Part shown: one piece after another, positions 1-49,738 of the stretch
How positions within the stretch are numbered: the first letter of the stretch is position 1
Layout of the letters: the number at the start of each line of letters is the position of its first letter
From: Fidelibacterota bacterium
GTDB taxonomy: Bacteria; Fidelibacterota; Marinisomatia; Marinisomatales; UBA1611
DNA: 49,738 nucleotides
Assembly: GCA_018692355.1 (NCBI GenBank)
Contig: JABHKE010000136.1
Coordinates: 1 to 49,738 of the forward strand
Direction: 5' to 3'
The notes under the pieces: generated by a model
Database searches by the model: none
Seen by the model: only the letters and a program-made list of their open reading frames with translations
Told to the model about the DNA's origin: nothing
Made by a program: the position numbers and the translations under genes

Positions 1-256
1 AAACGCGATCTCCTGGTTTATAATGTGTCACACCGGGACCAATATCTTCAATAATGCCGCAAAATTCATGTCCAGTAATGAGTGGGAGTTCCAAAGTACG
101 TTGTGCCCATTCATCCCATTTATAAATATGCAGGTCTGTTCCACAAATGGCGGTGTGGGTAATTCTGATCTTTACATCATTGGTGCTGCAATTTGGGATG
201 GGGACATCTTCCATCCAGATCCCACGCTGGGGAGATTTTTTTACAAGTGCTTTCAT
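1..256 (-). CDS. tdh: L-threonine 3-dehydrogenase, 5' part (runs off the window edge)
   Basis: Not in the ORF track. Manual translation from ATG at 256 gives [67 protein letters not shown]...; [15 protein letters not shown] and GHE are characteristic of Tdh. Confidence 0.9.
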
Positions 257-523
257 TATTTTAGTCTAAAATTTCTTTGATTATTGAATTCTAAATTTAA
301 GATAAATAAAGAATGGTTTTTTAGATTAAAGATCCAACCTCCAAAATACTAAAACAGCCGAGTAAAGATGCGATACGAAAAAATTATTATCAACACAAAT
401 TGTTAACCGCCTCGAAATGTATTTTTAAAAATGAGTGAACATTGTCGCACTTTTTGGCTAAAAACCACTCAAACGAATCTGAATCCAACCCTAAATTGCT
501 TGCCCGAATTTTTCATATTTATT

Positions 524-1288
524 ATGGCTACCGTATTAGCATTCACAAATCAAAAAGGAGGTGTGGGAAAGACCACATCCGCAGTCAATGTCGCATTGAG
601 TATGGCAGTTTCAGAGGTTCGTACACTTCTCATAGATTTAGATCCCCAATCTAATGCAACCACAGGATTGTCGGATCTTTTCGAAAAGACAAATGGGTCA
701 ATTTATGATGTCCTAATAAAAGGTGATGGAATCAAAGATGCCATTACCAAAACATCTTTTTCACATTTGGATATTGTGTCTTCAACTAACGACCTTGTAG
801 GGGCAGAGATTGAACTTGTAAGCATCATGGCTCGGGAATACCAGCTCAAGAAAGTGCTGAAAAATATTAAGAAAAGTTATGAAATCATTATTATTGATTG
901 TCCGCCATCATTGGGTCTACTTACGATCAATGCGCTTACTGCATCCGATGCACTGGTAATCCCAATTCAATGCGAATATTTTGCCTTGGAAGGGTTGGGC
1001 CAATTGTTGAATACAGTTCGGTTGGTACAACGTCATTTAAATAAAAAATTGGAGATCGCTGGTATCTTAATGACCATGTATGATAGCCGATTGAACTTAT
1101 CCAAACAGGTGGTGAAAGAAGTAAATGGTTTTTTTAAGGATAAATTGTTTAAAACATTCATTCATCGTAACGTCCGATTAAGTGAAGCACCGAGTTTTGG
1201 AAAACCAGCCCTTTTGTATGATGCTAATTCAACCGGTGCCAGAAATTATATGAGTTTGACAGAGGAAATACTCCAACGTGTCAGTTAA
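524..1288 (+). CDS. parA: Chromosome partitioning ATPase ParA/Soj
   Basis: NQKGGVGKTT deviant Walker A, DLDPQSN, DCPPSLG, EAPSFGKP. Likely start is ATG 524 (MATVLAF) rather than 431. Confidence 0.96.
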   Translation: MATVLAFTNQKGGVGKTTSAVNVALSMAVSEVRTLLIDLDPQSNATTGLSDLFEKTNGSIYDVLIKGDGIKDAITKTSFSHLDIVSSTNDLVGAEIELVSIMAREYQLKKVLKNIKKSYEIIIIDCPPSLGLLTINALTASDALVIPIQCEYFALEGLGQLLNTVRLVQRHLNKKLEIAGILMTMYDSRLNLSKQVVKEVNGFFKDKLFKTFIHRNVRLSEAPSFGKPALLYDANSTGARNYMSLTEEILQRVS

Positions 1289-2159
1289 TAGATTAGGAAA
1301 AGGCTTGGAAGCCCTGATTCGCCCGGAAGCGGAACAGAAGAAAAAACCTGGTAAAGCTCCAGCCGCTACAAAACCGGGTGTGACGGAAATTCCATTAAAA
1401 GAAATTCGTCCGAACCCAAACCAGCCCCGCAGGGACTTTGATGAATCAGCCCTGGAAGAATTAGCTGCATCAATCAAGGAAAAAGGTGTATTAACTCCCG
1501 TTACAGTTCGGGATACTGAAGATAGTTATGAATTAGTTGCTGGTGAGCGTCGCTGGCGCGCATCAAAAAAATGCAGAAAAAGGACCATCCCTGCATATGT
1601 GATTACCGTTAAAGATGATGCTGAAATGATGGAAATGGCATTGATTGAAAATATTCAGCGGGAAGACCTGAATTCGTTGGAAGAATCGGAAGCATTTGCT
1701 GTATTGAATTCCAAATTTGAAATGTCTCACGTAGCTATCGCAAAAGCCGTTGGGAAGAAGCGAGTCACTGTTTCTAATTCACTTCGATTATTGAAATTAC
1801 CGCCGGACATTAGAAAAAGTTTAAGAAAAGGTAATATTTCTGCGGGACATGCCCGAGCCATTCTTCAGGCAAAAACCGGGCCGGCTATGAATAAGATATG
1901 GAAGGCGATCTTGAATAAGGATCTGAGTGTTCGAGGTGCAGAAGCTTTAGTGAAGGCATCAACTAAACCACCAAAAAAGAAGAAGATTATTTTCTCCAAA
2001 AAGTCTCATCAAATTCAGGTACTTGAAAATCAATTGATAGAAGTTTTTGGTACAAAAGTGGCACTGAAACCAGGAAAAAAAGGTGGTGCTATTGAAATCT
2101 CATATTTTTCTGATGATGACCTTGAACGTATTCTTGACCTGATCAATTCTATATCCTGA
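1278..2159 (+). CDS. parB: Chromosome partitioning protein ParB/Spo0J
   Basis: RLGKGLEALI N-terminus, PNPNQPRRDF, VAGERRWRA, ENIQREDL and HTH region; overlaps parA. Confidence 0.96.
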   Translation: MSVNRLGKGLEALIRPEAEQKKKPGKAPAATKPGVTEIPLKEIRPNPNQPRRDFDESALEELAASIKEKGVLTPVTVRDTEDSYELVAGERRWRASKKCRKRTIPAYVITVKDDAEMMEMALIENIQREDLNSLEESEAFAVLNSKFEMSHVAIAKAVGKKRVTVSNSLRLLKLPPDIRKSLRKGNISAGHARAILQAKTGPAMNKIWKAILNKDLSVRGAEALVKASTKPPKKKKIIFSKKSHQIQVLENQLIEVFGTKVALKPGKKGGAIEISYFSDDDLERILDLINSIS

Positions 2160-2166
2160 CCTTCCC

Positions 2167-2955
2167 ATGAAACCGGAAAAATACACTATCATGTTTATCC
2201 CGGACGATGAGTCCAGCTCCAAGTCTTATCATTTATCTAAAACAGCTATTCAGACGGTATTCTTTTCTGTGATAGTCCTTTTAACGTGTGTATTTGGTGT
2301 TCTATTCTATTACGTTCCGAAAATGGCAGATTATACAGAGATCAAGGATCGGCATGACCAGTTTGCTACAGAACGGCTCAAAGTATTGGAACTCACGCGG
2401 GATCTTGAACGGATGAAACAGATGGATAAATTAATTCGTCATTCGCTTGGGTCAAAATTAGATTTTGATGACCGTCCTGTCGTGTTCGATTCCATTACAA
2501 ATGCCGTCTCTACTGGTGGAAATTTGGTTTCATTTATTGAGAATATTCCATCTATTGCGCCTATCCAGGGGTTTGTAACACAACGATCGGGGAAGCCTGG
2601 GTTATTTATCTCAGAGACACATCATGGAATAGATATTGTAGCCAAGGAAGGGGAGCCTATTTTAGCCGCGGCATCCGGTGTTGTTGTTTATTCAGGCTGG
2701 AATTATGAATTTGGAAATATGCTCATTTTATATCATGGTGATGATTATTTTACGCACTATGGCCACAATCAGCAGAATTTTAAAAAACAGTTGGATCCTG
2801 TCACTCGCGGTGAAGTAATCGGTCTTGTTGGAAATACGGGTGTGTCTTCTGGTCCGCATTTACATTTTGAAGTCTGGCAGGAATTCGTTGCTATGGACCC
2901 ATTGATCTATTTCCCAGAATACCGTGCAACAGATTTAACTTCTCTCCATGAGTAA
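2167..2955 (+). CDS. M23 family metallo-endopeptidase, membrane anchored
   Basis: N-terminal TM and coiled coil; HHGIDI, YGH and SGPHLHFE zinc motifs. Confidence 0.92.
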   Translation: MKPEKYTIMFIPDDESSSKSYHLSKTAIQTVFFSVIVLLTCVFGVLFYYVPKMADYTEIKDRHDQFATERLKVLELTRDLERMKQMDKLIRHSLGSKLDFDDRPVVFDSITNAVSTGGNLVSFIENIPSIAPIQGFVTQRSGKPGLFISETHHGIDIVAKEGEPILAAASGVVVYSGWNYEFGNMLILYHGDDYFTHYGHNQQNFKKQLDPVTRGEVIGLVGNTGVSSGPHLHFEVWQEFVAMDPLIYFPEYRATDLTSLHE

Positions 2956-3307
2956 GATCAATTTTCAAAATGTTCATACTATGATTGGTGCTGATGCTAG
3001 GATTGATGGACCGGTGAAACTCCAGGAAGGGATTATTATTTATGGTCAGGTTCATGGGGATGTTGTAACAGATGGCCCTGTTCGTATTGCACAAAACGCT
3101 TTGGTTCAGGGTAACATATCAGGAAGCCATATTCGAGTTGGTGGAACTGTTGTTGGTAATATTGCAGCTGACGGTCAGGTAATTCTTGGGAAAAAATGTA
3201 TCCTGAAGGGGGATATTATTTATAGGAAATTACTCATTGAAGATGGCGCCCAGTTTGAAGGGAAGTGCGACATAGTGGGACGTGATTCAGAAAATACCAA
3301 CTCATAG
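2948..3307 (+). CDS. Bactofilin (polymer-forming cytoskeletal protein)
   Basis: TMIGADARIDG...GQVHGDV...IEDGAQFEGKC beta-helix repeats; the M23-bactofilin pairing is common. Confidence 0.9.
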   Translation: MSKINFQNVHTMIGADARIDGPVKLQEGIIIYGQVHGDVVTDGPVRIAQNALVQGNISGSHIRVGGTVVGNIAADGQVILGKKCILKGDIIYRKLLIEDGAQFEGKCDIVGRDSENTNS

Positions 3308-3309
3308 TA

Positions 3310-3567
3310 ATGACCGATCCTAAAGGTCGATCTGGTTTTGATCTGGGGCGGTCACTTGAATATTTTCAGAATATTGTAAAAGAATCTGGACCAGCCGCAT
3401 CTGCATCTTATACACTTGTGGCTTCTGTTCTCATTTTTACATTATTGGGCTGGTATATCGATTCATCAAGAGGAACAAAACCAATTGGTATTTTAGTGGG
3501 ATTGGGTATTGGATTGATTAGCGGTTTTTATCACTTAGCAAAAACGATTTGGATACGTAAACGTTGA
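3310..3567 (+). CDS. AtpZ/AtpI-family small membrane protein
   Basis: Two TMs with LGWYID...GTKP..ILVGLGIGLISGFY pattern; first gene of the atp operon. Confidence 0.8.
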   Translation: MTDPKGRSGFDLGRSLEYFQNIVKESGPAASASYTLVASVLIFTLLGWYIDSSRGTKPIGILVGLGIGLISGFYHLAKTIWIRKR

Positions 3568-3911
3568 AATTGTTTTTTTATGGCGTAATGGCTTCTGTAG
3601 GGATTCTTGGATTGGCGGTGGGTTTTTATCCAGAATATCAAATTGAATTGTTTTTAGGATGGATACTCCCCACGTTGGCTGGGGTAACAACTATGTATTT
3701 TGTATTGGGTGCTTCAAAAAAAGATGCTCAACTTGTCACAAAAACCATCGCAACGGGATTTGTGATCAAGATGGTTTATTATGGTGTAACAATTCTCATT
3801 ATTTTTAAACTATATTCTTTTGAGCCTGTCTCATTCATGTGTAGTTTTGCGGGCTTTTTTCTAGGGCTACATGCACTGGAAGCAGTCATTGTAAAAGACA
3901 TTTCGAAGTAA
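3564..3911 (+). CDS. atpI: ATP synthase accessory protein I (4 TM)
   Basis: Four hydrophobic segments, TTG start overlapping the previous stop, directly upstream of atpB. Confidence 0.6.
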   Translation: MKLFFYGVMASVGILGLAVGFYPEYQIELFLGWILPTLAGVTTMYFVLGASKKDAQLVTKTIATGFVIKMVYYGVTILIIFKLYSFEPVSFMCSFAGFFLGLHALEAVIVKDISK

Positions 3912-3944
3912 ACTAAATATAAACCGAATTGAATCAATAGCAGT

Positions 3945-4874
3945 ATGAGTGCAGTTGAAACTGGGCACGCCTCCCAAAGTGTGATGGAACAGGTTGGACC
4001 AAACATTATCCACCATGTTTCCAATTCTGATATATCGCACCCCCTTTATCATATTCCACCACTCTTCGGGATAGATTTCTCAGTTACAAAACATGTATTA
4101 ATGTTATGGATTGTAGCTTTATTAGTTGGGATTGCTGTTATTATTCCTGTTAGAAAATTTTTATCTAGTAACAAGGCTGCACCATCAGGATGGATGAATG
4201 GTATTGAAGCCATTGTTCAATTCATTCGAGATTCCATTGTTAAGCCAAATGTAGGACCAAAATGGGTCATGACTTGGACTCCGCTTATTCTGACATTTTT
4301 CTTTTTCATTTTATTTGCAAATGGGATTGGTATGATTCCCATTTTTGATGTTTTAGGTGCATTTAACCGTTTTGTATTAGATGTGCCAGCGTCAGACTCC
4401 CACAATATGATCAATAATATTCTTCATGGTGGTGTGACAGCCACAGGAAACTTCAATGTAACAGCCGGACTGGCAACAATCACCTTTTTTTCAATCATGG
4501 TAGCGGGAACGATGGCTCATGGTTTTATTAATCATTGGAAAAATTTGGCGCCACACGGATTGGCATGGCCCGTATATATAATTCTGATCCCTATTGAATT
4601 AATGGGCCTTTTTGTAAAGCCATTTGCCCTAACCATGCGTTTGGCAGCCAACATGACAGGTGGACACATTGCACTGTTGGCACTTTTATCTCTCATGGCC
4701 ATTTTTGGCGAAATGTTTCATAGTACAATAGCAGGAGTTGGTGTGGCATTTGTCGCCATCCCTATTTCTGTCGCTATTTCAGCACTCGAAATTATTGTCG
4801 TTCTTGTACAGGCATATGTATTTACCTTACTTACATCTGTATTTGTTGGGATGGCAATTAATGTTCATCATTAA
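3945..4874 (+). CDS. atpB: F0 ATP synthase subunit a
   Basis: KPFALTMRLAANMTGGH with the essential Arg; LVQAYVFTLL. Confidence 0.97.
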   Translation: MSAVETGHASQSVMEQVGPNIIHHVSNSDISHPLYHIPPLFGIDFSVTKHVLMLWIVALLVGIAVIIPVRKFLSSNKAAPSGWMNGIEAIVQFIRDSIVKPNVGPKWVMTWTPLILTFFFFILFANGIGMIPIFDVLGAFNRFVLDVPASDSHNMINNILHGGVTATGNFNVTAGLATITFFSIMVAGTMAHGFINHWKNLAPHGLAWPVYIILIPIELMGLFVKPFALTMRLAANMTGGHIALLALLSLMAIFGEMFHSTIAGVGVAFVAIPISVAISALEIIVVLVQAYVFTLLTSVFVGMAINVHH

Positions 4875-4893
4875 TAAAAAAAGGATATAAACA

Positions 4894-5109
4894 ATGGAAG
4901 CAACTGTATTTGTACCTATAGGATTAGGGCTCACAGTCATTGGAGCAGGACTTGGGATTGGCCGTTTTGCAGCAGCAGCAGCAGAAGGTATCGCCCGTCA
5001 GCCCGAAGCCGCTGATAAGATCACTGGTGCCGTGAACTTGCCACTCTTTCTTCTTGAAGGTGTTGCAATTCTCGCAGAAGTGTTCATTTTTTTAATGCTA
5101 ATTCTTTAA
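4894..5109 (+). CDS. atpE: F0 ATP synthase subunit c
   Basis: GAGLGIG, ARQPE loop, carboxylate E55; AAGGA RBS upstream. Confidence 0.96.
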   Translation: MEATVFVPIGLGLTVIGAGLGIGRFAAAAAEGIARQPEAADKITGAVNLPLFLLEGVAILAEVFIFLMLIL

Positions 5110-5128
5110 TCAATAACCGTAAATAATT

Positions 5129-5695
5129 ATGGATCAAATTTGGGGAATTCCCGGAGGCGATGATCTCCATGAGTCCACAGAGGCTCATGGGAGCGCGAGT
5201 ACTCCGAACCCGTTAGTCCAATTAGATCCGGGTCTGTTCATTTGGACGATCCTGACCTTTTTGATCCTGTTCTATGTTTTGGCAAAGTTTGCCTGGAAAC
5301 CCCTGCTTACTGCATTGGAATCCAGGGAAAACACTATCAAATCTTCCTTGGAAGATGCTGAAAAAGCCAAAACAGAATTAGAACGGCTCAACGCTGAATC
5401 TGAAGAGATTATGGCTAAAGCCCGATCTGAAGCTCAAACTATTCGTGTAGAAGCGAAATCAGCAGCTGAAAAGATCAAGGCTGATGTTATGGTTCAGGCG
5501 GGTGAAGATGCGAATAAAATTCGTGAAGACGCCCAAAAACAGATCAATGTTGAAAAAGATAAAGCCATTCATGAAATTCGCCAGGAAGTGGTGAGTTTGA
5601 CTATGATGGTGGCTGAAAAGGTCATTAAAAAGAATCTGTCCAAAGAAGATAATCAAGCTTTAATTGAAGACTCCATTAAGCATCTAAAAGGATAA
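5129..5695 (+). CDS. atpF: F0 ATP synthase subunit b
   Basis: PGLFIWTILTFLILFYVLAKFAWKP TM followed by a long charged coiled coil. Confidence 0.95.
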   Translation: MDQIWGIPGGDDLHESTEAHGSASTPNPLVQLDPGLFIWTILTFLILFYVLAKFAWKPLLTALESRENTIKSSLEDAEKAKTELERLNAESEEIMAKARSEAQTIRVEAKSAAEKIKADVMVQAGEDANKIREDAQKQINVEKDKAIHEIRQEVVSLTMMVAEKVIKKNLSKEDNQALIEDSIKHLKG

Positions 5696-6231
5696 TGACG
5701 CGTAAACAAACCACAAAACGTCTTGCCAATGCACTTTATTCGGTCTCAGAACATAATAATATATTGGATTCAGTTCATCGTGGATTAAACACATTGAACA
5801 TCTTGGTGAAAACAGATTCCCAATTTCGTGTGTTTATTCAATCAAAACGAATTTCTGGCGAGGATAAAACCACCATTTTGAATAACGTGATGGGTGATTC
5901 AGGTCATCCATTGGTAGGTGAACTGCTCTCATATATAGAAGGGAGGCAGTCTTCCGCTATTTTGCAGGATGTAACGAACCTGTTTAACCGTCTATATAAA
6001 GAAGGAAAAAATATCATTTCCGTGAAAGGTACTGTGGCTAGTGCTATCAGTGAAGATGAAAAATCTTCCTTGAAATCATCGCTGGATCAAATACTTGGAA
6101 AAGAGACTGATCTGTCTTTAGATGTGGATGCTTCTTTAATTGGCGGGATCAGACTTAGAATCGAAAATACATTCTTGGACGCAACTGTCTGGAATCAATT
6201 GCAGACGCTCCGAGCGGAACTGCTGACATAG
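5695..6231 (+). CDS. atpH: F1 ATP synthase subunit delta
   Basis: KRLANALY N-terminus; VDASLIGGIRLRIEN...DATV C-terminus; position in operon. Confidence 0.93.
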   Translation: MTRKQTTKRLANALYSVSEHNNILDSVHRGLNTLNILVKTDSQFRVFIQSKRISGEDKTTILNNVMGDSGHPLVGELLSYIEGRQSSAILQDVTNLFNRLYKEGKNIISVKGTVASAISEDEKSSLKSSLDQILGKETDLSLDVDASLIGGIRLRIENTFLDATVWNQLQTLRAELLT

Positions 6232-6249
6232 TAAAATAATTAGGAAATT

Positions 6250-7776
6250 ATGGATATACAAACTGATCAATTAACCCGCCTACTTCGCGAACAGATCGAG
6301 AAATTCGATGGTTCGGTTGATGTAGCTGAGGTCGGAGAAGTGATTGAAGTGGGTGACGGTGTTGCTCGTGTCTCCGGTCTTGAAAATGTAATGAGTTCGG
6401 AATTGGTAGAGTTGCCAAATAGCGTGTTCGGGATGGCATTGAATCTTGAAGAAGACAATGTGGGTCTCGTGCTTTTTGGCGAAACGCGATTGGTGAAAGA
6501 AGGTGATTTAGCAAAACGGACCGGCCGAGTGGTGGAGGTCCCTGTTGGGCCATCTATGCTTGGTCGCGTGGTTAATCCCTTGGGGCAGCCCATTGATGGT
6601 AAAGGTCCGATTGATACTCCCCATTCACTTCCTATTGAACGGAAAGCGTTGGGTGTTATGGCTCGTCAACCTGTGACTGAACCCTTGCAAACTGGTATCA
6701 AAGCTGTGGATAGTATGATCCCCATTGGTCGCGGCCAGCGTGAGCTGATTATTGGCGACCGTCAAACGGGAAAAACGGCTGTTGCCATTGATGCCATCAT
6801 CAACCAAGCTTACACCCATAAAACAGAAAAACCCGTTTACTGTATTTATGTAGCGATTGGACAAAAAGCATCAACCGTTGCTGCCCTCGTTCAAGAGTTG
6901 GAAGCAAATGGTGCCATGGAGTACACAACCGTTGTGGCAGCAAATGCATCTGATCCGGCACCGACACAATACATTGCTCCTTATTCTGGTGCAGCGATGG
7001 GCGAATATTTTCGCGACAATGGTAAACACGCCTTGATCATATATGATGATCTTTCAAAACAGGCTGTTGCCTATCGCCAGATGTCTTTGGTTCTTCGACG
7101 GCCACCGGGACGTGAAGCATTTCCGGGTGACGTTTTTTATCTCCACAGTCGTTTGCTAGAACGCGCATCCAAATTATCGGATGATTTGGGTGGTGGATCC
7201 CTGACAGCATTACCTATCATTGAAACTCAAGAAGGTGACGTTTCTGCTTATATTCCCACTAATGTAATCTCTATTACGGATGGACAGATCTATTTGGAAA
7301 CAAACTTATTCAATTCCGGAATTCGCCCGGCTATTGATGTGGGCCTTTCTGTTTCACGTGTAGGGGGAAATGCACAGATCAAAGCGATGAAATCTGTTGC
7401 GGGTACGCTCCGTCTAGATTTGGCACAATACCGTGAATTGGAAGCATTTGCAAAATTCGGATCTGATTTGGATAAAGCAACCTTGGCTCAATTGACCCGG
7501 GGTGAGCGGATGGTTGAAATCTTAAAACAGAATCAATATGTCCCTATGAATGTTGAAAAACAGGTGGCTATTATTTTTGCTGCTTCCAAAGGACACTTGG
7601 ATGACATTCCAGCGGAAAAAGTTTTAGACTTTGAAACAGGATTGTTGGAATACTTGGATGCTAATGCAGCAGATTCACTTGCTTCAATTGTGAAGGAGGG
7701 TAAGATTACCGATGAAAATGTAGGTACGCTTGAAAAAGCAATTGTAGACTACAAAGCAGGATTCAACGCCGAATAA
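6250..7776 (+). CDS. atpA: F1 ATP synthase subunit alpha
   Basis: GDRQTGKT Walker A; [21 protein letters not shown]. Confidence 0.99.
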
Positions 7777-7779
7777 TTT

Positions 7780-10048
<2,269 letters not shown>

Positions 10049-10049
<1 letters not shown>

Positions 10050-10447
10050 TGAGTGAATTCCAACTTGAAATTGTAACGCCGATTCGTGAACTTGATCAAG
10101 GACAAGTGAGTTATGTACGCTGTTCCGGATTAGATGGTTCATTTGGGGTTATGGCAAATCATCGCGAAGGTATCATTGCCTTGACTGTTGGGGAAATCAA
10201 AGTTACGCGAGAAGGTAAAGATGAATTCTTGGCCACAAGTGGTGGATTTGCAGAGATCATGAAAGATAAGGTGAAACTCTTGGTTGAATCGGTGGAGACG
10301 GTATCTGAAATTGATGCGGATCGTGCAGAAAAATCTTTAGAACGGGCTACGCGACGCAAATCTGAGAAAGATTCTAAAATGGATGAAGTTCGAATTGAAG
10401 CATCTTTAATGCGGGCCATTAACCGCTTACGGGTTTCCAAAAGATAA
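10049..10447 (+). CDS. atpC: F1 ATP synthase subunit epsilon
   Basis: LEIVTP, GVMANH, SGGFAEI, C-terminal helices (RAINRL). Confidence 0.96.
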
Positions 10448-10478
10448 TTCTTTTTTTAAATTTGAAAAATGAAATCAG

Positions 10479-10510
10479 AAGCTCGAAACGGTTATTGTTT
10501 CGAGTTTTTT
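10479..10510 (+). terminator. Intrinsic terminator of the atp operon
   Basis: AAGCTCGAAAC-ggttatt-GTTTCGAGTTT stem running into a T tract, ~30 nt after the atpC stop. Confidence 0.8.
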
Positions 10511-10550
10511 GTTTATGAACTAAATATGAAAAAATCTAATAAATTCAGAT

Positions 10551-12308
10551 ATGTATAAAAGGTCTCACACTTGCGGACAACTTCGGAAAACCAATGTTGG
10601 TGTAACAATTAATCTAAACGGTTGGGTCAATTCAGTTCGGCTTCATGGACAGGTGGTTTTTGTAGATCTCCGTGATCGCTACGGCAAAACACAGATCGTT
10701 TTTGACGCTGATTCATTTTCCGGCGATTTTGAAGCAGTGAAAAAATTATCCATGGAAGATGTCTTGTCTATCCAGGGAGCGGTGAGAGACCGATCAGAAT
10801 CCGCCGTGAACCCGAATATGGTAACGGGTGAAATTGAAGTAGCTGTGACAGACTATATTATGCTAAATGAAGCAGCCCCGCTTCCATTCGTACTGTCAGA
10901 TAGAGATAATGCTGAGGAAAACCTTCGATTGAAATATCGCTATCTTGAACTCAGAATGGAAGAACTCCAGAAAAATATACTTATCCGCCATGAAACCTAC
11001 CAAGCCGTCCGTAGTTATTTATCAGGACTGGAATTTGTAGAAATTGAAACACCGGTTTTGATGAAATCCACACCGGAAGGCGCTCGGGATTATTTGGTCC
11101 CCAGTCGGATTCATCAAGGAAAATTTTATGCATTGCCCCAGTCCCCTCAGATCTATAAACAGATACTAATGATTGCCAACTATGACAGGTATTTCCAAAT
11201 AGTAAAATGTTTCCGGGATGAAGACCTTCGTGCTGACCGCCAGCCTGAATTCACCCAGATAGATATTGAAATGTCATTCATTGATGAGGAAGATATTTTT
11301 GTTCACATGGAAGGGTTGACTCGCCATGTATTTAAATCAATACGTGGTATTGATCTACCGGATCCTTTCCCAAGGCTAACTTATGCGGACGCCATGGAAA
11401 CTTATGGCTCTGACAAACCGGATCTTCGTTATGGGATGCAGCTCCAGGATGTGAAAGATTTCACCGATGCTTCTGATTTCAATGTATTCAAATCAGCTGA
11501 AAAAGTGAAAGGAATCATTATAAAAGGTGGTGCCAAATATTCCAGAAAAAATATTGATGAGTTAACAGATTTTGTCAAAAAATATAAGGCGAAAGGCTTG
11601 GCATGGATGAAATGGGAAAAGGGCACATTCATAGGCGGAATTTCCAAATTTTTCTCCGAAAATCTTCAGAAGGCCATGTTTGAAAAATTGAGTGGGAATG
11701 ATGGAGATATATTATTCATGATTGGTGATGATTCATCGATTGTTCTTAATGCATTAGGTCATCTTCGCGTGGAAATAGCGAAGCGTGAAGCCTTAACAAA
11801 CAAAGATGATTTTAAACCGGTTTGGGTTACAGAATTCCCTATGTTTGAATATGATAAAGAAGCTGATCGTTTTATTGCCATGCATCATCCGTTTACAGCA
11901 CCGAGAGAATCAGATATTGAAATGTTAGATTCGGATCCATCCAACACTTTGAGCCGTGGCTATGATTTAACCTTAAATGGATATGAGATTGCCGGTGGCT
12001 CCATTCGAATTCATTCACCAAAAGTTCAAGAAAAAGTATTCTCTTTATTAGGATTGAGCCGTGAAGAAGCGGTTGAAAAATTTGGATTCTTAGTGGAAGC
12101 CTTGACCTATGGTGCACCACCCCACGGTGGCATTGCTTTTGGGTTTGATCGGTTAGTTATGCTCTTAGCTGGAACTGAAAATATCCGTGATGTAATCGCT
12201 TTTCCCAAAACTACATCAGCGACATCTCTCATGGATGAAAGTCCAAACAATGTGAGCGCCAACCAGTTGGATGAGTTGGGGATTCAAATCAAAAAATCTA
12301 AAAAATAA
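10551..12308 (+). CDS. aspS: Aspartate--tRNA ligase
   Basis: RSHTCGQLR, FVDLRDRYG, TPEGARDYLVPSR, DRQPEFTQIDIE, GAPPHGGIAFGFDR. Confidence 0.98.
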   Translation: MYKRSHTCGQLRKTNVGVTINLNGWVNSVRLHGQVVFVDLRDRYGKTQIVFDADSFSGDFEAVKKLSMEDVLSIQGAVRDRSESAVNPNMVTGEIEVAVTDYIMLNEAAPLPFVLSDRDNAEENLRLKYRYLELRMEELQKNILIRHETYQAVRSYLSGLEFVEIETPVLMKSTPEGARDYLVPSRIHQGKFYALPQSPQIYKQILMIANYDRYFQIVKCFRDEDLRADRQPEFTQIDIEMSFIDEEDIFVHMEGLTRHVFKSIRGIDLPDPFPRLTYADAMETYGSDKPDLRYGMQLQDVKDFTDASDFNVFKSAEKVKGIIIKGGAKYSRKNIDELTDFVKKYKAKGLAWMKWEKGTFIGGISKFFSENLQKAMFEKLSGNDGDILFMIGDDSSIVLNALGHLRVEIAKREALTNKDDFKPVWVTEFPMFEYDKEADRFIAMHHPFTAPRESDIEMLDSDPSNTLSRGYDLTLNGYEIAGGSIRIHSPKVQEKVFSLLGLSREEAVEKFGFLVEALTYGAPPHGGIAFGFDRLVMLLAGTENIRDVIAFPKTTSATSLMDESPNNVSANQLDELGIQIKKSKK

Positions 12309-12351
12309 TTTATTCAATTGGCTTTTGCGAAACAGTCTTCTGTTTCCATTC

Positions 12352-13782
12352 TCATAATGAATTCTTTTCATTATAAAAGCATCCAATCCCAGTTATAGCC
12401 AAAGCCGGAGCGATCATGAAATTGATTAGCGATAAAAATTGCCAATGCCAATATTCTGAAACAGGCACGCCCAAAGTCATAACAATAAATAGGGCAGTGG
12501 GCGTCCAGGGCACAATACTTTCAAGCATAGTTCCCGTATCTTCAAGCGATCTGGATAGAACTTTCCGGTGAATTTTGAGTTGATCAAATTTTGTTTTAAA
12601 CGCATCGCCCACGATAAACGTGGTAGCATATTGGTTAGATGTCATGGCATTGGTAAAAGCAGTAGCCACCAATGTGGAAAGGATGGTAGCAGATCTTGAT
12701 TGAGCAAATCTAAATACTTTGTCAATTACTATCGGCATCGCATTAATGTGATCCATAGCACCAATAAAAATAAAAATAATCATGGCGGTGATCACCGCTT
12801 CAGCTAAATAATACAATCCACCACGGTTAACCAGTTCCATCACTTCCAAAGGGAGCGATGTGGCCCAGGGCGCCATGTCGGTATGAAACCCTTTATGGAG
12901 AGACGCTATAATTTGTTCCAGAGAAAACGGTTGGATGGCCAATGCCAAAAAGGAAGCGCTACCAATGGATATAAACATCACTGGTAAAGTGGGCATTCTT
13001 TTCAAAGAGCCAATCAATACCACCAACGGCGGAATCACCAATAATATATTAAATGTAAAAATGGATTGAAGACCGTTTAAAAATGCCAATGTTGAGAGTG
13101 TCTCCAGATTTTGAGAAAGAGGTGGATAGATGAACCCAAGCACGACATAAATGATGGCAGCAATTAGAGCTGAAGGGAAGGTGGTATAAGTCATGGAATG
13201 AATATGATCATATAAATCCACTCCGGTGGCCATGGCAGCAATATTGGTTGTATCAGATAGGGGGGACATTTTATCGCCAAAAAATGCACCACCGACAATA
13301 GCACCTACCGTGATGCCAAGGTTTGCACCCAATACAGTTGCAATACCCACAATCACGATTCCTACAGTCCCGACCGATCCCCAGGAAGTGCCTGTCATAG
13401 TGGAAAAAATAATAGGCACAATGAATGCAAAGAAATAAATATAAGACGGATGGATAATTTTAATTCCGTAATAGACCAGCATGGGAATGGTGCCGGAAAC
13501 AATCCAACTGGAAATAAGGATACCGATTGAAAAAATGATGAACCATGCAGGCATAGCGCTGGCTAGTTTTTTCACGATAGATTTCTGTATCTCTATCCAT
13601 GAATGACCCATCCATACCAATTGAATAATAGTAATGATTGCTGCAAGAATAAAAGTAATCTCCAGAGGCAACGCATCTTGTCCCAGAAATTGAGGGCGAA
13701 GAATTAATCCATATAGCACCAATACAATGAGGAATATAATGGGAGTGAGAGCGGATTTAAATGGGATTTTGGCTTGATTCAT
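12352..13782 (-). CDS. nhaC: NhaC family Na+/H+ antiporter / solute transporter
   Basis: GTSWGSVGT, GAFFGDKMSPLSDTTN, LSRSLEDTGT. Probable start is ATG 13782 (MNQAKIP). Confidence 0.9.
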   Translation of the reverse strand: MNQAKIPFKSALTPIIFLIVLVLYGLILRPQFLGQDALPLEITFILAAIITIIQLVWMGHSWIEIQKSIVKKLASAMPAWFIIFSIGILISSWIVSGTIPMLVYYGIKIIHPSYIYFFAFIVPIIFSTMTGTSWGSVGTVGIVIVGIATVLGANLGITVGAIVGGAFFGDKMSPLSDTTNIAAMATGVDLYDHIHSMTYTTFPSALIAAIIYVVLGFIYPPLSQNLETLSTLAFLNGLQSIFTFNILLVIPPLVVLIGSLKRMPTLPVMFISIGSASFLALAIQPFSLEQIIASLHKGFHTDMAPWATSLPLEVMELVNRGGLYYLAEAVITAMIIFIFIGAMDHINAMPIVIDKVFRFAQSRSATILSTLVATAFTNAMTSNQYATTFIVGDAFKTKFDQLKIHRKVLSRSLEDTGTMLESIVPWTPTALFIVMTLGVPVSEYWHWQFLSLINFMIAPALAITGIGCFYNEKNSL

Positions 13783-13925
13783 TATCAATTTTAATAAAAA
13801 GAAAGAAAGAATTAAAAGTATTAAACCCAAAAATAAAGTGCATACCAATAATCTCTCTATCCAAAATGAAGTTTAGGGGTTTAAAAAATGTATGAATATT
13901 GTTATTAGGATTTTATTATTTGTTT

Positions 13926-14987
13926 TTAAGTAACATTTCTCAAAAATAGTATTTCCAAAAACTTTGAGCCTATTGGGCATTCAATCATTGAATAATCCAT
14001 ACCACCGGGAATTGTAATTGAGTCACCTGTATTTAGTGAAAAAGTATTTTTTTGATCAATTTGTATGTTCAATTTTCCGTTTATAAGAAAAATAAAATGG
14101 AATTCTCCATTTTGAGTTTCTAAAGTTGATTTACTTTGTTCTAATGATCTCACTACTGAAACACGGGCTAATCCATTCGTAGCAGGATAAAATCCAAAAT
14201 CCTGTTTTTCAAATCCGGGATATCGGCACGGACGCCATTTTGCCTTTTTCGCAATATGATGGATAAAATTTTGTCCATTATAATTTCGATCAGGTTTTGT
14301 TTCACCAGTGGGGAGATTCGACTTTGGATCGGTACAGGTCATGTGACTTGCTGGTGAGCTTATCTCCACTACTTCAAACCCATCCGAATTTTCAAGTACC
14401 TGATGTCGGATTTCAGGTGGTTGCAACACGCAGTCACCCGCTTGAAAAATAAATGGACTGCCTTGGTCTTCATAAACCAATTTTGCCCAGCCTTTATTAC
14501 AAAAGATCATTTGAAACCGGATTTTATGAAAATGGACATAATCTGATACAGGCCCTGCTTTTAGAATTCTTATGTGAGATGCAATAAATCGTCCGCCGTA
14601 TCGATCCGGGATGAGGTCTCGATATTCCATTCCGGCCCGGCCGATCTTCCATTGTCCTTCCATCAATCTTGAATATTGGATGGATTGATTTCCTTCTGGA
14701 AGGATATAGGAACCATTTGGTTCATGAAACTGAATTAAAGTTCCATTTGGTGCTGTTAGATTATTGGATTTGGCTCCGGCAATAGAAATGGTTCCAGGAT
14801 GAATTGAATCATCTTTTTTGAAATGGATTCTTAATCCAAATCCATACATTATAGCTTCAGTAGGATCATCCGCCGGATAAATTGATTCCAATTGAAATCC
14901 CACTTTGTCCGAAAAAAATGATACGGTTTCATTTAAATTTCCAGAGGGGAGAACAATTTCAGCAGTTTGAATTTTAGAACCAGACAT
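13926..14987 (-). CDS. Cupin-domain protein with N-terminal VOC/glyoxalase-like region (bicupin-like)
   Basis: GRAGMEYRDLIPDR, HFHKIRFQMIFC...GDCVLQPPEIRHQ cupin motif; second degenerate cupin at the C-terminus; N-terminal 'VSFFSDKVGFQL' is VOC-like. Confidence 0.7.
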   Translation of the reverse strand: MSGSKIQTAEIVLPSGNLNETVSFFSDKVGFQLESIYPADDPTEAIMYGFGLRIHFKKDDSIHPGTISIAGAKSNNLTAPNGTLIQFHEPNGSYILPEGNQSIQYSRLMEGQWKIGRAGMEYRDLIPDRYGGRFIASHIRILKAGPVSDYVHFHKIRFQMIFCNKGWAKLVYEDQGSPFIFQAGDCVLQPPEIRHQVLENSDGFEVVEISSPASHMTCTDPKSNLPTGETKPDRNYNGQNFIHHIAKKAKWRPCRYPGFEKQDFGFYPATNGLARVSVVRSLEQSKSTLETQNGEFHFIFLINGKLNIQIDQKNTFSLNTGDSITIPGGMDYSMIECPIGSKFLEILFLRNVT

Positions 14988-15529
14988 TATTTCATTTCAT
15001 TTTCAAGGTCAACGCCTAATCCTTCTGCTATCCGGTTGATATAATTAAAATAGGAAACAACCTGAGCTGCATCGCTAATTGCATCTTCAGAAAATCCAAT
15101 TCCCGTAAGGGCATCAATATCTAATTTTTGCATATCGCCTGGCGACAGGGTCAATTTTTCTGCCCAGGCACAAAGTGCTTTATCTTTCGCAGTTAGATCT
15201 GCCTTTTTCCAATCTTTCTTTAATTGCTCAGCTAATTCCTTATTACCGACTTCATCCCGGAAGTCATTCCCGTGGGCTTCAATTCAGTATTTGCAATGAT
15301 TCACTTGGGAAACGACTGTGGCAATCATTTCTCGCTGTGCCCGGGACAGTTTCGATTCGCCAAACATGATTGCGAGATACAGCCGCATGGCTTCTTTCAA
15401 TGCAGATGGACTTTGGCTCATAATCTTTAAAATATTAAAAACACGTCCTGATCGCCGAATCCCTTTGTCGTATTCATTTTTGACAATCCCCTCAGCTTGA
15501 TCAATATCAATTGTTTTTATGAAAGTCAT
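14987..15529 (-). CDS. AhpD/CMD-like peroxidase-related protein, probable selenoprotein (in-frame TGA at 15284-15286, CxxU)
   Basis: The ORF track stops at ...VNHCKY*. Reading through TGA gives CKY-U-IEAH...ALCAWAEKLTLSP...AAQVVSYFNYINRIAEGLGVDLENEMK* (180 aa), a complete AhpD-like protein whose TAA overlaps the next ATG (TAATG at 14985-14989). Confidence 0.85.
15248..15286 (-). promoter_or_regulatory. Putative bacterial SECIS element
   Basis: mRNA reads UGA-AUUGAAGCCCACGGGAAU-GACUUC-CGGGAU-GAAGUC: a perfect 6-bp stem whose loop begins 24 nt after the UGA and has G in its second position. Confidence 0.7.
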
Positions 15530-15531
15530 TA

Positions 15532-16887
15532 TTATTCTATTTCCTCAATAAGGTCTTGATTCATCCTTGCTTCATAATCGAATCCTTCTTTTTTCCCTAG
15601 AGATTTCCCCATCCAATAGATCCCAGTTCCAATAAGCCCTCCAATCAAGACCCAAAGAAATACATTTGGCAGAGTTATGAATGTAAAATATCCCATGGTG
15701 AGTATAACAATTCCACCCATGAGCCAAAGGGCAGGGATAGGTGGCTTGAATTTAGCAGATTCATACAATGATGGGTTTACATAGGGAAGGCTAATTAATG
15801 CGATACCCTGGATCAAATAAATAATAAAAATTCCAACTAATCCTGTATTCAACAGGAAGATTGCAGATTTTGACCAGATGAGTGCAATACAAATCACAGC
15901 GCTAATGATTAAACTAACATAAGGTGTCCGCCAGGTGGGATGAATTTTCGATAAAATTGGTGGCATAAGCCGATCTTCGCTGAAAACAAAGAACATTCTG
16001 GAAGGTACGAGGATGGACCCATTGATACTGGTTAAGAAAGCACTCATGGCGCCAATGGCGACAATGCCCGATCCCCATTTTGGTAAATAAACCCCTGCAG
16101 CATCCGCCATGGCAGATTGTGATGTTGCCAGAGATTCTGCCGGAAGGACACCAAAAGCGACAAATGACATGAGCACGAAGATCACAACCGAAATCAAAAC
16201 ACCGCGAATAAAGATCATGGGCAATGTTCGGGTGGGGTCTTTCGTTTCACCTGCAATCTGGGAGAGAGTCTCGAATCCTGCATAACTGAAAAACAACATG
16301 GGCATAGCTTCCATGAGTCCGCCAATTCCTTTGGGTAAAATCGGATCATAATAGGAAAGATCGACGGCGAATAAACCAGGAAGGACCAATACCAGAATGC
16401 TGATGATTAAAATTCCCAACATGAAAGTTTGGATATGACCATAATGTTTTATTCCAACCATATTTATACCATAGAAAAAAATCAGTGCGATCGAAGCCCA
16501 TACTTTTGGATCTGCGGTGGGATAAAAATAAGTCAAATATTCCCCAAAACTTGTAGACATGAAAGCAATGGCACCAATGAAGGCAAGGAGTTTCATCCAC
16601 ATGGCAATAAACCCCAGATAATAATTTTTGAAGGTTCTGGAAATATGAATGTAGGCACCCCCAGGACGATTACCAAGAGGCGTGGAAACAAATACACTAT
16701 ATGTCAGGGCAGTGCAAATAATAATAGGTGCAAAAAGAAGGTAGGCCAAAGGGACAGAAGATCCGGCAACCGCACCGGCTTCACCTGTAACCCTGAATAT
16801 ACCTGCACCCACCAAAATTCCAATTATGGTGGCATATCCAGAAAGTGGGCCTAAGTCCCGGCGGAGTTTGTTTTGTTTATTTATCAT
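15532..16887 (-). CDS. APC family amino acid permease
   Basis: LRRDLG...IGILVGAGIF, GGAYIHISRTF, FSYAGFE...AGETKDPTRTLP; ~12 TMs. Confidence 0.92.
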   Translation of the reverse strand: MINKQNKLRRDLGPLSGYATIIGILVGAGIFRVTGEAGAVAGSSVPLAYLLFAPIIICTALTYSVFVSTPLGNRPGGAYIHISRTFKNYYLGFIAMWMKLLAFIGAIAFMSTSFGEYLTYFYPTADPKVWASIALIFFYGINMVGIKHYGHIQTFMLGILIISILVLVLPGLFAVDLSYYDPILPKGIGGLMEAMPMLFFSYAGFETLSQIAGETKDPTRTLPMIFIRGVLISVVIFVLMSFVAFGVLPAESLATSQSAMADAAGVYLPKWGSGIVAIGAMSAFLTSINGSILVPSRMFFVFSEDRLMPPILSKIHPTWRTPYVSLIISAVICIALIWSKSAIFLLNTGLVGIFIIYLIQGIALISLPYVNPSLYESAKFKPPIPALWLMGGIVILTMGYFTFITLPNVFLWVLIGGLIGTGIYWMGKSLGKKEGFDYEARMNQDLIEEIE

Positions 16888-17027
16888 TCAAGTATTTTAT
16901 GTAAATCGCATCTGAAGATATTGGAATCCATTGACAAGTTTTGTTTTAAAAGGAGATGAAATAAGGGTAGTATAAAAGCAGAATTTCCATATCGAGTGGA
17001 TATGAATTTATAAAGGAATTTAGATAA

Positions 17028-17648
17028 TTATTGAAACAACTTCCTCATCTGATTCACCCCATTCCTAACACAGATTTCCATGGCACGGTGGAGTTCAAGA
17101 CTGCTGTACCAATAGGAATTGGACCATACCAATGCTTCGGAATCTGCATCAATCATTTTGAGCATAATCCCGACTCTGGCACTTGTATAATTCACTTTAC
17201 TCCCAGAAGAAATGGCGCCACCATCAGTTTTGGTAGTTGTGGATGATGCTGTTTTTGCATTATCTGCGTCTGCATCGGCTGAAGCAGATTGGCTCACAGT
17301 TGTGGTGGTTGAACCATGGTCTTCGTATCGATAGGGAACAATGATTATTTCTGAATCAGTGAATTCCGTAATAATGCAAGAGAGTTCAAGGGTTTTCCCT
17401 CCATGTCCAAGGGTTATTGTGGGAAAATCACTTGATAATTCATTTACATTAAATCCATACTTCAGGAAACTATGGGAAAGACTAGTTTCAACCATTTCAC
17501 CAGAGCCGGAAATATAGGCATGATCATTAACTGGGATAATTTTAATATAACTCACAGTGGTAAAATCATAACTCTCATTTACAGCGGGGCCATTCCAGCA
17601 GGAAGCAAATAAGAAAATTATTGAAATAGAAAAAAATGGTTTTATCAT
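17028..17648 (-). CDS. Hypothetical lipoprotein
   Basis: Lipobox-like FASC17; C-terminal 'ARVGIMLKMIDADSEALVW' resembles CsgG/LpoB-like folds; Ser/Thr/Ala-rich insertion. Confidence 0.6.
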   Translation of the reverse strand: MIKPFFSISIIFLFASCWNGPAVNESYDFTTVSYIKIIPVNDHAYISGSGEMVETSLSHSFLKYGFNVNELSSDFPTITLGHGGKTLELSCIITEFTDSEIIIVPYRYEDHGSTTTTVSQSASADADADNAKTASSTTTKTDGGAISSGSKVNYTSARVGIMLKMIDADSEALVWSNSYWYSSLELHRAMEICVRNGVNQMRKLFQ

Positions 17649-17947
17649 TCCTGGCTCAAGCTTTGGATGTGCACCTTGGCTTCACTACTTAAAATTTCAT
17701 TTTTAGAATATTTTAAGCAATATTGCCATGCTATCAACGCGTGATTGGGTTCATCCAAGGCTTCATGAAGTAAAGCTTTCATGCGATAGATATCTGGATT
17801 GGTCATATCACTTTTTTGAGAAACAGAAATATGGCCTAAAGCTTCCTTGTACATCCCAGCTTTCATTGCAGCGGATGCTTTTGCCATTGCATCTCCGGAT
17901 CCACCTAATAAAAGAGTGGTGGCTAATATAAGTGAAAAATACTTCAT
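17645..17947 (-). CDS. Small exported TPR-like protein
   Basis: Signal peptide followed by helical TPR-like pattern (YKEALGH...YRMKALLHEAL...ALIAWQ); overlaps both neighbours. Confidence 0.6.
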   Translation of the reverse strand: MKYFSLILATTLLLGGSGDAMAKASAAMKAGMYKEALGHISVSQKSDMTNPDIYRMKALLHEALDEPNHALIAWQYCLKYSKNEILSSEAKVHIQSLSQE

Positions 17948-18357
17948 GATGATTGTTCCTCTTTCGAAAGATGATGGATGGCGCGCAATACATCCCGCCG
18001 GCTGATCTGTCCCACCAATTTATCCCCTTCCAAAATGGGGAATCTCCTGAACCGGGAATTCAAGAAGCTGTCTGCCACATTGGACAGGGTCTCGTTGACG
18101 TCAATGGTAGTGACCTCTGTGGACATATATTCTTTCACATATCCACCAAGATTGTTGTAATAGGATGCCTCAAAGAGAGTTTTCATACAATCTTTCTCAG
18201 AAAGGATCCCTACCAACTTACCCTTAACATCTACAACAGGTGCCCCGGATATTTTATGGGTTAAAAAAGACTCAATGGCTGTTTCAATTGGCGTATCAGG
18301 AGAGAAAGTTATAAGGTTGGTAGCCATAAATTCATGAATAGCATAATGTATATTCAT
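17944..18357 (-). CDS. CBS domain pair protein
   Basis: ISGAPVVD..GKLVGILSEKD and RRFPILEGDKLVGQISRRD. Start is ATG 18357 or TTG 18375. Confidence 0.9.
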   Translation of the reverse strand: MNIHYAIHEFMATNLITFSPDTPIETAIESFLTHKISGAPVVDVKGKLVGILSEKDCMKTLFEASYYNNLGGYVKEYMSTEVTTIDVNETLSNVADSFLNSRFRRFPILEGDKLVGQISRRDVLRAIHHLSKEEQSS

Positions 18358-18543
18358 TTGAGAGTTCCTTATCAAGTTTAATTGAAATTAGAGCCATCAA
18401 GACCATAAAACAACCACAGGAGTAAATTGTTTCAGTCACTCATTTGTTAATTGTGTTTGTCGAAATACTCGGGGAATTAATAATCTATTTTCCATCTTTT
18501 TTAAAAAATATTTCCGATCTTCATTCCATAAATGTGCGATATA

Positions 18544-19407
18544 TTATTCAAACAAAGAAGACTCTTGAGAAAGGAGCCATCGGGCCCGATCCTGATAAAA
18601 TAAGTTTTCTGCTATAACATCGGGGTTGGCTGAAAAATCAGCATCTATTACATCAGTGAGCATTGTATGGAACTGCTCTCGATTTCCTGCTTTTTGGTGA
18701 TAGAATTCCGCCATATGAACCGCATTGCCGAGGTAATCCGGATTAGCAGAGAGTGCCTGATTAAAATAGGTTTCTGATTGGGATAATTCTATCCCAGGAA
18801 TTCGGGTATAAAGAGATCCAAAAAACCGATAGGGGCCGCTATAATAAAATCCCGGTTCCAATGACAAGGTTCGATGCATCAAAACCTCTAATATTTCCCG
18901 ATGGTTTAATCGTTCGATTACTGGTCTTGTATTTAGATACCGTGCCAGATTTGTGGCCCACCAGAATAAACCGGGAACAACAGAAATAGGTACCTCTGCA
19001 AATGCAGTAAGCATTTTATAGGTACTGTCACCTTGAGCATTATTATAGATCACAGAAAAATCCTGATGATTTAATACTGCATCCTGACAAAGTTGGCTTG
19101 CCTGTAAAAATAAACTATTCTGTGTTTCACCATCTTTTTCAAAAAATAATCCACGGGTGTACAGAATTTGTGCATATAAAATAGCGATATCGAATTGATC
19201 AGGACGCTGTTGACAGGCAAGACTGATAAAATGTTCAGCTTTTTTCAGGGTTAAAGAGTCTGATCTCTGTTGCCAAAATAATTCTCCTTGCTCAATCAGA
19301 AATTCTACATTTTGAGTATTGTCAATTGAATCTTGCTGGGTGCCGGCACAATCCAGTAAAATGAATCCTAAAAATATAATAGGAAATAGGATGTATTTTT
19401 GTTTCAA
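18544..19407 (-). CDS. TatT-like (TRAP transporter T-component) TPR lipoprotein
   Basis: Lipobox-like LLDC; GLFWWATNLA, LEPGFYYSGPYRFFGSLY, NPDYLGNAV..AEFY, AENLFYQDRARWLL are typical of TatT. Confidence 0.7.
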   Translation of the reverse strand: MKQKYILFPIIFLGFILLDCAGTQQDSIDNTQNVEFLIEQGELFWQQRSDSLTLKKAEHFISLACQQRPDQFDIAILYAQILYTRGLFFEKDGETQNSLFLQASQLCQDAVLNHQDFSVIYNNAQGDSTYKMLTAFAEVPISVVPGLFWWATNLARYLNTRPVIERLNHREILEVLMHRTLSLEPGFYYSGPYRFFGSLYTRIPGIELSQSETYFNQALSANPDYLGNAVHMAEFYHQKAGNREQFHTMLTDVIDADFSANPDVIAENLFYQDRARWLLSQESSLFE

Positions 19408-19466
19408 GTTATGAAGGGTCCTTTAGCCTAAATTTCGAGGGATGAAATTACAGCCTACATTGGAAT

Positions 19467-20432
19467 ATGGAAAAGGTCATTGAACTAAAAACGCTTGAGC
19501 CCATAGCATTGCTAGGTGTGGCTGATACCCATATAAAACTCATCGAAGCAGCAATTCCTGCAACCATCATTGCCCGAGGTGAAACGATCAAGATTCGGGG
19601 AGAAAATCCTGATGTTGAACATATTCATCAAATTCTTCATGAAATGATGGAAACCCTTACAGGAAAAGGTAGCCTTACCGTAAGAGATGTACAAAATCTT
19701 ATTGCCCTTGTTACCTCGGAAAATGAAAAATCAAATGGTGAAATCTGCGTACCGGGAATTGTGATCCATTATGGTAAAAAAGGTGCAATAGTACCGAAAA
19801 CAAAGGGTCAGGAAGCTTATGTAAAAATAGTTCGAAAAAATGATGTGGTTTTCAGCATAGGTCCTGCAGGTACCGGAAAAACGTTTCTCGCTGTGGCTCT
19901 TGCAGTGGCGGCATTGGAAAACCATGAGGTGGATCGAATCATCCTTTGTAGACCAGCAGTTGAAGCAGGAGAGAGCCTTGGGTTTCTTCCCGGCGATTTG
20001 AAGGAAAAAGTTGATCCTTATTTAGCCCCTTTATATGATTCACTCCGAAGGATGCTTCCTGAAAATAAATTGACAAAACTTTTTGAACAAAAGACTATAG
20101 AAGTTATTCCCCTAGCGTATATGCGGGGCAGGACATTGGATAGCGCCTACATGATACTAGATGAAGCGCAAAATGCCACTTTGATGCAAATGAAAATGTT
20201 TCTCACCAGACTTGGCATTGGTTCCCGAGCGATTGTAACTGGTGATATTACACAAATTGATCTCCAACGACGAACCGATTCAGGATTGGTCCAAGTTTCA
20301 AATATCTTGAATAATGTAGAAGGTATTGGATTTGTCACTTTAGATTGTAATGATGTGGTACGGCATTCGCTTGTAATGAAAATAATCCAAGCTTATGACG
20401 AAAATTTTTCCATTGAGAAAAATATAAAATAA
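19467..20432 (+). CDS. phoH: PhoH family ATPase
   Basis: GPAGTGKTFLA, RPAVEAGESLGFLPGD, AYMRGRTL, DEAQN, GDITQIDL. Confidence 0.95.
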   Translation: MEKVIELKTLEPIALLGVADTHIKLIEAAIPATIIARGETIKIRGENPDVEHIHQILHEMMETLTGKGSLTVRDVQNLIALVTSENEKSNGEICVPGIVIHYGKKGAIVPKTKGQEAYVKIVRKNDVVFSIGPAGTGKTFLAVALAVAALENHEVDRIILCRPAVEAGESLGFLPGDLKEKVDPYLAPLYDSLRRMLPENKLTKLFEQKTIEVIPLAYMRGRTLDSAYMILDEAQNATLMQMKMFLTRLGIGSRAIVTGDITQIDLQRRTDSGLVQVSNILNNVEGIGFVTLDCNDVVRHSLVMKIIQAYDENFSIEKNIK

Positions 20433-20545
20433 TTAAAATAATGGAAGGTTTCTATCTAAAAATACTTCCATCTATTTTCAGGGAAAAGATTGGAATTATT
20501 TTTTAATTTAAAGACTCTCATATACACGAATTTTAAAGGAATACA

Positions 20546-21727
20546 ATGCAACGGCAATCAGTTATTGTTGCGGCGAAACGGACACCCATCGGCGCATTTC
20601 AAGGTAATTTATCATCCGTATTGGCTCCAAAGCTTGGAGCAATTGCGATTAAAGCAGTAGTGGAAGAAACTGGCATCGATAAATCCCAAATAAATGAAGT
20701 CATCATGGGAAATGTTTTATCAGCTGGAATCGGACAAGCCCCGGCAAGGCAGGCAAGCATTCAAGCAGGATTACCCAATTCGGTAGAGGCGCTGACCATC
20801 AACAAAATGTGCGGTTCTGGCTTAAAAGCAGTGATGATGGCTGACCAAGTTATTCGCGGCGGTGATGCGGATGTTGTAATCGCTGGCGGTATGGAAAGTA
20901 TGTCCAATGCACCCTATCTCCTGCAAAATGCTCGTGCTGGTCAACGGCTTGGTCATGGAAAAATGATTGATAGTATGATTCACGATGGCCTTTGGGATGC
21001 TTACAATGATACCCATATGGGCAATTGCGCCGAAATGCTTTCTAAAGATCGGAATTATACGCGTGAAGCCCAGGATGAATTTGCCGTTATATCCTACAAA
21101 CGTGCCCAAAAAGCACAGGCAGAAGGTGTTTTCGATTCAGAAATCGTTTCCGTTGAAATACCTCAGAGAAATGGAAACCCAATAAAAGTTTTGGAAGATG
21201 AGGAACCGGGTAAGGCCAGATTTGATAAAATTTCTACACTACGACCAGCTTTTGAAAAGGACGGTGCCATCACTGCAGCCAATGCTTCCAAACTGAACGA
21301 TGGGGCCGCTGCTGTTTTAATTATGAGTGCAGAAAAAGCCAATGAATTGGGACTCTCTCCGATTGCACGTATTAATGCTCAGGCTTCTGCCGCCCACGAA
21401 CCGGAATGGTTTACTACCGCACCGGGGAAAGCCATTGGCAAGGTATTAAAAAAAGCGAATCTATCAGCAAATGATATCGGTCTTTGGGAAATCAATGAAG
21501 CATTTTCCGTAGTTACTATGGCAACTATTGATGATTTTAAAATTGATCCTGCTAAAGTAAATATTTATGGTGGTGCTGTGGCTATCGGGCACCCCATCGG
21601 TGCTTCCGGAGCACGGATATTTACAACCTTGATGAATGGTATGGTCAGGACCGAAACAAAATACGGATTAGCAACTCTTTGTATTGGTGGTGGAGAAGCA
21701 TCCGCTTTGATCGTGGAAAAAGTATGA
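20546..21727 (+). CDS. Acetyl-CoA C-acetyltransferase (thiolase)
   Basis: NKMCGSG, EINEAF, GHPIGASG, LCIGGG. Confidence 0.96.
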   Translation: MQRQSVIVAAKRTPIGAFQGNLSSVLAPKLGAIAIKAVVEETGIDKSQINEVIMGNVLSAGIGQAPARQASIQAGLPNSVEALTINKMCGSGLKAVMMADQVIRGGDADVVIAGGMESMSNAPYLLQNARAGQRLGHGKMIDSMIHDGLWDAYNDTHMGNCAEMLSKDRNYTREAQDEFAVISYKRAQKAQAEGVFDSEIVSVEIPQRNGNPIKVLEDEEPGKARFDKISTLRPAFEKDGAITAANASKLNDGAAAVLIMSAEKANELGLSPIARINAQASAAHEPEWFTTAPGKAIGKVLKKANLSANDIGLWEINEAFSVVTMATIDDFKIDPAKVNIYGGAVAIGHPIGASGARIFTTLMNGMVRTETKYGLATLCIGGGEASALIVEKV

Positions 21728-22866
21728 TCGATTTCACCCTAACATCTGAACAGGAACTCATCCAAAAAACTGCCCGGGAATTTGCAAAAGAACATTTAGC
21801 ACCCGGTGTAATTGAACGGGATGATAAAGCTGAATTTCCTACTGAACAAATTAAAATGATGGGTGAATTAGGCTTTATGGGCATGATGGTTCCGGAAGAA
21901 TGGGGCGGTGCAGGTTTTGATACATTAACCTATGTAATCGCTATGGAAGAGATCGCCGCTATTGAACTTGCAACATCTACGGTCATGTCTGTAAATAATT
22001 CTCTCGTTTGTCAACTTTTTGTGGATTATGGTACCGAAGATCAAAAAGAAAAGTATTTAAAACCACTGGCAATAGGTGAAAAACTAGGTGCCTACAGTTT
22101 AAGCGAACCCGAATCAGGTTCAGATGCCAGCAACATGAGAACGTTTGCAAAAAAAGAAGGGAATCATTATGTGATCAATGGAACCAAAAATTGGGTCACA
22201 AATGGAATTAATGGGGATATTGTCATTCTATTTTGTATGACAGAAAAAAGTGTTGGTTATAAAGGAATTTCTGCATTTGTTGTTGAAAAAGGGACACCTG
22301 GGTTATCTACTGGAAAAAAAGAAAACAAATTGGGAATTCGTGCGTCGGACACGTGTGAACTCTATTTTGAGAATTGTCGGACTCCTGGTGAAAATATGAT
22401 TGGTGAAGAAGGTCAGGGATTCAAAGTGGCTATGAAAGCATTGGGCGGTGGACGAATCGGAATTGCCGCACAGGCACTTGGATTAGCCCGTGCTGCATTG
22501 GATGCAAGTATATCCTACGCAAAAGAACGAAAACAGTTTGGAAAAACCATCGGCGAATTTGGTGCTATCCAGAATAAGTTGGCCGATATGGCTACAGAAA
22601 TTGATGCTGCACGAATGCTGGTATGGCGTGCAGCAAAATTAAAGGACGACGGTAAAAATTATTATCGAGAAAGTTCCATGGCAAAACTTTATGCATCATC
22701 CACAGCCATGAAAGCAGCAACAGAATGTGTGCAAATTCATGGTGGGTATGGGTACATGCAGGAATATGGTGTGGAACGACTCATGAGGGATGCGAAAATT
22801 ACACAGATCTATGAGGGCACATCCGAAATCCAACAACTTGTTATTGGCAGAGATTTATTAAAATGA
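21724..22866 (+). CDS. Acyl-CoA dehydrogenase (short/branched-chain type)
   Basis: [48 protein letters not shown]. Start ATG 21724 overlaps the thiolase stop (ATGA). Confidence 0.95.
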
Positions 22867-23894
22867 GTTTAGATACAAAACCAAATATTGATTGGGACTC
22901 CTTGGGATTTAACGTTACGGAAACAAAAAGTATGTTTCGCTCCACCTGTGCCATAGGCGAGAAATGGTCTGGCGGTGATTTAATTCCTTACAGTGATATT
23001 TCTTTGTCTCCTTTTGCAGGTGTCCTGAATTATGGACAAGGTGTTTTTGAGGGGGTTAAAGCATTTCGCTCATCGAAAGGGAATGTGGTGCTTTTTCGGG
23101 CTGATATGAATGGAAAAAGAATGGCTTTTTCAACCCGACGAATTTGTATGCCAGAAATGGATCCAGACTTTTTTGTGGACGCTGTGATTAAAACAGTCAA
23201 AGATAATATAGATTATGTTCCGCCCTATGGACGGGGAAGCCTTTATATTCGTCCGGTTGTTTGGGGCACAGCGCCTATTCTTGGCGTGAGTCCAACATCT
23301 GAATATACTTTTATGGTTATCGTTTCACCGGTGGGTCCTTATTTTAAAGAAGGCATTAAACCGCTTAATTTAAAAGTGAATACTGATTACCATCGTGCGG
23401 CACCAAAAGGGATTGGGAATGCAAAAGCAATTGGAAATTATTCTGCATCTCTTTTCCCTCTTATGGAGGCCAAGGCAGAAGGTTTTGATGAAAATATTTA
23501 TTTAGATGCAAAAGATGAAAAGTTTGTAGAAGAATTAGGGTCTGCAAATGTGTTTATTTACAAGGATGGAGTATTAAAAACACCCGCTTTGAATGGATCA
23601 ATCCTAGGTGGAATCACACGACAATCAGTATGCCAGGTTGCATCGGATATTTTAGGAATTACCGTGAAAGAAACTGAAATCACAGTTGATGATCTTTTAA
23701 GCGCAGAAGAAGTTTTTTGTACGGGAACGGCTGTGGTTGTTACACCAGTTGGGAGAATAACCTACCAAGGGAAAACTACTGAGATAAATCAAAATCAAAT
23801 GGGACCAATAGCAAAGAAAATTAGGGAAATGCTTGTGGGAATTCAGCGTGAAGAAATTGAAGATCCATTCGGTTGGGTTCTGCCTGTAAACTAA
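22863..23894 (+). CDS. ilvE: Branched-chain amino acid aminotransferase
   Basis: LNYGQGVFEGVKA, LYIRP, KAIGNY (PLP Lys), EELGSANVF, ILGGITR, GTAVVV. Confidence 0.94.
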   Translation: MSLDTKPNIDWDSLGFNVTETKSMFRSTCAIGEKWSGGDLIPYSDISLSPFAGVLNYGQGVFEGVKAFRSSKGNVVLFRADMNGKRMAFSTRRICMPEMDPDFFVDAVIKTVKDNIDYVPPYGRGSLYIRPVVWGTAPILGVSPTSEYTFMVIVSPVGPYFKEGIKPLNLKVNTDYHRAAPKGIGNAKAIGNYSASLFPLMEAKAEGFDENIYLDAKDEKFVEELGSANVFIYKDGVLKTPALNGSILGGITRQSVCQVASDILGITVKETEITVDDLLSAEEVFCTGTAVVVTPVGRITYQGKTTEINQNQMGPIAKKIREMLVGIQREEIEDPFGWVLPVN

Positions 23895-23902
23895 ATAAAT
23901 CA

Positions 23903-24337
23903 ATGATAAATTCAAAAATACATCCACGAAGGATCGCACGTGAAGGTGTACTGCAAGCATTATATGCCCAACAGTTTTCTGAGGATGAACCCACTATTGT
24001 TTTAAACAGAATAATGGCTTTATATCCTGAAAAGAAAAAAAATTCCAAATTTATTTCATCTCTTTTTCAGTGTGTATTAGATCATATGGACTGGGCAAAT
24101 GATATGATTAAAAGTCACCTCCAAAATTGGGAATTTGACAGAGTGGCACAAATAGATCGGGTTTTATTAAGAATGGGCATCTGCGAAATATTTTACATGG
24201 ATGATATTCCACCCAAGGTTTCCATCAGCGAAATGGTGGAAATCTCCAAAGTGTACAGCACAGAAGAAAGTTCAGGATTCATCAATGGGATTCTGGATGC
24301 GGTTTATAAAGAATTTCAACAAAAAAATAAGAATTAA
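23903..24337 (+). CDS. nusB: Transcription antitermination factor NusB
   Basis: RRIAREGVLQALY, NWEFDRVAQIDR, FINGILD. Start is ATG 23903. Confidence 0.94.
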   Translation: MINSKIHPRRIAREGVLQALYAQQFSEDEPTIVLNRIMALYPEKKKNSKFISSLFQCVLDHMDWANDMIKSHLQNWEFDRVAQIDRVLLRMGICEIFYMDDIPPKVSISEMVEISKVYSTEESSGFINGILDAVYKEFQQKNKN

Positions 24338-24342
24338 TTAAA

Positions 24343-27300
24343 ATGATACTAGCAAAATTTTTTGGTACAAAATCTGATCGGGAGATGAAAAAACTCCTTC
24401 CTACCTTGGACAAGATAAACCAACTATATGAGACATTCTCTTCCAAAACAGATGAAGATCTGGTCACTCGAACACAAGAATTGAAAGAGTTTGTGATCAA
24501 TCAGCGTTTAGAGAAAGCTCAATCTCTCCATGCAGATATGGATCAACAGGAGCGAGAAGCAGAGATCTTAAAAGCGGAGCAAGGTGCCCTCGATTTTATC
24601 ATGGTAGAAGCTTTTGCCATCGTGAAAGAAACGTGCCGTAGAATTTGCGGGTCTTCTTGGCGTATCTCTGGTCAAGAAACACTCTGGGAAATGGTTCCAT
24701 ATGATGTTCAGCTATTGGGCGCTATTACGCTTCATTCCGGCAAAGTTTCTGAAATGAAAACCGGTGAAGGAAAAACACTTGTCTCCACCATGCCCATATA
24801 TTTGAATGCACTTTCCGGTAGAGGTGTTCACGTGATAACTGTGAATGATTATCTCGCTCAACGTGATGCAGAATGGATGGGAGAAGTGTATAAACGATTG
24901 GGACTTACTGTCGGATTTATTTTGAATTCAATGGACAATGTTCAACGTAGGGAAATGTATGATCGGGATATTACTTATGGTACAAATAACGAATTTGGTT
25001 TCGATTATCTTCGTGACAACATGGCACTTCAGAAAGAAGATAAGGTTCAGCGTGGTCATGCTTTTGCAGTTGTTGATGAGGTAGATAGTGTTCTTATTGA
25101 TGAAGCCCGAACACCTTTGATCATTTCCGGTGCTGTGGATGCCCCTGTAGATGAAACGTTTTCCACTCTAAAACCTGGTGTTCAACAATTGGTGAAAAAA
25201 CAAACTGCTCTTGTCTCCGAGCTTGTCCAGGAAGCCAAAAAATTATTGAAAGATGAGGATGAGGATGCTGCCGGATTAAAACTGCTCCAAGCCCAACGAG
25301 GCATGCCAAAACATCGGCAGGTCATGAAGATATTCCAGGAAACAGGCATGTTAAAGTTGGCTCAGGATATAGAATCCATTTATATCCGTGATAAGAAAAT
25401 GGATGAGGTAGATGAAGACCTTTATTTTGCTATTGAAGAAAAAAGTCATGTCATGGATTTGACTGATAAGGGCCGAAATTTACTGGCGCCAGATAATCCT
25501 GAAACATTTATAATTCCGGACTTGGGTGAAATGCTTTTAGAGATTGATGAGATGGGTGACCTTTCTTCAATTGAAAAGGAACAGGAAAAAGAGAAAGCCC
25601 ACCAACTCCACGCGCAACGAAGCGGGACTATCCATAATTTTAATCAATTGCTCCGTGCTTTCACTATGTATGAAAAAGATGTGGAATATGTTCTACAGGA
25701 TGGGAAGGTAATGATTGTGGATGAATTCACGGGCCGGGTTCTTTCAGGTCGTCGTTATTCCGATGGGCTTCACCAGGCTTTGGAAGCAAAAGAAAATGTC
25801 CGAATTGAAAGAGAAACCCAAACATTGGCCACCATTACCATCCAAAATTATTTCAGGCTTTATGATAAATTGGCAGGGATGACAGGAACTGCAGAAACTG
25901 AAGCAGAAGAATTGGGGTCCATCTATGGATTGGATGTGACAGTGGTACCAACTCATCGGGATATTATCCGGGATGATCGGGAAGACCTGGTTTATAAAAC
26001 AAAACGGGAAAAATATAATGCGGCTATTGACGAGATCTCTGAATGTCATCATCGCGGTCAACCTGTTTTAGTTGGAACAATTTCTGTAGAAATTTCTGAA
26101 TTATTGGCACGTATGCTAAAACGGAATAATATACCCCATAATGTTTTGAACGCAAAACAGCACCAAAATGAGGCCGAAATTGTGGCTCGTGCCGGTCAAC
26201 GAGGCGCTGTTACGATTGCAACCAATATGGCTGGCCGGGGAACCGATATTAAACTGGGTGAAGGGATTAAGGAATTAGGTGGGCTCCATATTATTGGAAC
26301 AGAACGCCATGAATCGCGTCGAATTGATTTGCAGTTACGAGGACGAAGTGGTCGACAAGGTGACCCGGGCTCATCCCGTTTTTATTTATCACTTGAAGAT
26401 GATTTGATGCGTCTATTCAGTTCAGATCGTGTGGCTACCATTATGGATAAAATGGGAATAGAAGAAGGTGAGGTCATTTCTGCGAAAATGGTCACACGAG
26501 CCATTTCTAATGCGCAAAAAAAAGTGGAGGTTCGAAATTTTGGTATTCGGAAACATCTTCTTGAATATGATGATGTGATGAATCAACAACGGCAGGTAGT
26601 TTATGATATTCGTAACCAGGCTTTATCTGGAGAAGATATGTACGAGACAACCGAGCAGATCTTGGATGATTTTATCATGGATGAAATCGAAGCCCAATCT
26701 TTTATGGGAACACCGGACATGTGGGATTGGGATCATTTGAAACAATCTTTTGCTTCTCATATCTTAGTAGATGCATCTTTAGAGCAGATCCAGACGTCAA
26801 CTGGGAATATAGATCTAACTGCAAATGATATTGCAGATTGGATCGGAGAAGATGCAAGATCCATTTATAAAGCAAGGGAATCCTTGCTACCGGAAGATGC
26901 GTTACGTGGGTTCGAACGATTTGTCATTCTGCGAACTATCGATGATAAATGGAAAGATCACCTTTATGCCATGGATCAGTTGAGAGAAGGGATCAATCTT
27001 CGCGCTTATGGACAGAAGAATCCACTTTTAGAATACAAATCAGAAGGATTCAAAATGTTTCAGGAAATGATGACAGACATGAATTCTGTTACGGTTCAAC
27101 GATTATTCAGGACACAACTTCAAGGGATGGATCAAACACAGGGTGTTCAGGAACGATCTGTCAGAAATGTCCAAACATCTCATCAAGATACAACTGGCAT
27201 GGGATTTCAAGGGCAGCCAGATGGGCAAAAAGGAAACCAGCCCCAACAGGTTCGAACACCAGTCCAAGTTGGAGAAAAACATGGTCGGAATGAAAAGATA

Positions 27301-27390
27301 ACGGTTCGAGGTCCCGATGGAAAACAAATTGAGATTAAATATAAAAAACTCCAGAATTATTTAAATAGAGGATATACTCAGGTGTCATAA
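24343..27390 (+). CDS. secA: Preprotein translocase subunit SecA
   Basis: MKTGEGKT, VNDYLAQRD, VDEVDSVLIDEARTPLIISG, ATNMAGRGTDI, QLRGRSGRQGDPG. Confidence 0.98.
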   Translation: MILAKFFGTKSDREMKKLLPTLDKINQLYETFSSKTDEDLVTRTQELKEFVINQRLEKAQSLHADMDQQEREAEILKAEQGALDFIMVEAFAIVKETCRRICGSSWRISGQETLWEMVPYDVQLLGAITLHSGKVSEMKTGEGKTLVSTMPIYLNALSGRGVHVITVNDYLAQRDAEWMGEVYKRLGLTVGFILNSMDNVQRREMYDRDITYGTNNEFGFDYLRDNMALQKEDKVQRGHAFAVVDEVDSVLIDEARTPLIISGAVDAPVDETFSTLKPGVQQLVKKQTALVSELVQEAKKLLKDEDEDAAGLKLLQAQRGMPKHRQVMKIFQETGMLKLAQDIESIYIRDKKMDEVDEDLYFAIEEKSHVMDLTDKGRNLLAPDNPETFIIPDLGEMLLEIDEMGDLSSIEKEQEKEKAHQLHAQRSGTIHNFNQLLRAFTMYEKDVEYVLQDGKVMIVDEFTGRVLSGRRYSDGLHQALEAKENVRIERETQTLATITIQNYFRLYDKLAGMTGTAETEAEELGSIYGLDVTVVPTHRDIIRDDREDLVYKTKREKYNAAIDEISECHHRGQPVLVGTISVEISELLARMLKRNNIPHNVLNAKQHQNEAEIVARAGQRGAVTIATNMAGRGTDIKLGEGIKELGGLHIIGTERHESRRIDLQLRGRSGRQGDPGSSRFYLSLEDDLMRLFSSDRVATIMDKMGIEEGEVISAKMVTRAISNAQKKVEVRNFGIRKHLLEYDDVMNQQRQVVYDIRNQALSGEDMYETTEQILDDFIMDEIEAQSFMGTPDMWDWDHLKQSFASHILVDASLEQIQTSTGNIDLTANDIADWIGEDARSIYKARESLLPEDALRGFERFVILRTIDDKWKDHLYAMDQLREGINLRAYGQKNPLLEYKSEGFKMFQEMMTDMNSVTVQRLFRTQLQGMDQTQGVQERSVRNVQTSHQDTTGMGFQGQPDGQKGNQPQQVRTPVQVGEKHGRNEKITVRGPDGKQIEIKYKKLQNYLNRGYTQVS

Positions 27391-28556
27391 TGTCGGAAAA
27401 ATTACGGTTCGAAACTAAAGCGATTCATGTTGGAAATATACCGGATGAAGAAACTGGAGCTGTGTCGCCTCCGATTCACTTTACATCAACATATCAGCAA
27501 AGTGGTGTGGGCAAAAACCGTGGTTTTGATTATTCACGTGCAGCCAATCCAACTCGACAGCGATATGAAGAAAATATTGCATCGTTGGAAAGTGGGAATT
27601 ATGGAATTGCATTTGCCAGTGGGATGGCCGCCACAACAGCTCTATTCCAAACCTTGACCCATGGAGATCATGTTATTATTGGTAGGAATACTTATGGTGG
27701 TACCTACCGAATGGCGGTTGAAGTTTTATCCAAACATGGTTTTTATTTTGAGTTTGTAGATACGAAGTTTTTGGATCAAGTTGAAAATGTAATCAAGCCA
27801 AATACAAAATGGATCTTTCTTGAAACACCAACTAATCCGTTATTGGAATTATGTGATATAAAAGCAATTGCACAGTTATGCAAATCGCATAATGTTAAGT
27901 TGGCTGTTGATAACACTTTTATGAGTCCTTATGGACAAAACCCTTTAGCGTTTGGTGCAGATTTGGTCATGCACAGTGCCACAAAATCTATTGGTGGGCA
28001 TAGTGATTTGCTAGGTGGGGTATTAATAACAAATGAAAAAGAATTGGCAGACCAACTTTATTTTATCCAAAAATCTGGTGGAGCTGTGCCGAGTCCATTT
28101 GATTGTTGGATGTTGCTTCGTAGCACAAAAACCATGGGGCTTCGTGTTCAGAAACAATCGGATAATGCCATGACATTAGCACATCGGTTAGAATCTCATC
28201 CATCCATTGAATCAATCATGTATCCCGGTCTTGAATCTCACCCTCAGTTTGAATTGGCAAAGTGTCAGCAACTTAATTCAGACGGAGTACCCATCTTTGG
28301 TAGCATCATTTCTATGGAGTTGGGATCGGTGGAAGCACGTGATTATTTTTTATCAAAAATTCAATTATTTACTTTAGCAGAAAGTCTTGGTGGCGTAGAA
28401 AGTTTGGTATGTGTTCCATTTGGCATGACTCATGGATCCGTGCCAGTGGAAATCAAAAATGAAATAGGGCTCACGGAGTGCCTAATTCGTTTATCGGTTG
28501 GTATTGAACATGTTGAAGATTTATATGTCGATATTACCCAAGCATTGAAAAAATAA
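27390..28556 (+). CDS. Cystathionine gamma-synthase/gamma-lyase family PLP enzyme
   Basis: YSRAANPTR, FASGMAA, ETPTNP, DNTF, HSATKSIGGHSD, AESLGGVESL. Confidence 0.92.
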   Translation: MSEKLRFETKAIHVGNIPDEETGAVSPPIHFTSTYQQSGVGKNRGFDYSRAANPTRQRYEENIASLESGNYGIAFASGMAATTALFQTLTHGDHVIIGRNTYGGTYRMAVEVLSKHGFYFEFVDTKFLDQVENVIKPNTKWIFLETPTNPLLELCDIKAIAQLCKSHNVKLAVDNTFMSPYGQNPLAFGADLVMHSATKSIGGHSDLLGGVLITNEKELADQLYFIQKSGGAVPSPFDCWMLLRSTKTMGLRVQKQSDNAMTLAHRLESHPSIESIMYPGLESHPQFELAKCQQLNSDGVPIFGSIISMELGSVEARDYFLSKIQLFTLAESLGGVESLVCVPFGMTHGSVPVEIKNEIGLTECLIRLSVGIEHVEDLYVDITQALKK

Positions 28557-28690
28557 ATTATGAGTGAATTATCGGTAGAAAATCGTTATTTTAATGAAAG
28601 ACATTTGGCTCTATCTTCGAGAATATTAAAGGAGATTTGTCTAATTATTATTTTTCACCTTTTAAATTTTCAAAATTGTCGGAGGACAAT

Positions 28691-31600
28691 ATGATCTTAT
28701 TGCGAAGAACTTTTAATCCATTAGTCCTTTTAATGGTACTGGTTGGATTTGCATTTCCAAATGTTACGGTATCACTGAGTGACGTAGAGGTAGATGGATA
28801 TACTGCGGACATTATCGTCCCAGTGAACCTGAGCAATCCCAACGATGGCGTCGGAGGGTTCCAATTCGACGTAATTGCTGTGCCTGCATTAGTTCAACTT
28901 TCAGATGTAACGCTATCTGATGAAGAAAATTTCAGTGCAGATTATACTGTTTTTGGAGATGGCTCCGGTCGCGTTGTTTTTTATTCAAATAATGCCACGG
29001 GTATTGCTGCAGGTGGTAACGGTGTCGTTTTAAATCTTCATTTTGATGGATCAGCTATTTTATCTGCATCTTTGGATTTGGAGATGTTTTCATTGACTGT
29101 AAGTGATGAGGATGGAAACGTATTAGAAAGCAGTACAGAGGGCGGATCAATTACAATTGGAAATGTTGTTACAATAAGTGCAACATCTGACACGGGTGAT
29201 GTGGATGAAGAAGTTTTTCTCGATATTAATTTAGATAATCCTGGGATTGTCGGAGGTCTCCAGTTTGATCTTTATGATACACCCGACTATCTTGATGTAT
29301 CTGGTTTTACTACCACAGAACGTTCAAGCGGATTTTCTGTGGATTATACCCAATTAGACAATGGGATTACTCGTGTTATTATGTATGACGGCAACAATGG
29401 TAATATTGCTCCAGGTGAAGGTGCAATATTGAATATGACTATGACTGTTCATACGAACGCCTACAATTCAAATGTTGGCGTGAATTTTGAGAATACGATT
29501 GTCACAGATGAAATTGGCGGAACATATTGGGTTGCTGGTGCAGATTCTGGAACAGTTACAGTTACTCCAGGCTATATTGAAGAGCCACATAATTTAGAAG
29601 CACAAGATGGAATGGATGCACAGGTTCTTTTATCATGGGATGCTCCCTATGGGCCAATCCCTGAAGATTTTGAAGAAGATTTTGAAGAAGGTGAAATTCC
29701 AGAAAGTTGGACGATGACCACCAACTCTGCCCAGGGCTGGTTCATTACGCAGGATGGTTCAAGTGCATTCTGGACCGTCCCCTCCCACACCTGGTATATG
29801 TGCTCCAATGATGATATGGCTGATGATGATGGTTCCGTGGATTATTTGATTACACCGCCCATCAATGTTAGCGGGGCAGAAAGTATCATTTTGAATTTTG
29901 CATCTTATTATGATGGTGCATTCAGTCAAACAGCTCATATCGAAGTGAGTACTGATGGGTCAAATTTCACGGAAGTTACTTCATTGAATCCCACATCAGA
30001 ATGGGTTATGGAATCTATAGATTTATCTGAATACGGTGGTGCACCAAATCTTTACATTGCATTTCATTCCAATGATAACGGGGCTTGGGCATCTGGTTGG
30101 GCTGTGGACGATATCATGATTAATTTTAGTGCAAGGTCAGTTGAACAAACCGTTCATTTTAATTTGACTGAAACAGGTGCCTGGGTTGTTACTGCTGATA
30201 AGGAAGATGTGATTCAACGTTTTGGCGGTGGAATTCCTTATGAAGTAAGGGTGGATATTGATAATCCTATCACACATGAGACTCGTCCCGTAGAAATTGA
30301 TGCCTACAAAGTGTACCGATCTTATAATGAAGATAGCGATTTTGAAGAAATTGCGGAAGTAGATGGCAATACAACAATCTATCTAGATGAAGGTGTAGTT
30401 AACAGTACTACTTATTATTATCATGTTACAGCTATTTACCCGGATGGTACTGAATCCCAGCCTACCAACACAGTCTCTGCAACGCCGGTCGAATGGGTTG
30501 AATTGTGGATGGATGATGGTGCTTCACTCACAGGGCAAATGGATACATTGGATTTTTACATCAATAATGAAACAGATCTTGGACTGTTTTACTTTGAAAT
30601 TGTGGATTATCCAGATGTAATTAGCAGTATGAATGTTATTCCCACGGAAAGAACTTCGAATTGGTCCATTGAGATTTCAAATCAGGGGAATGGTACTATT
30701 GCTATTACTGGTATAAGTCTTGGAGATCCCCTAACAGCTGGGGATGGAGCTGTGTGCCGCGCTATTCTTTACCCTGATGCAGATGAGGCAATGACCGTTT
30801 CACTTTCCTATTCTAACGGCACTGCTATTCAGGACGTAAACTTTGTTGGTTTGAATTGGACCAGCGAAAGTGCAACCTATGAGGTAGGGATTGAAACACA
30901 ATATATCACTTTAACCGGTGGTTATGGGGATGATGGTGGTAACTTTACATCTTCATTAATTTTAGAGAATACACAATCGGTTTATGGACTTCAATTGGAT
31001 ATAGCATCTGATCCGCCATTTATGATGGGGACCGAAGTGAACGTAAGTGACGCCCATAATTTTTCTGACTGGGAAGTATCAGGAATGGTGATTGGGAATT
31101 ATTATCGAGTAACCTTGGTGAACAATGCTCATAATTCACCAATCAATCCAGGAATCTCTCATATAGCTGATATTACATTTGAAATTCCTGCCGGCACACC
31201 AGATGCATCCATAGTTATTTTGGATTTACAGGATGCTGAGATTACAGATCTTAATGATTTGCCCATGCATGCCGAATCAATCCCGGGTGAGGTCTATATC
31301 GGAATTCCACCTGCAGCTTACACAATCCAAAACACGTCTGGTGTACTTATTCCAGGTGGGACTGGAACATTCGATGTTCACTTAGATAATACTGAATTAG
31401 TGGGGACATTGCAATTTACATTAGTTGATATTCCTGAAAGTATGACAGTAACAAACGTAACTCCTGTGGGTCGATTCGATGATGGAATAGTAGATGGTAG
31501 TTCGGAAGAACAAGAAGATGGTTCTTATTATTTCCTTGGGTATGATTTTTCTTCAGGGATTGAAGCAGGGTCTGGGCCCATTCTTGAATTTGAGGTTCAA

Positions 31601-32032
31601 TTTGATGACAACTTGGATAATTCATCCATTATTATGTCAATGGCCAGTTATGCTACTGGAGATGCGGGTGCAAACCCACTGACAACCGTTTTCCATGGTT
31701 TTGGCCAGTTTGCAGGATATTTTGTTGCCTTGGATGAAGAAGTAAGCATTCCTGGTGAATTTGCCCTACATCCAAACTTTCCGAATCCATTCAATCCAAC
31801 AACAATGATCGCTTATGATTTGCCTGATGCATCAGATGTACAGTTGGATATTTATGATCTCATGGGAAGGAATATCAATAGGGTTGTTAATCAATACCAA
31901 TCTGCCGGTCGTCATTTTGTAACTTGGAATGCAAATGATTTTCTTGGTAATCAAGTTAGTGCTGGTGTTTATCTCTATAGGCTGCAAGCAGGGAATATTA
32001 TATTCACCCGCAAAATGGTTTTGATGAAATAA
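28691..32032 (+). CDS. Large secreted acidic protein: 5 cohesin-like modules, FN3 with inserted cleaved-adhesin-like domain, FlgD/T9SS-type C-terminal domain
   Basis: GGAGG RBS before ATG 28691; signal peptide; repeated 'L.N...V.G.QF.' modules; C-terminal FPNPFNPTT.I.Y...YDLMGR...GVYLYRL...KMVLMK. Confidence 0.8.
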   Translation: MILLRRTFNPLVLLMVLVGFAFPNVTVSLSDVEVDGYTADIIVPVNLSNPNDGVGGFQFDVIAVPALVQLSDVTLSDEENFSADYTVFGDGSGRVVFYSNNATGIAAGGNGVVLNLHFDGSAILSASLDLEMFSLTVSDEDGNVLESSTEGGSITIGNVVTISATSDTGDVDEEVFLDINLDNPGIVGGLQFDLYDTPDYLDVSGFTTTERSSGFSVDYTQLDNGITRVIMYDGNNGNIAPGEGAILNMTMTVHTNAYNSNVGVNFENTIVTDEIGGTYWVAGADSGTVTVTPGYIEEPHNLEAQDGMDAQVLLSWDAPYGPIPEDFEEDFEEGEIPESWTMTTNSAQGWFITQDGSSAFWTVPSHTWYMCSNDDMADDDGSVDYLITPPINVSGAESIILNFASYYDGAFSQTAHIEVSTDGSNFTEVTSLNPTSEWVMESIDLSEYGGAPNLYIAFHSNDNGAWASGWAVDDIMINFSARSVEQTVHFNLTETGAWVVTADKEDVIQRFGGGIPYEVRVDIDNPITHETRPVEIDAYKVYRSYNEDSDFEEIAEVDGNTTIYLDEGVVNSTTYYYHVTAIYPDGTESQPTNTVSATPVEWVELWMDDGASLTGQMDTLDFYINNETDLGLFYFEIVDYPDVISSMNVIPTERTSNWSIEISNQGNGTIAITGISLGDPLTAGDGAVCRAILYPDADEAMTVSLSYSNGTAIQDVNFVGLNWTSESATYEVGIETQYITLTGGYGDDGGNFTSSLILENTQSVYGLQLDIASDPPFMMGTEVNVSDAHNFSDWEVSGMVIGNYYRVTLVNNAHNSPINPGISHIADITFEIPAGTPDASIVILDLQDAEITDLNDLPMHAESIPGEVYIGIPPAAYTIQNTSGVLIPGGTGTFDVHLDNTELVGTLQFTLVDIPESMTVTNVTPVGRFDDGIVDGSSEEQEDGSYYFLGYDFSSGIEAGSGPILEFEVQFDDNLDNSSIIMSMASYATGDAGANPLTTVFHGFGQFAGYFVALDEEVSIPGEFALHPNFPNPFNPTTMIAYDLPDASDVQLDIYDLMGRNINRVVNQYQSAGRHFVTWNANDFLGNQVSAGVYLYRLQAGNIIFTRKMVLMK

Positions 32033-32054
32033 TCTGACTCAGACAGAGCAATTT

Positions 32055-32089
32055 AAAAAGCCCTTTTCCTGTAGGTGAAGGGCTTTTTT
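32055..32089. terminator. Intrinsic terminator after the large secreted protein gene
   Basis: AAAAAGCCCTT-ttcctgtaggtg-AAGGGCTTTTTT. Confidence 0.85.
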
Positions 32090-32126
32090 ATTGATAAAAA
32101 TTTGTAATTTATCACCCCAATTATTT

Positions 32127-32209
32127 GCCGCGGTGGTGGAATTGGTAGACACGCCAGATTTAGGATCTGGTGCCCTTTGGGTGTGAAGGTTCGAGCCCTT
32201 TCCGCGGTA
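32127..32209 (+). tRNA. tRNA-Leu (anticodon TAG)
   Basis: GCCGCGG/CCGCGGT acceptor stem, TGGTGGAATTGGTAGACAC D arm, CCAGA-TTTAGGA-TCTGG anticodon arm, long variable arm, GGTTCGAGCCC T arm; CCA is not encoded. Confidence 0.96.
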
Positions 32210-32210
32210 C

Positions 32211-32249
32211 AAAAAAAGCCATCCGTCAATAGGCGGAAGGCTTTTTTTT
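32211..32249. terminator. Bidirectional terminator between the tRNA and the cox operon
   Basis: A7-GCCATCCGTC-aata-GGCGGAAGGC-T8 between convergent transcripts. Confidence 0.85.
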
Positions 32250-32269
32250 AAATCTATTAGTTCTGATTT

Positions 32270-33109
32270 TTACCAGTCTTCGTCATCACCCCAATCATCT
32301 TCACCAGATTCTTCTTCAAGGTATTCTGCTTGTTCATCGAGCCAGGACTGGTATCCTCCATCATCATGAACGGTAAAGAAACCACGCATTCGGTAGTGGC
32401 CTAATCCACAAAGTTGGGCGCAGGCGATTTCCAAAGATTTTCCTTCTCGTTTGGACCCAATAGTTGTTTTTAGAAATTCGTCCGATGTCATGGTAGCTGT
32501 GAAATGAACCGGAATAACCATTCCCGGGATTGCGTCTTGTTTTACTCGAAGTTCTGTCAATGTAAAACTGTGAATCACATCTAAGGATGTAAGGTCAATT
32601 CGTATCTTTTTATCAACAGGTACATGCAATTGGTTCACCGTATAAAAATCATCTGATGCGTTATCGCTTGAACGATCTAAACCAACTGGGTTTTCCTGCT
32701 CATCCACAAGATCAGCTCGTGTATCACCAAATTTACCATCAGGTCCAGGGTAATGTACATTCCAGGCAAATTGTTGTGCTACAACACGAAGATGAATGGA
32801 TTCATCCGGTGTAGGAACATCAGTGACTCGTGCTGCCCAAATTGGAAATCCAAATCCAAAAAGGATCACAATTTCAATCACAGCCACAACTGCTTCAAGT
32901 AAAGATGACAAATGAGACTTGACACCTGTATAATCTGCTTTTGCATTTTTGGATGCACGGAATTTGACGAGACTGACTATAAAAAATAAACCCCAGCCTA
33001 CAAATAAAACGAGCATTAACCAGTGGACAATTGCATTAATTTCATCAATAGCAGCGCCCTGTACTGACATATTGATGGGTAAACCTAGTTTATGGAGAAT
33101 ATCAATCAA
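32270..33109 (-). CDS. ctaC: Cytochrome c oxidase subunit II (CuA)
   Basis: Two TMs, AQQFAWNVHYPG, DVIHSF, KQDAIPG, CAQLCGLGHYRM CuA motif; acidic tail EDDWGDDEDW. Confidence 0.95.
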   Translation of the reverse strand: MIDILHKLGLPINMSVQGAAIDEINAIVHWLMLVLFVGWGLFFIVSLVKFRASKNAKADYTGVKSHLSSLLEAVVAVIEIVILFGFGFPIWAARVTDVPTPDESIHLRVVAQQFAWNVHYPGPDGKFGDTRADLVDEQENPVGLDRSSDNASDDFYTVNQLHVPVDKKIRIDLTSLDVIHSFTLTELRVKQDAIPGMVIPVHFTATMTSDEFLKTTIGSKREGKSLEIACAQLCGLGHYRMRGFFTVHDDGGYQSWLDEQAEYLEEESGEDDWGDDEDW

Positions 33110-33353
33110 AAGAAGATCCTCTACTTTTATTCAATTGTTGAAAATTTTTGTTTTTTTTCCCGATCGAAATGATCGTGCTGATTACGCCACCCAACACTCC
33201 ACCTGTAACACCTAGCAATGTAATAATCGCCCAGTTCAATCCTTGAGATGCCGGTGCACTTGGGTCGCCAAAACAAGTCGCGCATGCTTGCGCTGTTTCC
33301 GGGATAAAGAACACCGTGAATGAAAGGAGAATAATGTGAAGAGTTCTTTTCAT
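33102..33353 (-). CDS. Small membrane protein with CxxC directly after a signal-peptide-like segment
   Basis: ...TAQA-CATCFGDP...TM; lies inside the cox operon and overlaps ctaC. Confidence 0.7.
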   Translation of the reverse strand: MKRTLHIILLSFTVFFIPETAQACATCFGDPSAPASQGLNWAIITLLGVTGGVLGGVISTIISIGKKNKNFQQLNKSRGSSFD

Positions 33354-33356
33354 GTA

Positions 33357-33554
33357 TCAGATATGTTTGATTTTTTTAACCATTGAAAAGCCATATGCGA
33401 TGAGCCCCGTAGCTACCAAAAAAGATAGCCCTGCCAACAAATTGGAAATATATCCGGGATTGGATGGATTGGAGATTTCAAACATGCCATAGTACCCAGT
33501 GATTAGGATAGAAACGCCAATGAAAAAGAAGTGAAATTGTTTGAGTGAAATCAT
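33357..33554 (-). CDS. Small 2-TM hypothetical protein in the cox operon
   Basis: MISLKQFHFFFI... two TMs; ATGA overlap with ctaF. Confidence 0.65.
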   Translation of the reverse strand: MISLKQFHFFFIGVSILITGYYGMFEISNPSNPGYISNLLAGLSFLVATGLIAYGFSMVKKIKHI

Positions 33555-33856
33555 GATAGGCTTGCATGGTCAATGGTAGTAATCATTGGAATAAACATAC
33601 AAAAAAGGAAAAAGACAAATGTCAGGCATAAGATCCAAATAATTGTATGTTTTTCTGTGATAAGGTGCATGAAGTATCCTGCTACAAGGCTGGCTTTCAC
33701 TGTAGCGATAGTCAAGGCTAAAAAGATGGCCTCGGTCGTTGACACATCCATGTAAGAAGCAGCAACGGTTAAGAGTGTTAAGGCTCCTAGCGCACCAAAT
33801 ACGGTTAAATAAACCTTAATGTGCTCTTGGATATGCCCGTTATCATGATCGCTCAT
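33551..33856 (-). CDS. ctaF: Cytochrome c oxidase subunit IV (prokaryotic)
   Basis: YLTVFGALGALTLLTV, IATVKASLVAGYFMHL. Confidence 0.9.
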   Translation of the reverse strand: MSDHDNGHIQEHIKVYLTVFGALGALTLLTVAASYMDVSTTEAIFLALTIATVKASLVAGYFMHLITEKHTIIWILCLTFVFFLFCMFIPMITTIDHASLS

Positions 33857-33865
33857 TATTGTCCC

Positions 33866-34465
33866 CTAAAGTAAGTAAAGAATTGGGAATAGAAAAATCC
33901 AGACAAGATCCACAAAGTGCCAGTAAAGTCCCGCAACTTCAATTCTGTTTGTAAATCGTTCAGGATCAGATTGCCACATCTTATTTCCAAATGGTAACCA
34001 GAAATAGCCCATAACAATCATACCACCGATTATGTGCAACATATGTAGACCAGTCAATGTAAAATAGATTCCCATGAATGTACTGGATGATGGGTAAATC
34101 CCATGGTGGAATTTTCCAGTATATTCAAAATATTTGACAACTAGGAATAAAAATGCGCACAGAAGGGTAAGTCCCATATACATCTTATATTTTTCAAAAT
34201 CTTTCATTTTCAAAGATGCCCAGGACATGATCACCGTTACACTTGACGAAATCAAAACTATGGTATTGAAAGTTGCCATGGGGATACTCAATTTTGAACC
34301 CCAGTATGCAAAATCGCCTACTGGCGCTGCCATTCTCAAAAAAACATATGCAGAGAATAGTCCGCCAAATAGCATTATTTCGGAAGCCAGAAAAACCCAG
34401 ATTCCTAATTTAGAATTATTTAAACCTGTATCAGGTCTTTCTTCAACTATGTATGGAATTTGCAC
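33866..34465 (-). CDS. ctaE: Cytochrome c oxidase subunit III
   Basis: WVFLASEIMLFGGLF, NTIVLISSS, TGLHMLH, GLYWHFVDLVWIFLFP. Confidence 0.95.
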   Translation of the reverse strand: MQIPYIVEERPDTGLNNSKLGIWVFLASEIMLFGGLFSAYVFLRMAAPVGDFAYWGSKLSIPMATFNTIVLISSSVTVIMSWASLKMKDFEKYKMYMGLTLLCAFLFLVVKYFEYTGKFHHGIYPSSSTFMGIYFTLTGLHMLHIIGGMIVMGYFWLPFGNKMWQSDPERFTNRIEVAGLYWHFVDLVWIFLFPILYLL

Positions 34466-34477
34466 CGTCAGAGTCCT

Positions 34478-36187
34478 TTATTTTTCTGTTTGCGGTGAGA
34501 AATCTTTATCTGCACCGGGAACACTATACTCATAAGGTCCTCGATACACTTCAACATCGCCTTCAAAGTTCGCATGGGGAACGGGAGGAGAAGGCGCTGA
34601 CCATTCAACGGTCGTTGCACCCCATGGGTTTCGATCTACTTTTTCGCCATTGAACATGGAAACAAATACATTAATAATGAATGGAATCTGTGCTGCCGCA
34701 AGGCAGAAAGCGGAAATAGACATAAACTCATTCCATTGCAGCACATCCTGAGCATGAGCATAAAGTTGTCCACCATCATACAGACGGCGAGAGACACCAG
34801 CAAGCCCTTGAATAAACATGGGCATAAAAACACCATTCATAAAAATGAGTGATGGCCAAAAGTGAAGTTTTCCCAGAGCTTCACTCATTTTTCTCCCTGT
34901 GATTTTAGGGAACCAATAATAGATTCCTGCAAAGAGGGCGAAGATAGTGCCCGGTGCAACTACATAATGGAAGTGACCAATCACGTAATAGGTATCATGA
35001 AGATGAATATCCGATGCGCCTACACCCAGAGGGAGACCTGTTAAACCACCAATCCCAAACATGGGTAAGAATGCCAACGCAAATAACATGGGAGTTGTAA
35101 AACGGATAGATGCTCCCCATAGTGAAATGAAGAACGCAGTTAAGATTACCACCGATGGAATCGAAATAATCATGGTAGTTGTTTGGAAAAAAGCACTCAT
35201 AGCCTGCCCCATTCCTGTTAAAAACATATGATGTGCCCAAACAATAAAGGACATAAAACCAAGAAAAACGGATGCATAGACCAAGGATTTATACCCCCAG
35301 AGAGGTTTCCTTGTATTATTTGCAATCACGTCTCCAACAATTCCCATTGCGGGAAGAATTAAAACATAAACTTCAGGATGAGCGAGAAACCAGAATAAAT
35401 GCTGCCAAAGAAGTGGAGATCCCGAGCCATAAACATCAACGGTTGCACCACTGTAGACCAATCCGCTGGGTAAGAAAAAACTTGTATGAGCTACTCTATC
35501 CATCAATTGCAGAACTGCAGCCGCTTCAAGAGGTGGAAATGCAAGAACCAATAAAAAAGCAGTGACAAACTGTGCCCAGACAAAGAAAGGAAGTCTAAAC
35601 CAAGAAAGTCCAGGTGCCCTTAATTGAACAATGGTAACAATAATATTCATAGAACCTAAAAGGGAAGATGTAATTAAAAAGACCATCCCAATAAGCCATG
35701 TTGTTTGACCGGTTTCAAAGATCGAGAGTGGTGGATAAGAAGTCCACCCTGATCTTGCAGCTCCTTCCGGCATGAAAAAACTAGCCAGCATAATGACACC
35801 ACCAATAAAGTATGACCAGTAACTAGCAGCATTCAATTTAGGGAATGCCATATCTGGTGCGCCGATTTGCAAGGGAACAATATAGTTTCCAAATGCGCCA
35901 ACAGCCAGAGGTACCACACCTAGAAAGATCATTATTGTACCATGCATGGCACCTAACATATTATAAATCTCCGGCATTAAAATATCGGATTCACCTAGTA
36001 GCCAACCGACTATGGGGACTGATGTTTCCGGGTAGGCCAATTGCCATCTCATAACCATCATCAGGCAAAATCCAAAAAACAGGAACAATAGTGAAGTGAT
36101 CCCATATTGGAGCCCAATGACTTTATGGTCTACAGAAAAAATATATTTCTGTAAAAAATTCTCTTCGTGGTGAGAATCATTACTCAC
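34478..36187 (-). CDS. ctaD: Cytochrome c oxidase subunit I, A1-type heme-copper oxidase
   Basis: MHGTIMIF, HPEVY, WAHHMF, HDTYYVIGHFHY, SRR; GTG start with GAGGAG RBS. Confidence 0.97.
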   Translation of the reverse strand: MSNDSHHEENFLQKYIFSVDHKVIGLQYGITSLLFLFFGFCLMMVMRWQLAYPETSVPIVGWLLGESDILMPEIYNMLGAMHGTIMIFLGVVPLAVGAFGNYIVPLQIGAPDMAFPKLNAASYWSYFIGGVIMLASFFMPEGAARSGWTSYPPLSIFETGQTTWLIGMVFLITSSLLGSMNIIVTIVQLRAPGLSWFRLPFFVWAQFVTAFLLVLAFPPLEAAAVLQLMDRVAHTSFFLPSGLVYSGATVDVYGSGSPLLWQHLFWFLAHPEVYVLILPAMGIVGDVIANNTRKPLWGYKSLVYASVFLGFMSFIVWAHHMFLTGMGQAMSAFFQTTTMIISIPSVVILTAFFISLWGASIRFTTPMLFALAFLPMFGIGGLTGLPLGVGASDIHLHDTYYVIGHFHYVVAPGTIFALFAGIYYWFPKITGRKMSEALGKLHFWPSLIFMNGVFMPMFIQGLAGVSRRLYDGGQLYAHAQDVLQWNEFMSISAFCLAAAQIPFIINVFVSMFNGEKVDRNPWGATTVEWSAPSPPVPHANFEGDVEVYRGPYEYSVPGADKDFSPQTEK

Positions 36188-36381
36188 GTGATTTCTCCTC
36201 TCCCCTCTCTAAGGTTGATTAAAATTATTAAAGATTCGTTATAAATTGATCTGAAATATAAGAAGCAAAAATTAAAATTCAATTAAAACTCTATTAGAAT
36301 GTTCTAATGCTTTTGTCTCGAATGCCCTATTCATATTTTGTAGTAAATAAATCCAATGGATTATTTACTACAAAATATAAC

Positions 36382-36708
36382 TTAATCTATTTCTAGGTTG
36401 TAAATATTTTCAAAAATATCCGTTTCCAGCATTCGGATTGCGTCCCAAGTCATCTTGGTACATACCCGGGCGCAAACTTGACAGCCGGTACATTCATTAA
36501 AACGAATCTGAACTGGTGGGATAATAATTTCATATTTATCTTTTGCTACTGGTTCTATACAATCAACGGGGCAAAACGGCACACATGCTTGACAACCGGT
36601 GCAATTATCTTCATCAACGATTGCCATGAGCCTCGGGCGTTTTGTTTTTTCTCGAGGAATGTCTGGTAAATCTGGAATTCCTTTGAAATGATTATATGTG
36701 TTTGCCAT
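36382..36708 (-). CDS. 2x[4Fe-4S] dicluster ferredoxin-like protein
   Basis: CTGCQACVPFCP and CTGCQVCARVC motifs. Probable start is ATG 36708. Confidence 0.9.
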   Translation of the reverse strand: MANTYNHFKGIPDLPDIPREKTKRPRLMAIVDEDNCTGCQACVPFCPVDCIEPVAKDKYEIIIPPVQIRFNECTGCQVCARVCTKMTWDAIRMLETDIFENIYNLEID

Positions 36709-36770
36709 GTTTTTCAAAAAGTATTAGATAAACAATTTACTAATAAATATTAAATCCAAAGAAATGAAAT

Positions 36771-36929
36771 TTACTGTAGGATATATTTTTCTATTACCCA
36801 CCCTGCCACAAAACAAACAATGCCAGCCAGGAGCAATTTTGGGTCCATCAATTGAGGAAATTTAATAATAAACCCAATCCCGATCATTGTCATACCCAGA
36901 AGTTCCAATCCTTTGGCACCGTAATACAT
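36771..36929 (-). CDS. Small 2-TM protein, 52 aa (below ORF-track cutoff)
   Basis: MYYGAKGLELLGMTMIGIGFIIKFPQLMDPKLLLAGIVCFVAGWVIEKYILQ*; the ATG overlaps the upstream TAA (TAATG). Confidence 0.7.
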   Translation of the reverse strand: MYYGAKGLELLGMTMIGIGFIIKFPQLMDPKLLLAGIVCFVAGWVIEKYILQ

Positions 36930-37405
36930 TATTCAGTATCCGGTTTTAGTTTTGAAATAATGGCGATCTGTTCCTTAAAGGCATAATTCTTGATTATTAG
37001 TGACCAAATATGATGTCCGTAAGCGATGAGGAATAAAGGTCCATGTAACCAGGAAGATGGCATGTGGTTATCCACGGCACCGCCATGAATAAATACAGCA
37101 CCCACTAAAGTAAGCGTTAACATGAGATGTGGAAACAGTTTCATTTTTAATTTTCGTTCCCGTATCCAGAGTTCATTTTCTCCCAGCTTCTTTAAAATGG
37201 CCTCCTTGATTCCTTTACCAGTAGATATAAAAAAATACATTACTACTGTTTCTGTTATGGCAAATATCAAGATCATAAACACTGCAAAGCGAGGGTGGTT
37301 TGCACCTATCAAATCCATTTGAAAATATCCACTAATTCCTGTCAAGGTTAAGTTTATAAAATTAACAAACATGAGCAAGTAACAAGTGATCATAAATATC
37401 CACAT
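36929..37405 (-). CDS. Hypothetical 4-TM membrane protein
   Basis: 158-aa ORF with four hydrophobic helices and several His; translationally coupled to the 52-aa ORF. Confidence 0.75.
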   Translation of the reverse strand: MWIFMITCYLLMFVNFINLTLTGISGYFQMDLIGANHPRFAVFMILIFAITETVVMYFFISTGKGIKEAILKKLGENELWIRERKLKMKLFPHLMLTLTLVGAVFIHGGAVDNHMPSSWLHGPLFLIAYGHHIWSLIIKNYAFKEQIAIISKLKPDTE

Positions 37406-37560
37406 TTGAGTTTCTTTTCTCCGGGTTAAAAATGGGAGCAGAAAATACTAAACTAACTTTAACTTTTCATAGGAAGATGCGTCTAAATATTCTATCCATT
37501 GTAATAGAAAACTGGTAAATTTGAAACCCAAATTCATCAAATTATATAAGGAAAAATAAC

Positions 37561-38271
37561 ATGAAGCTTAAGAAATTAATCGTCACCGGAATTGCTATGA
37601 CTTTTGCAATCGCATTTGTGGACGCTGGTACCTTAAAAGGCCACGTGAAATATGATGGAAAAGCTCCGAAATCAAAACGGTTAAAAATGGATGCAGATCC
37701 AGTTTGTGGTGCATCTCATTCCGGCCCGGTTTACAGTGAGAGTTTTAAAATGGCAGCTGATGGCTCCATGGCAGAAGCAATTGTTTATTTAAAGAATGTT
37801 TCTTATTCCGGTGGTTCACCTGCAGATCCTGTCATTTTAGATCAAAATGGCTGTATTTATAATCCCCATGTATTAGGGCTGGTTGCAGGGCAAGCACTGC
37901 TGATTAAAAACAGTGATGCCACATTGCATAATATCCACTCCAGACCCAATGTGAATAAGGAATTCAATTTTGCAATGCCGAAAGTAGTGAAAGAAAAAAA
38001 ATCAACTTTTGCGGAATCTGAACCAGAACCATTTTACATTAAATGTGATGTTCATCCCTGGATGAAAGCTTGGGTCTTGGTTTCAGATCACCCATACTTT
38101 GCAGTTACAGATTCGAATGGGAATTTCTCCATTGATGGCATTCCAGCTGGATCTTATGAAGTGGTTTGCTGGCAGGAAAAATTCAAAAAGAAACCGATGA
38201 CTGCAACAGTCACAATTGGTGATGGTGAAACCAATCAGGATTTCACATTCACACGACCAAAGAAAAAGTAA
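37561..38271 (+). CDS. Exported cupredoxin-like (type-1 Cu) protein with carboxypeptidase-regulatory-like beta-sandwich
   Basis: Signal peptide (VDA|G); LHNIH ... KCDVHPWM (H/C/H/M ligands); FAVTDSNGNFSIDGIPAGSYEV; AAGGA RBS. Confidence 0.8.
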   Translation: MKLKKLIVTGIAMTFAIAFVDAGTLKGHVKYDGKAPKSKRLKMDADPVCGASHSGPVYSESFKMAADGSMAEAIVYLKNVSYSGGSPADPVILDQNGCIYNPHVLGLVAGQALLIKNSDATLHNIHSRPNVNKEFNFAMPKVVKEKKSTFAESEPEPFYIKCDVHPWMKAWVLVSDHPYFAVTDSNGNFSIDGIPAGSYEVVCWQEKFKKKPMTATVTIGDGETNQDFTFTRPKKK

Positions 38272-38294
38272 TTAAAAACACCATTAAGTTTTTG

Positions 38295-38324
38295 AAAGGC
38301 GGAGAAACTCTCCGCCTTTTTTTT
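38295..38324 (+). terminator. Intrinsic terminator
   Basis: AAAGGCGGAG-aaact-CTCCGCCTTT followed by a T tract. Confidence 0.85.
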
Positions 38325-38338
38325 ATCTAAATTTTGCC

Positions 38339-39178
38339 ATGGTAAAATTCATTTTATTTCTAGGTATCATTATTTGTTTCAGTTGCAGTTCTCCGGAGAA
38401 AATATATTCGGTGAAAGGAACCATTTACGTACTCAAACCGGATTCCATGATGATCGTCATTGCACATGATACAATTCCTGATCTTATGTATCCCATGGTC
38501 ATGCCCTTTGATTTGAAAGATCTGAAAGAGATCGAAGGATTGTCTGTTGGAGACAGTGTTCATTTTGAATTTGTTTGGGGCGATACATCCACGTGGGCTC
38601 GGAAGTTTAAAGTTGTGGGCCAAGGGAAATTGCCGGAGGATGAGGATGATGATTTCTTCGAAGATGAAAACTATTCAGAACGAGGTATAGGCGAGATTAT
38701 TGATAATGTAGCCTTCTTGGATTTGGACAGTTCATTGGTACGCCTATCTGATTCCGATGGAAAATATCGGTTCATTTCTTTCATATTTACGCGGTGTCCC
38801 ATGCCGAATATGTGTCCTGCGGTAGTGATTAAGAATGATTATTTAGCGAAGGCATTTAAAGAAAGGAATGACATAGAATTCGTCATGGTCAGTTTTGATT
38901 ATAAACACGACACACCCTCGGTATTGAAAGACTTTTATGGTTCAACCATAGAAGGATTTGATAACTGGAAAGTGTGGTCAAGCACGGGTCATATTGAAGA
39001 TGTATATCGTCTAGCAAAACAAAGTGGTTGCAACTTTTGGGGAATTGAAGAAAACAAAATTGGCCACACACTTCGGTCTATTTTAATAGGTCCTAATCGT
39101 GAGATATTAGGCAACTGGCCCGGCGACAATTGGAAAGCAGGAAACGTGAAAACTGCAATTGAATTGTTAATGAAATAA
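38339..39178 (+). CDS. CusF-like + SCO fusion lipoprotein (copper chaperone)
   Basis: Lipobox-like CFSC; IAHDTIPDLMYPMVMPF (CusF-type H/M/M); FIFTRCPMPNMCP and GHT SCO motifs. Confidence 0.85.
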   Translation: MVKFILFLGIIICFSCSSPEKIYSVKGTIYVLKPDSMMIVIAHDTIPDLMYPMVMPFDLKDLKEIEGLSVGDSVHFEFVWGDTSTWARKFKVVGQGKLPEDEDDDFFEDENYSERGIGEIIDNVAFLDLDSSLVRLSDSDGKYRFISFIFTRCPMPNMCPAVVIKNDYLAKAFKERNDIEFVMVSFDYKHDTPSVLKDFYGSTIEGFDNWKVWSSTGHIEDVYRLAKQSGCNFWGIEENKIGHTLRSILIGPNREILGNWPGDNWKAGNVKTAIELLMK

Positions 39179-39250
39179 CTCACTTCAATCCATTGCTTTT
39201 AAAAGAGTAGTGTCCGCAGGTTGGCGGAAAGGACATTGAGAAAAGATATT

Positions 39251-39286
39251 AAAAAAGCCATCCACTTTCAGGTGATTGGCTTTTTT
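39251..39286. terminator. Bidirectional terminator between the SCO and octaheme genes
   Basis: AAAAAAGCCA-TCCAC-tttcag-GTGAT-TGGCTTTTTT between convergent genes. Confidence 0.75.
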
Positions 39287-39309
39287 AATTTTAAGTATGC
39301 AATAGGTTT

Positions 39310-42285
39310 CTACCAGTCCTCGTCGTCACCCCAATCATCTTCGTCTTCATCCCCGCTAAAATCATAACCATTTTCATTAAAATAATCTTGGATGGTTTTA
39401 TCGATGTTCGTTTTCCCTTTAATGCTCCAAACATAGTCCCGGAGTCCGTCCAGCATAGCTTCTGTATCACCATTCATTTTGACAAGTTCTTTCCCCCAGT
39501 CATTTTTAGCACCATCTATTGTTAATAGATCTTCTGTTGGGAGAAATGGCGCCGGCATTTTAGTTCCCGGCATAATGGTTTGTGGTTCACGCAACCATTC
39601 TTTCACCCAACCCGGGTTTAGCCTTTCCTTGGTCAGGGCTAGGTTCGGTGCCCACGTGGAAGCATCTTGTTTCGGAAATGTTGTACCATAAAAATGACAG
39701 TTATTACAGGCACCCAATTCATGGATCATTTCACCACCTTTGAATTCGATGGAATGTTCATTAATGGTTAATTCATCCCGATAGGAGATCTTTTCATTAT
39801 CCAAATGCTGGAAATACTTGATGATGGCATTCCACTGTTCATCTGTGATCTGGTGGAAACTGGGCATCCGCACTTCGAGGTTCGGGCGAATTATAGATGG
39901 GTTATTAAAGAAGCTTAATAGCCAATCTGGATTTGTTTTAGCGCCCTGTGTATTTAGATTCGGCGGAGCGTATTCTGCAGCACCGATATGGTCTACCAAT
40001 TGACCACCAAAATCATCGATCAAGTGGCAACCTTGGCAATTGAATTGTTTGACCAATCGTGCTCCATTCTGTGCCATTTCATCCACACGATTATGAGCTT
40101 TGATTCCTTCATCCACTTTATTGCCATTAAACCCCAATATGGCTGTAGTAATGGCTTCAATTTCTGTTTTATTGAAATCAAAGTTTGGCATCTTTAATTT
40201 ATCCAATGTTGGACTGACTTTATCACGGTCAAAAATTCTAGGATTACCCAATTTTGCTTCAAACCATGCAAAATTGGTATGGTCAATATCATGATGGAGT
40301 CCAAAATCCAATTTTATTGTCGGTTTAGAACCTTCTTCTGTTAAATCTGTCCCTATAGGTTTGGCTTTTTCAAATCCATCAATTGTATGGCAGCCGAAAC
40401 AGCCATAATGCGTAATACTTTTTTTAGCCACATAATCAAGTTTTTGATTCAGATTCATTCCGGCTAATTTTTTTGTAGCATAGGATTCAGGCATTTGTTT
40501 GGACAAGTGGGTAAATGCGACTTTATCCAGGGACATTTCATCTAGATTAACATCAGGTAAATTTTCAAAATCTTCATTTCGGAATGACATGATATAAGCT
40601 GTAATATTTTTTGCATCTTCATCATTCACTCGAAGATTGGGCATCCGGGTTTCCGGATTATATGCTAATGGATCCTTGATCCAATTATAAACCCATTCAG
40701 CAGATGTTTTAGAGCCAATACCAATCAGATTAGGGCCTTGGCGTTTTGTTAATTCTTTAAGAGAAGTTTCAGTTTCAACCGGGTCGGGTTCAATAACATG
40801 GCAGCCCAAGCAACCAATAGATTCAAATAAATGTTGCCCATTTTCAGCATCGCCCATGAATCGATAATCTGATGTGGACTTTTTACCACCATTTTCTGAT
40901 ACAAGATAGGAACTCATGGCATAGATCTCAGCGTCATTCCAGGCCTGCATTTCAGGCGAGATTTGGTTGTCCTGTCCAAATGTAGATGGCATCTTGGTGT
41001 TGTGTCGGAACTTCTTTGGATCTCGGATCCATTTGGCTATCCATTTCCTAGAAACTTTTTTATCCAGGTTTTTCAGATTTGGTCCTACTTTAGATAATTG
41101 TGGGTAATCCTGAGCCAGATGGCAACCATTACATCCCGACTTATCCACTAATGACAGGCCAAGATTCAATTTATCAGCTCCTTTCAGATCCAAATTATTA
41201 TTGTGACACTTAAAACAGGAAGCTTCTGTATAATGAGTTGGTAACATCGGTTGAAGCCAATGGTGCATCACTTCCCAATCATATTCTTCCTGCCAACGTG
41301 CTTTTTCGTCATCATTGCTTGGTGTGTGTGTGGATGAAGTAAATGATGTTCCCCGTCCGCGGCCAGCATGGCAACTGGTGCACCCAAAGGTATCCATGGG
41401 GTGCGAAGAAGCAGATGTAATGTATAGATCTAAATTAGGATGAGTAGTAAAGGGCTGGGGTGCATCAGCAAAGTTGGGATTTTCGATTCCCAAATGGCAA
41501 CTGGTACAACGATCCACTTTGGGAACCGCTGCAAAGTTCACATCATATTTCACATCGCGAACCACAATTTGGTTTACCTTATAATAAGGATCTAAAAAGT
41601 CGATGATAGGTAGGTCTCGAACAACATCCCCGACCTTATTGACGAAGGTCATCCGCTCCCGGTCGATCTTACTAAGTTTATTATCAACAATCGTCACGTC
41701 TTTCAAAACAATATTGAGTTCTTCTCTCTTCAGTTTTACATTTGCCTTCAGGTCTTTGATAGCTTTTTCAGTATCGTCGATCTCTATCTCGGATGCTTCC
41801 TTGATGAGTTGGTACTTATGAAGTAATTCCAATGCCGCCGCATAATCATTTTTATTAGAAGGCCCATGATGGTCTCCATCATCCTGGTGGGCGTTTTCAG
41901 CTTCAACAAGATATTTGAGTCCATCCACTTCAGCCTTTTGGCCCTGGTAGATCATATTCTCATTGTAGTAACGGCCTTCAAGTGTTTTTAAAATCGCACC
42001 AAGATCAACCAATGTTTCATTTTGAATATCTAAATCAGATTGAGCCCTAGCCAAATCTTTTTCAAAAGAGATGCGTTCAGCTGAAACAGCTTCTAATTCC
42101 CGTTTCAGATTCTTTTCAGTGATTCCAATTTCCATTTTCCGGAATTCACGCTGATAAACTTTGAATTCATCATCATTATCATCAACAAAAGTCCAAGCCA
42201 TACTGATCAAAAACAGGATGGATGATATGGCGAACCATTTATTTAATTTCTGAATATCCCAATAGCGTTCGTCGTTATTAAACAT
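39310..42285 (-). CDS. Membrane-anchored octaheme c-type cytochrome, subunit of the Rieske/cyt b complex
   Basis: N-terminal TM, long coiled coil, 8 CxxCH motifs (CTSCH x2, CFKCH, CNGCH, CLGCH, CFGCH, CQGCH, CNNCH), repeated 'P...MP' class-I c motifs. Confidence 0.9.
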   Translation of the reverse strand: MFNNDERYWDIQKLNKWFAISSILFLISMAWTFVDDNDDEFKVYQREFRKMEIGITEKNLKRELEAVSAERISFEKDLARAQSDLDIQNETLVDLGAILKTLEGRYYNENMIYQGQKAEVDGLKYLVEAENAHQDDGDHHGPSNKNDYAAALELLHKYQLIKEASEIEIDDTEKAIKDLKANVKLKREELNIVLKDVTIVDNKLSKIDRERMTFVNKVGDVVRDLPIIDFLDPYYKVNQIVVRDVKYDVNFAAVPKVDRCTSCHLGIENPNFADAPQPFTTHPNLDLYITSASSHPMDTFGCTSCHAGRGRGTSFTSSTHTPSNDDEKARWQEEYDWEVMHHWLQPMLPTHYTEASCFKCHNNNLDLKGADKLNLGLSLVDKSGCNGCHLAQDYPQLSKVGPNLKNLDKKVSRKWIAKWIRDPKKFRHNTKMPSTFGQDNQISPEMQAWNDAEIYAMSSYLVSENGGKKSTSDYRFMGDAENGQHLFESIGCLGCHVIEPDPVETETSLKELTKRQGPNLIGIGSKTSAEWVYNWIKDPLAYNPETRMPNLRVNDEDAKNITAYIMSFRNEDFENLPDVNLDEMSLDKVAFTHLSKQMPESYATKKLAGMNLNQKLDYVAKKSITHYGCFGCHTIDGFEKAKPIGTDLTEEGSKPTIKLDFGLHHDIDHTNFAWFEAKLGNPRIFDRDKVSPTLDKLKMPNFDFNKTEIEAITTAILGFNGNKVDEGIKAHNRVDEMAQNGARLVKQFNCQGCHLIDDFGGQLVDHIGAAEYAPPNLNTQGAKTNPDWLLSFFNNPSIIRPNLEVRMPSFHQITDEQWNAIIKYFQHLDNEKISYRDELTINEHSIEFKGGEMIHELGACNNCHFYGTTFPKQDASTWAPNLALTKERLNPGWVKEWLREPQTIMPGTKMPAPFLPTEDLLTIDGAKNDWGKELVKMNGDTEAMLDGLRDYVWSIKGKTNIDKTIQDYFNENGYDFSGDEDEDDWGDDEDW

Positions 42286-42293
42286 GCATAAAC

Positions 42294-43412
42294 CTAAATA
42301 TTAAAAAACCATTCTGGAATTGCGATAATGTATTTCAGGTTGAAGAACCACCGGAGATACATCTTGATGGGCAATGAAAACATGGATAGTCCAAAAAGCA
42401 TTAATGTTGTATATCGGATTGGACCTATTTTTTCAAATAGATCCTTTAGCCATGTTTTTGCTAATAAAATAGGGAACACGAACATGTAAGCAAACACCAC
42501 CAGAAATCCCATAAATTCCCTTAACATGATATTTGTAGGTAATCCTGTGCTGAGCATTTTTACCCATAAATACTCAGAAAGATTCACATTGTTCAATGGA
42601 ACTACTTTATGGGGATCCCAATATTCAAAGGGACCGAAGAAATTCCAATTTGGTCCACGGAAGAAGGTTCCAATTACGATTAGGAAAAGCCACAAAATGA
42701 GCCAGCCATACATAAAAATAAAAATGCCGATCCTCCGTTCCTTAAAGGAATAATACCCGTCCCCTTTGGGATTCGTATCGATGTAAGGAATAGCCATCAT
42801 TCCGAAAATGATGAACATGGGGAAAACAATTCCAGCCAACCACGGATCGAAATACACTAACATTTCTTGGAGTCCAAGAAAATACCAGGGTGCTTTGGAT
42901 GGATTTGGTGTTGATGCCGGGTTCGCTGGCTCTTCCAATGGTGCAGCAACCAAGATTGACCAGACTATCAAAAATACCATAAATAAAATTAAAGAAATGA
43001 ATTCAATATAAACCAAATCCGGCCATACCAGAACTTTATCATCCGGATCATTGTATTCTTCTGGCTTCAAGCCTTCTGCTAACCTATCATCATTGATGTA
43101 CGCTTTCTTCATTCCCAGCCAAATGAAGAAAAACATGGAATAAACCATTAGTACGATTGGAAAGTTATCCGGCTTTGTAAGGGTAATATTGAAGTTTGGA
43201 TCGAAATAACCAACTATAAAGAAAAAAGTTATGAATCCCATTCCAGCCCAAAGCCCGGGTTTTGTCCATAGTCTCCATATTCCCAATTTACGATTGAGTT
43301 TATCAAACCAATCTGTTGGTGGAAAAATGAGTGGTGTTAAAAGGGTTAAAAGGGTAAAACTGACAGTGGGAGCTGAAAGTGTGTCAATTACAGATTTAAA
43401 TGTTTCAATCAT
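42294..43412 (-). CDS. petD: Cytochrome b6 subunit IV-like protein (extended)
   Basis: VWPDLVYIEF, APLEEPANPASTPNPSKAPWYFLGLQEML, IPYIDTNP; extra N- and C-terminal TMs. Confidence 0.85.
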   Translation of the reverse strand: MIETFKSVIDTLSAPTVSFTLLTLLTPLIFPPTDWFDKLNRKLGIWRLWTKPGLWAGMGFITFFFIVGYFDPNFNITLTKPDNFPIVLMVYSMFFFIWLGMKKAYINDDRLAEGLKPEEYNDPDDKVLVWPDLVYIEFISLILFMVFLIVWSILVAAPLEEPANPASTPNPSKAPWYFLGLQEMLVYFDPWLAGIVFPMFIIFGMMAIPYIDTNPKGDGYYSFKERRIGIFIFMYGWLILWLFLIVIGTFFRGPNWNFFGPFEYWDPHKVVPLNNVNLSEYLWVKMLSTGLPTNIMLREFMGFLVVFAYMFVFPILLAKTWLKDLFEKIGPIRYTTLMLFGLSMFSLPIKMYLRWFFNLKYIIAIPEWFFNI

Positions 43413-43431
43413 AAGAATCTCAAATCAGTGT

Positions 43432-44226
43432 TTATAGGGGGCCGGAGATTCCGCCATCCTTTCGGATGCGCCAGAAATGTACGGCCAGGAATATCATCAT
43501 AATAAAAGGTACGGCAATACAGTGAAGCACGTAAAACCGAAGGAGTGTAGCTTCACCCACGAATCTGCCACCCAATAATGCAAAGCGCACGTCTGAACCC
43601 ATATGGACCAAATTAATATCTCCAATTGCAAGCAAAGAAGCACCTGGGCCTTCATGACCAATAAAGGGATGTGCCCTTGCCATATTTGTACCTACGGTGA
43701 CTGCCCAAATTGCCAATTGATCCCAAGGAAGAAGGTAGCCGGTGAAAGATAAAAACATAGTCATGGTCATGAGAAGTACTCCGACACCCCAATTAAATTC
43801 ACGTGGTGGTTTGTAAGAACCGGTCATGAAAACGCGAAGCATGTGTAACCAAACAGTTAAGACCATGGCATGGGCACCCCAGCGATGAAGTTCCCGCATC
43901 ATGCCCAAGGGTACTTGTTCTGTCAGATCTATGATATCTGTATAGGCATATTCCACCGTAGGCCTGTAATAGAACATGAGCAGAATTCCTGTAATTGTGA
44001 GGACCACGAACAGGAAGAATGAAAGTCCACCCATACACCATGTATAGCCAACCTTAACAGCATGTTTTGGTAATCGAGCAGGATGGAGGTGTAGAAAAAC
44101 ACTTCCAAGGATTGCATGCATCCGCTGGCGCCGAGTATGGGGTACACCAGATCGAATGATGGATTTCCAAACCTGGGATTCACCCATCCGTTCTAAAAAT
44201 GATTTTTGTTTATTGTCTTTTGCCAT
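43432..44226 (-). CDS. petB: Cytochrome b6-like (N-terminal cytochrome b)
   Basis: [24 protein letters not shown]...[17 protein letters not shown]-x14[15 protein letters not shown]. Confidence 0.93.
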
Positions 44227-44244
44227 TGTACCTAAATTGATTAA

Positions 44245-44799
44245 TTAAACTACCAAGAATGATTCAGAATTCTCCCACTCGCCTTTTTCCCATTTAAAAC
44301 TTTTTGTTTTATCTACGAGAATTTGTCCGTCATTTGAAAGAGATACTTTATATCTTTCCAATGGACGGGGTGCTGGGCCTTCGAAATTAATTCCGGTCAT
44401 CCGGAAACCGCTTCCGTGACACGGGCATTTAAATTTTCCTTCTGTTCGCAGCCAATTTGGTGTACATCCTAAATGGGTACAAACTGTGGAGAGAGCAAAG
44501 ATAGATTCTTCGTCTCTAACCACCCAAATATTAAATGATTTTTTATATCGGATATCCACTGTATTTGTTGCGTAATCATTCGGAAACCCAATTTTTAATG
44601 TTTGAGGGGGTTCGAATAATACATTGGGGAAAAGAAACCGTATCATCACTGTAAAAAACCCACCAGTTGCGCCGGCAAAAGCTATCCACCCTAGGGACAA
44701 CCATTTAAAAAATCCACGCCGACCCATTTCTTTTCCATTTTCAGAATTCTGGGTGGATGTACCTACCGATGCGGTTGGGGTAATTTTTTCTTCACTCAT
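44245..44799 (-). CDS. petC: Rieske [2Fe-2S] subunit
   Basis: Tat motif GRRGFFK plus TM; CTHLGC and CPCHGS boxes; GPAPRPL. Confidence 0.95.
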   Translation of the reverse strand: MSEEKITPTASVGTSTQNSENGKEMGRRGFFKWLSLGWIAFAGATGGFFTVMIRFLFPNVLFEPPQTLKIGFPNDYATNTVDIRYKKSFNIWVVRDEESIFALSTVCTHLGCTPNWLRTEGKFKCPCHGSGFRMTGINFEGPAPRPLERYKVSLSNDGQILVDKTKSFKWEKGEWENSESFLVV

Positions 44800-44801
44800 A
44801 A

Positions 44802-45680
44802 TTATATAACTTTGTTGTACGCAGATTGTAATGTTTTCATGGCAGCATCTCGAATCCGAAGATTCTCATCAGTTTTAGCTAACGAAACCAATTTTGTTTT
44901 GAATTGATCCTGTTTCAATAGAGACGAGACTTCAATCGCCACGAGAATCACTTGATTTTTTTCTGCTTCATCCACTTGAGGAAAAGCATTTAAATATTGT
45001 CTATCCATAAGGCTTTCAATGATGAATGCACCGGATGGGTCCCCCATCTTGGCTAAAGCAACGGCAGCATCCCATTGAATATTTGGCTCTTCATCCTCTA
45101 ATAATTTTTTCAACAATGGGATGGATTCTGGATTGCCTATCAATCCCATAGAAATTGTGGCACCGAGTCTCTCATCAGGAAAATCAGAATTTTCAATAAT
45201 CTCTTTTAATTTATTGGATGCATTTGTTGTACCTATCAAACCAACAGCCTGAATTGCAGCTCGCCGCGATTCACGATTTTCATCATTTAATCCATCAACC
45301 AATATTTCGGAATAAAAATTATCCCTGGTAACGCCCATAGCCAAAGCTAAATATGCCCTTACAAGCGGATCATCATGAATAGAATGATTATAAATGGAAA
45401 CCATTTGGTTTTTAAATGAAAGATCTGTGGGAATTTTATCCGGGTTGTTAAACACTTTTGATAACTCAAATGCAGATTGCCAGCGTTTGGAAGCAGAGCC
45501 GATCTTTACTTGGTTTAAAAGGGCTGAAGCATCATTTGTTTCAAAGGTAATGAAACGAAACAATAGAAAGAAAACCGCACCAAAAATAGCGATCATAAAG
45601 GGGATCAGGAAAAAAGAATAAAAAAGAGTATAGATCCTGGTTGATTCTTTTTTAGATAATTGTGTTGCGTTTTCGTTCAT
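44802..45680 (-). CDS. HEAT-repeat protein with N-terminal TM
   Basis: Repeats such as LVRAYLALAMG, SRRAAIQAVG, LEDEEPNIQWDAAVALAKMG. Confidence 0.85.
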   Translation of the reverse strand: MNENATQLSKKESTRIYTLFYSFFLIPFMIAIFGAVFFLLFRFITFETNDASALLNQVKIGSASKRWQSAFELSKVFNNPDKIPTDLSFKNQMVSIYNHSIHDDPLVRAYLALAMGVTRDNFYSEILVDGLNDENRESRRAAIQAVGLIGTTNASNKLKEIIENSDFPDERLGATISMGLIGNPESIPLLKKLLEDEEPNIQWDAAVALAKMGDPSGAFIIESLMDRQYLNAFPQVDEAEKNQVILVAIEVSSLLKQDQFKTKLVSLAKTDENLRIRDAAMKTLQSAYNKVI

Positions 45681-45715
45681 GATTTTAAATTGATCTTTAG
45701 GCTTGATTTTATTAT

Positions 45716-45868
45716 TCAGCTTCCATCTTTTAATTTTTCGATATCATTTTTCAAGTGCTTTGTCAAATTTTGAAGGTACCGCACTTCTTTTTTTAATTTC
45801 ATGTGTTCTCCTAAAAAGATCAAGGTAAAAACCAGAACTAAGATGGAGATCATTGGTAACGAGTCCAT
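45716..45868 (-). CDS. Small single-TM + coiled-coil protein, 50 aa
   Basis: MDSLPMISILVLVFTLIFLGEHMKLKKEVRYLQNLTKHLKNDIEKLKDGS*; TAATG overlap with the upstream ORF. Confidence 0.65.
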   Translation of the reverse strand: MDSLPMISILVLVFTLIFLGEHMKLKKEVRYLQNLTKHLKNDIEKLKDGS

Positions 45869-46014
45869 TATAACTCTTTTTCACCCTCATCTTCTTGCTT
45901 TAATTGCAAGCCCAATAGAATTGGAAAAAAGAACAGGATAATACATCCAACCATGAGCAGTCCAACGGCCCATTCCAGGTTCCGCATGAGCCATTCTAGT
46001 GTGAACCATTCCAT
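45868..46014 (-). CDS. Small single-TM protein, 48 aa
   Basis: MEWFTLEWLMRNLEWAVGLLMVGCIILFFFPILLGLQLKQEDEGEKEL*; starts 7 nt after the upstream stop. Confidence 0.65.
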   Translation of the reverse strand: MEWFTLEWLMRNLEWAVGLLMVGCIILFFFPILLGLQLKQEDEGEKEL

Positions 46015-46021
46015 TGTTTTA

Positions 46022-46129
46022 TTAGAGCACCCATGTTACTAATGTGACATAAACCAAAAGAAGCAATGTACACACAATCATAGAAATGACCTGCGTTTTA
46101 GTTAAAGGTTCTTTTTGTGTTTCAGACAT
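46022..46129 (-). CDS. Small single-TM protein, 35 aa
   Basis: MSETQKEPLTKTQVISMIVCTLLLLVYVTLVTWVL*; the ATG overlaps the TAA of the 432-aa gene (TAATG). Confidence 0.6.
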   Translation of the reverse strand: MSETQKEPLTKTQVISMIVCTLLLLVYVTLVTWVL

Positions 46130-47427
46130 TATTTTGCTGCTCGTTTTGCTTTGACAATGGCAGATTTGATTTTGCCTCTTAATGCTCTGTTATCGAGGGC
46201 ATTGATCTCATCCATATCCCCATCTAATCCTTTTGCAATCAGGCGATCAATTAATTGATCGCCTGATTCACCAGCATCTGCATTACTATTAGATGTTTCG
46301 GGAATTTCCGGCATGGGTGGACGTTCAAAAGTCCCCCGTTTAATTTTAACAATCATGGATTTGGCTTTTCCGCGAATCACTTTATCCTTGTGAGCATTCA
46401 CAGTGTCCATATCTCCATCTAATCCTTTATTCACCAAATATGCCACAAGATTTTCTGATGATAATGCATCGATTCCACCTCCGGACGCAGGTGGTGCACT
46501 ACCGGCAGGTTTATCTGGTTTTGGCGGTGTTACACCGCTACGCTTGGCTTTAACAATGCCTGCTTTGGCCATGCCGCGGATGGGTTTTTCAGGGATGGCA
46601 TTCACAAAATCCATATTGTTTTCCATGCCCATATTAATTGCGTAGTCGATATAATCTTGTCGCGATGCAAAACCGCCAAATTGGTTTGCGCCATCAGCAC
46701 CGCTATCCGTTTGCTCATCTTCTTTGGTGAAATCTACTTTAGGTACAATTATATCTAATTTTTGCAGGATTCGTGATTTGGCCAGCCAATTGAATTGTGT
46801 TAAAAATGAAAAAAGGCCTTTGGACGTCCGCCTGCATGTTACCCAAACACCCAACTCTGTTTCTTCAATGCTAAATTGGACATATTCACTAACAAGTGGG
46901 GATGTCCTGAAAGTGAAACCAAATTCTTTTTCTTTTTCAACAGTAATGATTCGGCATTTAAAATAGGGAGCGATGGTTCGAGGTCGAATTTTAAAGAATG
47001 ATCCTGGTTCAAGATTAAGATGGGTGAAAGAATATTTGTGGACATAGCGATCAATATCAAGGACAGGAAGTGATCGCTGAATTCCATAGAACCAAACATT
47101 ATACATATTTATAGATGTGATCATTTGCCACATGATGTCTTTGGTGGTGGAAAAATGGTGTTTGACAACACTTTCGCCGGTAAATGGGTTCCAGGCTGTC
47201 CAACTTTCGCCAACACCATTTTTGGGAACAGGCGGAGCCTGAAGTTTTGCTTCGGGTTGTTCAATACCTTCAAACTCAAGATCTTTTGATGAGTAATGCC
47301 GGATATTTCCATCTGAAAATTCTATTTCATACTTGGTGGGGTAGAAATAGATCTTCTTCAGAATACCGGTTTCACCGCTATTGCGAACTGTACAGGCTGT
47401 ACCCAGATCGATCCTATTTAGAATCAT
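46129..47427 (-). CDS. Hypothetical protein: small N-terminal domain + SRPBCC/START-like domain + three ~40-aa helical repeats
   Basis: 'KDIMWQMITSINMYNVW...RIITVEKEKEFGF...FSIEETELGVWVT' SRPBCC-like pattern; three 'G(L/M)xx(D/N)MDx(V/I)NAxxxxx(I/L)RGxxKxxIVKxKR' repeats. Confidence 0.7.
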   Translation of the reverse strand: MILNRIDLGTACTVRNSGETGILKKIYFYPTKYEIEFSDGNIRHYSSKDLEFEGIEQPEAKLQAPPVPKNGVGESWTAWNPFTGESVVKHHFSTTKDIMWQMITSINMYNVWFYGIQRSLPVLDIDRYVHKYSFTHLNLEPGSFFKIRPRTIAPYFKCRIITVEKEKEFGFTFRTSPLVSEYVQFSIEETELGVWVTCRRTSKGLFSFLTQFNWLAKSRILQKLDIIVPKVDFTKEDEQTDSGADGANQFGGFASRQDYIDYAINMGMENNMDFVNAIPEKPIRGMAKAGIVKAKRSGVTPPKPDKPAGSAPPASGGGIDALSSENLVAYLVNKGLDGDMDTVNAHKDKVIRGKAKSMIVKIKRGTFERPPMPEIPETSNSNADAGESGDQLIDRLIAKGLDGDMDEINALDNRALRGKIKSAIVKAKRAAK

Positions 47428-47573
47428 TAATAAAAGTCTTTGGTTGTTGATTTAGCATAAACTGTAAAAATTTGTCCTGAATCTAGCCTGAAACTTAATA
47501 TTATGTTTGTCCATTTGAAGTGGAAAAGTTTTACTCGATCCACTAAAAATGTCTCTAATTTTGCCGTCCGTTT

Positions 47574-48509
47574 ATGAATACATTTCGAAAATTTTCATAT
47601 TTATCCACAGGGTTGACTTATCTTTTGATTTTTGTAGGCGGTCTGGTCCGTGTTGCCGGTGCTGGTATGGGATGTCCCGATTGGCCCAAATGTTTCGATC
47701 GTTGGATTCCTCCAACCAGTTTGGAACAACTTCCAGATCATATTGATCCTGCCAAATTCAATATCGTTTTGGCATGGATAGAATACAGTAACCGTTTGTT
47801 TGGTGCATTGGTTGGATTGATTATTACGATCACTGCATTTTTGGCTTTCAAATATTATAAACATGTCAATCGGATCAAATGGTCGGTTTTAGCTGCATTT
47901 TTTCTCACATTGGTGGAAGGTTGGCTCGGTTCTATTTTGGTAGATACTGTATTAAATCCGATCAATATCACACTACATTTATTTATGGCATTGGTAATTG
48001 TAATGCTCTTATTGTATGCAGCGCAAGAAGCCTATTATGTAGAAAACCCTGATTCGGAGAAAATGAGCCGCTATCCTTCTAACTTGAAATGGATGTTTGG
48101 ACTTCTGGCAGGTATTTTGCTCCTGGATGTGGTTTTGGGAACCGAAATTCGAGGTGGTTTGGAAATGATCCGAAAAGATAATCCCATGGTAGAAAGTCAA
48201 TTTTTGCTTAATATGTTAGGCCCTTTTAAATACATTCATACCATTCTTGGATTTATCATTACGGGATTTTCCGGAATGCTTTGGTATCGATTGGTGAATA
48301 ATTCTATAAACCCTTCAAAGATCATGACACAAATTTCAACTGCTATTTTAGGATTAGTTTTAACACAAATTATTATGGGGGAATTGTTAGTTTTTCTTAA
48401 TGTTATTCCGACGATCCAACTTTTCCACATGTGGATTGCCTCCTGGATACTGGGGCTGGTCATGGTCCAATACACAGCCTGGAATCAATCTCAATTAACG
48501 CATGAATAA
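47574..48509 (+). CDS. ctaA: Heme A synthase (COX15/CtaA family)
   Basis: GGLVRVAGAGMGCPDWPKC, IEYSNRL, LHLFMA, IHTILG, LFHMW. Confidence 0.92.
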   Translation: MNTFRKFSYLSTGLTYLLIFVGGLVRVAGAGMGCPDWPKCFDRWIPPTSLEQLPDHIDPAKFNIVLAWIEYSNRLFGALVGLIITITAFLAFKYYKHVNRIKWSVLAAFFLTLVEGWLGSILVDTVLNPINITLHLFMALVIVMLLLYAAQEAYYVENPDSEKMSRYPSNLKWMFGLLAGILLLDVVLGTEIRGGLEMIRKDNPMVESQFLLNMLGPFKYIHTILGFIITGFSGMLWYRLVNNSINPSKIMTQISTAILGLVLTQIIMGELLVFLNVIPTIQLFHMWIASWILGLVMVQYTAWNQSQLTHE

Positions 48510-49089
48510 AAATATTTTCCTAATAATAGTCTGTATCATACTTTTAGGCTCAGGTGCATCGTGGGTAATCCAAAAAGCGAATTCATCGTATGAATTAACT
48601 GTCATTAAAAAAGTACCGGCATTTTCATTTATTACACAGGATGGTTTATCATTCACCGAAGAAAGTTTCCATAAAAAAGCCACGGTATTAGATTTTATAT
48701 TCACAAGCTGTGCCGGGCCATGCCCAATAATGACTAATAACATGACGCATCTTTATGAAGATTATGAGAATGTACCAGAAGTTCAGTTTGTTTCTGTAAC
48801 TGTTGATCCAAAAATTGATAATGCGAGTACTTTAAAAGAATATGCAAAAGCAAATGGCGTGAAAGATGATCGCTGGCAATTCCTAACATCCGATATTGAA
48901 TCCATTAAGGATTTGAAGAAAAATGGATTTATGCTATATGCCGGTGAATTACCACGTGGGCACGCCATTAAATTTGTATTGATAGATCAGGATGGACAAA
49001 TTCGAAAATATTATGATGGAACAGATAAAGCCAGTATGGCTGTTCTTCGAAAAGATCTGAATAATATTGTAAATGAAATTCAATCTTAA
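48502..49089 (+). CDS. SCO1/SenC family copper chaperone
   Basis: DFIFTSCAGPCP, VTVDPKID, GHAIKFVLIDQDGQIR. Confidence 0.92.
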   Translation: MNKNIFLIIVCIILLGSGASWVIQKANSSYELTVIKKVPAFSFITQDGLSFTEESFHKKATVLDFIFTSCAGPCPIMTNNMTHLYEDYENVPEVQFVSVTVDPKIDNASTLKEYAKANGVKDDRWQFLTSDIESIKDLKKNGFMLYAGELPRGHAIKFVLIDQDGQIRKYYDGTDKASMAVLRKDLNNIVNEIQS

Positions 49090-49738
49090 ATGAAAAGAGT
49101 CCCACCAAAAGCGAATTCATTGTCTGCAGCTTATTTTGAGCTAACCAAACCCAATATCACTTTTTTGATCCTTATTTCAACAGCATTGGGATATTATCTT
49201 GGTGCTGATGGAATAGATAACTGGTCCAAATTGTTTATAACATTGATTGGCTCCGGGTTGGTCTCTTCTGGTGCCGGTGCATTAAATCATTATGCAGAAC
49301 AGGAATCGGACCAACGAATGAACAGGACAAGTTCCCGCCCTATCCCAACGGGAATGATCTCGCCTAATTACGCCATGATGTTTGGCATTATAATCATACT
49401 TTTGGGTGTAGCTATACTTTTTTTTCTGATCAATAAATTAACAGCGATCCTCGCCATATCAACTGCATTACTTTATTTATTCGTTTATACACCATTGAAA
49501 AAAATAACTTGGCTCAATACATCCATTGGAGCGATTCCTGGTGCTATTCCACCCTTGGGAGGCTGGGTAGCAGCAACTGGAACTTTGGATCCAGAAGCAT
49601 GGATCCTATTTGCCATTATGTTTTTCTGGCAGCATCCTCATTTTTATGCCATCGCTTTTATGTGCAAAGAAGATTATGCAAGAGCCAACTTGAAAATGCT
49701 ACCTGTCCTTGAAACGGATGGAAAGCGAACTAATCGTC
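49090..49738 (+). CDS. ctaB: Heme O synthase (protoheme IX farnesyltransferase), 3' end outside the window
   Basis: Not in the ORF track. From ATG 49090: ...YFELTKPNIT...ALNHYAEQESDQRMNRTSSRPIPTG...YTPLKK...GAIPPLGGW...WQHPHFYAIA. Confidence 0.95.
   Translation, partial: MKRVPPKANSLSAAYFELTKPNITFLILISTALGYYLGADGIDNWSKLFITLIGSGLVSSGAGALNHYAEQESDQRMNRTSSRPIPTGMISPNYAMMFGIIIILLGVAILFFLINKLTAILAISTALLYLFVYTPLKKITWLNTSIGAIPGAIPPLGGWVAATGTLDPEAWILFAIMFFWQHPHFYAIAFMCKEDYARANLKMLPVLETDGKRTNR

Follow-up and report, generated by a model that had tools for sequence, protein, structure and literature searches.

A probable AhpD-like selenoprotein gene with a CxxU redox motif and a candidate SECIS hairpin in a Marinisomatales genome

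The minus strand of a 49,738-nucleotide stretch of Fidelibacterota DNA (contig JABHKE010000136.1; the whole stretch is called the window here) very probably carries one complete AhpD-like selenoprotein gene, in which the UGA of codon 82 is read as selenocysteine (Sec) under the guidance of a short mRNA hairpin that we have named H1 (Table 1). The 180-residue product is a member of the TIGR01926 family and of the CMD fold. The TGA is interpreted as a Sec codon because it is conserved among the relatives of this genome, because the Sec-decoding machinery and other selenoproteins are encoded in the same genome, and because TGA is otherwise used as a stop.

Table 1. Positions, within the window, of the AhpD-like gene, its key codons, the two candidate hairpins and the adjoining genes.
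Feature	Position	Strand	Remark
Probable AhpD-like (TIGR01926, peroxidase-related) selenoprotein gene, complete	14987..15529	minus	180 codons + TAA stop
In-frame TGA, predicted Sec82	15284..15286	minus	Position 2 of the C79-x-x-U82 redox motif; TGA in 37/37 orthologs
TGC, Cys79	15293..15295	minus	Opens the CxxU motif; resolving role presumed
CAC, His86 (CxxU-x3-H)	15272..15274	minus	H kept in 37/37 orthologs
GAA, Glu67 (E-x11-C)	15329..15331	minus	E kept in 37/37 orthologs
H1, most likely SECIS hairpin	15248..15265	minus	6-bp stem GACUUC/GAAGUC, loop CGGGAU
H2, competing hairpin, mutually exclusive with H1	15256..15275	minus	Slightly more stable in this sequence, less conserved
APC-family amino-acid permease, directly upstream (2-nt gap)	15532..16887	minus	Conserved neighbour
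353-aa two-cupin protein, directly downstream (1-nt overlap)	13926..14987	minus	Partly conserved neighbour

Translated with read-through, the gene contains a single in-frame TGA, in the context NHCKY-U-IEAH. The first-pass annotation of this DNA had described an 81-residue ORF that stops at a TGA standing in the place of the second Cys of a CxxC-x3-H motif, followed by a frame that stays open for another 98 residues and that meets the next gene in a TAATG junction; our translation agrees with this description and adds the strand, which had not been given. The last of the 98 residues encoded after codon 82 are FNYINRIAEGLGVDLENEMK, and the TAA stop codon (14987-14989) shares one base with the ATG of the following gene (14985-14987). 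The same annotation expected that a standard procedure would split the gene, and this was seen for a plain ORF call, which under table 11 cuts it into an 81-aa ORF and a 55-aa ORF.

The read-through protein matches the NCBIfam family TIGR01926 ('peroxidase-related enzyme') with 155.3 bits (the cutoff is 81.8), residues 5-174 being aligned with profile positions 4-174 of 178, and it also matches the Pfam CMD domain (5.7e-12). Its best relative of solved structure is 6k40, named 'AhpD' (2.9e-28 over residues 8-173), whose CVYC aligns to CKYU, and in 3c1l it is a CYYC that is aligned to C79-K-Y-U82. The earlier assignment to the AhpD-like enzymes is therefore borne out by TIGR01926, CMD and 6k40 alike. 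In fact, full-length sequence homology extends to the Cys-type 'peroxidase-related' AhpD-core structures 6k40, 3c1l, 2oyo, 2pfx, and 2prr (E-values from 2.9e-28 to 4.7e-17), which present their CxxC-x3-H site in the alignment and have a Cys where Sec82 stands, and on this homology, a likeness of sequence alone, the protein is placed in the AhpD core fold. The residues E67, C79, U82, and H86 form an E-x11-C-x2-U-x3-H arrangement that is conserved in 37/37 clade-A orthologs and corresponds to E-x11-C-x2-C-x3-H, which we take to be the AhpD-type catalytic signature; the second Cys of the AhpD motif is the nucleophilic residue.

Canonical AhpD, i.e., alkylhydroperoxidase D, is the AhpC-reducing enzyme of mycobacteria. 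It shares with the Sec protein the CMD fold family and the E-x11-C-x2-C-x3-H type of active site, but the Sec protein does not reach the cutoff of the canonical family TIGR00777 (17 bits versus 191.95). Two seleno-families that have related AhpD-type domains and the CxxU Sec site in common with our protein are also different families, namely the AhpD-related (seleno)protein NF041238, the 'hypothetical protein 1' of the Sargasso Sea (66.6 versus a cutoff of 175), and the YciW-related (seleno)protein NF053654 (18.8 versus a cutoff of 310).

The position of the TGA is conserved well beyond this genome. Exactly one TGA was found in 20 of the 24 match rows obtained from 41 close genomes. Once translated, 9 orthologs (64-99% identity) share this TGA in the CxxU column, as do 9 sequences of a paralog clade (41-47%) and 1 further diverged copy. 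All 3 full-length rows free of stops come from more distant relatives and have a CxxC motif instead, i.e., CHYC (G023), CSYC (G036), and CDYC (G028). When the search was extended to 301 genomes of the phylum, 90 of them had a match, and of the 101 match rows (a table counted by hand) 78 contain the TGA, including all 30 rows with at least 62% identity, and 23 have no stop. The 37 clade-A orthologs that were fetched, all of them with U in the E-x11-C-x2-U-x3-H motif, include a copy of 48% identity whose MAG bears the label Phycisphaeraceae, and constraint at the protein level is seen on both sides of the TGA down to that identity, the 98 C-terminal residues being strongly conserved. The genome of the window itself encodes one member of the paralog clade, on contig C37, which also has the CxxU motif and scores 149.7 bits on TIGR01926. 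With TGA at codon 82 in 37/37 orthologs, the feature is thus not due to chance. The first-pass annotation had proposed a search for homologs with Cys or TGA at this codon and had named TGC or TGT in all close relatives as a sign of a nonsense mutation or a sequencing error; TGA was found in the orthologs and in the paralog clade, Cys appears only in the more distant relatives, and no examined close relative has TGC or TGT at codon 82, in favour of Sec and against a nonsense mutation. As a separate observation, one relative (G026) has a copy of the gene that is broken by a frame change just past the TGA.

Contigs from sequencing runs also carry this region. It is present in full in 13 runs of marine metagenomes, any of which may be the source, and in part in 6 runs of RNA libraries that belong to three studies. 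The TGA is bridged, unchanged, by one DNA contig whose run was not flagged as a possible source and by RNA-library contigs from two studies, which are no proof of transcription; the bridging contigs show no change at 15284-15286 or inside H1. Since independent DNA and RNA-library contigs carry the same codon, the TGA is not an assembly error.

The genome encodes most of the dedicated machinery for Sec decoding. The selA (509.6 bits) and selB (316 bits) genes are adjacent on contig C63, both over their cutoffs, and a Sec-type selD, which has a TGA of its own giving GSGUACK, lies across two contig ends (344.9 and 150.8 bits, over cutoffs); selA is also above its cutoff in 38/41 relatives. No selC was found in this MAG with Rfam and ARAGORN, the best Rfam match to tRNA-Sec (46.8 bits) being a tRNA-Ser, but this absence is weak evidence because the MAG is 86% complete and yields only 21 tRNAs by ARAGORN. 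A tRNA-Sec was detected at 58-70 bits in 29/40 relatives, 5 of them of the same genus, and ARAGORN called a tRNA-SeC with anticodon TCA in both relative loci that were checked. The region that corresponds to the flank of a congener's selC gene runs up to position 2836 of contig C61, whose length is 2837 nt, and since the contig ends at that point, selC is likely to lie in an assembly gap. Thus, the search for selA, selB, selC, and selD that had been recommended for this genome returned selA, selB, and selD, and for selC a presence in relatives and an expected place at a contig end.

Other genes of this genome are predicted to use Sec as well. An Omp28-related selenoprotein (NF045500) scores 602 bits against a cutoff of 200, and two further genes encode a peroxiredoxin with TxxU and a thioredoxin-like protein with UxxC; in all three, the U lies inside the matched domain. 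A genome-wide codon-score scan for TGA-containing ORFs was noisy and returned mostly antisense frames and same-frame neighbours. It left 343 candidates past the motif filter, of which 8 were picked by hand for a domain search: 3 have domains across the U and 3 have no family, the U of the candidate on C194 lies outside its cupin domain, and the one on C14 has only C-terminal secretion-tail domains. The TGA codon is otherwise an ordinary stop. The first-pass annotation had cited parB and a thiolase gene in this respect, and TGA in fact ends 4 of the 37 ORFs of at least 150 aa in the window (parB, thiolase, acyl-CoA dehydrogenase, and an NhaC-type antiporter), in all four of which the Pfam domains run to the C-terminus, as well as 215 of the 851 ORFs of at least 300 aa in the genome.

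The sequence just past the UGA is constrained at the RNA level. Within the gene, synonymous diversity among orthologs is lowest there, the eight lowest 8-codon intervals all falling within codons 77-100, and the stem of H1 uses codons that this genome picks in a minority of its synonymous choices (GAC 18.5%, TTC 24.6%, CGG 14.8%, and GTC 12.6%). H1 consists of a 5' arm at 15260-15265, a loop at 15254-15259, and a 3' arm at 15248-15253. The GACUUC/GAAGUC stem pointed out in the first-pass annotation does exist and is this conserved hairpin, but the 24 nt that had been given as its distance from the UGA is that of the loop, the stem starting at 18 nt. Over 35 distinct orthologs, 208/210 cells at the six inner positions of the H1 stem hold a base pair. 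A G-C replaced by A-U and a U-A replaced by C-G are the two double changes of H1, each seen in one sequence, and its loop begins with C-G-[G/U] in 35/35. According to the bSECIS rules in the sections of PMC13188914 at hand, the apical loop has 3-9 nt with a G at its first or second position, the upper stem has 4-16 bp, the distance from the UGA is 16-37 nt, and the MFE is -7.5 kcal/mol or lower. H1 fits the bSECISearch consensus given in those sections in its 6-nt loop, where a G at position 2 precedes G/U, its 6-bp stem, and its distance of 24 nt; as regards the energy limit, H1 alone falls short of it at -6.9 kcal/mol and comes to -9.6 only with its lower stem, and H2 has -7.6. A search of Rfam around the UGA (14900-15600, E up to 10) gave only chance CRISPR and snoRNA matches, and the 61 nt past the UGA fold no better than shuffled sequences (z = 0.07). 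Shuffle controls on the paired-column counts were uninformative because the alignment columns are almost invariant. In clade B, the hairpin can be drawn in two registers, 79% and 91% paired; a compensatory change that had been seen by eye in this clade was discarded, as neither register contains a double change.

It could be argued that the gene is a true selenoprotein gene whose SECIS is not the GACUUC/GAAGUC hairpin but H2 or a larger structure, and we regard this as unlikely, although it is the alternative with most in its favour. In the sequence of the window H2 is the MFE hairpin, with a pair probability of about 0.7 against about 0.1 for H1; it is paired in 229/245 cells (93.5%) over the 35 orthologs, and it has the invariant codons GAC-TTC-CGG in common with H1. 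However, its mismatches fall within the stem, where pair 18-26 is open in 8/35 orthologs, pair 13-30 in 4/35, and pair 17-27 in 3/35, and the MFE fold retains at least 5 pairs of H2 in only 3/35 orthologs, as compared with 19/35 for H1. Pairs 12-31 and 19-25 of H2 each have one double change, and a single divergent sequence accounts for both. Moreover, the loop of H2 goes against the published rule on the early G, since it begins with A in 34/35 orthologs, this one included, and has no G at the first two positions in 32/35. H1 is therefore preferred on the comparison across orthologs, and a SECIS element is probably present, most likely in the form of H1.

The remaining alternatives concern the UGA itself. 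If UGA mostly terminated translation, the main product would be the 81-aa fragment, and the full-length Sec protein would appear only under a rich supply of selenium. As a rule, termination competes with the insertion of Sec, and H1 is weak on its own, but the 98 residues beyond the UGA are strongly conserved, and the fragment would be devoid of an active site because the CMD domain and His86 lie across or past the UGA; as a description of the main output of the gene, this is very improbable. Even less credit can be given to a nonsense mutation or a sequencing or assembly error that would make the locus a pseudogene or two fragments. The split frame under table 11, the missing selC, and the frame-broken copy of G026 could be read in that sense, but they stand against the same-codon TGA in all 37 orthologs, which come from independent assemblies, and in the paralog clade, against the constraint on both halves of the protein down to 48% identity, and against the independent DNA run and the RNA-library contigs of two studies that keep the TGA. 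A genome-wide reassignment of TGA, e.g., to Trp or Gly, so that residue 82 would not be Sec, is scarcely conceivable either: the open frame alone speaks for it, but TGA ends about a quarter of the long ORFs counted above and four window genes whose domains are complete at that point, the homologs have Cys at the aligned position, and dedicated Sec genes are present.

Taking codon 82 as Sec, the established bacterial mechanism suggests that SelB, carrying Sec-tRNA(Sec), would bind the mRNA hairpin located 18-35 nt past the UGA (GACUUC-CGGGAU-GAAGUC) and would deliver Sec to the ribosome at codon 82, so that termination would not occur. If the protein works as its AhpD-type homologs do, the nucleophile would be Sec82, with Cys79 resolving it as a selenenylsulfide and with help from Glu67 and His86. 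The redox centre C79-x-x-U82 would then most likely cycle between the selenol/thiol and the selenenylsulfide forms, and the cycle might reduce a peroxide, or return an oxidised partner, for instance a peroxiredoxin, to its reduced form.

The gene neighbourhood differs from that of canonical AhpD, which is encoded next to ahpC and reduces AhpC, whereas a permease and a two-cupin protein adjoin the gene here. No peroxiredoxin gene and no ahpC adjoin the Sec-AhpD-like gene in the window, and the Sec-peroxiredoxin of this genome is located away from it, on contig C188. The permease is found upstream in 8/13 other clade-A loci, and the two-cupin protein, which has no NCBIfam match, downstream in 5/13, several loci having flanks too short to tell in either case. 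Loci whose permeases are as little as 71% identical still show the pairing, and two clade-B paralogs also have a distant permease next to them. It is conceivable, though unlikely on the present evidence, that the APC permease, the Sec-AhpD-like protein, and the two-cupin protein form a dedicated module that imports and redox-processes a specific compound, rather than serving general peroxide scavenging; such a compound might be amino-acid-like and sulfur-, selenium-, or peroxide-bearing, and would be handled by deep-ocean Marinimicrobia. In the available sections of the family literature (PMC1088965, PMC2398784, PMC13188914), nothing is said of this permease neighbour.

The family to which the gene belongs is already known. 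According to the sections available of each source, the Sargasso Sea data of 2005 yielded an AhpD-like selenoprotein family with 27 sequences (PMC1088965); 'AhpD-like 1' (COG2128, CxxU) was fourth in the Global Ocean Sampling (GOS) family table of 2008 with 299 sequences (PMC2398784); the 2026 review has a table row reading 'AhpD-like protein, TIGR01926, CxxU' (PMC13188914); and BSepDB uses the AhpD-like family as its browsing example (PMC13326102). The statement of the first-pass annotation that Sec-containing AhpD-like proteins are known in marine bacteria is in agreement with the first three of these sources, as far as the parts consulted go. TIGR01926, the CxxU motif, the marine setting, a SECIS-type hairpin, and Cys homologs are common to the published family, as described in those parts, and to the gene of the window, which shows nothing different in kind. 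The gene is a correct annotation catch within an already published family and not a new kind of selenoprotein, and it leaves the knowledge of selenoproteins unchanged, as its family, its motif, and its type of SECIS have each been published. Our literature search found no paper linking the AhpD-like selenoprotein family to Marinimicrobia: the string 'Marinimicrobi' is absent from the text of PMC13326102 and PMC13188914, and in the sections of PMC8318568 at hand, Marinimicrobia are named only among the reconstructed genomes.

The value of this observation is one of annotation. A plain gene call splits the gene, as it does the paralog on C37 and at least 3 other selenoprotein genes of this genome. 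SAR406/Marinimicrobia are an abundant group of the deep ocean and of oxygen-minimum zones, and redox inventories of this group made with split selenoprotein genes therefore undercount peroxide/thiol enzymes and miss the dependence on selenium. The TGA form dominates the AhpD-like family across the phylum, and the use of Sec is general in the order Marinisomatales, as seen from selA, which is over its cutoff in 38 of the 41 genomes compared.

The genome that holds the window (G000) encodes a second AhpD-like protein, a paralog of the window gene (locus L043) whose in-frame TGA falls in a CxxU motif (context NQCHYU, with U as Sec) and whose TIGR01926 score is 149.7 bits. The TGA is present in all of the copies of its paralog clade seen among close relatives (9/9). 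Beyond the window, the genes located in contigs C188, C139, and C211 are likely three additional selenoprotein genes of this genome.

Coordinates of the genes and ORFs discussed in the text (G000, genome holding the window; C, contig)
Feature	Location	Strand	Remarks
AhpD-like paralog, locus L043	G000:C37:1655-2206	(-)	41% identical; in-frame TGA
BCP/PrxQ-like peroxiredoxin with FTPGU	G000:C188:7267-7773	(-)	likely selenoprotein gene
Thioredoxin-like and TPR protein with WUSWC	G000:C139:2719-3756	(-)	likely selenoprotein gene
Omp28-related likely selenoprotein with NUPYC	G000:C211:4858-5994	(+)	NF045500, 602 bits
selD, in two pieces at two contig ends	G000:C26:5328-5633 and G000:C109:15480-16259		
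Thiolase ORF	window 20546-21727		TGA stop
Acyl-CoA dehydrogenase, longest ORF	window 21679-22866		

Concerning the Sec machinery, the N-terminal part of selD contains an in-frame TGA (context GSGUACK), so that SelD, too, is a selenoprotein in G000. The synteny with the flank of the tRNA-Sec gene of a congener ends at a contig end (G000:C61, 1547-2836 of 2837), and this is likely where the missing selC would belong.

In G026, a genome of the same order, the reading frame of the window gene's ortholog is disrupted a few codons past the Sec codon by a change of frame (L033/L044; G026:C20:2718-3261); this copy may be a pseudogene, or the assembly may be wrong here. Another ortholog, L051, is 48% identical and lies in a contig titled uncultured Phycisphaeraceae, from a MAG whose label places it in another phylum. 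It keeps the CxxU motif, and the stem of its H1 hairpin, the putative SECIS, is compensated. Its presence in such a MAG may be due to horizontal transfer, or to an error in binning or labelling.

An APC permease, like that directly upstream of the window gene, adjoins two AhpD-like paralogs of clade B, L040 (G032) and L041 (G013), and thus the permease/AhpD-like pairing recurs across paralog clades. These permeases are distant from that of the window (26-29% identity).

Within the window, two neighbouring ORFs of 206 and 100 aa (17028-17947, (-) strand) matched no Pfam family at E values up to 0.001. The thiolase ORF shares 49 nt (21679-21727), read in another frame, with the longest ORF for the acyl-CoA dehydrogenase; the true start of the dehydrogenase is probably a codon downstream of the longest-ORF start.

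Follow-up and report, generated by a model that had tools for sequence, protein, structure and literature searches.

Known cohesin–dockerin systems

The closest precedent for the protein described here, as far as the published account goes, is the system inferred for "Candidatus Stygibacter" (Cloacimonadota), whose genome points to a scaffoldin-like protein and a set of dockerin-bearing enzymes (Williams et al. 2021, PMC8542988). In what that account covers, the likeness to the SAR406 system is considerable. Both belong to Gram-negative bacteria of the FCB group, both have a non-catalytic protein with tandem cohesins and a T9SS-type C-terminal domain, both include signal-peptide enzymes with C-terminal dockerins, S8 and C25 peptidases among them, and both are known from genomic inference alone. 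The two hosts differ in phylum and habitat, the SAR406 bacterium belonging to the oxic open ocean and Stygibacter to an anoxic lake. In the SAR406 protein (1113 amino acids), five dissimilar cohesins accompany a choice-of-anchor-J/FN3 region, whereas the 3755-residue Stygibacter protein combines cohesins with CBM2 and CBM3. The dockerin cargo described for Stygibacter includes GH18 and GH57, whereas no glycoside hydrolase was found among that of SAR406 (PMC8542988).

The cohesin fold itself is shared with the clostridial type I scaffoldins, such as CipA, OlpA and OlpC of C. thermocellum and CohA2 of C. acetobutylicum (PDB 3kcp, 3ul4, 4dh2, 6kgc). The match in fold reaches a Z of 16.3 and a TM of about 0.8, with type I ranked above type II, and sequence identity is only 12–25%. 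As in clostridial cellulosomes, several sockets sit on one non-catalytic chain, and the partners have C-terminal dockerins with two calcium-loop repeats. The anchors are different: the SAR406 protein has a T9SS tail, which would hold it on the outer membrane, whereas clostridia use SLH modules or a sortase on the Gram-positive wall. The SAR406 protein also lacks the CBM3 of clostridial scaffoldins, and its putative cargo consists of peptidases and deiminase-type enzymes instead of cellulases. Its sockets are 17–28% identical, compared to more than 94% for Coh3–8 of CipA, going by the figure given in 10.64898/2026.01.19.700288.

Cohesins are also found outside cellulosomes. One from the non-cellulolytic archaeon Archaeoglobus fulgidus (PDB 2xdh) resembles the SAR406 modules in this respect; it took rank 4 for the first module and rank 2 for the fifth in Foldseek, had a VIA-align Z of 16.0 against the fifth, and is among the very best structural matches to both. 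It differs in being archaeal and in having neither a T9SS context nor a five-socket scaffold. Another comparison is with the gingipain-family C25 peptidases that are sorted by the T9SS in Bacteroidota. Both the C25 family and the type-A tail are present in the SAR406 lineage, and sister families retain the two together as Bacteroidota do, whereas here C25 carries a dockerin instead. The SAR406 system is thus of a known kind, a cohesin–dockerin scaffold, to which the protein adds a member. A literature search found no relevant report linking Marinimicrobia, SAR406 or Marinisomatota to dockerins or cohesins, and a wider query brought up papers on cellulosomes alone.

The gene and its layout

The window, that is, the whole stretch of DNA analyzed, is 49,738 nucleotides long and contains an open reading frame on the + strand at 28637/28691..32032. 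Because orthologues of 1111–1113 residues align from residue 1, the ATG at 28691 was chosen as the start in preference to the upstream TTG at 28637, so that the gene occupies 28691..32032 (+) and encodes 1113 residues. All parts of the protein lie on this strand. A putative signal peptide at 28691..28759, with a hydrophobic stretch after a basic RR, was recognized by eye only. It is followed by modules M1 (28754..29164, residues 22–158) and M2 (29162..29578, residues 158–296), a middle region of about 300 residues, modules M3 (30482..30895, residues 598–735), M4 (30896..31309, residues 736–873) and M5 (31310..31726, residues 874–1012), and a T9SS type-A C-terminal sorting domain (31778..32020). 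Each module has about 135 residues.

An earlier note, made from the DNA alone, had described the protein as five related modules with an FlgD/T9SS-type C-terminal domain and no catalytic motif. All five strings that it quoted for the modules are in the translation. The tail was recovered by PF13860 (31.7 bits) and by TIGR04183 (35.3 bits against a cut-off of 23; 41.1 bits at the same place, C99:31778-32020, in the genome-wide profile scan), and no catalytic family was found in Pfam or NCBIfam scans of the protein.

The middle region, which the note left undescribed, contains a choice-of-anchor J/MAM-like jelly-roll domain at 29669..30121 (residues 327–477; NF038128 at 51.2 bits, cut-off 30), where MAM (26.6 bits) and Cleaved_Adhesin (19.5 bits) match as well. 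Next to it is a weak FN3-like domain at 30290..30472 (residues ~534–594), with fn3 matches of 17.6 and 16.9 bits that fall below the cut-off and, for a profile of the middle region searched against the PDB, FN3 chains at E 0.03–0.2. By analogy, the jelly-roll domain, in the position held by a CBM in cellulosomal scaffoldins, is a candidate for binding a substrate or surface. No CBM family was found in the protein, and none of its nine putative dockerin-bearing partners had a glycoside hydrolase family at the thresholds used. For these reasons, the system is not filed as a cellulosome and only as a cohesin–dockerin scaffold.

The five modules and the cohesin fold

The relatedness of the modules, for which the note had pointed to a shared start, goes well beyond chance; it is seen in register in self-BLASTP and also appears in profile–profile comparison. 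With the one protein as the database, M1 and M2 are 28% identical over 135 residues (E 1.6e-13) and M2 and M5 33% over 87 residues (E 1e-9), and further pairs are M2–M3 (5e-8), M3–M5 (1.2e-7) and M4–M5 (7e-5). Comparison of orthologue slices with hhalign gave high probabilities for M1–M2 (97.8%), M2–M5 (97.4%) and M3–M5 (92.2%), followed by M2–M3 (87.0%), M2–M4 (82.5%) and M1–M4 (57.0%); the pairs M1–M3, M1–M5, M3–M4 and M4–M5 were low (0.4–26%). Pairwise identity to M1 is 17–28%. Dissimilar as they are, the five sockets each show conservation position by position in genomes of the order, and their partner preferences probably differ.

Direct recognition as cohesins varies from module to module. 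M1, scanned alone, matches Pfam Cohesin (PF00963) at 26.6 bits (cut-off 24.1; 25.8 bits in the genome scan), and it is the only module that attains the cut-off, and only in isolation. M4 scores 18.5 bits, under the cut-off, the module scans of M2, M3 and M5 gave no Pfam Cohesin match, and the full-length scan had no Cohesin at E≤1. Among the orthologous copies, 8 of 27 M2 modules match Pfam Cohesin at E≤0.01 (best 7.9e-7), compared to 0 of 27 for M3 and 0 of 27 for M5. The profile of M1 found only cohesins in the PDB (three of three matches); sequence-profile searches of the PDB with M2, M3, M4 and M5 returned no cohesin.

The predicted structures of M1 and M5 superpose best on solved cohesins, with their nine-stranded flattened beta-sandwich. 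The AF2 model of M1 (pLDDT 91.4) had cohesins at all of Foldseek ranks 1–48, led by 6kgd_A (E 1.6e-11, TM 0.81), and that of M5 (pLDDT 83.7) had them at all of ranks 1–39. In VIA-align, 19 cohesin representatives matched M5 at Z 16.3–11.8 and every other fold at 11.5 or less (a CLIPPER domain at 11.5, pilin and Ig domains at up to 10.3, a CBM at 8.4). A cohesin fold, not a generic Ig or CBM fold, is therefore indicated by the Pfam and PDB-profile matches of M1, the Foldseek ranks of M1 and M5 and the VIA-align scores of M5. The note had proposed a Foldseek check of each module; it was run on M1 and M5, and both came out as cohesins. Structure prediction covered these two, and M2–M4 appear to be joined to them through the profile comparison (hhalign 82–98%). 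M3 in particular would be a cohesin module by its homology to M2 and M5, without a direct cohesin match.

These results bear on a rival reading in which the protein is a T9SS-secreted adhesin or a fibril-like surface protein. The cohesin-fold modules would then be stalk or spacer beta-sandwiches, the choice-of-anchor-J/MAM-like domain would do the work, and the dockerins would bind other cohesins of the genome (on contigs C35 and C170, described below) or nothing. It draws on the missing sequence-level cohesin signature of M3–M5, on the beta-sandwiches of adhesins and pilins that also match the M5 model (Z 9–11.5) and on the middle domain, which is among the better conserved parts of the protein (74% mean column identity). 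However, cohesins stand about 5 Z units above adhesin and pilin folds for M5, the leading Foldseek ranks belong to cohesins without exception, and the positional conservation of each module across the order also counts against it. We regard this reading as unlikely.

Dockerin proteins and the secretion system

The source genome, 86% complete, contains the dockerin proteins that the earlier note had called for. A genome-specific HMM recovered nine strong dockerin open reading frames (the S8 protein at 40.8 bits among them) and one fragment, and the Pfam dockerin (PF00404) search gave seven over the cut-off plus one summed match. Scores in eight of the proteins are 24.4–46.1 bits (cut-off 22.9), and in the alignment both repeats of the duplicated GDxNxDG...D calcium loops are visible. 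The dockerin is at the extreme C-terminus in eight of the nine; the ninth, on contig C35, has the order Doc-Coh-CTD. Peptidases among them are an M14 carboxypeptidase, a gingipain-like C25 and a subtilisin-like S8. The set also includes a PAD-like deiminase, a PGA_cap protein, an ASST-type beta-propeller and a choice-of-anchor-B beta-propeller, in which the dockerin serves as the "anchor." Signal peptides of these proteins were judged by eye only. There are thus five modules on one non-catalytic chain and putative dockerin-bearing partners in the same genome, as in a scaffoldin. A complex prediction for M1, the dockerin of the M14 peptidase and two calcium ions, run without controls, reached a median score of 0.25 (mark 0.32).

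Other cohesin-like proteins in this genome could be the real dockerin partners instead. Besides the scaffoldin, the genome scan gave two weak cohesin-like candidates, the Doc-Coh-CTD protein on C35 and a small lipoprotein-like open reading frame on C170. The presence of the former is also a point for the idea that what the cohesins bind is not PF00404 dockerins but, for example, one another or the Doc-Coh-CTD protein only, so that they form a surface lattice and not an enzyme rack. Doc-Coh tandems recur at adjacent coordinates in other genomes of the phylum (e.g., G047:C37, G103:C60, G039:C13, G129:C10 and G007:C1), which would suit such a lattice. But the nine dockerins, mostly borne by enzymes, need sockets, and outside the scaffoldin only those two weak candidates could offer them. 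We consider a lattice very improbable.

T9SS components, also anticipated by the note, are present. SprA scored 429.6 bits, above its cut-off; PorU was found on two contigs (415.5 and 162.5 bits, each piece below the cut-off of 420); PorV-like paralogues reached 128.5 bits, also below the cut-off; and 62 T9SS C-terminal domains were counted. The GldM/PorM profile had no match in the source genome, and the control genomes were equally silent. PorU is the sortase that couples type-A cargo to the surface in the Bacteroidota that have been studied. Its presence argues against a second rival, in which the protein is a real scaffoldin that is released, with the tail cleaved and the loaded scaffold acting as a free or vesicle-borne enzyme complex. 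On the side of release, a type-A tail shows passage through the T9SS only, its attachment chemistry being unreadable from sequence. A free complex would, however, lose its products by diffusion in dilute seawater, although this is an argument and not an observation. Release is, in our view, quite improbable, and retention on the cell is preferred.

Dockerin in place of a T9SS tail

The C25 peptidase provides an example of how dockerin and tail may replace each other. Besides the source genome, 12 others of the same order encode it with a terminal dockerin, and in all three sister-family genomes examined a longer homologue has PF18962 at its end. The gene that follows it in the source genome (G000), G131 and G067, a Mur-ligase-like gene, adjoins the homologue in the three sister-family genomes too. 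Dockerin and T9SS tail are thus interchangeable on this one enzyme, going by its sequence. The M14-dockerin enzyme is conserved at full length (58–97% identity) in the same lineages, and no T9SS tail was found in its best 120 homologues. A dockerin where a tail might be, on C25 and eight other proteins, suggests that these are attached indirectly, by way of a scaffold protein that bears the tail. The dockerin enzymes have no T9SS tail of their own, which is a point against the scaffoldin reading, in which they would meet the scaffold outside the cell.

In the source genome, as in all 10 of the 10 genomes of the order that were examined, the C25-dockerin gene lies directly 3' of a secretin/Big_1/T2SSE/T2SSF/prepilin-peptidase cluster. 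The reading of this cluster as a type II secretion system dedicated to dockerin cargo was considered and dropped. In G047, pilins, a PilT-like ATPase and PilM/N/O continue the cluster on its upstream side, so the locus is most simply a type IV pilus. The cluster is retained without the C25-dockerin gene in nine genomes of other families. At least three dockerins were found in 38 of 39 genomes that have an orthologue of the cluster's ATPase versus 16 of 112 that lack one, a co-occurrence that may only mark a surface-attached lifestyle.

Distribution and gene neighborhood

Full-length searches with the protein matched 151 of 151 genomes of the phylum, being swamped by T9SS tails, and a match was taken as an orthologue only if it covered most of the protein. 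Among 29 genomes from the same order or family, all nine with an orthologue have 3–11 dockerins each; in the remaining 20, there are no dockerins in 15, one in four and three in one. An adhesin with spacer modules would not lead one to expect at least three dockerins in 9 of 9 orthologue-bearing genomes and none in 15 of the 20 others. Across the 151 genomes, which are related and hence not independent, cohesin and dockerin occur together in 69, dockerin alone in 14, cohesin alone in 17 and neither in 51. (The source genome is cohesin-positive by the genome scan, at 1.5e-5; the phylum-wide search at E≤0.001 had no match there.) The partial separation of the two counts against the scaffoldin reading, the 17 cohesin-only genomes being a point for the adhesin, and so does the finding that no dockerin gene is in an operon with the scaffoldin gene.

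Two neighbors of the gene are conserved: secA, at 30 of 33 loci, and a cystathionine-lyase-like gene, at 26. Cytochrome c oxidase genes adjoin the scaffoldin gene, the relatives come from Marinimicrobia MAGs, and marine metatranscriptome libraries contain the gene, all of which fits the marine aerobe that the note had supposed. In RNA-library contigs from four studies, most of the gene is present at 95% identity or more; these are contigs and not proof of transcription. A gap in depth that they show upstream of the gene was set aside as evidence.

A probable cellulosome-like complex for proteolysis

The reading of the earlier note is largely supported, with the binding of cohesin to dockerin being predicted. 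The protein is likely the non-catalytic scaffoldin of a Gram-negative, non-cellulosomal cohesin–dockerin system. With five cohesin sockets and at least nine dockerin proteins, mostly peptidases, the SAR406 bacterium probably assembles, on its outer membrane, a complex that resembles a cellulosome and degrades protein, as sequence and structure models suggest. The scaffoldin would be exported by Sec, pass through the T9SS and stay on the external side of the outer membrane, where the cohesins would capture the putative cargo of dockerin-tagged enzymes, the M14, C25 and S8 peptidases and the PAD-type deiminase, with the PGA_cap-type protein and the choice-of-anchor-B and ASST-type beta-propellers as further putative cargo. 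A mainly proteolytic enzyme set would in this way be kept at the cell surface beside uptake systems. If, as is probable, the sockets prefer different partners, the enzyme line-up would be defined and not random, and the central jelly-roll domain may keep the complex on its substrate.

A bolder version can be imagined, in which the dockerin cargo binds tail-bearing cohesin proteins in the periplasm and is exported along with them by the T9SS (piggy-back export), in fixed order on five partner-specific sockets. We think this rather improbable. If true, piggy-back export would give the T9SS a new way of recruiting substrates, and a heterotroph that ranks among the most abundant of the deep ocean would have an ordered "proteolysome."

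Even without piggy-back export, a surface-anchored scaffoldin would extend the cohesin–dockerin principle to a proteolytic, outer-membrane, T9SS-anchored setting, and its five socket modules, which look naturally orthogonal, would be on offer for protein engineering. Few uncultured heterotrophs of the dark ocean are as abundant as SAR406/Marinimicrobia, and little is known of the way in which they break down protein, whether particulate or dissolved. A rack on the surface that keeps a carboxypeptidase together with gingipain-like and subtilisin-like peptidases would account for the digestion of polymers in dilute seawater by a cell with a small genome, with neither the enzymes nor their products being lost.

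A putative scaffoldin of five cohesin-like modules

The putative scaffoldin is read from a single open frame on the forward strand (window positions 28637/28691-32032), and translation from the ATG at 28691 gives a protein of 1113 aa. Its closest relatives are 1111-1113 aa long, with the same start and 94% identity across residues 1-300. The N-terminus is, by eye, a putative Sec signal peptide. The FlgD/T9SS-type C-terminal domain described in the earlier note is a T9SS type-A sorting domain (aa 1030-1110), matched by TIGR04183 at 35.3 bits (cut-off 23) and by FlgD_ig at 31.7 bits. The five modules, M1 to M5, lie at aa 22-158, 158-296, 598-735, 736-873, and 874-1012. All the motifs quoted for them in that note are present in the translation; the middle region, absent from its layout, holds a choice-of-anchor J domain (aa 327-477; 51.2 bits, cut-off 30) and a weak FN3 domain (aa 534-594; Pfam/NCBIfam whole-protein scan). 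No catalytic family is found by Pfam or NCBIfam across the whole protein, in agreement with the lack of a recognisable catalytic motif reported earlier.

The modules are distant from each other, with identities to M1 of 17-28%. Self-BLASTP nevertheless places them in register, for example M1 with M2 (28% over 135 aa) and M2 with M5 (33% over 87 aa). Module profiles built from 23 non-redundant orthologues and compared by hhalign give probabilities of 97.8% for M1-M2, 97.4% for M2-M5, 92.2% for M3-M5, 87.0% for M2-M3, 82.5% for M2-M4, and 57.0% for M1-M4, with low values for M1-M3, M1-M5, M3-M4, and M4-M5. These profiles connect all five into one family. At its own position, each module is well conserved (mean column identity 69-83% in 27-sequence orthologue alignments). 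The sockets are thus dissimilar yet conserved by position, which suggests that they may have distinct partner preferences.

Are the modules cohesins or a generic immunoglobulin (Ig) or carbohydrate-binding module (CBM) fold? Sequence matches to cohesins are uneven. Scanned alone, M1 matches Pfam Cohesin at 26.6 bits (cut-off 24.1) and M4 at a sub-threshold 18.5 bits, while M2, M3, and M5 give no match; among orthologous copies, 8 of 27 match for M2 and 0 of 27 each for M3 and M5. Against PDB sequences, the M1 profile has three matches at E<=10, all of them cohesins, and the M2-M5 profiles find no cohesin. Structure was predicted, from 27-row alignments, for M1, the best sequence match, and for M5, which has no sequence signal (pLDDT 91.4 and 83.7, respectively). 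In Foldseek searches of the PDB, ranks 1-48 for the M1 model and 1-39 for the M5 model are all cohesins; the top match of M1 is 6kgd_A (E 1.6e-11, TM 0.81), and the A. fulgidus cohesin 2xdh ranks fourth. A second aligner, independent of Foldseek, compared the M5 model with 48,161 representatives and placed 19 cohesin entries at Z 16.3-11.8, directly above the CLIPPER adhesin domain (Z 11.5); integrin, pilin, and Ig domains reach Z 10.3 at most, and a CBM 8.4. For the two modelled modules, the ranks (M1 and M5) and the Z scores (M5) favor the cohesin over the generic fold. Type I cohesins outrank types II and III as structural matches. M3 would be a cohesin only through its homology to M2 and M5.

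Candidate dockerin partners and the T9SS

The genome of the window (G000; 2.05 Mb, 215 contigs, 86% complete) encodes dockerin-tagged peptidases of the kind that the earlier note had envisaged. Dockerin_1 gives seven matches over the cut-off and one more that passes once its two halves are summed, and an HMM built from these dockerins recovers nine ORFs with strong scores, plus a fragment; both calcium-loop repeats are visible in their alignment. Three of the proteins are peptidases: M14 with a MAM-like domain (contig C112), C25 with a propeptide (G000:C93:7241-10822), and S8 (C168). The others carry PGA_cap and PKD domains (C210, 1584 aa), a choice-of-anchor B/LVIVD propeller (C105), a PAD_porph-type deiminase (C173), or an arylsulfotransferase-like propeller (C6); the C138 dockerin protein is partial. 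None of the eight enzyme-type dockerin proteins has a T9SS tail (0/8), and domain scans report no glycoside hydrolase family among them.

In the ninth, a partial ORF (G000:C35:1-1683), a cohesin-like module stands between a dockerin and a T9SS tail. This protein could act as an adaptor or build a self-linking surface network. An HtrA-like Trypsin_2+PDZ gene follows it, and dockerin-cohesin tandems with adjacent coordinates also occur elsewhere in the phylum, for example at G047:C37, G103:C60, G039:C13, G129:C10, and G007:C1. Apart from the scaffoldin and this C35 module, the genome has one other cohesin-like candidate. On G000:C170:4215-9040, a 187-aa ORF whose N-terminus resembles that of a lipoprotein, and which matches cohesin weakly (19.2 bits), lies directly before a Laminin_G_3 protein of >1422 aa, cut off by the contig end.

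A search for T9SS components finds PorU (415.5 + 162.5 bits, split across two contigs), SprA (429.6 bits), PorV-like paralogues, and 62 type-A tails. GldM gives no match in this genome, and the same search is also silent in every control genome.

Alternative C-terminal tags on a C25 peptidase

The best 120 homologues of the M14-dockerin peptidase align at full length (58-97% identity), and none of these 120 has a T9SS tail. The C25 peptidase keeps its C-terminal dockerin in 12 other genomes of the order, with alignments reaching residue 1189-1193 of 1194; in scaffoldin-bearing families, this form is about 1190-1210 aa long. In three sister-family genomes (G095, G167, and G099), the C25 homologues have 1752-1826 aa, carry additional NIDO, BACON, and cadherin-like domains, and end in a T9SS tail (PF18962, 28.1-32.7 bits). 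A Mur-ligase-like gene lies 3' of the dockerin form in G000, G131, and G067 and adjoins the homologue in all three sister-family genomes. Beside the same neighbor, the enzyme thus ends in one tag or the other: within a single lineage, dockerin and T9SS tail replace each other at the C-terminus, as expected if the dockerin serves surface attachment.

On G000:C93:1-10822, the C25-dockerin gene begins 11 nt after a cluster of secretin, a 985-aa Big_1 protein, PilB-like T2SSE (MshEN), T2SSF, and prepilin peptidase. The same arrangement is seen in all 10 of the other genomes of the order that were examined. The cluster could be taken for a type II system; in G047, pilins, a PilT-like ATPase, and PilM/N/O extend it on the upstream side, which makes a type IV pilus locus the simplest reading. 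Of the 39 genomes that have an orthologue of the ATPase, 38 contain at least three dockerins; of the 112 that lack one, 16 do. As relatives, these genomes are not independent.

Distribution and gene surroundings

All relatives of the scaffoldin come from MAGs and single-cell genomes of Marinimicrobia/Neomarinimicrobiota/Fidelibacterota. Across 151 sampled genomes of the phylum (dockerin at E<=1e-5, cohesin at E<=1e-3, with the window's genome scored cohesin-positive from its own scan), dockerin is found in 83 and cohesin in 86: the two co-occur in 69, dockerin is alone in 14, cohesin is alone in 17, and 51 lack both. Orthologues of the five-socket scaffoldin occur only in the window's order, as one full-length span in seven genomes (37-61% identity) and as two spans in one frame in two. 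Each of these nine contains between 3 and 11 dockerin matches; among the remaining 20 sampled genomes of the order, 15 have none, four have one, and one has three. As the genomes are related and not independent, the co-occurrence should be read as a pattern rather than as a statistic.

Elsewhere in the class, five genomes of sister families (1.7-2.3 Mb) have at least 37-39 dockerin matches each, a repertoire far exceeding that of the window's genome, with only 1-7 Pfam cohesin matches. Six streamlined genomes of another family in the phylum sample (f3, ~1 Mb) each have one cohesin ORF of ~342-364 aa (E 1e-9 to 2e-12). At E<=1e-5, Dockerin_1 matches none of them, so they have a socket but no plug that can be recognised.

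Upstream of the scaffoldin are secA and then a cystathionine-lyase-like gene (window 24343-28556, forward strand); among 33 orthologous loci, 30 keep secA and 26 the lyase-like gene. Downstream, a tRNA-Leu (32127-32210, forward strand) lies between the stop codon and the divergent coxII of a cytochrome c oxidase cluster, which is kept in only 5-7 of the 33. No dockerin gene adjoins the scaffoldin in the window. Part of the gene is present in twenty RNA-library runs from 14 studies. When window 27000-33500 is divided into 30 bins, contigs at >=95% identity from four runs (four studies) occupy 20-27 of them. These contigs are consistent with transcription in the sea, though no proof of it. At the tRNA-Leu, whose arm is conserved, contigs from other organisms in the metatranscriptomes are joined on by way of that arm, with loose ends at 32124-32174.

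A putative proteolytic surface complex

In the working model, the scaffoldin would be exported by Sec and then by the T9SS, retained at the outer membrane, and capture dockerin enzymes in a calcium-dependent manner, giving a mainly proteolytic surface complex in which the central jelly-roll may bind substrate. The observation in the earlier note is confirmed and its interpretation, binding excepted, is supported.

The nearest published case, likewise a genomic inference, is "Ca. Stygibacter" (Cloacimonadota), in which a scaffoldin-like protein ending in a T9SS-type domain was proposed alongside S8, C25, GH18, and GH57 enzymes that bear dockerins (PMC8542988). Compared with that case, the SAR406 system differs in phylum, habitat, and scaffoldin size; its scaffoldin has dissimilar sockets, its own middle domain, and no CBMs, and no glycoside hydrolase was found among its dockerin cargo. 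No literature was found joining Marinimicrobia, SAR406, or Marinisomatota with dockerins, or relevantly with cohesin (relevance for the latter judged by title). The scaffoldin is of moderate interest because of the abundance of the organism and the proteolytic nature of its cargo.

Follow-up and report, generated by a model that had tools for sequence, protein, structure and literature searches.

Nearly the whole of a quinol-to-oxygen respiratory branch is encoded as one gene cluster in a Marinimicrobia (SAR406) MAG (2.05-Mb genome, 86%-complete), at positions 32270-49738 of the window, that is, the whole stretch of 49,738 nucleotides that was analysed, which makes up one entire contig (C99). 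The parts of this cluster are unusual versions of known enzymes and have already been catalogued. On balance we lean towards the view that together they form the main aerobic respiratory branch, held in one conserved neighbourhood of five transcription units, with a route via a cupredoxin and with complementary docking tails.

In the proposed route, an APWY-clade Rieske/cytochrome b6/subunit IV complex, in which haem ci is probable, would oxidise quinol at its Qo site, and the high-potential electron would pass from the Rieske cluster to a membrane-anchored octahaem cytochrome c that takes the place of cytochrome c1/f. It would then move to a secreted amicyanin-like cupredoxin and on to the CuA of a CoxII that lacks a haem c domain. 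An A1-type aa3 oxidase that has lost the canonical K-channel lysine would reduce O2, and the K-pathway of this oxidase is probably rebuilt around the second membrane glutamate of CoxII, E79. CtaA and CtaB would supply haem A, an SCO protein and a CusF-SCO fusion would load copper, and disordered, acidic, Trp-closed tails on the octahaem donor and the CoxII acceptor, with the poly-Lys of the cupredoxin, would hold the carrier at both complexes.

In this paper we describe the gene content, motifs, folds, synteny and co-occurrence of the cluster and its presence in RNA libraries, and we infer which way and in what order the electrons flow, the place of the cupredoxin as an intermediate, and the roles of the tails and of E79. 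Added here are the observations that loss of the lysine is accompanied by a second membrane Glu in CoxII, that the acidic-Trp tails of both complexes are accompanied by a poly-Lys tail on the cupredoxin, that the genome holds a second lysine-less oxidase, and that RNA-library contigs lie over the cluster.

Gene content

A preliminary description of this DNA had listed a b6-type complex, a candidate cupredoxin shuttle, a K-less A1 oxidase, haem O and haem A synthases, two SCOs, a ferredoxin and about nine uncharacterised genes, and every part was recovered in its place by families, motifs and alignment (Table 1). The two SCOs are one SCO and one CusF-SCO fusion, the latter probably a copper chaperone, and the uncharacterised genes number exactly nine (orf83, orf65, the 52-aa ORF, tm158, the HEAT protein, the 50-, 48- and 35-aa ORFs, and orf432); the four shorter than 60 aa are kept in 33 to 54 of 80 related loci. 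The term self-contained, used in the same description, suits the listed respiratory parts, which are clustered, but not the genes for cytochrome c maturation and CuB insertion, which lie outside the cluster, nor does it allow for a second oxidase operon and candidate monohaem cytochrome c lipoproteins elsewhere in the MAG. Non-canonical is fair by a textbook standard, but every departure has already been catalogued in print.

Table 1. Features of the respiratory gene cluster and their positions in the window.
Feature	Position	Strand	Evidence
coxII (CuA subunit), 279 aa	32270..33109	-	Pfam COX2, TIGR02866; two TM helices; complete CuA motif
orf83, small membrane protein inside cox operon	33102..33353	-	no family; in 32/34 related loci with coxII
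orf65, small protein inside cox operon	33357..33554	-	no family; in 17/34 related loci with coxII
coxIV (caa3-type subunit IV family)	33551..33856	-	PF03626, TIGR02229, both above cut-off
coxIII, short, 199 aa	33866..34465	-	PF00510
coxI, A1-type haem-copper oxidase subunit I	34478..36187	-	PF00115 at 444 bits
2x[4Fe-4S] ferredoxin, 111 aa	36382..36717	-	Fer4 families; first-to-third gene of cox transcription unit
52-aa hydrophobic ORF between tm158 and ferredoxin gene	36771..36929	-	tblastn matches in 48/80 related loci
tm158, four-helix membrane protein	36929..37405	-	invariant His37, Thr51-Glu52 (alignment)
Secreted two-domain blue-copper protein (cupredoxin)	37561..38271	+	NCBIfam amicyanin 24.5 bits, below cut-off 110; PF13620
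CusF-like Cu(I) domain fused to SCO-like thioredoxin fold	38339..39178	+	PF11604 and PF02630; CPMPNMC replaces CxxxC
Octahaem cytochrome c, 991 aa	39310..42285	-	8 CxxCH; acidic C-terminal tail ...EDDWGDDEDW
Extended subunit-IV-like protein, 372 aa	42294..43412	-	PF00032, NF040970 (ExtQ), TIGR01156
Cytochrome b6, 264 aa	43432..44226	-	PF00033 at 139.8 bits; NF040969 (ExtP) 268 bits, below cut-off 290
Rieske [2Fe-2S] protein	44245..44799	-	PF00355; twin-arginine signal GRRGFF; CTHLGC and CPCHGS boxes
HEAT-repeat (PBS-lyase-like) protein	44802..45680	-	PF13646, PF03130; one N-terminal TM helix; invariant first gene of five-gene core
Three consecutive single-TM mini-ORFs	45716..46129	-	50 aa (45716-45868), 48 aa (45868-46014), 35 aa (46022-46129)
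orf432	46129..47427	-	three C-terminal Lys/Arg-rich repeats; in 37/80 loci
ctaA (haem A synthase)	47574..48509	+	PF02628 at 141 bits
SCO1/SenC copper chaperone	48502..49089	+	PF02630 at 74 bits; CAGPC motif
ctaB (haem O synthase), cut by contig end	49090..49737	+	TIGR01473 249.6 bits versus cut-off 210.3

Contigs from RNA libraries (4 runs, 3 studies) span the cluster and connect genes that belong to the same proposed unit, which is not in itself proof of transcription or of single transcripts. One of them (43407-46266) joins the mini-ORFs to the HEAT, Rieske and b6 genes. The preliminary description raised a possible adaptation to low-oxygen or low-energy settings. SAR406 oxidase transcripts have been reported from lowest-oxygen samples (Thrash et al. 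2017).

Conservation of the cluster

The suggestion that the genes make up one co-evolved module is supported by synteny across the phylum and by the genome-by-genome co-occurrence of the octahaem protein, the cupredoxin and the CoxI type. The order HEAT-Rieske-b6-subunit IV precedes the octahaem gene in each of the 65 related loci that extend far enough upstream (65/65), the cox operon is present in 33 of the 37 loci that reach at least 8 kb further downstream, and the cupredoxin gene is present in 54/62. Among 201 genomes of the phylum, 58 have the octahaem protein, 52 CoxI type I and 61 the cupredoxin; the cupredoxin occurs in 57 of the 58 octahaem-positive genomes, the octahaem protein accompanies CoxI type I in 51 of 52, and all three are found together in 50. 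Given this synteny and co-occurrence, phylogenetic profiling argues against scattered, independently distributed parts. The bc genes have no adjacent oxidase in four loci (L027, L030, L038 and L066), so this module can also occur on its own.

The bc complex and its direction

By its motifs the bc part of the cluster belongs to the APWY clade of Rieske/cytochrome b complexes defined by Kao & Hunte 2014 (PMC4122944), with which its APWY and WCMGG motifs agree. The cytochrome b6 carries the haem ci motif WCMGG and b6-type His spacing of 13 and 14 residues, and the subunit-IV-like protein bears the Qo motif APWY (KAPWYF in the sequence). Operons for a Rieske protein, split b6, subunit IV and an "atypical octaheme cytochrome c" have been described in Nitrospina gracilis, Ca. 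Kuenenia and Ca. Methylomirabilis (Lücker et al. 2013, PMC3578206). As in the APWY-clade and Nitrospina-type operons treated in these papers, b6 and subunit IV are split, both motifs are present, and an adjacent octahaem cytochrome c replaces c1/f. The Marinimicrobia complex differs from them in sharing its neighbourhood with genes for a cupredoxin, for an aa3 oxidase and for their biogenesis, in having the HEAT-repeat gene and three mini-ORFs in front, in the acidic, Trp-ended tail of its octahaem protein, and in its host, a heterotroph in which no other complex III was found. The octahaem protein consists of an N-terminal TM anchor, a long helical segment, eight CxxCH motifs and the acidic tail, and all eight motifs are present in 120/120 homologues among those listed.

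A search of the 86%-complete MAG for cytochrome b found only the b6 of the cluster, and no ACIII was found there, the one NrfD match being an Fe-S/NrfD fusion behind EtfBA. The complex is thus the only complex III candidate found in the MAG and would have to run forward to feed the oxidase; a heterotrophic host with no other complex III found likewise argues for forward operation. Kao & Hunte 2014 (PMC4122944) treat APWY complexes as uncharacterised and suggest that they operate in reverse. It is very improbable, in our estimation, that the Marinimicrobia complex runs chiefly in reverse or serves some other pathway, its proximity to the oxidase being mere genomic economy. This clade-wide suggestion would agree with the relatives that have the complex without an adjacent oxidase and with the ferredoxin gene that accompanies the bc genes, but it would leave two CuA oxidases needing quinol-derived electrons in a genome where a single cytochrome b and no ACIII were found; the strong co-occurrence with the lysine-less CoxI type also speaks against it, and no lithotrophic high-potential donor system was seen within the window.

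The cupredoxin and the path to CuA

The cupredoxin is an amicyanin-like domain within a CarboxypepD_reg-type beta-sandwich, with a C-terminal tail ending in RPKKK. The ligand loop reads CDVHPWM, and H123, C162, H165 and M168 are invariant in 23/23 sequences. Structural matches to its AF2 model (pLDDT 87) include amicyanin, plastocyanin and Cupredoxin_1 chains (TMt 0.66-0.73 for amicyanin and plastocyanin). It shares with the amicyanin and plastocyanin carriers (1mda, 1aaj, 1bxu) the pattern His...Cys-x2-His-x2-Met, the amicyanin loop length and the cupredoxin fold, but departs from amicyanin in the second beta-sandwich, the poly-Lys C-terminus and a family score of 24.5 bits against a cut-off of 110; it is presumed to interact with a multihaem cytochrome and with CuA, not with methylamine dehydrogenase. 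Other possible carriers in the MAG are the monohaem cytochrome c lipoprotein candidates encoded on contigs C188 and C97.

The position of its gene, the lack of a haem c domain in CoxII and a complex prediction suggest that the cupredoxin is the carrier to the oxidase. CoxII has the CuA motif CAQLCGLGHYRM, and CxxCH occurs in 0/150 CoxII representatives. The predicted complex of the CoxII soluble domain with the cupredoxin had a median score of 0.39 against 0.00 for the best control, where that mark is reached by 116/157 solved complexes and 2/215 mismatched pairs and scores of 0.60 or less are seen in only 18/157. The runs agreed on at least 72% of contacts with partner pLDDT of at least 87 and returned no interface, and a contact between the two proteins is weakly supported by this modelling. 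In metagenome loci of about 50% CoxII identity the order cupredoxin-coxI-coxIII-coxIV-coxII recurs.

In the actinobacterial bcc-aa3 supercomplex a dihaem cytochrome passes electrons directly to CuA. By analogy, the two complexes described here could form an obligate III-IV supercomplex in which the octahaem protein reduces CuA directly, the tails are assembly or contact elements, and the cupredoxin serves a side branch (to other reductases) or copper handling. We think this unlikely, though it deserves serious attention: eight haems on a membrane anchor could bridge the distance, and the closest solved CoxI chains include members of supercomplexes (6adq, 7q21, 8hcr). These actinobacterial assemblies share with the cluster a complex III with a multi-haem c subunit, an aa3 oxidase whose CoxII has no haem c domain, and linkage of the genes; they differ from it in having no cupredoxin and in keeping the K-channel lysine. 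The cupredoxin gene appears as its own unit, with a strong terminator (38294-38320) directly after it and an RNA-library contig (37566-38279) that spans it alone, and it adjoins the bc genes in loci where an adjacent oxidase is missing (L030, L034, L037, L038 and L041), so it is not tied to the oxidase alone. Other lineages, however, place the cupredoxin gene directly before coxI, even where the available stretch has no octahaem gene; the four invariant type-1 copper ligands fit a redox carrier rather than a chaperone; the modelled contact with CoxII is favoured over controls; and it is not obvious how two identical tails would bind each other.

C-terminal tails

The shared peptide tag noted in the preliminary description is real: CoxII and the octahaem protein both end in DDWGDDEDW, with two synonymous differences in coding, and in a six-frame scan of the whole 2.05-Mb genome these are the only two ORFs with an acidic-W...acidic-W C-terminus. 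CoxII residues 270-279 have pLDDT below 50 in the AF2 model, which predicts a disordered tail. The tail is kept in 32/33 complete CoxII homologues, and among the octahaem homologues listed a W after an acidic run ends 117/120. Paired by locus, the octahaem and CoxII tails are both acidic-W in 39 cases, other and acidic-W in 1, and other on both in 2. An acidic-W CoxII tail goes with a cupredoxin tail of at least three Lys in 41 cases and with fewer in 1, and other CoxII tails go with fewer than three Lys in 13 and with at least three in 0. The combination of acidic-W and poly-Lys tails is essentially confined to one phylum; a single event or a few may lie behind the covariation, and the cases counted are not independent of one another. 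In one relative (L075) acidic tails occur without a Lys tail, and several cupredoxins are neutral or acidic overall (pI minimum 5.5, median 9.0).

The charged tails may be complementary docking elements that keep the carrier at both complexes. Complex III has acidic docking elements elsewhere, in the "hinge" protein of mitochondria and in an acidic domain of cytochrome c1 from Paracoccus. The octahaem tail resembles these: it is a highly acidic and probably disordered part of the cytochrome that donates electrons, and it would face a basic feature on the carrier. It differs from them in being short, C-terminal and closed by an invariant Trp, in being duplicated on the acceptor CoxII, and in having its poly-Lys counterpart on a copper carrier, not a cytochrome c.

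Alternatively, the aromatic end of CoxII could be an older structural feature that packs on the oxidase or membrane, with the acidic and poly-Lys ends as adaptations of surface charge (e.g. to seawater cations or anionic lipids). Distant CoxII relatives do end in D-x-F/V-W-x or DPF[RK] with no acidic run, alongside octahaem proteins without such a tail (L126, L143) and cupredoxins without a Lys tail, and an anionic lipid is an equally possible partner for poly-Lys. We nevertheless find this account doubtful: a general charge adaptation hardly explains why two unrelated proteins, alone among the ORFs of the genome, share such a tail with nine identical final residues, the terminal Trp is retained in nearly all homologues of both proteins, and acidic tails come with a Lys tail in 41 cases against 1.

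The oxidase and its K-pathway

The absence of the K-channel lysine noted earlier is clear from a gap-free alignment, in which K354 of Paracoccus denitrificans (1ar1_A) corresponds to Ile348 (PTGIK versus PSVVI); HPEVY, the D-channel Asp and the full set of six His remain unchanged. The lysine is absent from 38/38 readable CoxI homologues and from 21/21 metagenome loci. In CoxII, E72 and E79 are invariant in 23/23 aligned sequences, and the second Glu is present in 7/7 partners of lysine-less type I and in 0/5 partners of lysine-containing oxidases. P. denitrificans S291/H292 correspond to G285/D286; an acidic residue at the 292 position was rejected as a specific compensation because Glu or Asp also stands there in lysine-containing oxidases of the phylum.

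Lysine-less A-family COX1 ("KC-channel" or "modified") are tabulated by Degli Esposti et al. 2021 (PMC8239418, Table_3), with examples from Elusimicrobia A1 (Y A I S C E), Methylacidiphilum A1 (Y G L S V E), Halobacteriovorax A1 (Y S F S N D) and the rus-operon oxidases of Acidithiobacillus. Like the proteins in that table, the cluster CoxI keeps the cross-link Tyr and the D-channel and has a hydrophobic residue for K354, and in the first six columns of the scheme it reads Y G I S A D. The Marinimicrobia subfamily differs in its link to a cupredoxin gene and in the E-x6-E of CoxII TM2, and the name Marinimicrobia has 0 occurrences in the searched supplementary files of that paper. The second oxidase of the MAG, encoded on contig C140, is also lysine-less and reads Y S F S N D.

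Accessory genes

No Pfam or NCBIfam family matched orf432, for which an N-terminal SRPBCC-type domain is a possible lead (Atlas matches to AHSA1 and polyketide-cyclase families score below 0.9). Nor did tm158 match a Pfam or NCBIfam family; its Atlas neighbours are Fidelibacterota hypotheticals only, and a relationship to DUF420/CtaM was ruled out (hhalign probability 0.3%). The ferredoxin gene adjoins tm158 in 44/80 loci, some of them without an adjacent cox operon. The mini-ORFs of 50, 48 and 35 aa have tblastn matches in 33, 54 and 38 of the 80 related loci, respectively, and the 52-aa ORF shows 75-98% identity among the best twelve matches listed.

Gene content and organisation of the cluster

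The respiratory cluster is a real, conserved module of catalogued, biochemically unstudied variants. ORF listing together with Pfam and NCBIfam scans bore out every component that the preliminary description had listed for a respiratory supercluster, and its figure of about nine uncharacterised genes agrees with the nine unnamed genes found when four mini-ORFs are included. These four fell under the initial ORF length threshold and are counted as genes because they have tblastn matches in 33 to 54 of the 80 related loci. Both of the proposed heme O/A synthases score above the cut-offs of their family models (CtaB, TIGR01473, 249.6 against 210.3; CtaA, PF02628, 141 against 29.9). The proposal of two SCO proteins stands for one, a 195-aa protein with CxxxC in the form CAGPC and a PF02630 match at 74 bits; the second is a fusion of a CusF-like domain to an SCO-like fold and departs from the motif, with CPMPNMC (Cx5C) in place of CxxxC.

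Features of the window, of two other contigs of the same MAG (C47 and C140) and of matching RNA-library contigs
Feature	Coordinates	Strand	Remarks
F1Fo ATP synthase operon	3564-10447	+	complete (atpI, a, [c], b, delta, alpha, gamma, beta, epsilon); distance to the cluster about 22 kb
1131-aa protein	28637-32032	+	very acidic (pI 4.05); adjoins the cluster; C-terminal sorting domain for type IX secretion
tRNA-Leu	32127-32210	+	cluster boundary, immediately downstream of coxII
orf432	46129-47427	-	first gene of the bc unit
bc unit, in transcription order		-	orf432, mini-ORFs of 35, 48 and 50 aa, HEAT, Rieske, b6, SUIV (372 aa), octahaem cytochrome c (991 aa)
Genes next to the bc unit		+	CusF-SCO fusion, cupredoxin (236 aa)
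Second minus-strand stretch, in order		-	tm158, 52-aa ORF, 2x[4Fe-4S] ferredoxin, coxI, coxIII, coxIV, orf65, orf83, coxII
Far end		+	ctaA, sco, ctaB (truncated at the contig end)
Single RNA-library contig	32170-33927		bridges coxII, orf83, orf65, coxIV, coxIII
Single RNA-library contig	36169-37155		bridges coxI, ferredoxin gene, 52-aa ORF, tm158
RNA-library contig	37566-38279		cupredoxin gene alone, ending at its terminator
Single RNA-library contig	43407-46266		bridges b6, Rieske, HEAT, mini-ORFs, orf432
Electron-transfer genes	C47:21505-34421		EtfB and EtfA, then a 754-aa Fe-S oxidoreductase, further on a 535-aa 4Fe-4S/NrfD-like membrane-domain fusion
Second A1-type oxidase operon	C140:85-8412		coxII, coxI, two coxIII-like genes, coxIV

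The window, 49,738 bases long, takes up one entire contig (C99) of the source MAG, which comprises 2.05 Mb in 215 contigs, with a completeness of 86% and a contamination of 3.9%. ORFs at 32039-32229 were rejected as proteins, the region being the tRNA-Leu gene, whose presence accounts for the very high nucleotide conservation of the coxII-downstream spacer in distant loci. The unnamed gene tm158 was considered as a divergent CtaM/DUF420 gene because DUF420 genes occupy the same place in two related loci (L066 and L027), and was ruled out as such at an hhalign probability of 0.3%. A promoter scan returned 43 sites, fewer than the mean of 55.8 in shuffled sequences, and this result was set aside.

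Conservation of the module

That these genes form one module, as was first proposed, is upheld by conserved gene order in related loci and by three-way co-occurrence in 201 genomes of the phylum (Candidatus Marinimicrobia, alias SAR406, Neomarinimicrobiota or Fidelibacterota), to which named homologues of its proteins assign the window. The HEAT, Rieske, b6 and subunit-IV-like (SUIV) genes precede the octahaem gene in all 65 of the 80 loci that have enough upstream DNA; coxI is present in 33 of the 37 loci where 8 kb or more of downstream DNA is available, and the cupredoxin gene in 54 of 62. Unrelated genes stand at the expected cox position in four loci (L027, L030, L038 and L066). Strong octahaem matches occur in 58 of the 201 genomes, type I CoxI in 52 and the cupredoxin in 61, with octahaem and CoxI together in 51, octahaem and cupredoxin in 57 and all three in 50, counts which describe a pattern and not independent trials because the genomes are related. 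Some families, for example f24 and f26, lack all three throughout, and two others (f3 and f22) have a type III oxidase only.

In one sublineage (L030, L034, L037, L038, L041 and L044) tm158 and the ferredoxin, CusF-SCO, SCO and cupredoxin genes come after the octahaem gene, and no oxidase lies within 10 kb. The ferredoxin and tm158 therefore accompany the bc genes rather than cox. Octahaem genes of the Marinimicrobia type (40-55% identity) were also met on contigs of 5.2 and 2.0 kb from MAGs labelled Omnitrophota and Dehalococcoidales (L071 and L072), preceded in the former by HEAT, Rieske, b6 and subunit-IV genes; these look like binning carry-over rather than transfer.

The bc complex

The genes found for the b6-type complex encode a split cytochrome b with an APWY motif, a Rieske subunit and an octahaem cytochrome c. 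The cytochrome b is divided into ORFs of 264 aa (PF00033) and 372 aa (PF00032, TIGR01156). The first has haem-ligand His pairs spaced by 13 and 14 residues and carries YTWCMGG, which corresponds to the CxGG motif predicted to bind haem ci; in the second the Qo motif is APWY (KAPWYFLG), in place of PEWY/PDWY. NCBIfam has Geobacter ExtP and ExtQ as the closest models to the two, neither of them reaching its cut-off. Both cluster-binding boxes, CTHLGC and CPCHGS, are present in the Rieske subunit (PF00355), and the eight CxxCH motifs of the octahaem cytochrome occur likewise in all 120 homologues listed.

In the passages of Kao & Hunte (2014; PMC4122944) that define it, the APWY clade is recognised by APWY together with a haem ci CxGG motif, mostly WCMGG, and the complex described here matches that account in its split b6/SUIV, APWY, WCMGG and Rieske boxes. 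The same passages state that none of its members is characterised and suggest reverse operation. In Nitrospina, Kuenenia and Methylomirabilis, Lücker et al. (2013; PMC3578206) describe the same operon, there accompanied by 'an atypical octaheme cytochrome c'. In the present MAG, as far as an incomplete genome allows, the complex should run forward, because its b6 is the sole cytochrome b, no cytochrome bd was found in the MAG (86% complete) and the only NrfD-family match is not an alternative complex III (ACIII). That match, on C47, was rejected as ACIII from its neighbours, being an Fe-S/NrfD fusion behind EtfBA; no ActB/ActC-type genes were found in the MAG, whose completeness leaves their absence unproven. 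Through the C47 genes electrons might enter the quinone pool.

The oxidase and its K-pathway

The description of the oxidase as a K-less A1 enzyme proved accurate. In a gap-free alignment, K354, T351 and S291-H292 of P. denitrificans subunit I (1ar1_A) correspond to Ile348, Ser and Gly-Asp, respectively, while the six metal-ligand His (MHG, HHM, HFHY), the cross-link Tyr, the AHPEVY Glu and the D-channel entrance Asp (GAPDMAFP, aligned to the same motif) are retained. The lysine is absent from all 38 readable CoxI homologues of Marinimicrobia loci, and equally from 21 of 21 readable CoxI of metagenome loci with a CoxII identity of only about 50%, so that the lysine-less subfamily extends beyond the phylum. 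Three classes of CoxI were distinguished within it: type I, to which the enzyme of the window belongs (A1, lysine-less); type II (A1, 44-50% identical, with Phe at the lysine position); and type III (A2, 38-41% identical, lysine kept), which occurs in genomes without the octahaem gene.

Loss of the K-channel lysine is already catalogued and not new. According to Degli Esposti et al. (2021), family A has lost the K-channel on several occasions. Table_3 of that study includes lysine-less A1 and A2 enzymes whose residue patterns closely match types I and II, and the CoxI of the window falls among these lysine-less classes. A Glu/Asp after S291 (P. denitrificans numbering) was dismissed as a specific replacement for the lysine: Glu occurs there in lysine-containing oxidases of the phylum too, and the same authors' table has E in this column for most K-containing enzymes.

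What is added to the catalogued loss is a change in the partner subunit. CoxII partners of type I carry a second Glu seven residues past the canonical TM2 Glu (E72 and E79); it is present in 7/7 compared type I partners, and both residues are invariant in 23/23 CoxII sequences. The partners of lysine-containing oxidases have the usual E..WT..P and the second Glu in 0/5. The strict pattern E-x6-E, which misses some true cases, was recovered in at least 63 of 96 readable CoxII representatives. From this covariation, a rebuilt K-pathway would likely have E79 as its protonatable group.

The CuA ligands of CoxII (H180, C230-x3-C234-x3-H238-x2-M241) are likewise invariant in 23/23 sequences, and this ligand set, H...CxxxCxxxHxxM, marks a CuA-type cytochrome c oxidase subunit and not a quinol oxidase. 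Unlike the caa3-type oxidases, which are defined by a cytochrome c fusion on subunit II, the window's CoxII has no CxxCH and no fused cytochrome c domain, nor does any of the 150 representatives have CxxCH.

The MAG also has a type II CoxI, on C140 beside NarH-like and TorD-like genes. Its operon lies directly 3' of the NarH-like Fe-S, TorD-like and hemerythrin-like genes and is followed by an Rrf2-type regulator and a second CtaA-like gene; the CoxII encoded there has an internal DDWDDWGDEDEED stretch near its C-terminus.

The cupredoxin

A cupredoxin shuttle had been put forward as a candidate, and a protein with type-1 ligands and a cupredoxin fold is indeed there and may act as such. Besides a Sec signal peptide and a second beta-sandwich domain it carries the C-terminus ...RPKKK, and its gene is followed by a terminator with a 12-bp stem. 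The ligands H123, C162, H165 and M168 are invariant among the cupredoxins compared, the loop CDVHPWM recurring in 54 of 55 matches (the 55th is a 60-residue fragment). The AF2 model (pLDDT 87) has amicyanin, Cupredoxin_1, plastocyanin and pseudoazurin as its top PDB matches; type-1-like as it is, the protein lies far below the amicyanin equivalog cut-off (TIGR02657, 24.5 bits against 110.2). By ligands and fold it is a type-1 (blue) copper cupredoxin, with copper binding predicted.

The notion of a uniformly basic protein holds in part only, for pI has a median of 9.0 and reaches down to 5.5; the consistent feature is the Lys tail and not net charge. The tail was also considered as a stand-in for the lipid anchor of other phyla, an idea that found no support, a signal-region Cys being absent as well from 12 of the 13 cupredoxins that have no Lys tail. 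In one sublineage (L031, L043, L052, L053, L057 and L062) an insertion, ...SAHCDGCGTSD(T/N)HKHGS..., comes right after the signal peptide. Cupredoxins with this Cys/His-rich N-terminal insertion have a near-neutral pI, and the insertion could provide an extra metal site or a lipid-anchor Cys.

Complex prediction for the CoxII soluble domain (95-279) with the mature cupredoxin (23-236), from 23-row alignments for both, gave a median of 0.39 against 0.00 for the best control. Contact agreement was at least 72% and partner pLDDT at least 87, and no interface was returned. Solved complexes reach this mark in 116 of 157 cases, against 2 of 215 for mismatched pairs; scores of 0.60 or under belong to only 18 of the 157. 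The prediction lends weak support to CoxII-cupredoxin contact.

Charged tails and the proposed route of electrons

The shared peptide tag noted earlier on both complexes was found to match between CoxII and the octahaem protein, to be conserved, and to be confined to these two in the genome. The C-termini read ...EEESGEDDWGDDEDW in CoxII and ...SGDEDEDDWGDDEDW in the octahaem protein, the last ten codons of the two genes showing two synonymous differences, and a six-frame scan of the whole genome recovered an acidic-W...acidic-W C-terminus in these ORFs only. Among the 120 octahaem homologues listed the end is acidic in every one and terminates in Trp in 117; Trp after an acidic run ends 32 of 33 complete CoxII homologues from related loci. 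The AF2 model of CoxII shows a confident C-terminal helix, followed by ten final residues with pLDDT <50.

Distant CoxII relatives have a short D-x-F/V-W-x or DPF[RK] end without the acidic run. In the two non-Marinimicrobia-like loci with an octahaem gene (L126 and L143) an acidic-Trp end is missing from the octahaem protein, and the last six residues of the cupredoxin include fewer than three Lys/Arg. Over all loci, the octahaem and CoxII tails are both acidic-W in 39, mixed in 1 and neither in 2; an acidic-W CoxII goes with a cupredoxin tail of at least three Lys in 41 and of fewer in 1, neither is seen in 13 and the reverse in 0. Taken together, the distant ends and this tabulation suggest that an old aromatic CoxII C-terminus was expanded, that the octahaem protein acquired a tail of the same kind and that the cupredoxin gained a matching Lys tail, apparently all within one lineage. 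In the literature we found no description of the Marinimicrobia bc/cupredoxin module or of acidic CoxII tails.

The best-supported readings, all three of which we infer, are the cupredoxin route, the docking tails and the proton path through the CoxII Glu. In the proposed shuttle, donor (octahaem) and acceptor (CuA subunit) alike would use a Trp-capped, poly-acidic and disordered peptide to capture the poly-lysine tail of the cupredoxin, and the captured blue-copper carrier would move between complexes III and IV without leaving them. We regard the whole proposal, a tail-guided shuttle combined with a K-pathway rebuilt around a subunit II Glu in a lysine-less A1 oxidase, as tentative and rather unlikely to hold in full. 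If true, it would be a third mode of III-to-IV electron transfer, besides free diffusion and rigid supercomplexes.

SAR406/Marinimicrobia rank with the abundant heterotrophs in the dark and oxygen-poor ocean, and their aerobic chain would not be the textbook one, with a b6-type complex bearing eight c haems, a copper protein replacing cytochrome c and an oxidase that lacks the lysine generally regarded as necessary in its family. Its O2 affinity, H+/e- yield and copper demand bear on respiration models for oxygen-minimum zones. Where surveys count Marinimicrobia oxidase genes, they do so simply as generic 'low-affinity cytochrome c oxidase' in the relevant passages (Thrash 2017, Getz 2018), and the transcript data of Thrash 2017 include Marinimicrobia oxidase transcripts in the lowest-oxygen samples.

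Representation in RNA libraries

Part of the window is found in 20 public RNA-library runs of 14 studies, one run having 89% of the sampled words. RNA-library contigs with a likeness of at least 95%, from 4 runs of 3 studies, cover the cluster, one run (X1) covering all 30 bins; such contigs are no proof of transcription, strand or single transcripts. Depth differences between genes were not taken as expression levels because contigs cannot rank genes. The module is probably expressed.

Neighbouring genes and orf432

Upstream of the cluster the window holds parAB, an F1Fo ATP synthase operon and housekeeping genes. A homologue of the 1131-aa acidic protein lies at the same position in several related loci. 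Within the cluster, orf432 has three repeats, ...(D)GDMD..NA....(I/L)RGK.K..IVK.KR..., in its C-terminal half, and a language model gives a weak lead to an SRPBCC (AHSA1 / polyketide-cyclase-like) domain, which, if real, would make a lipid- or quinone-binding role of interest.
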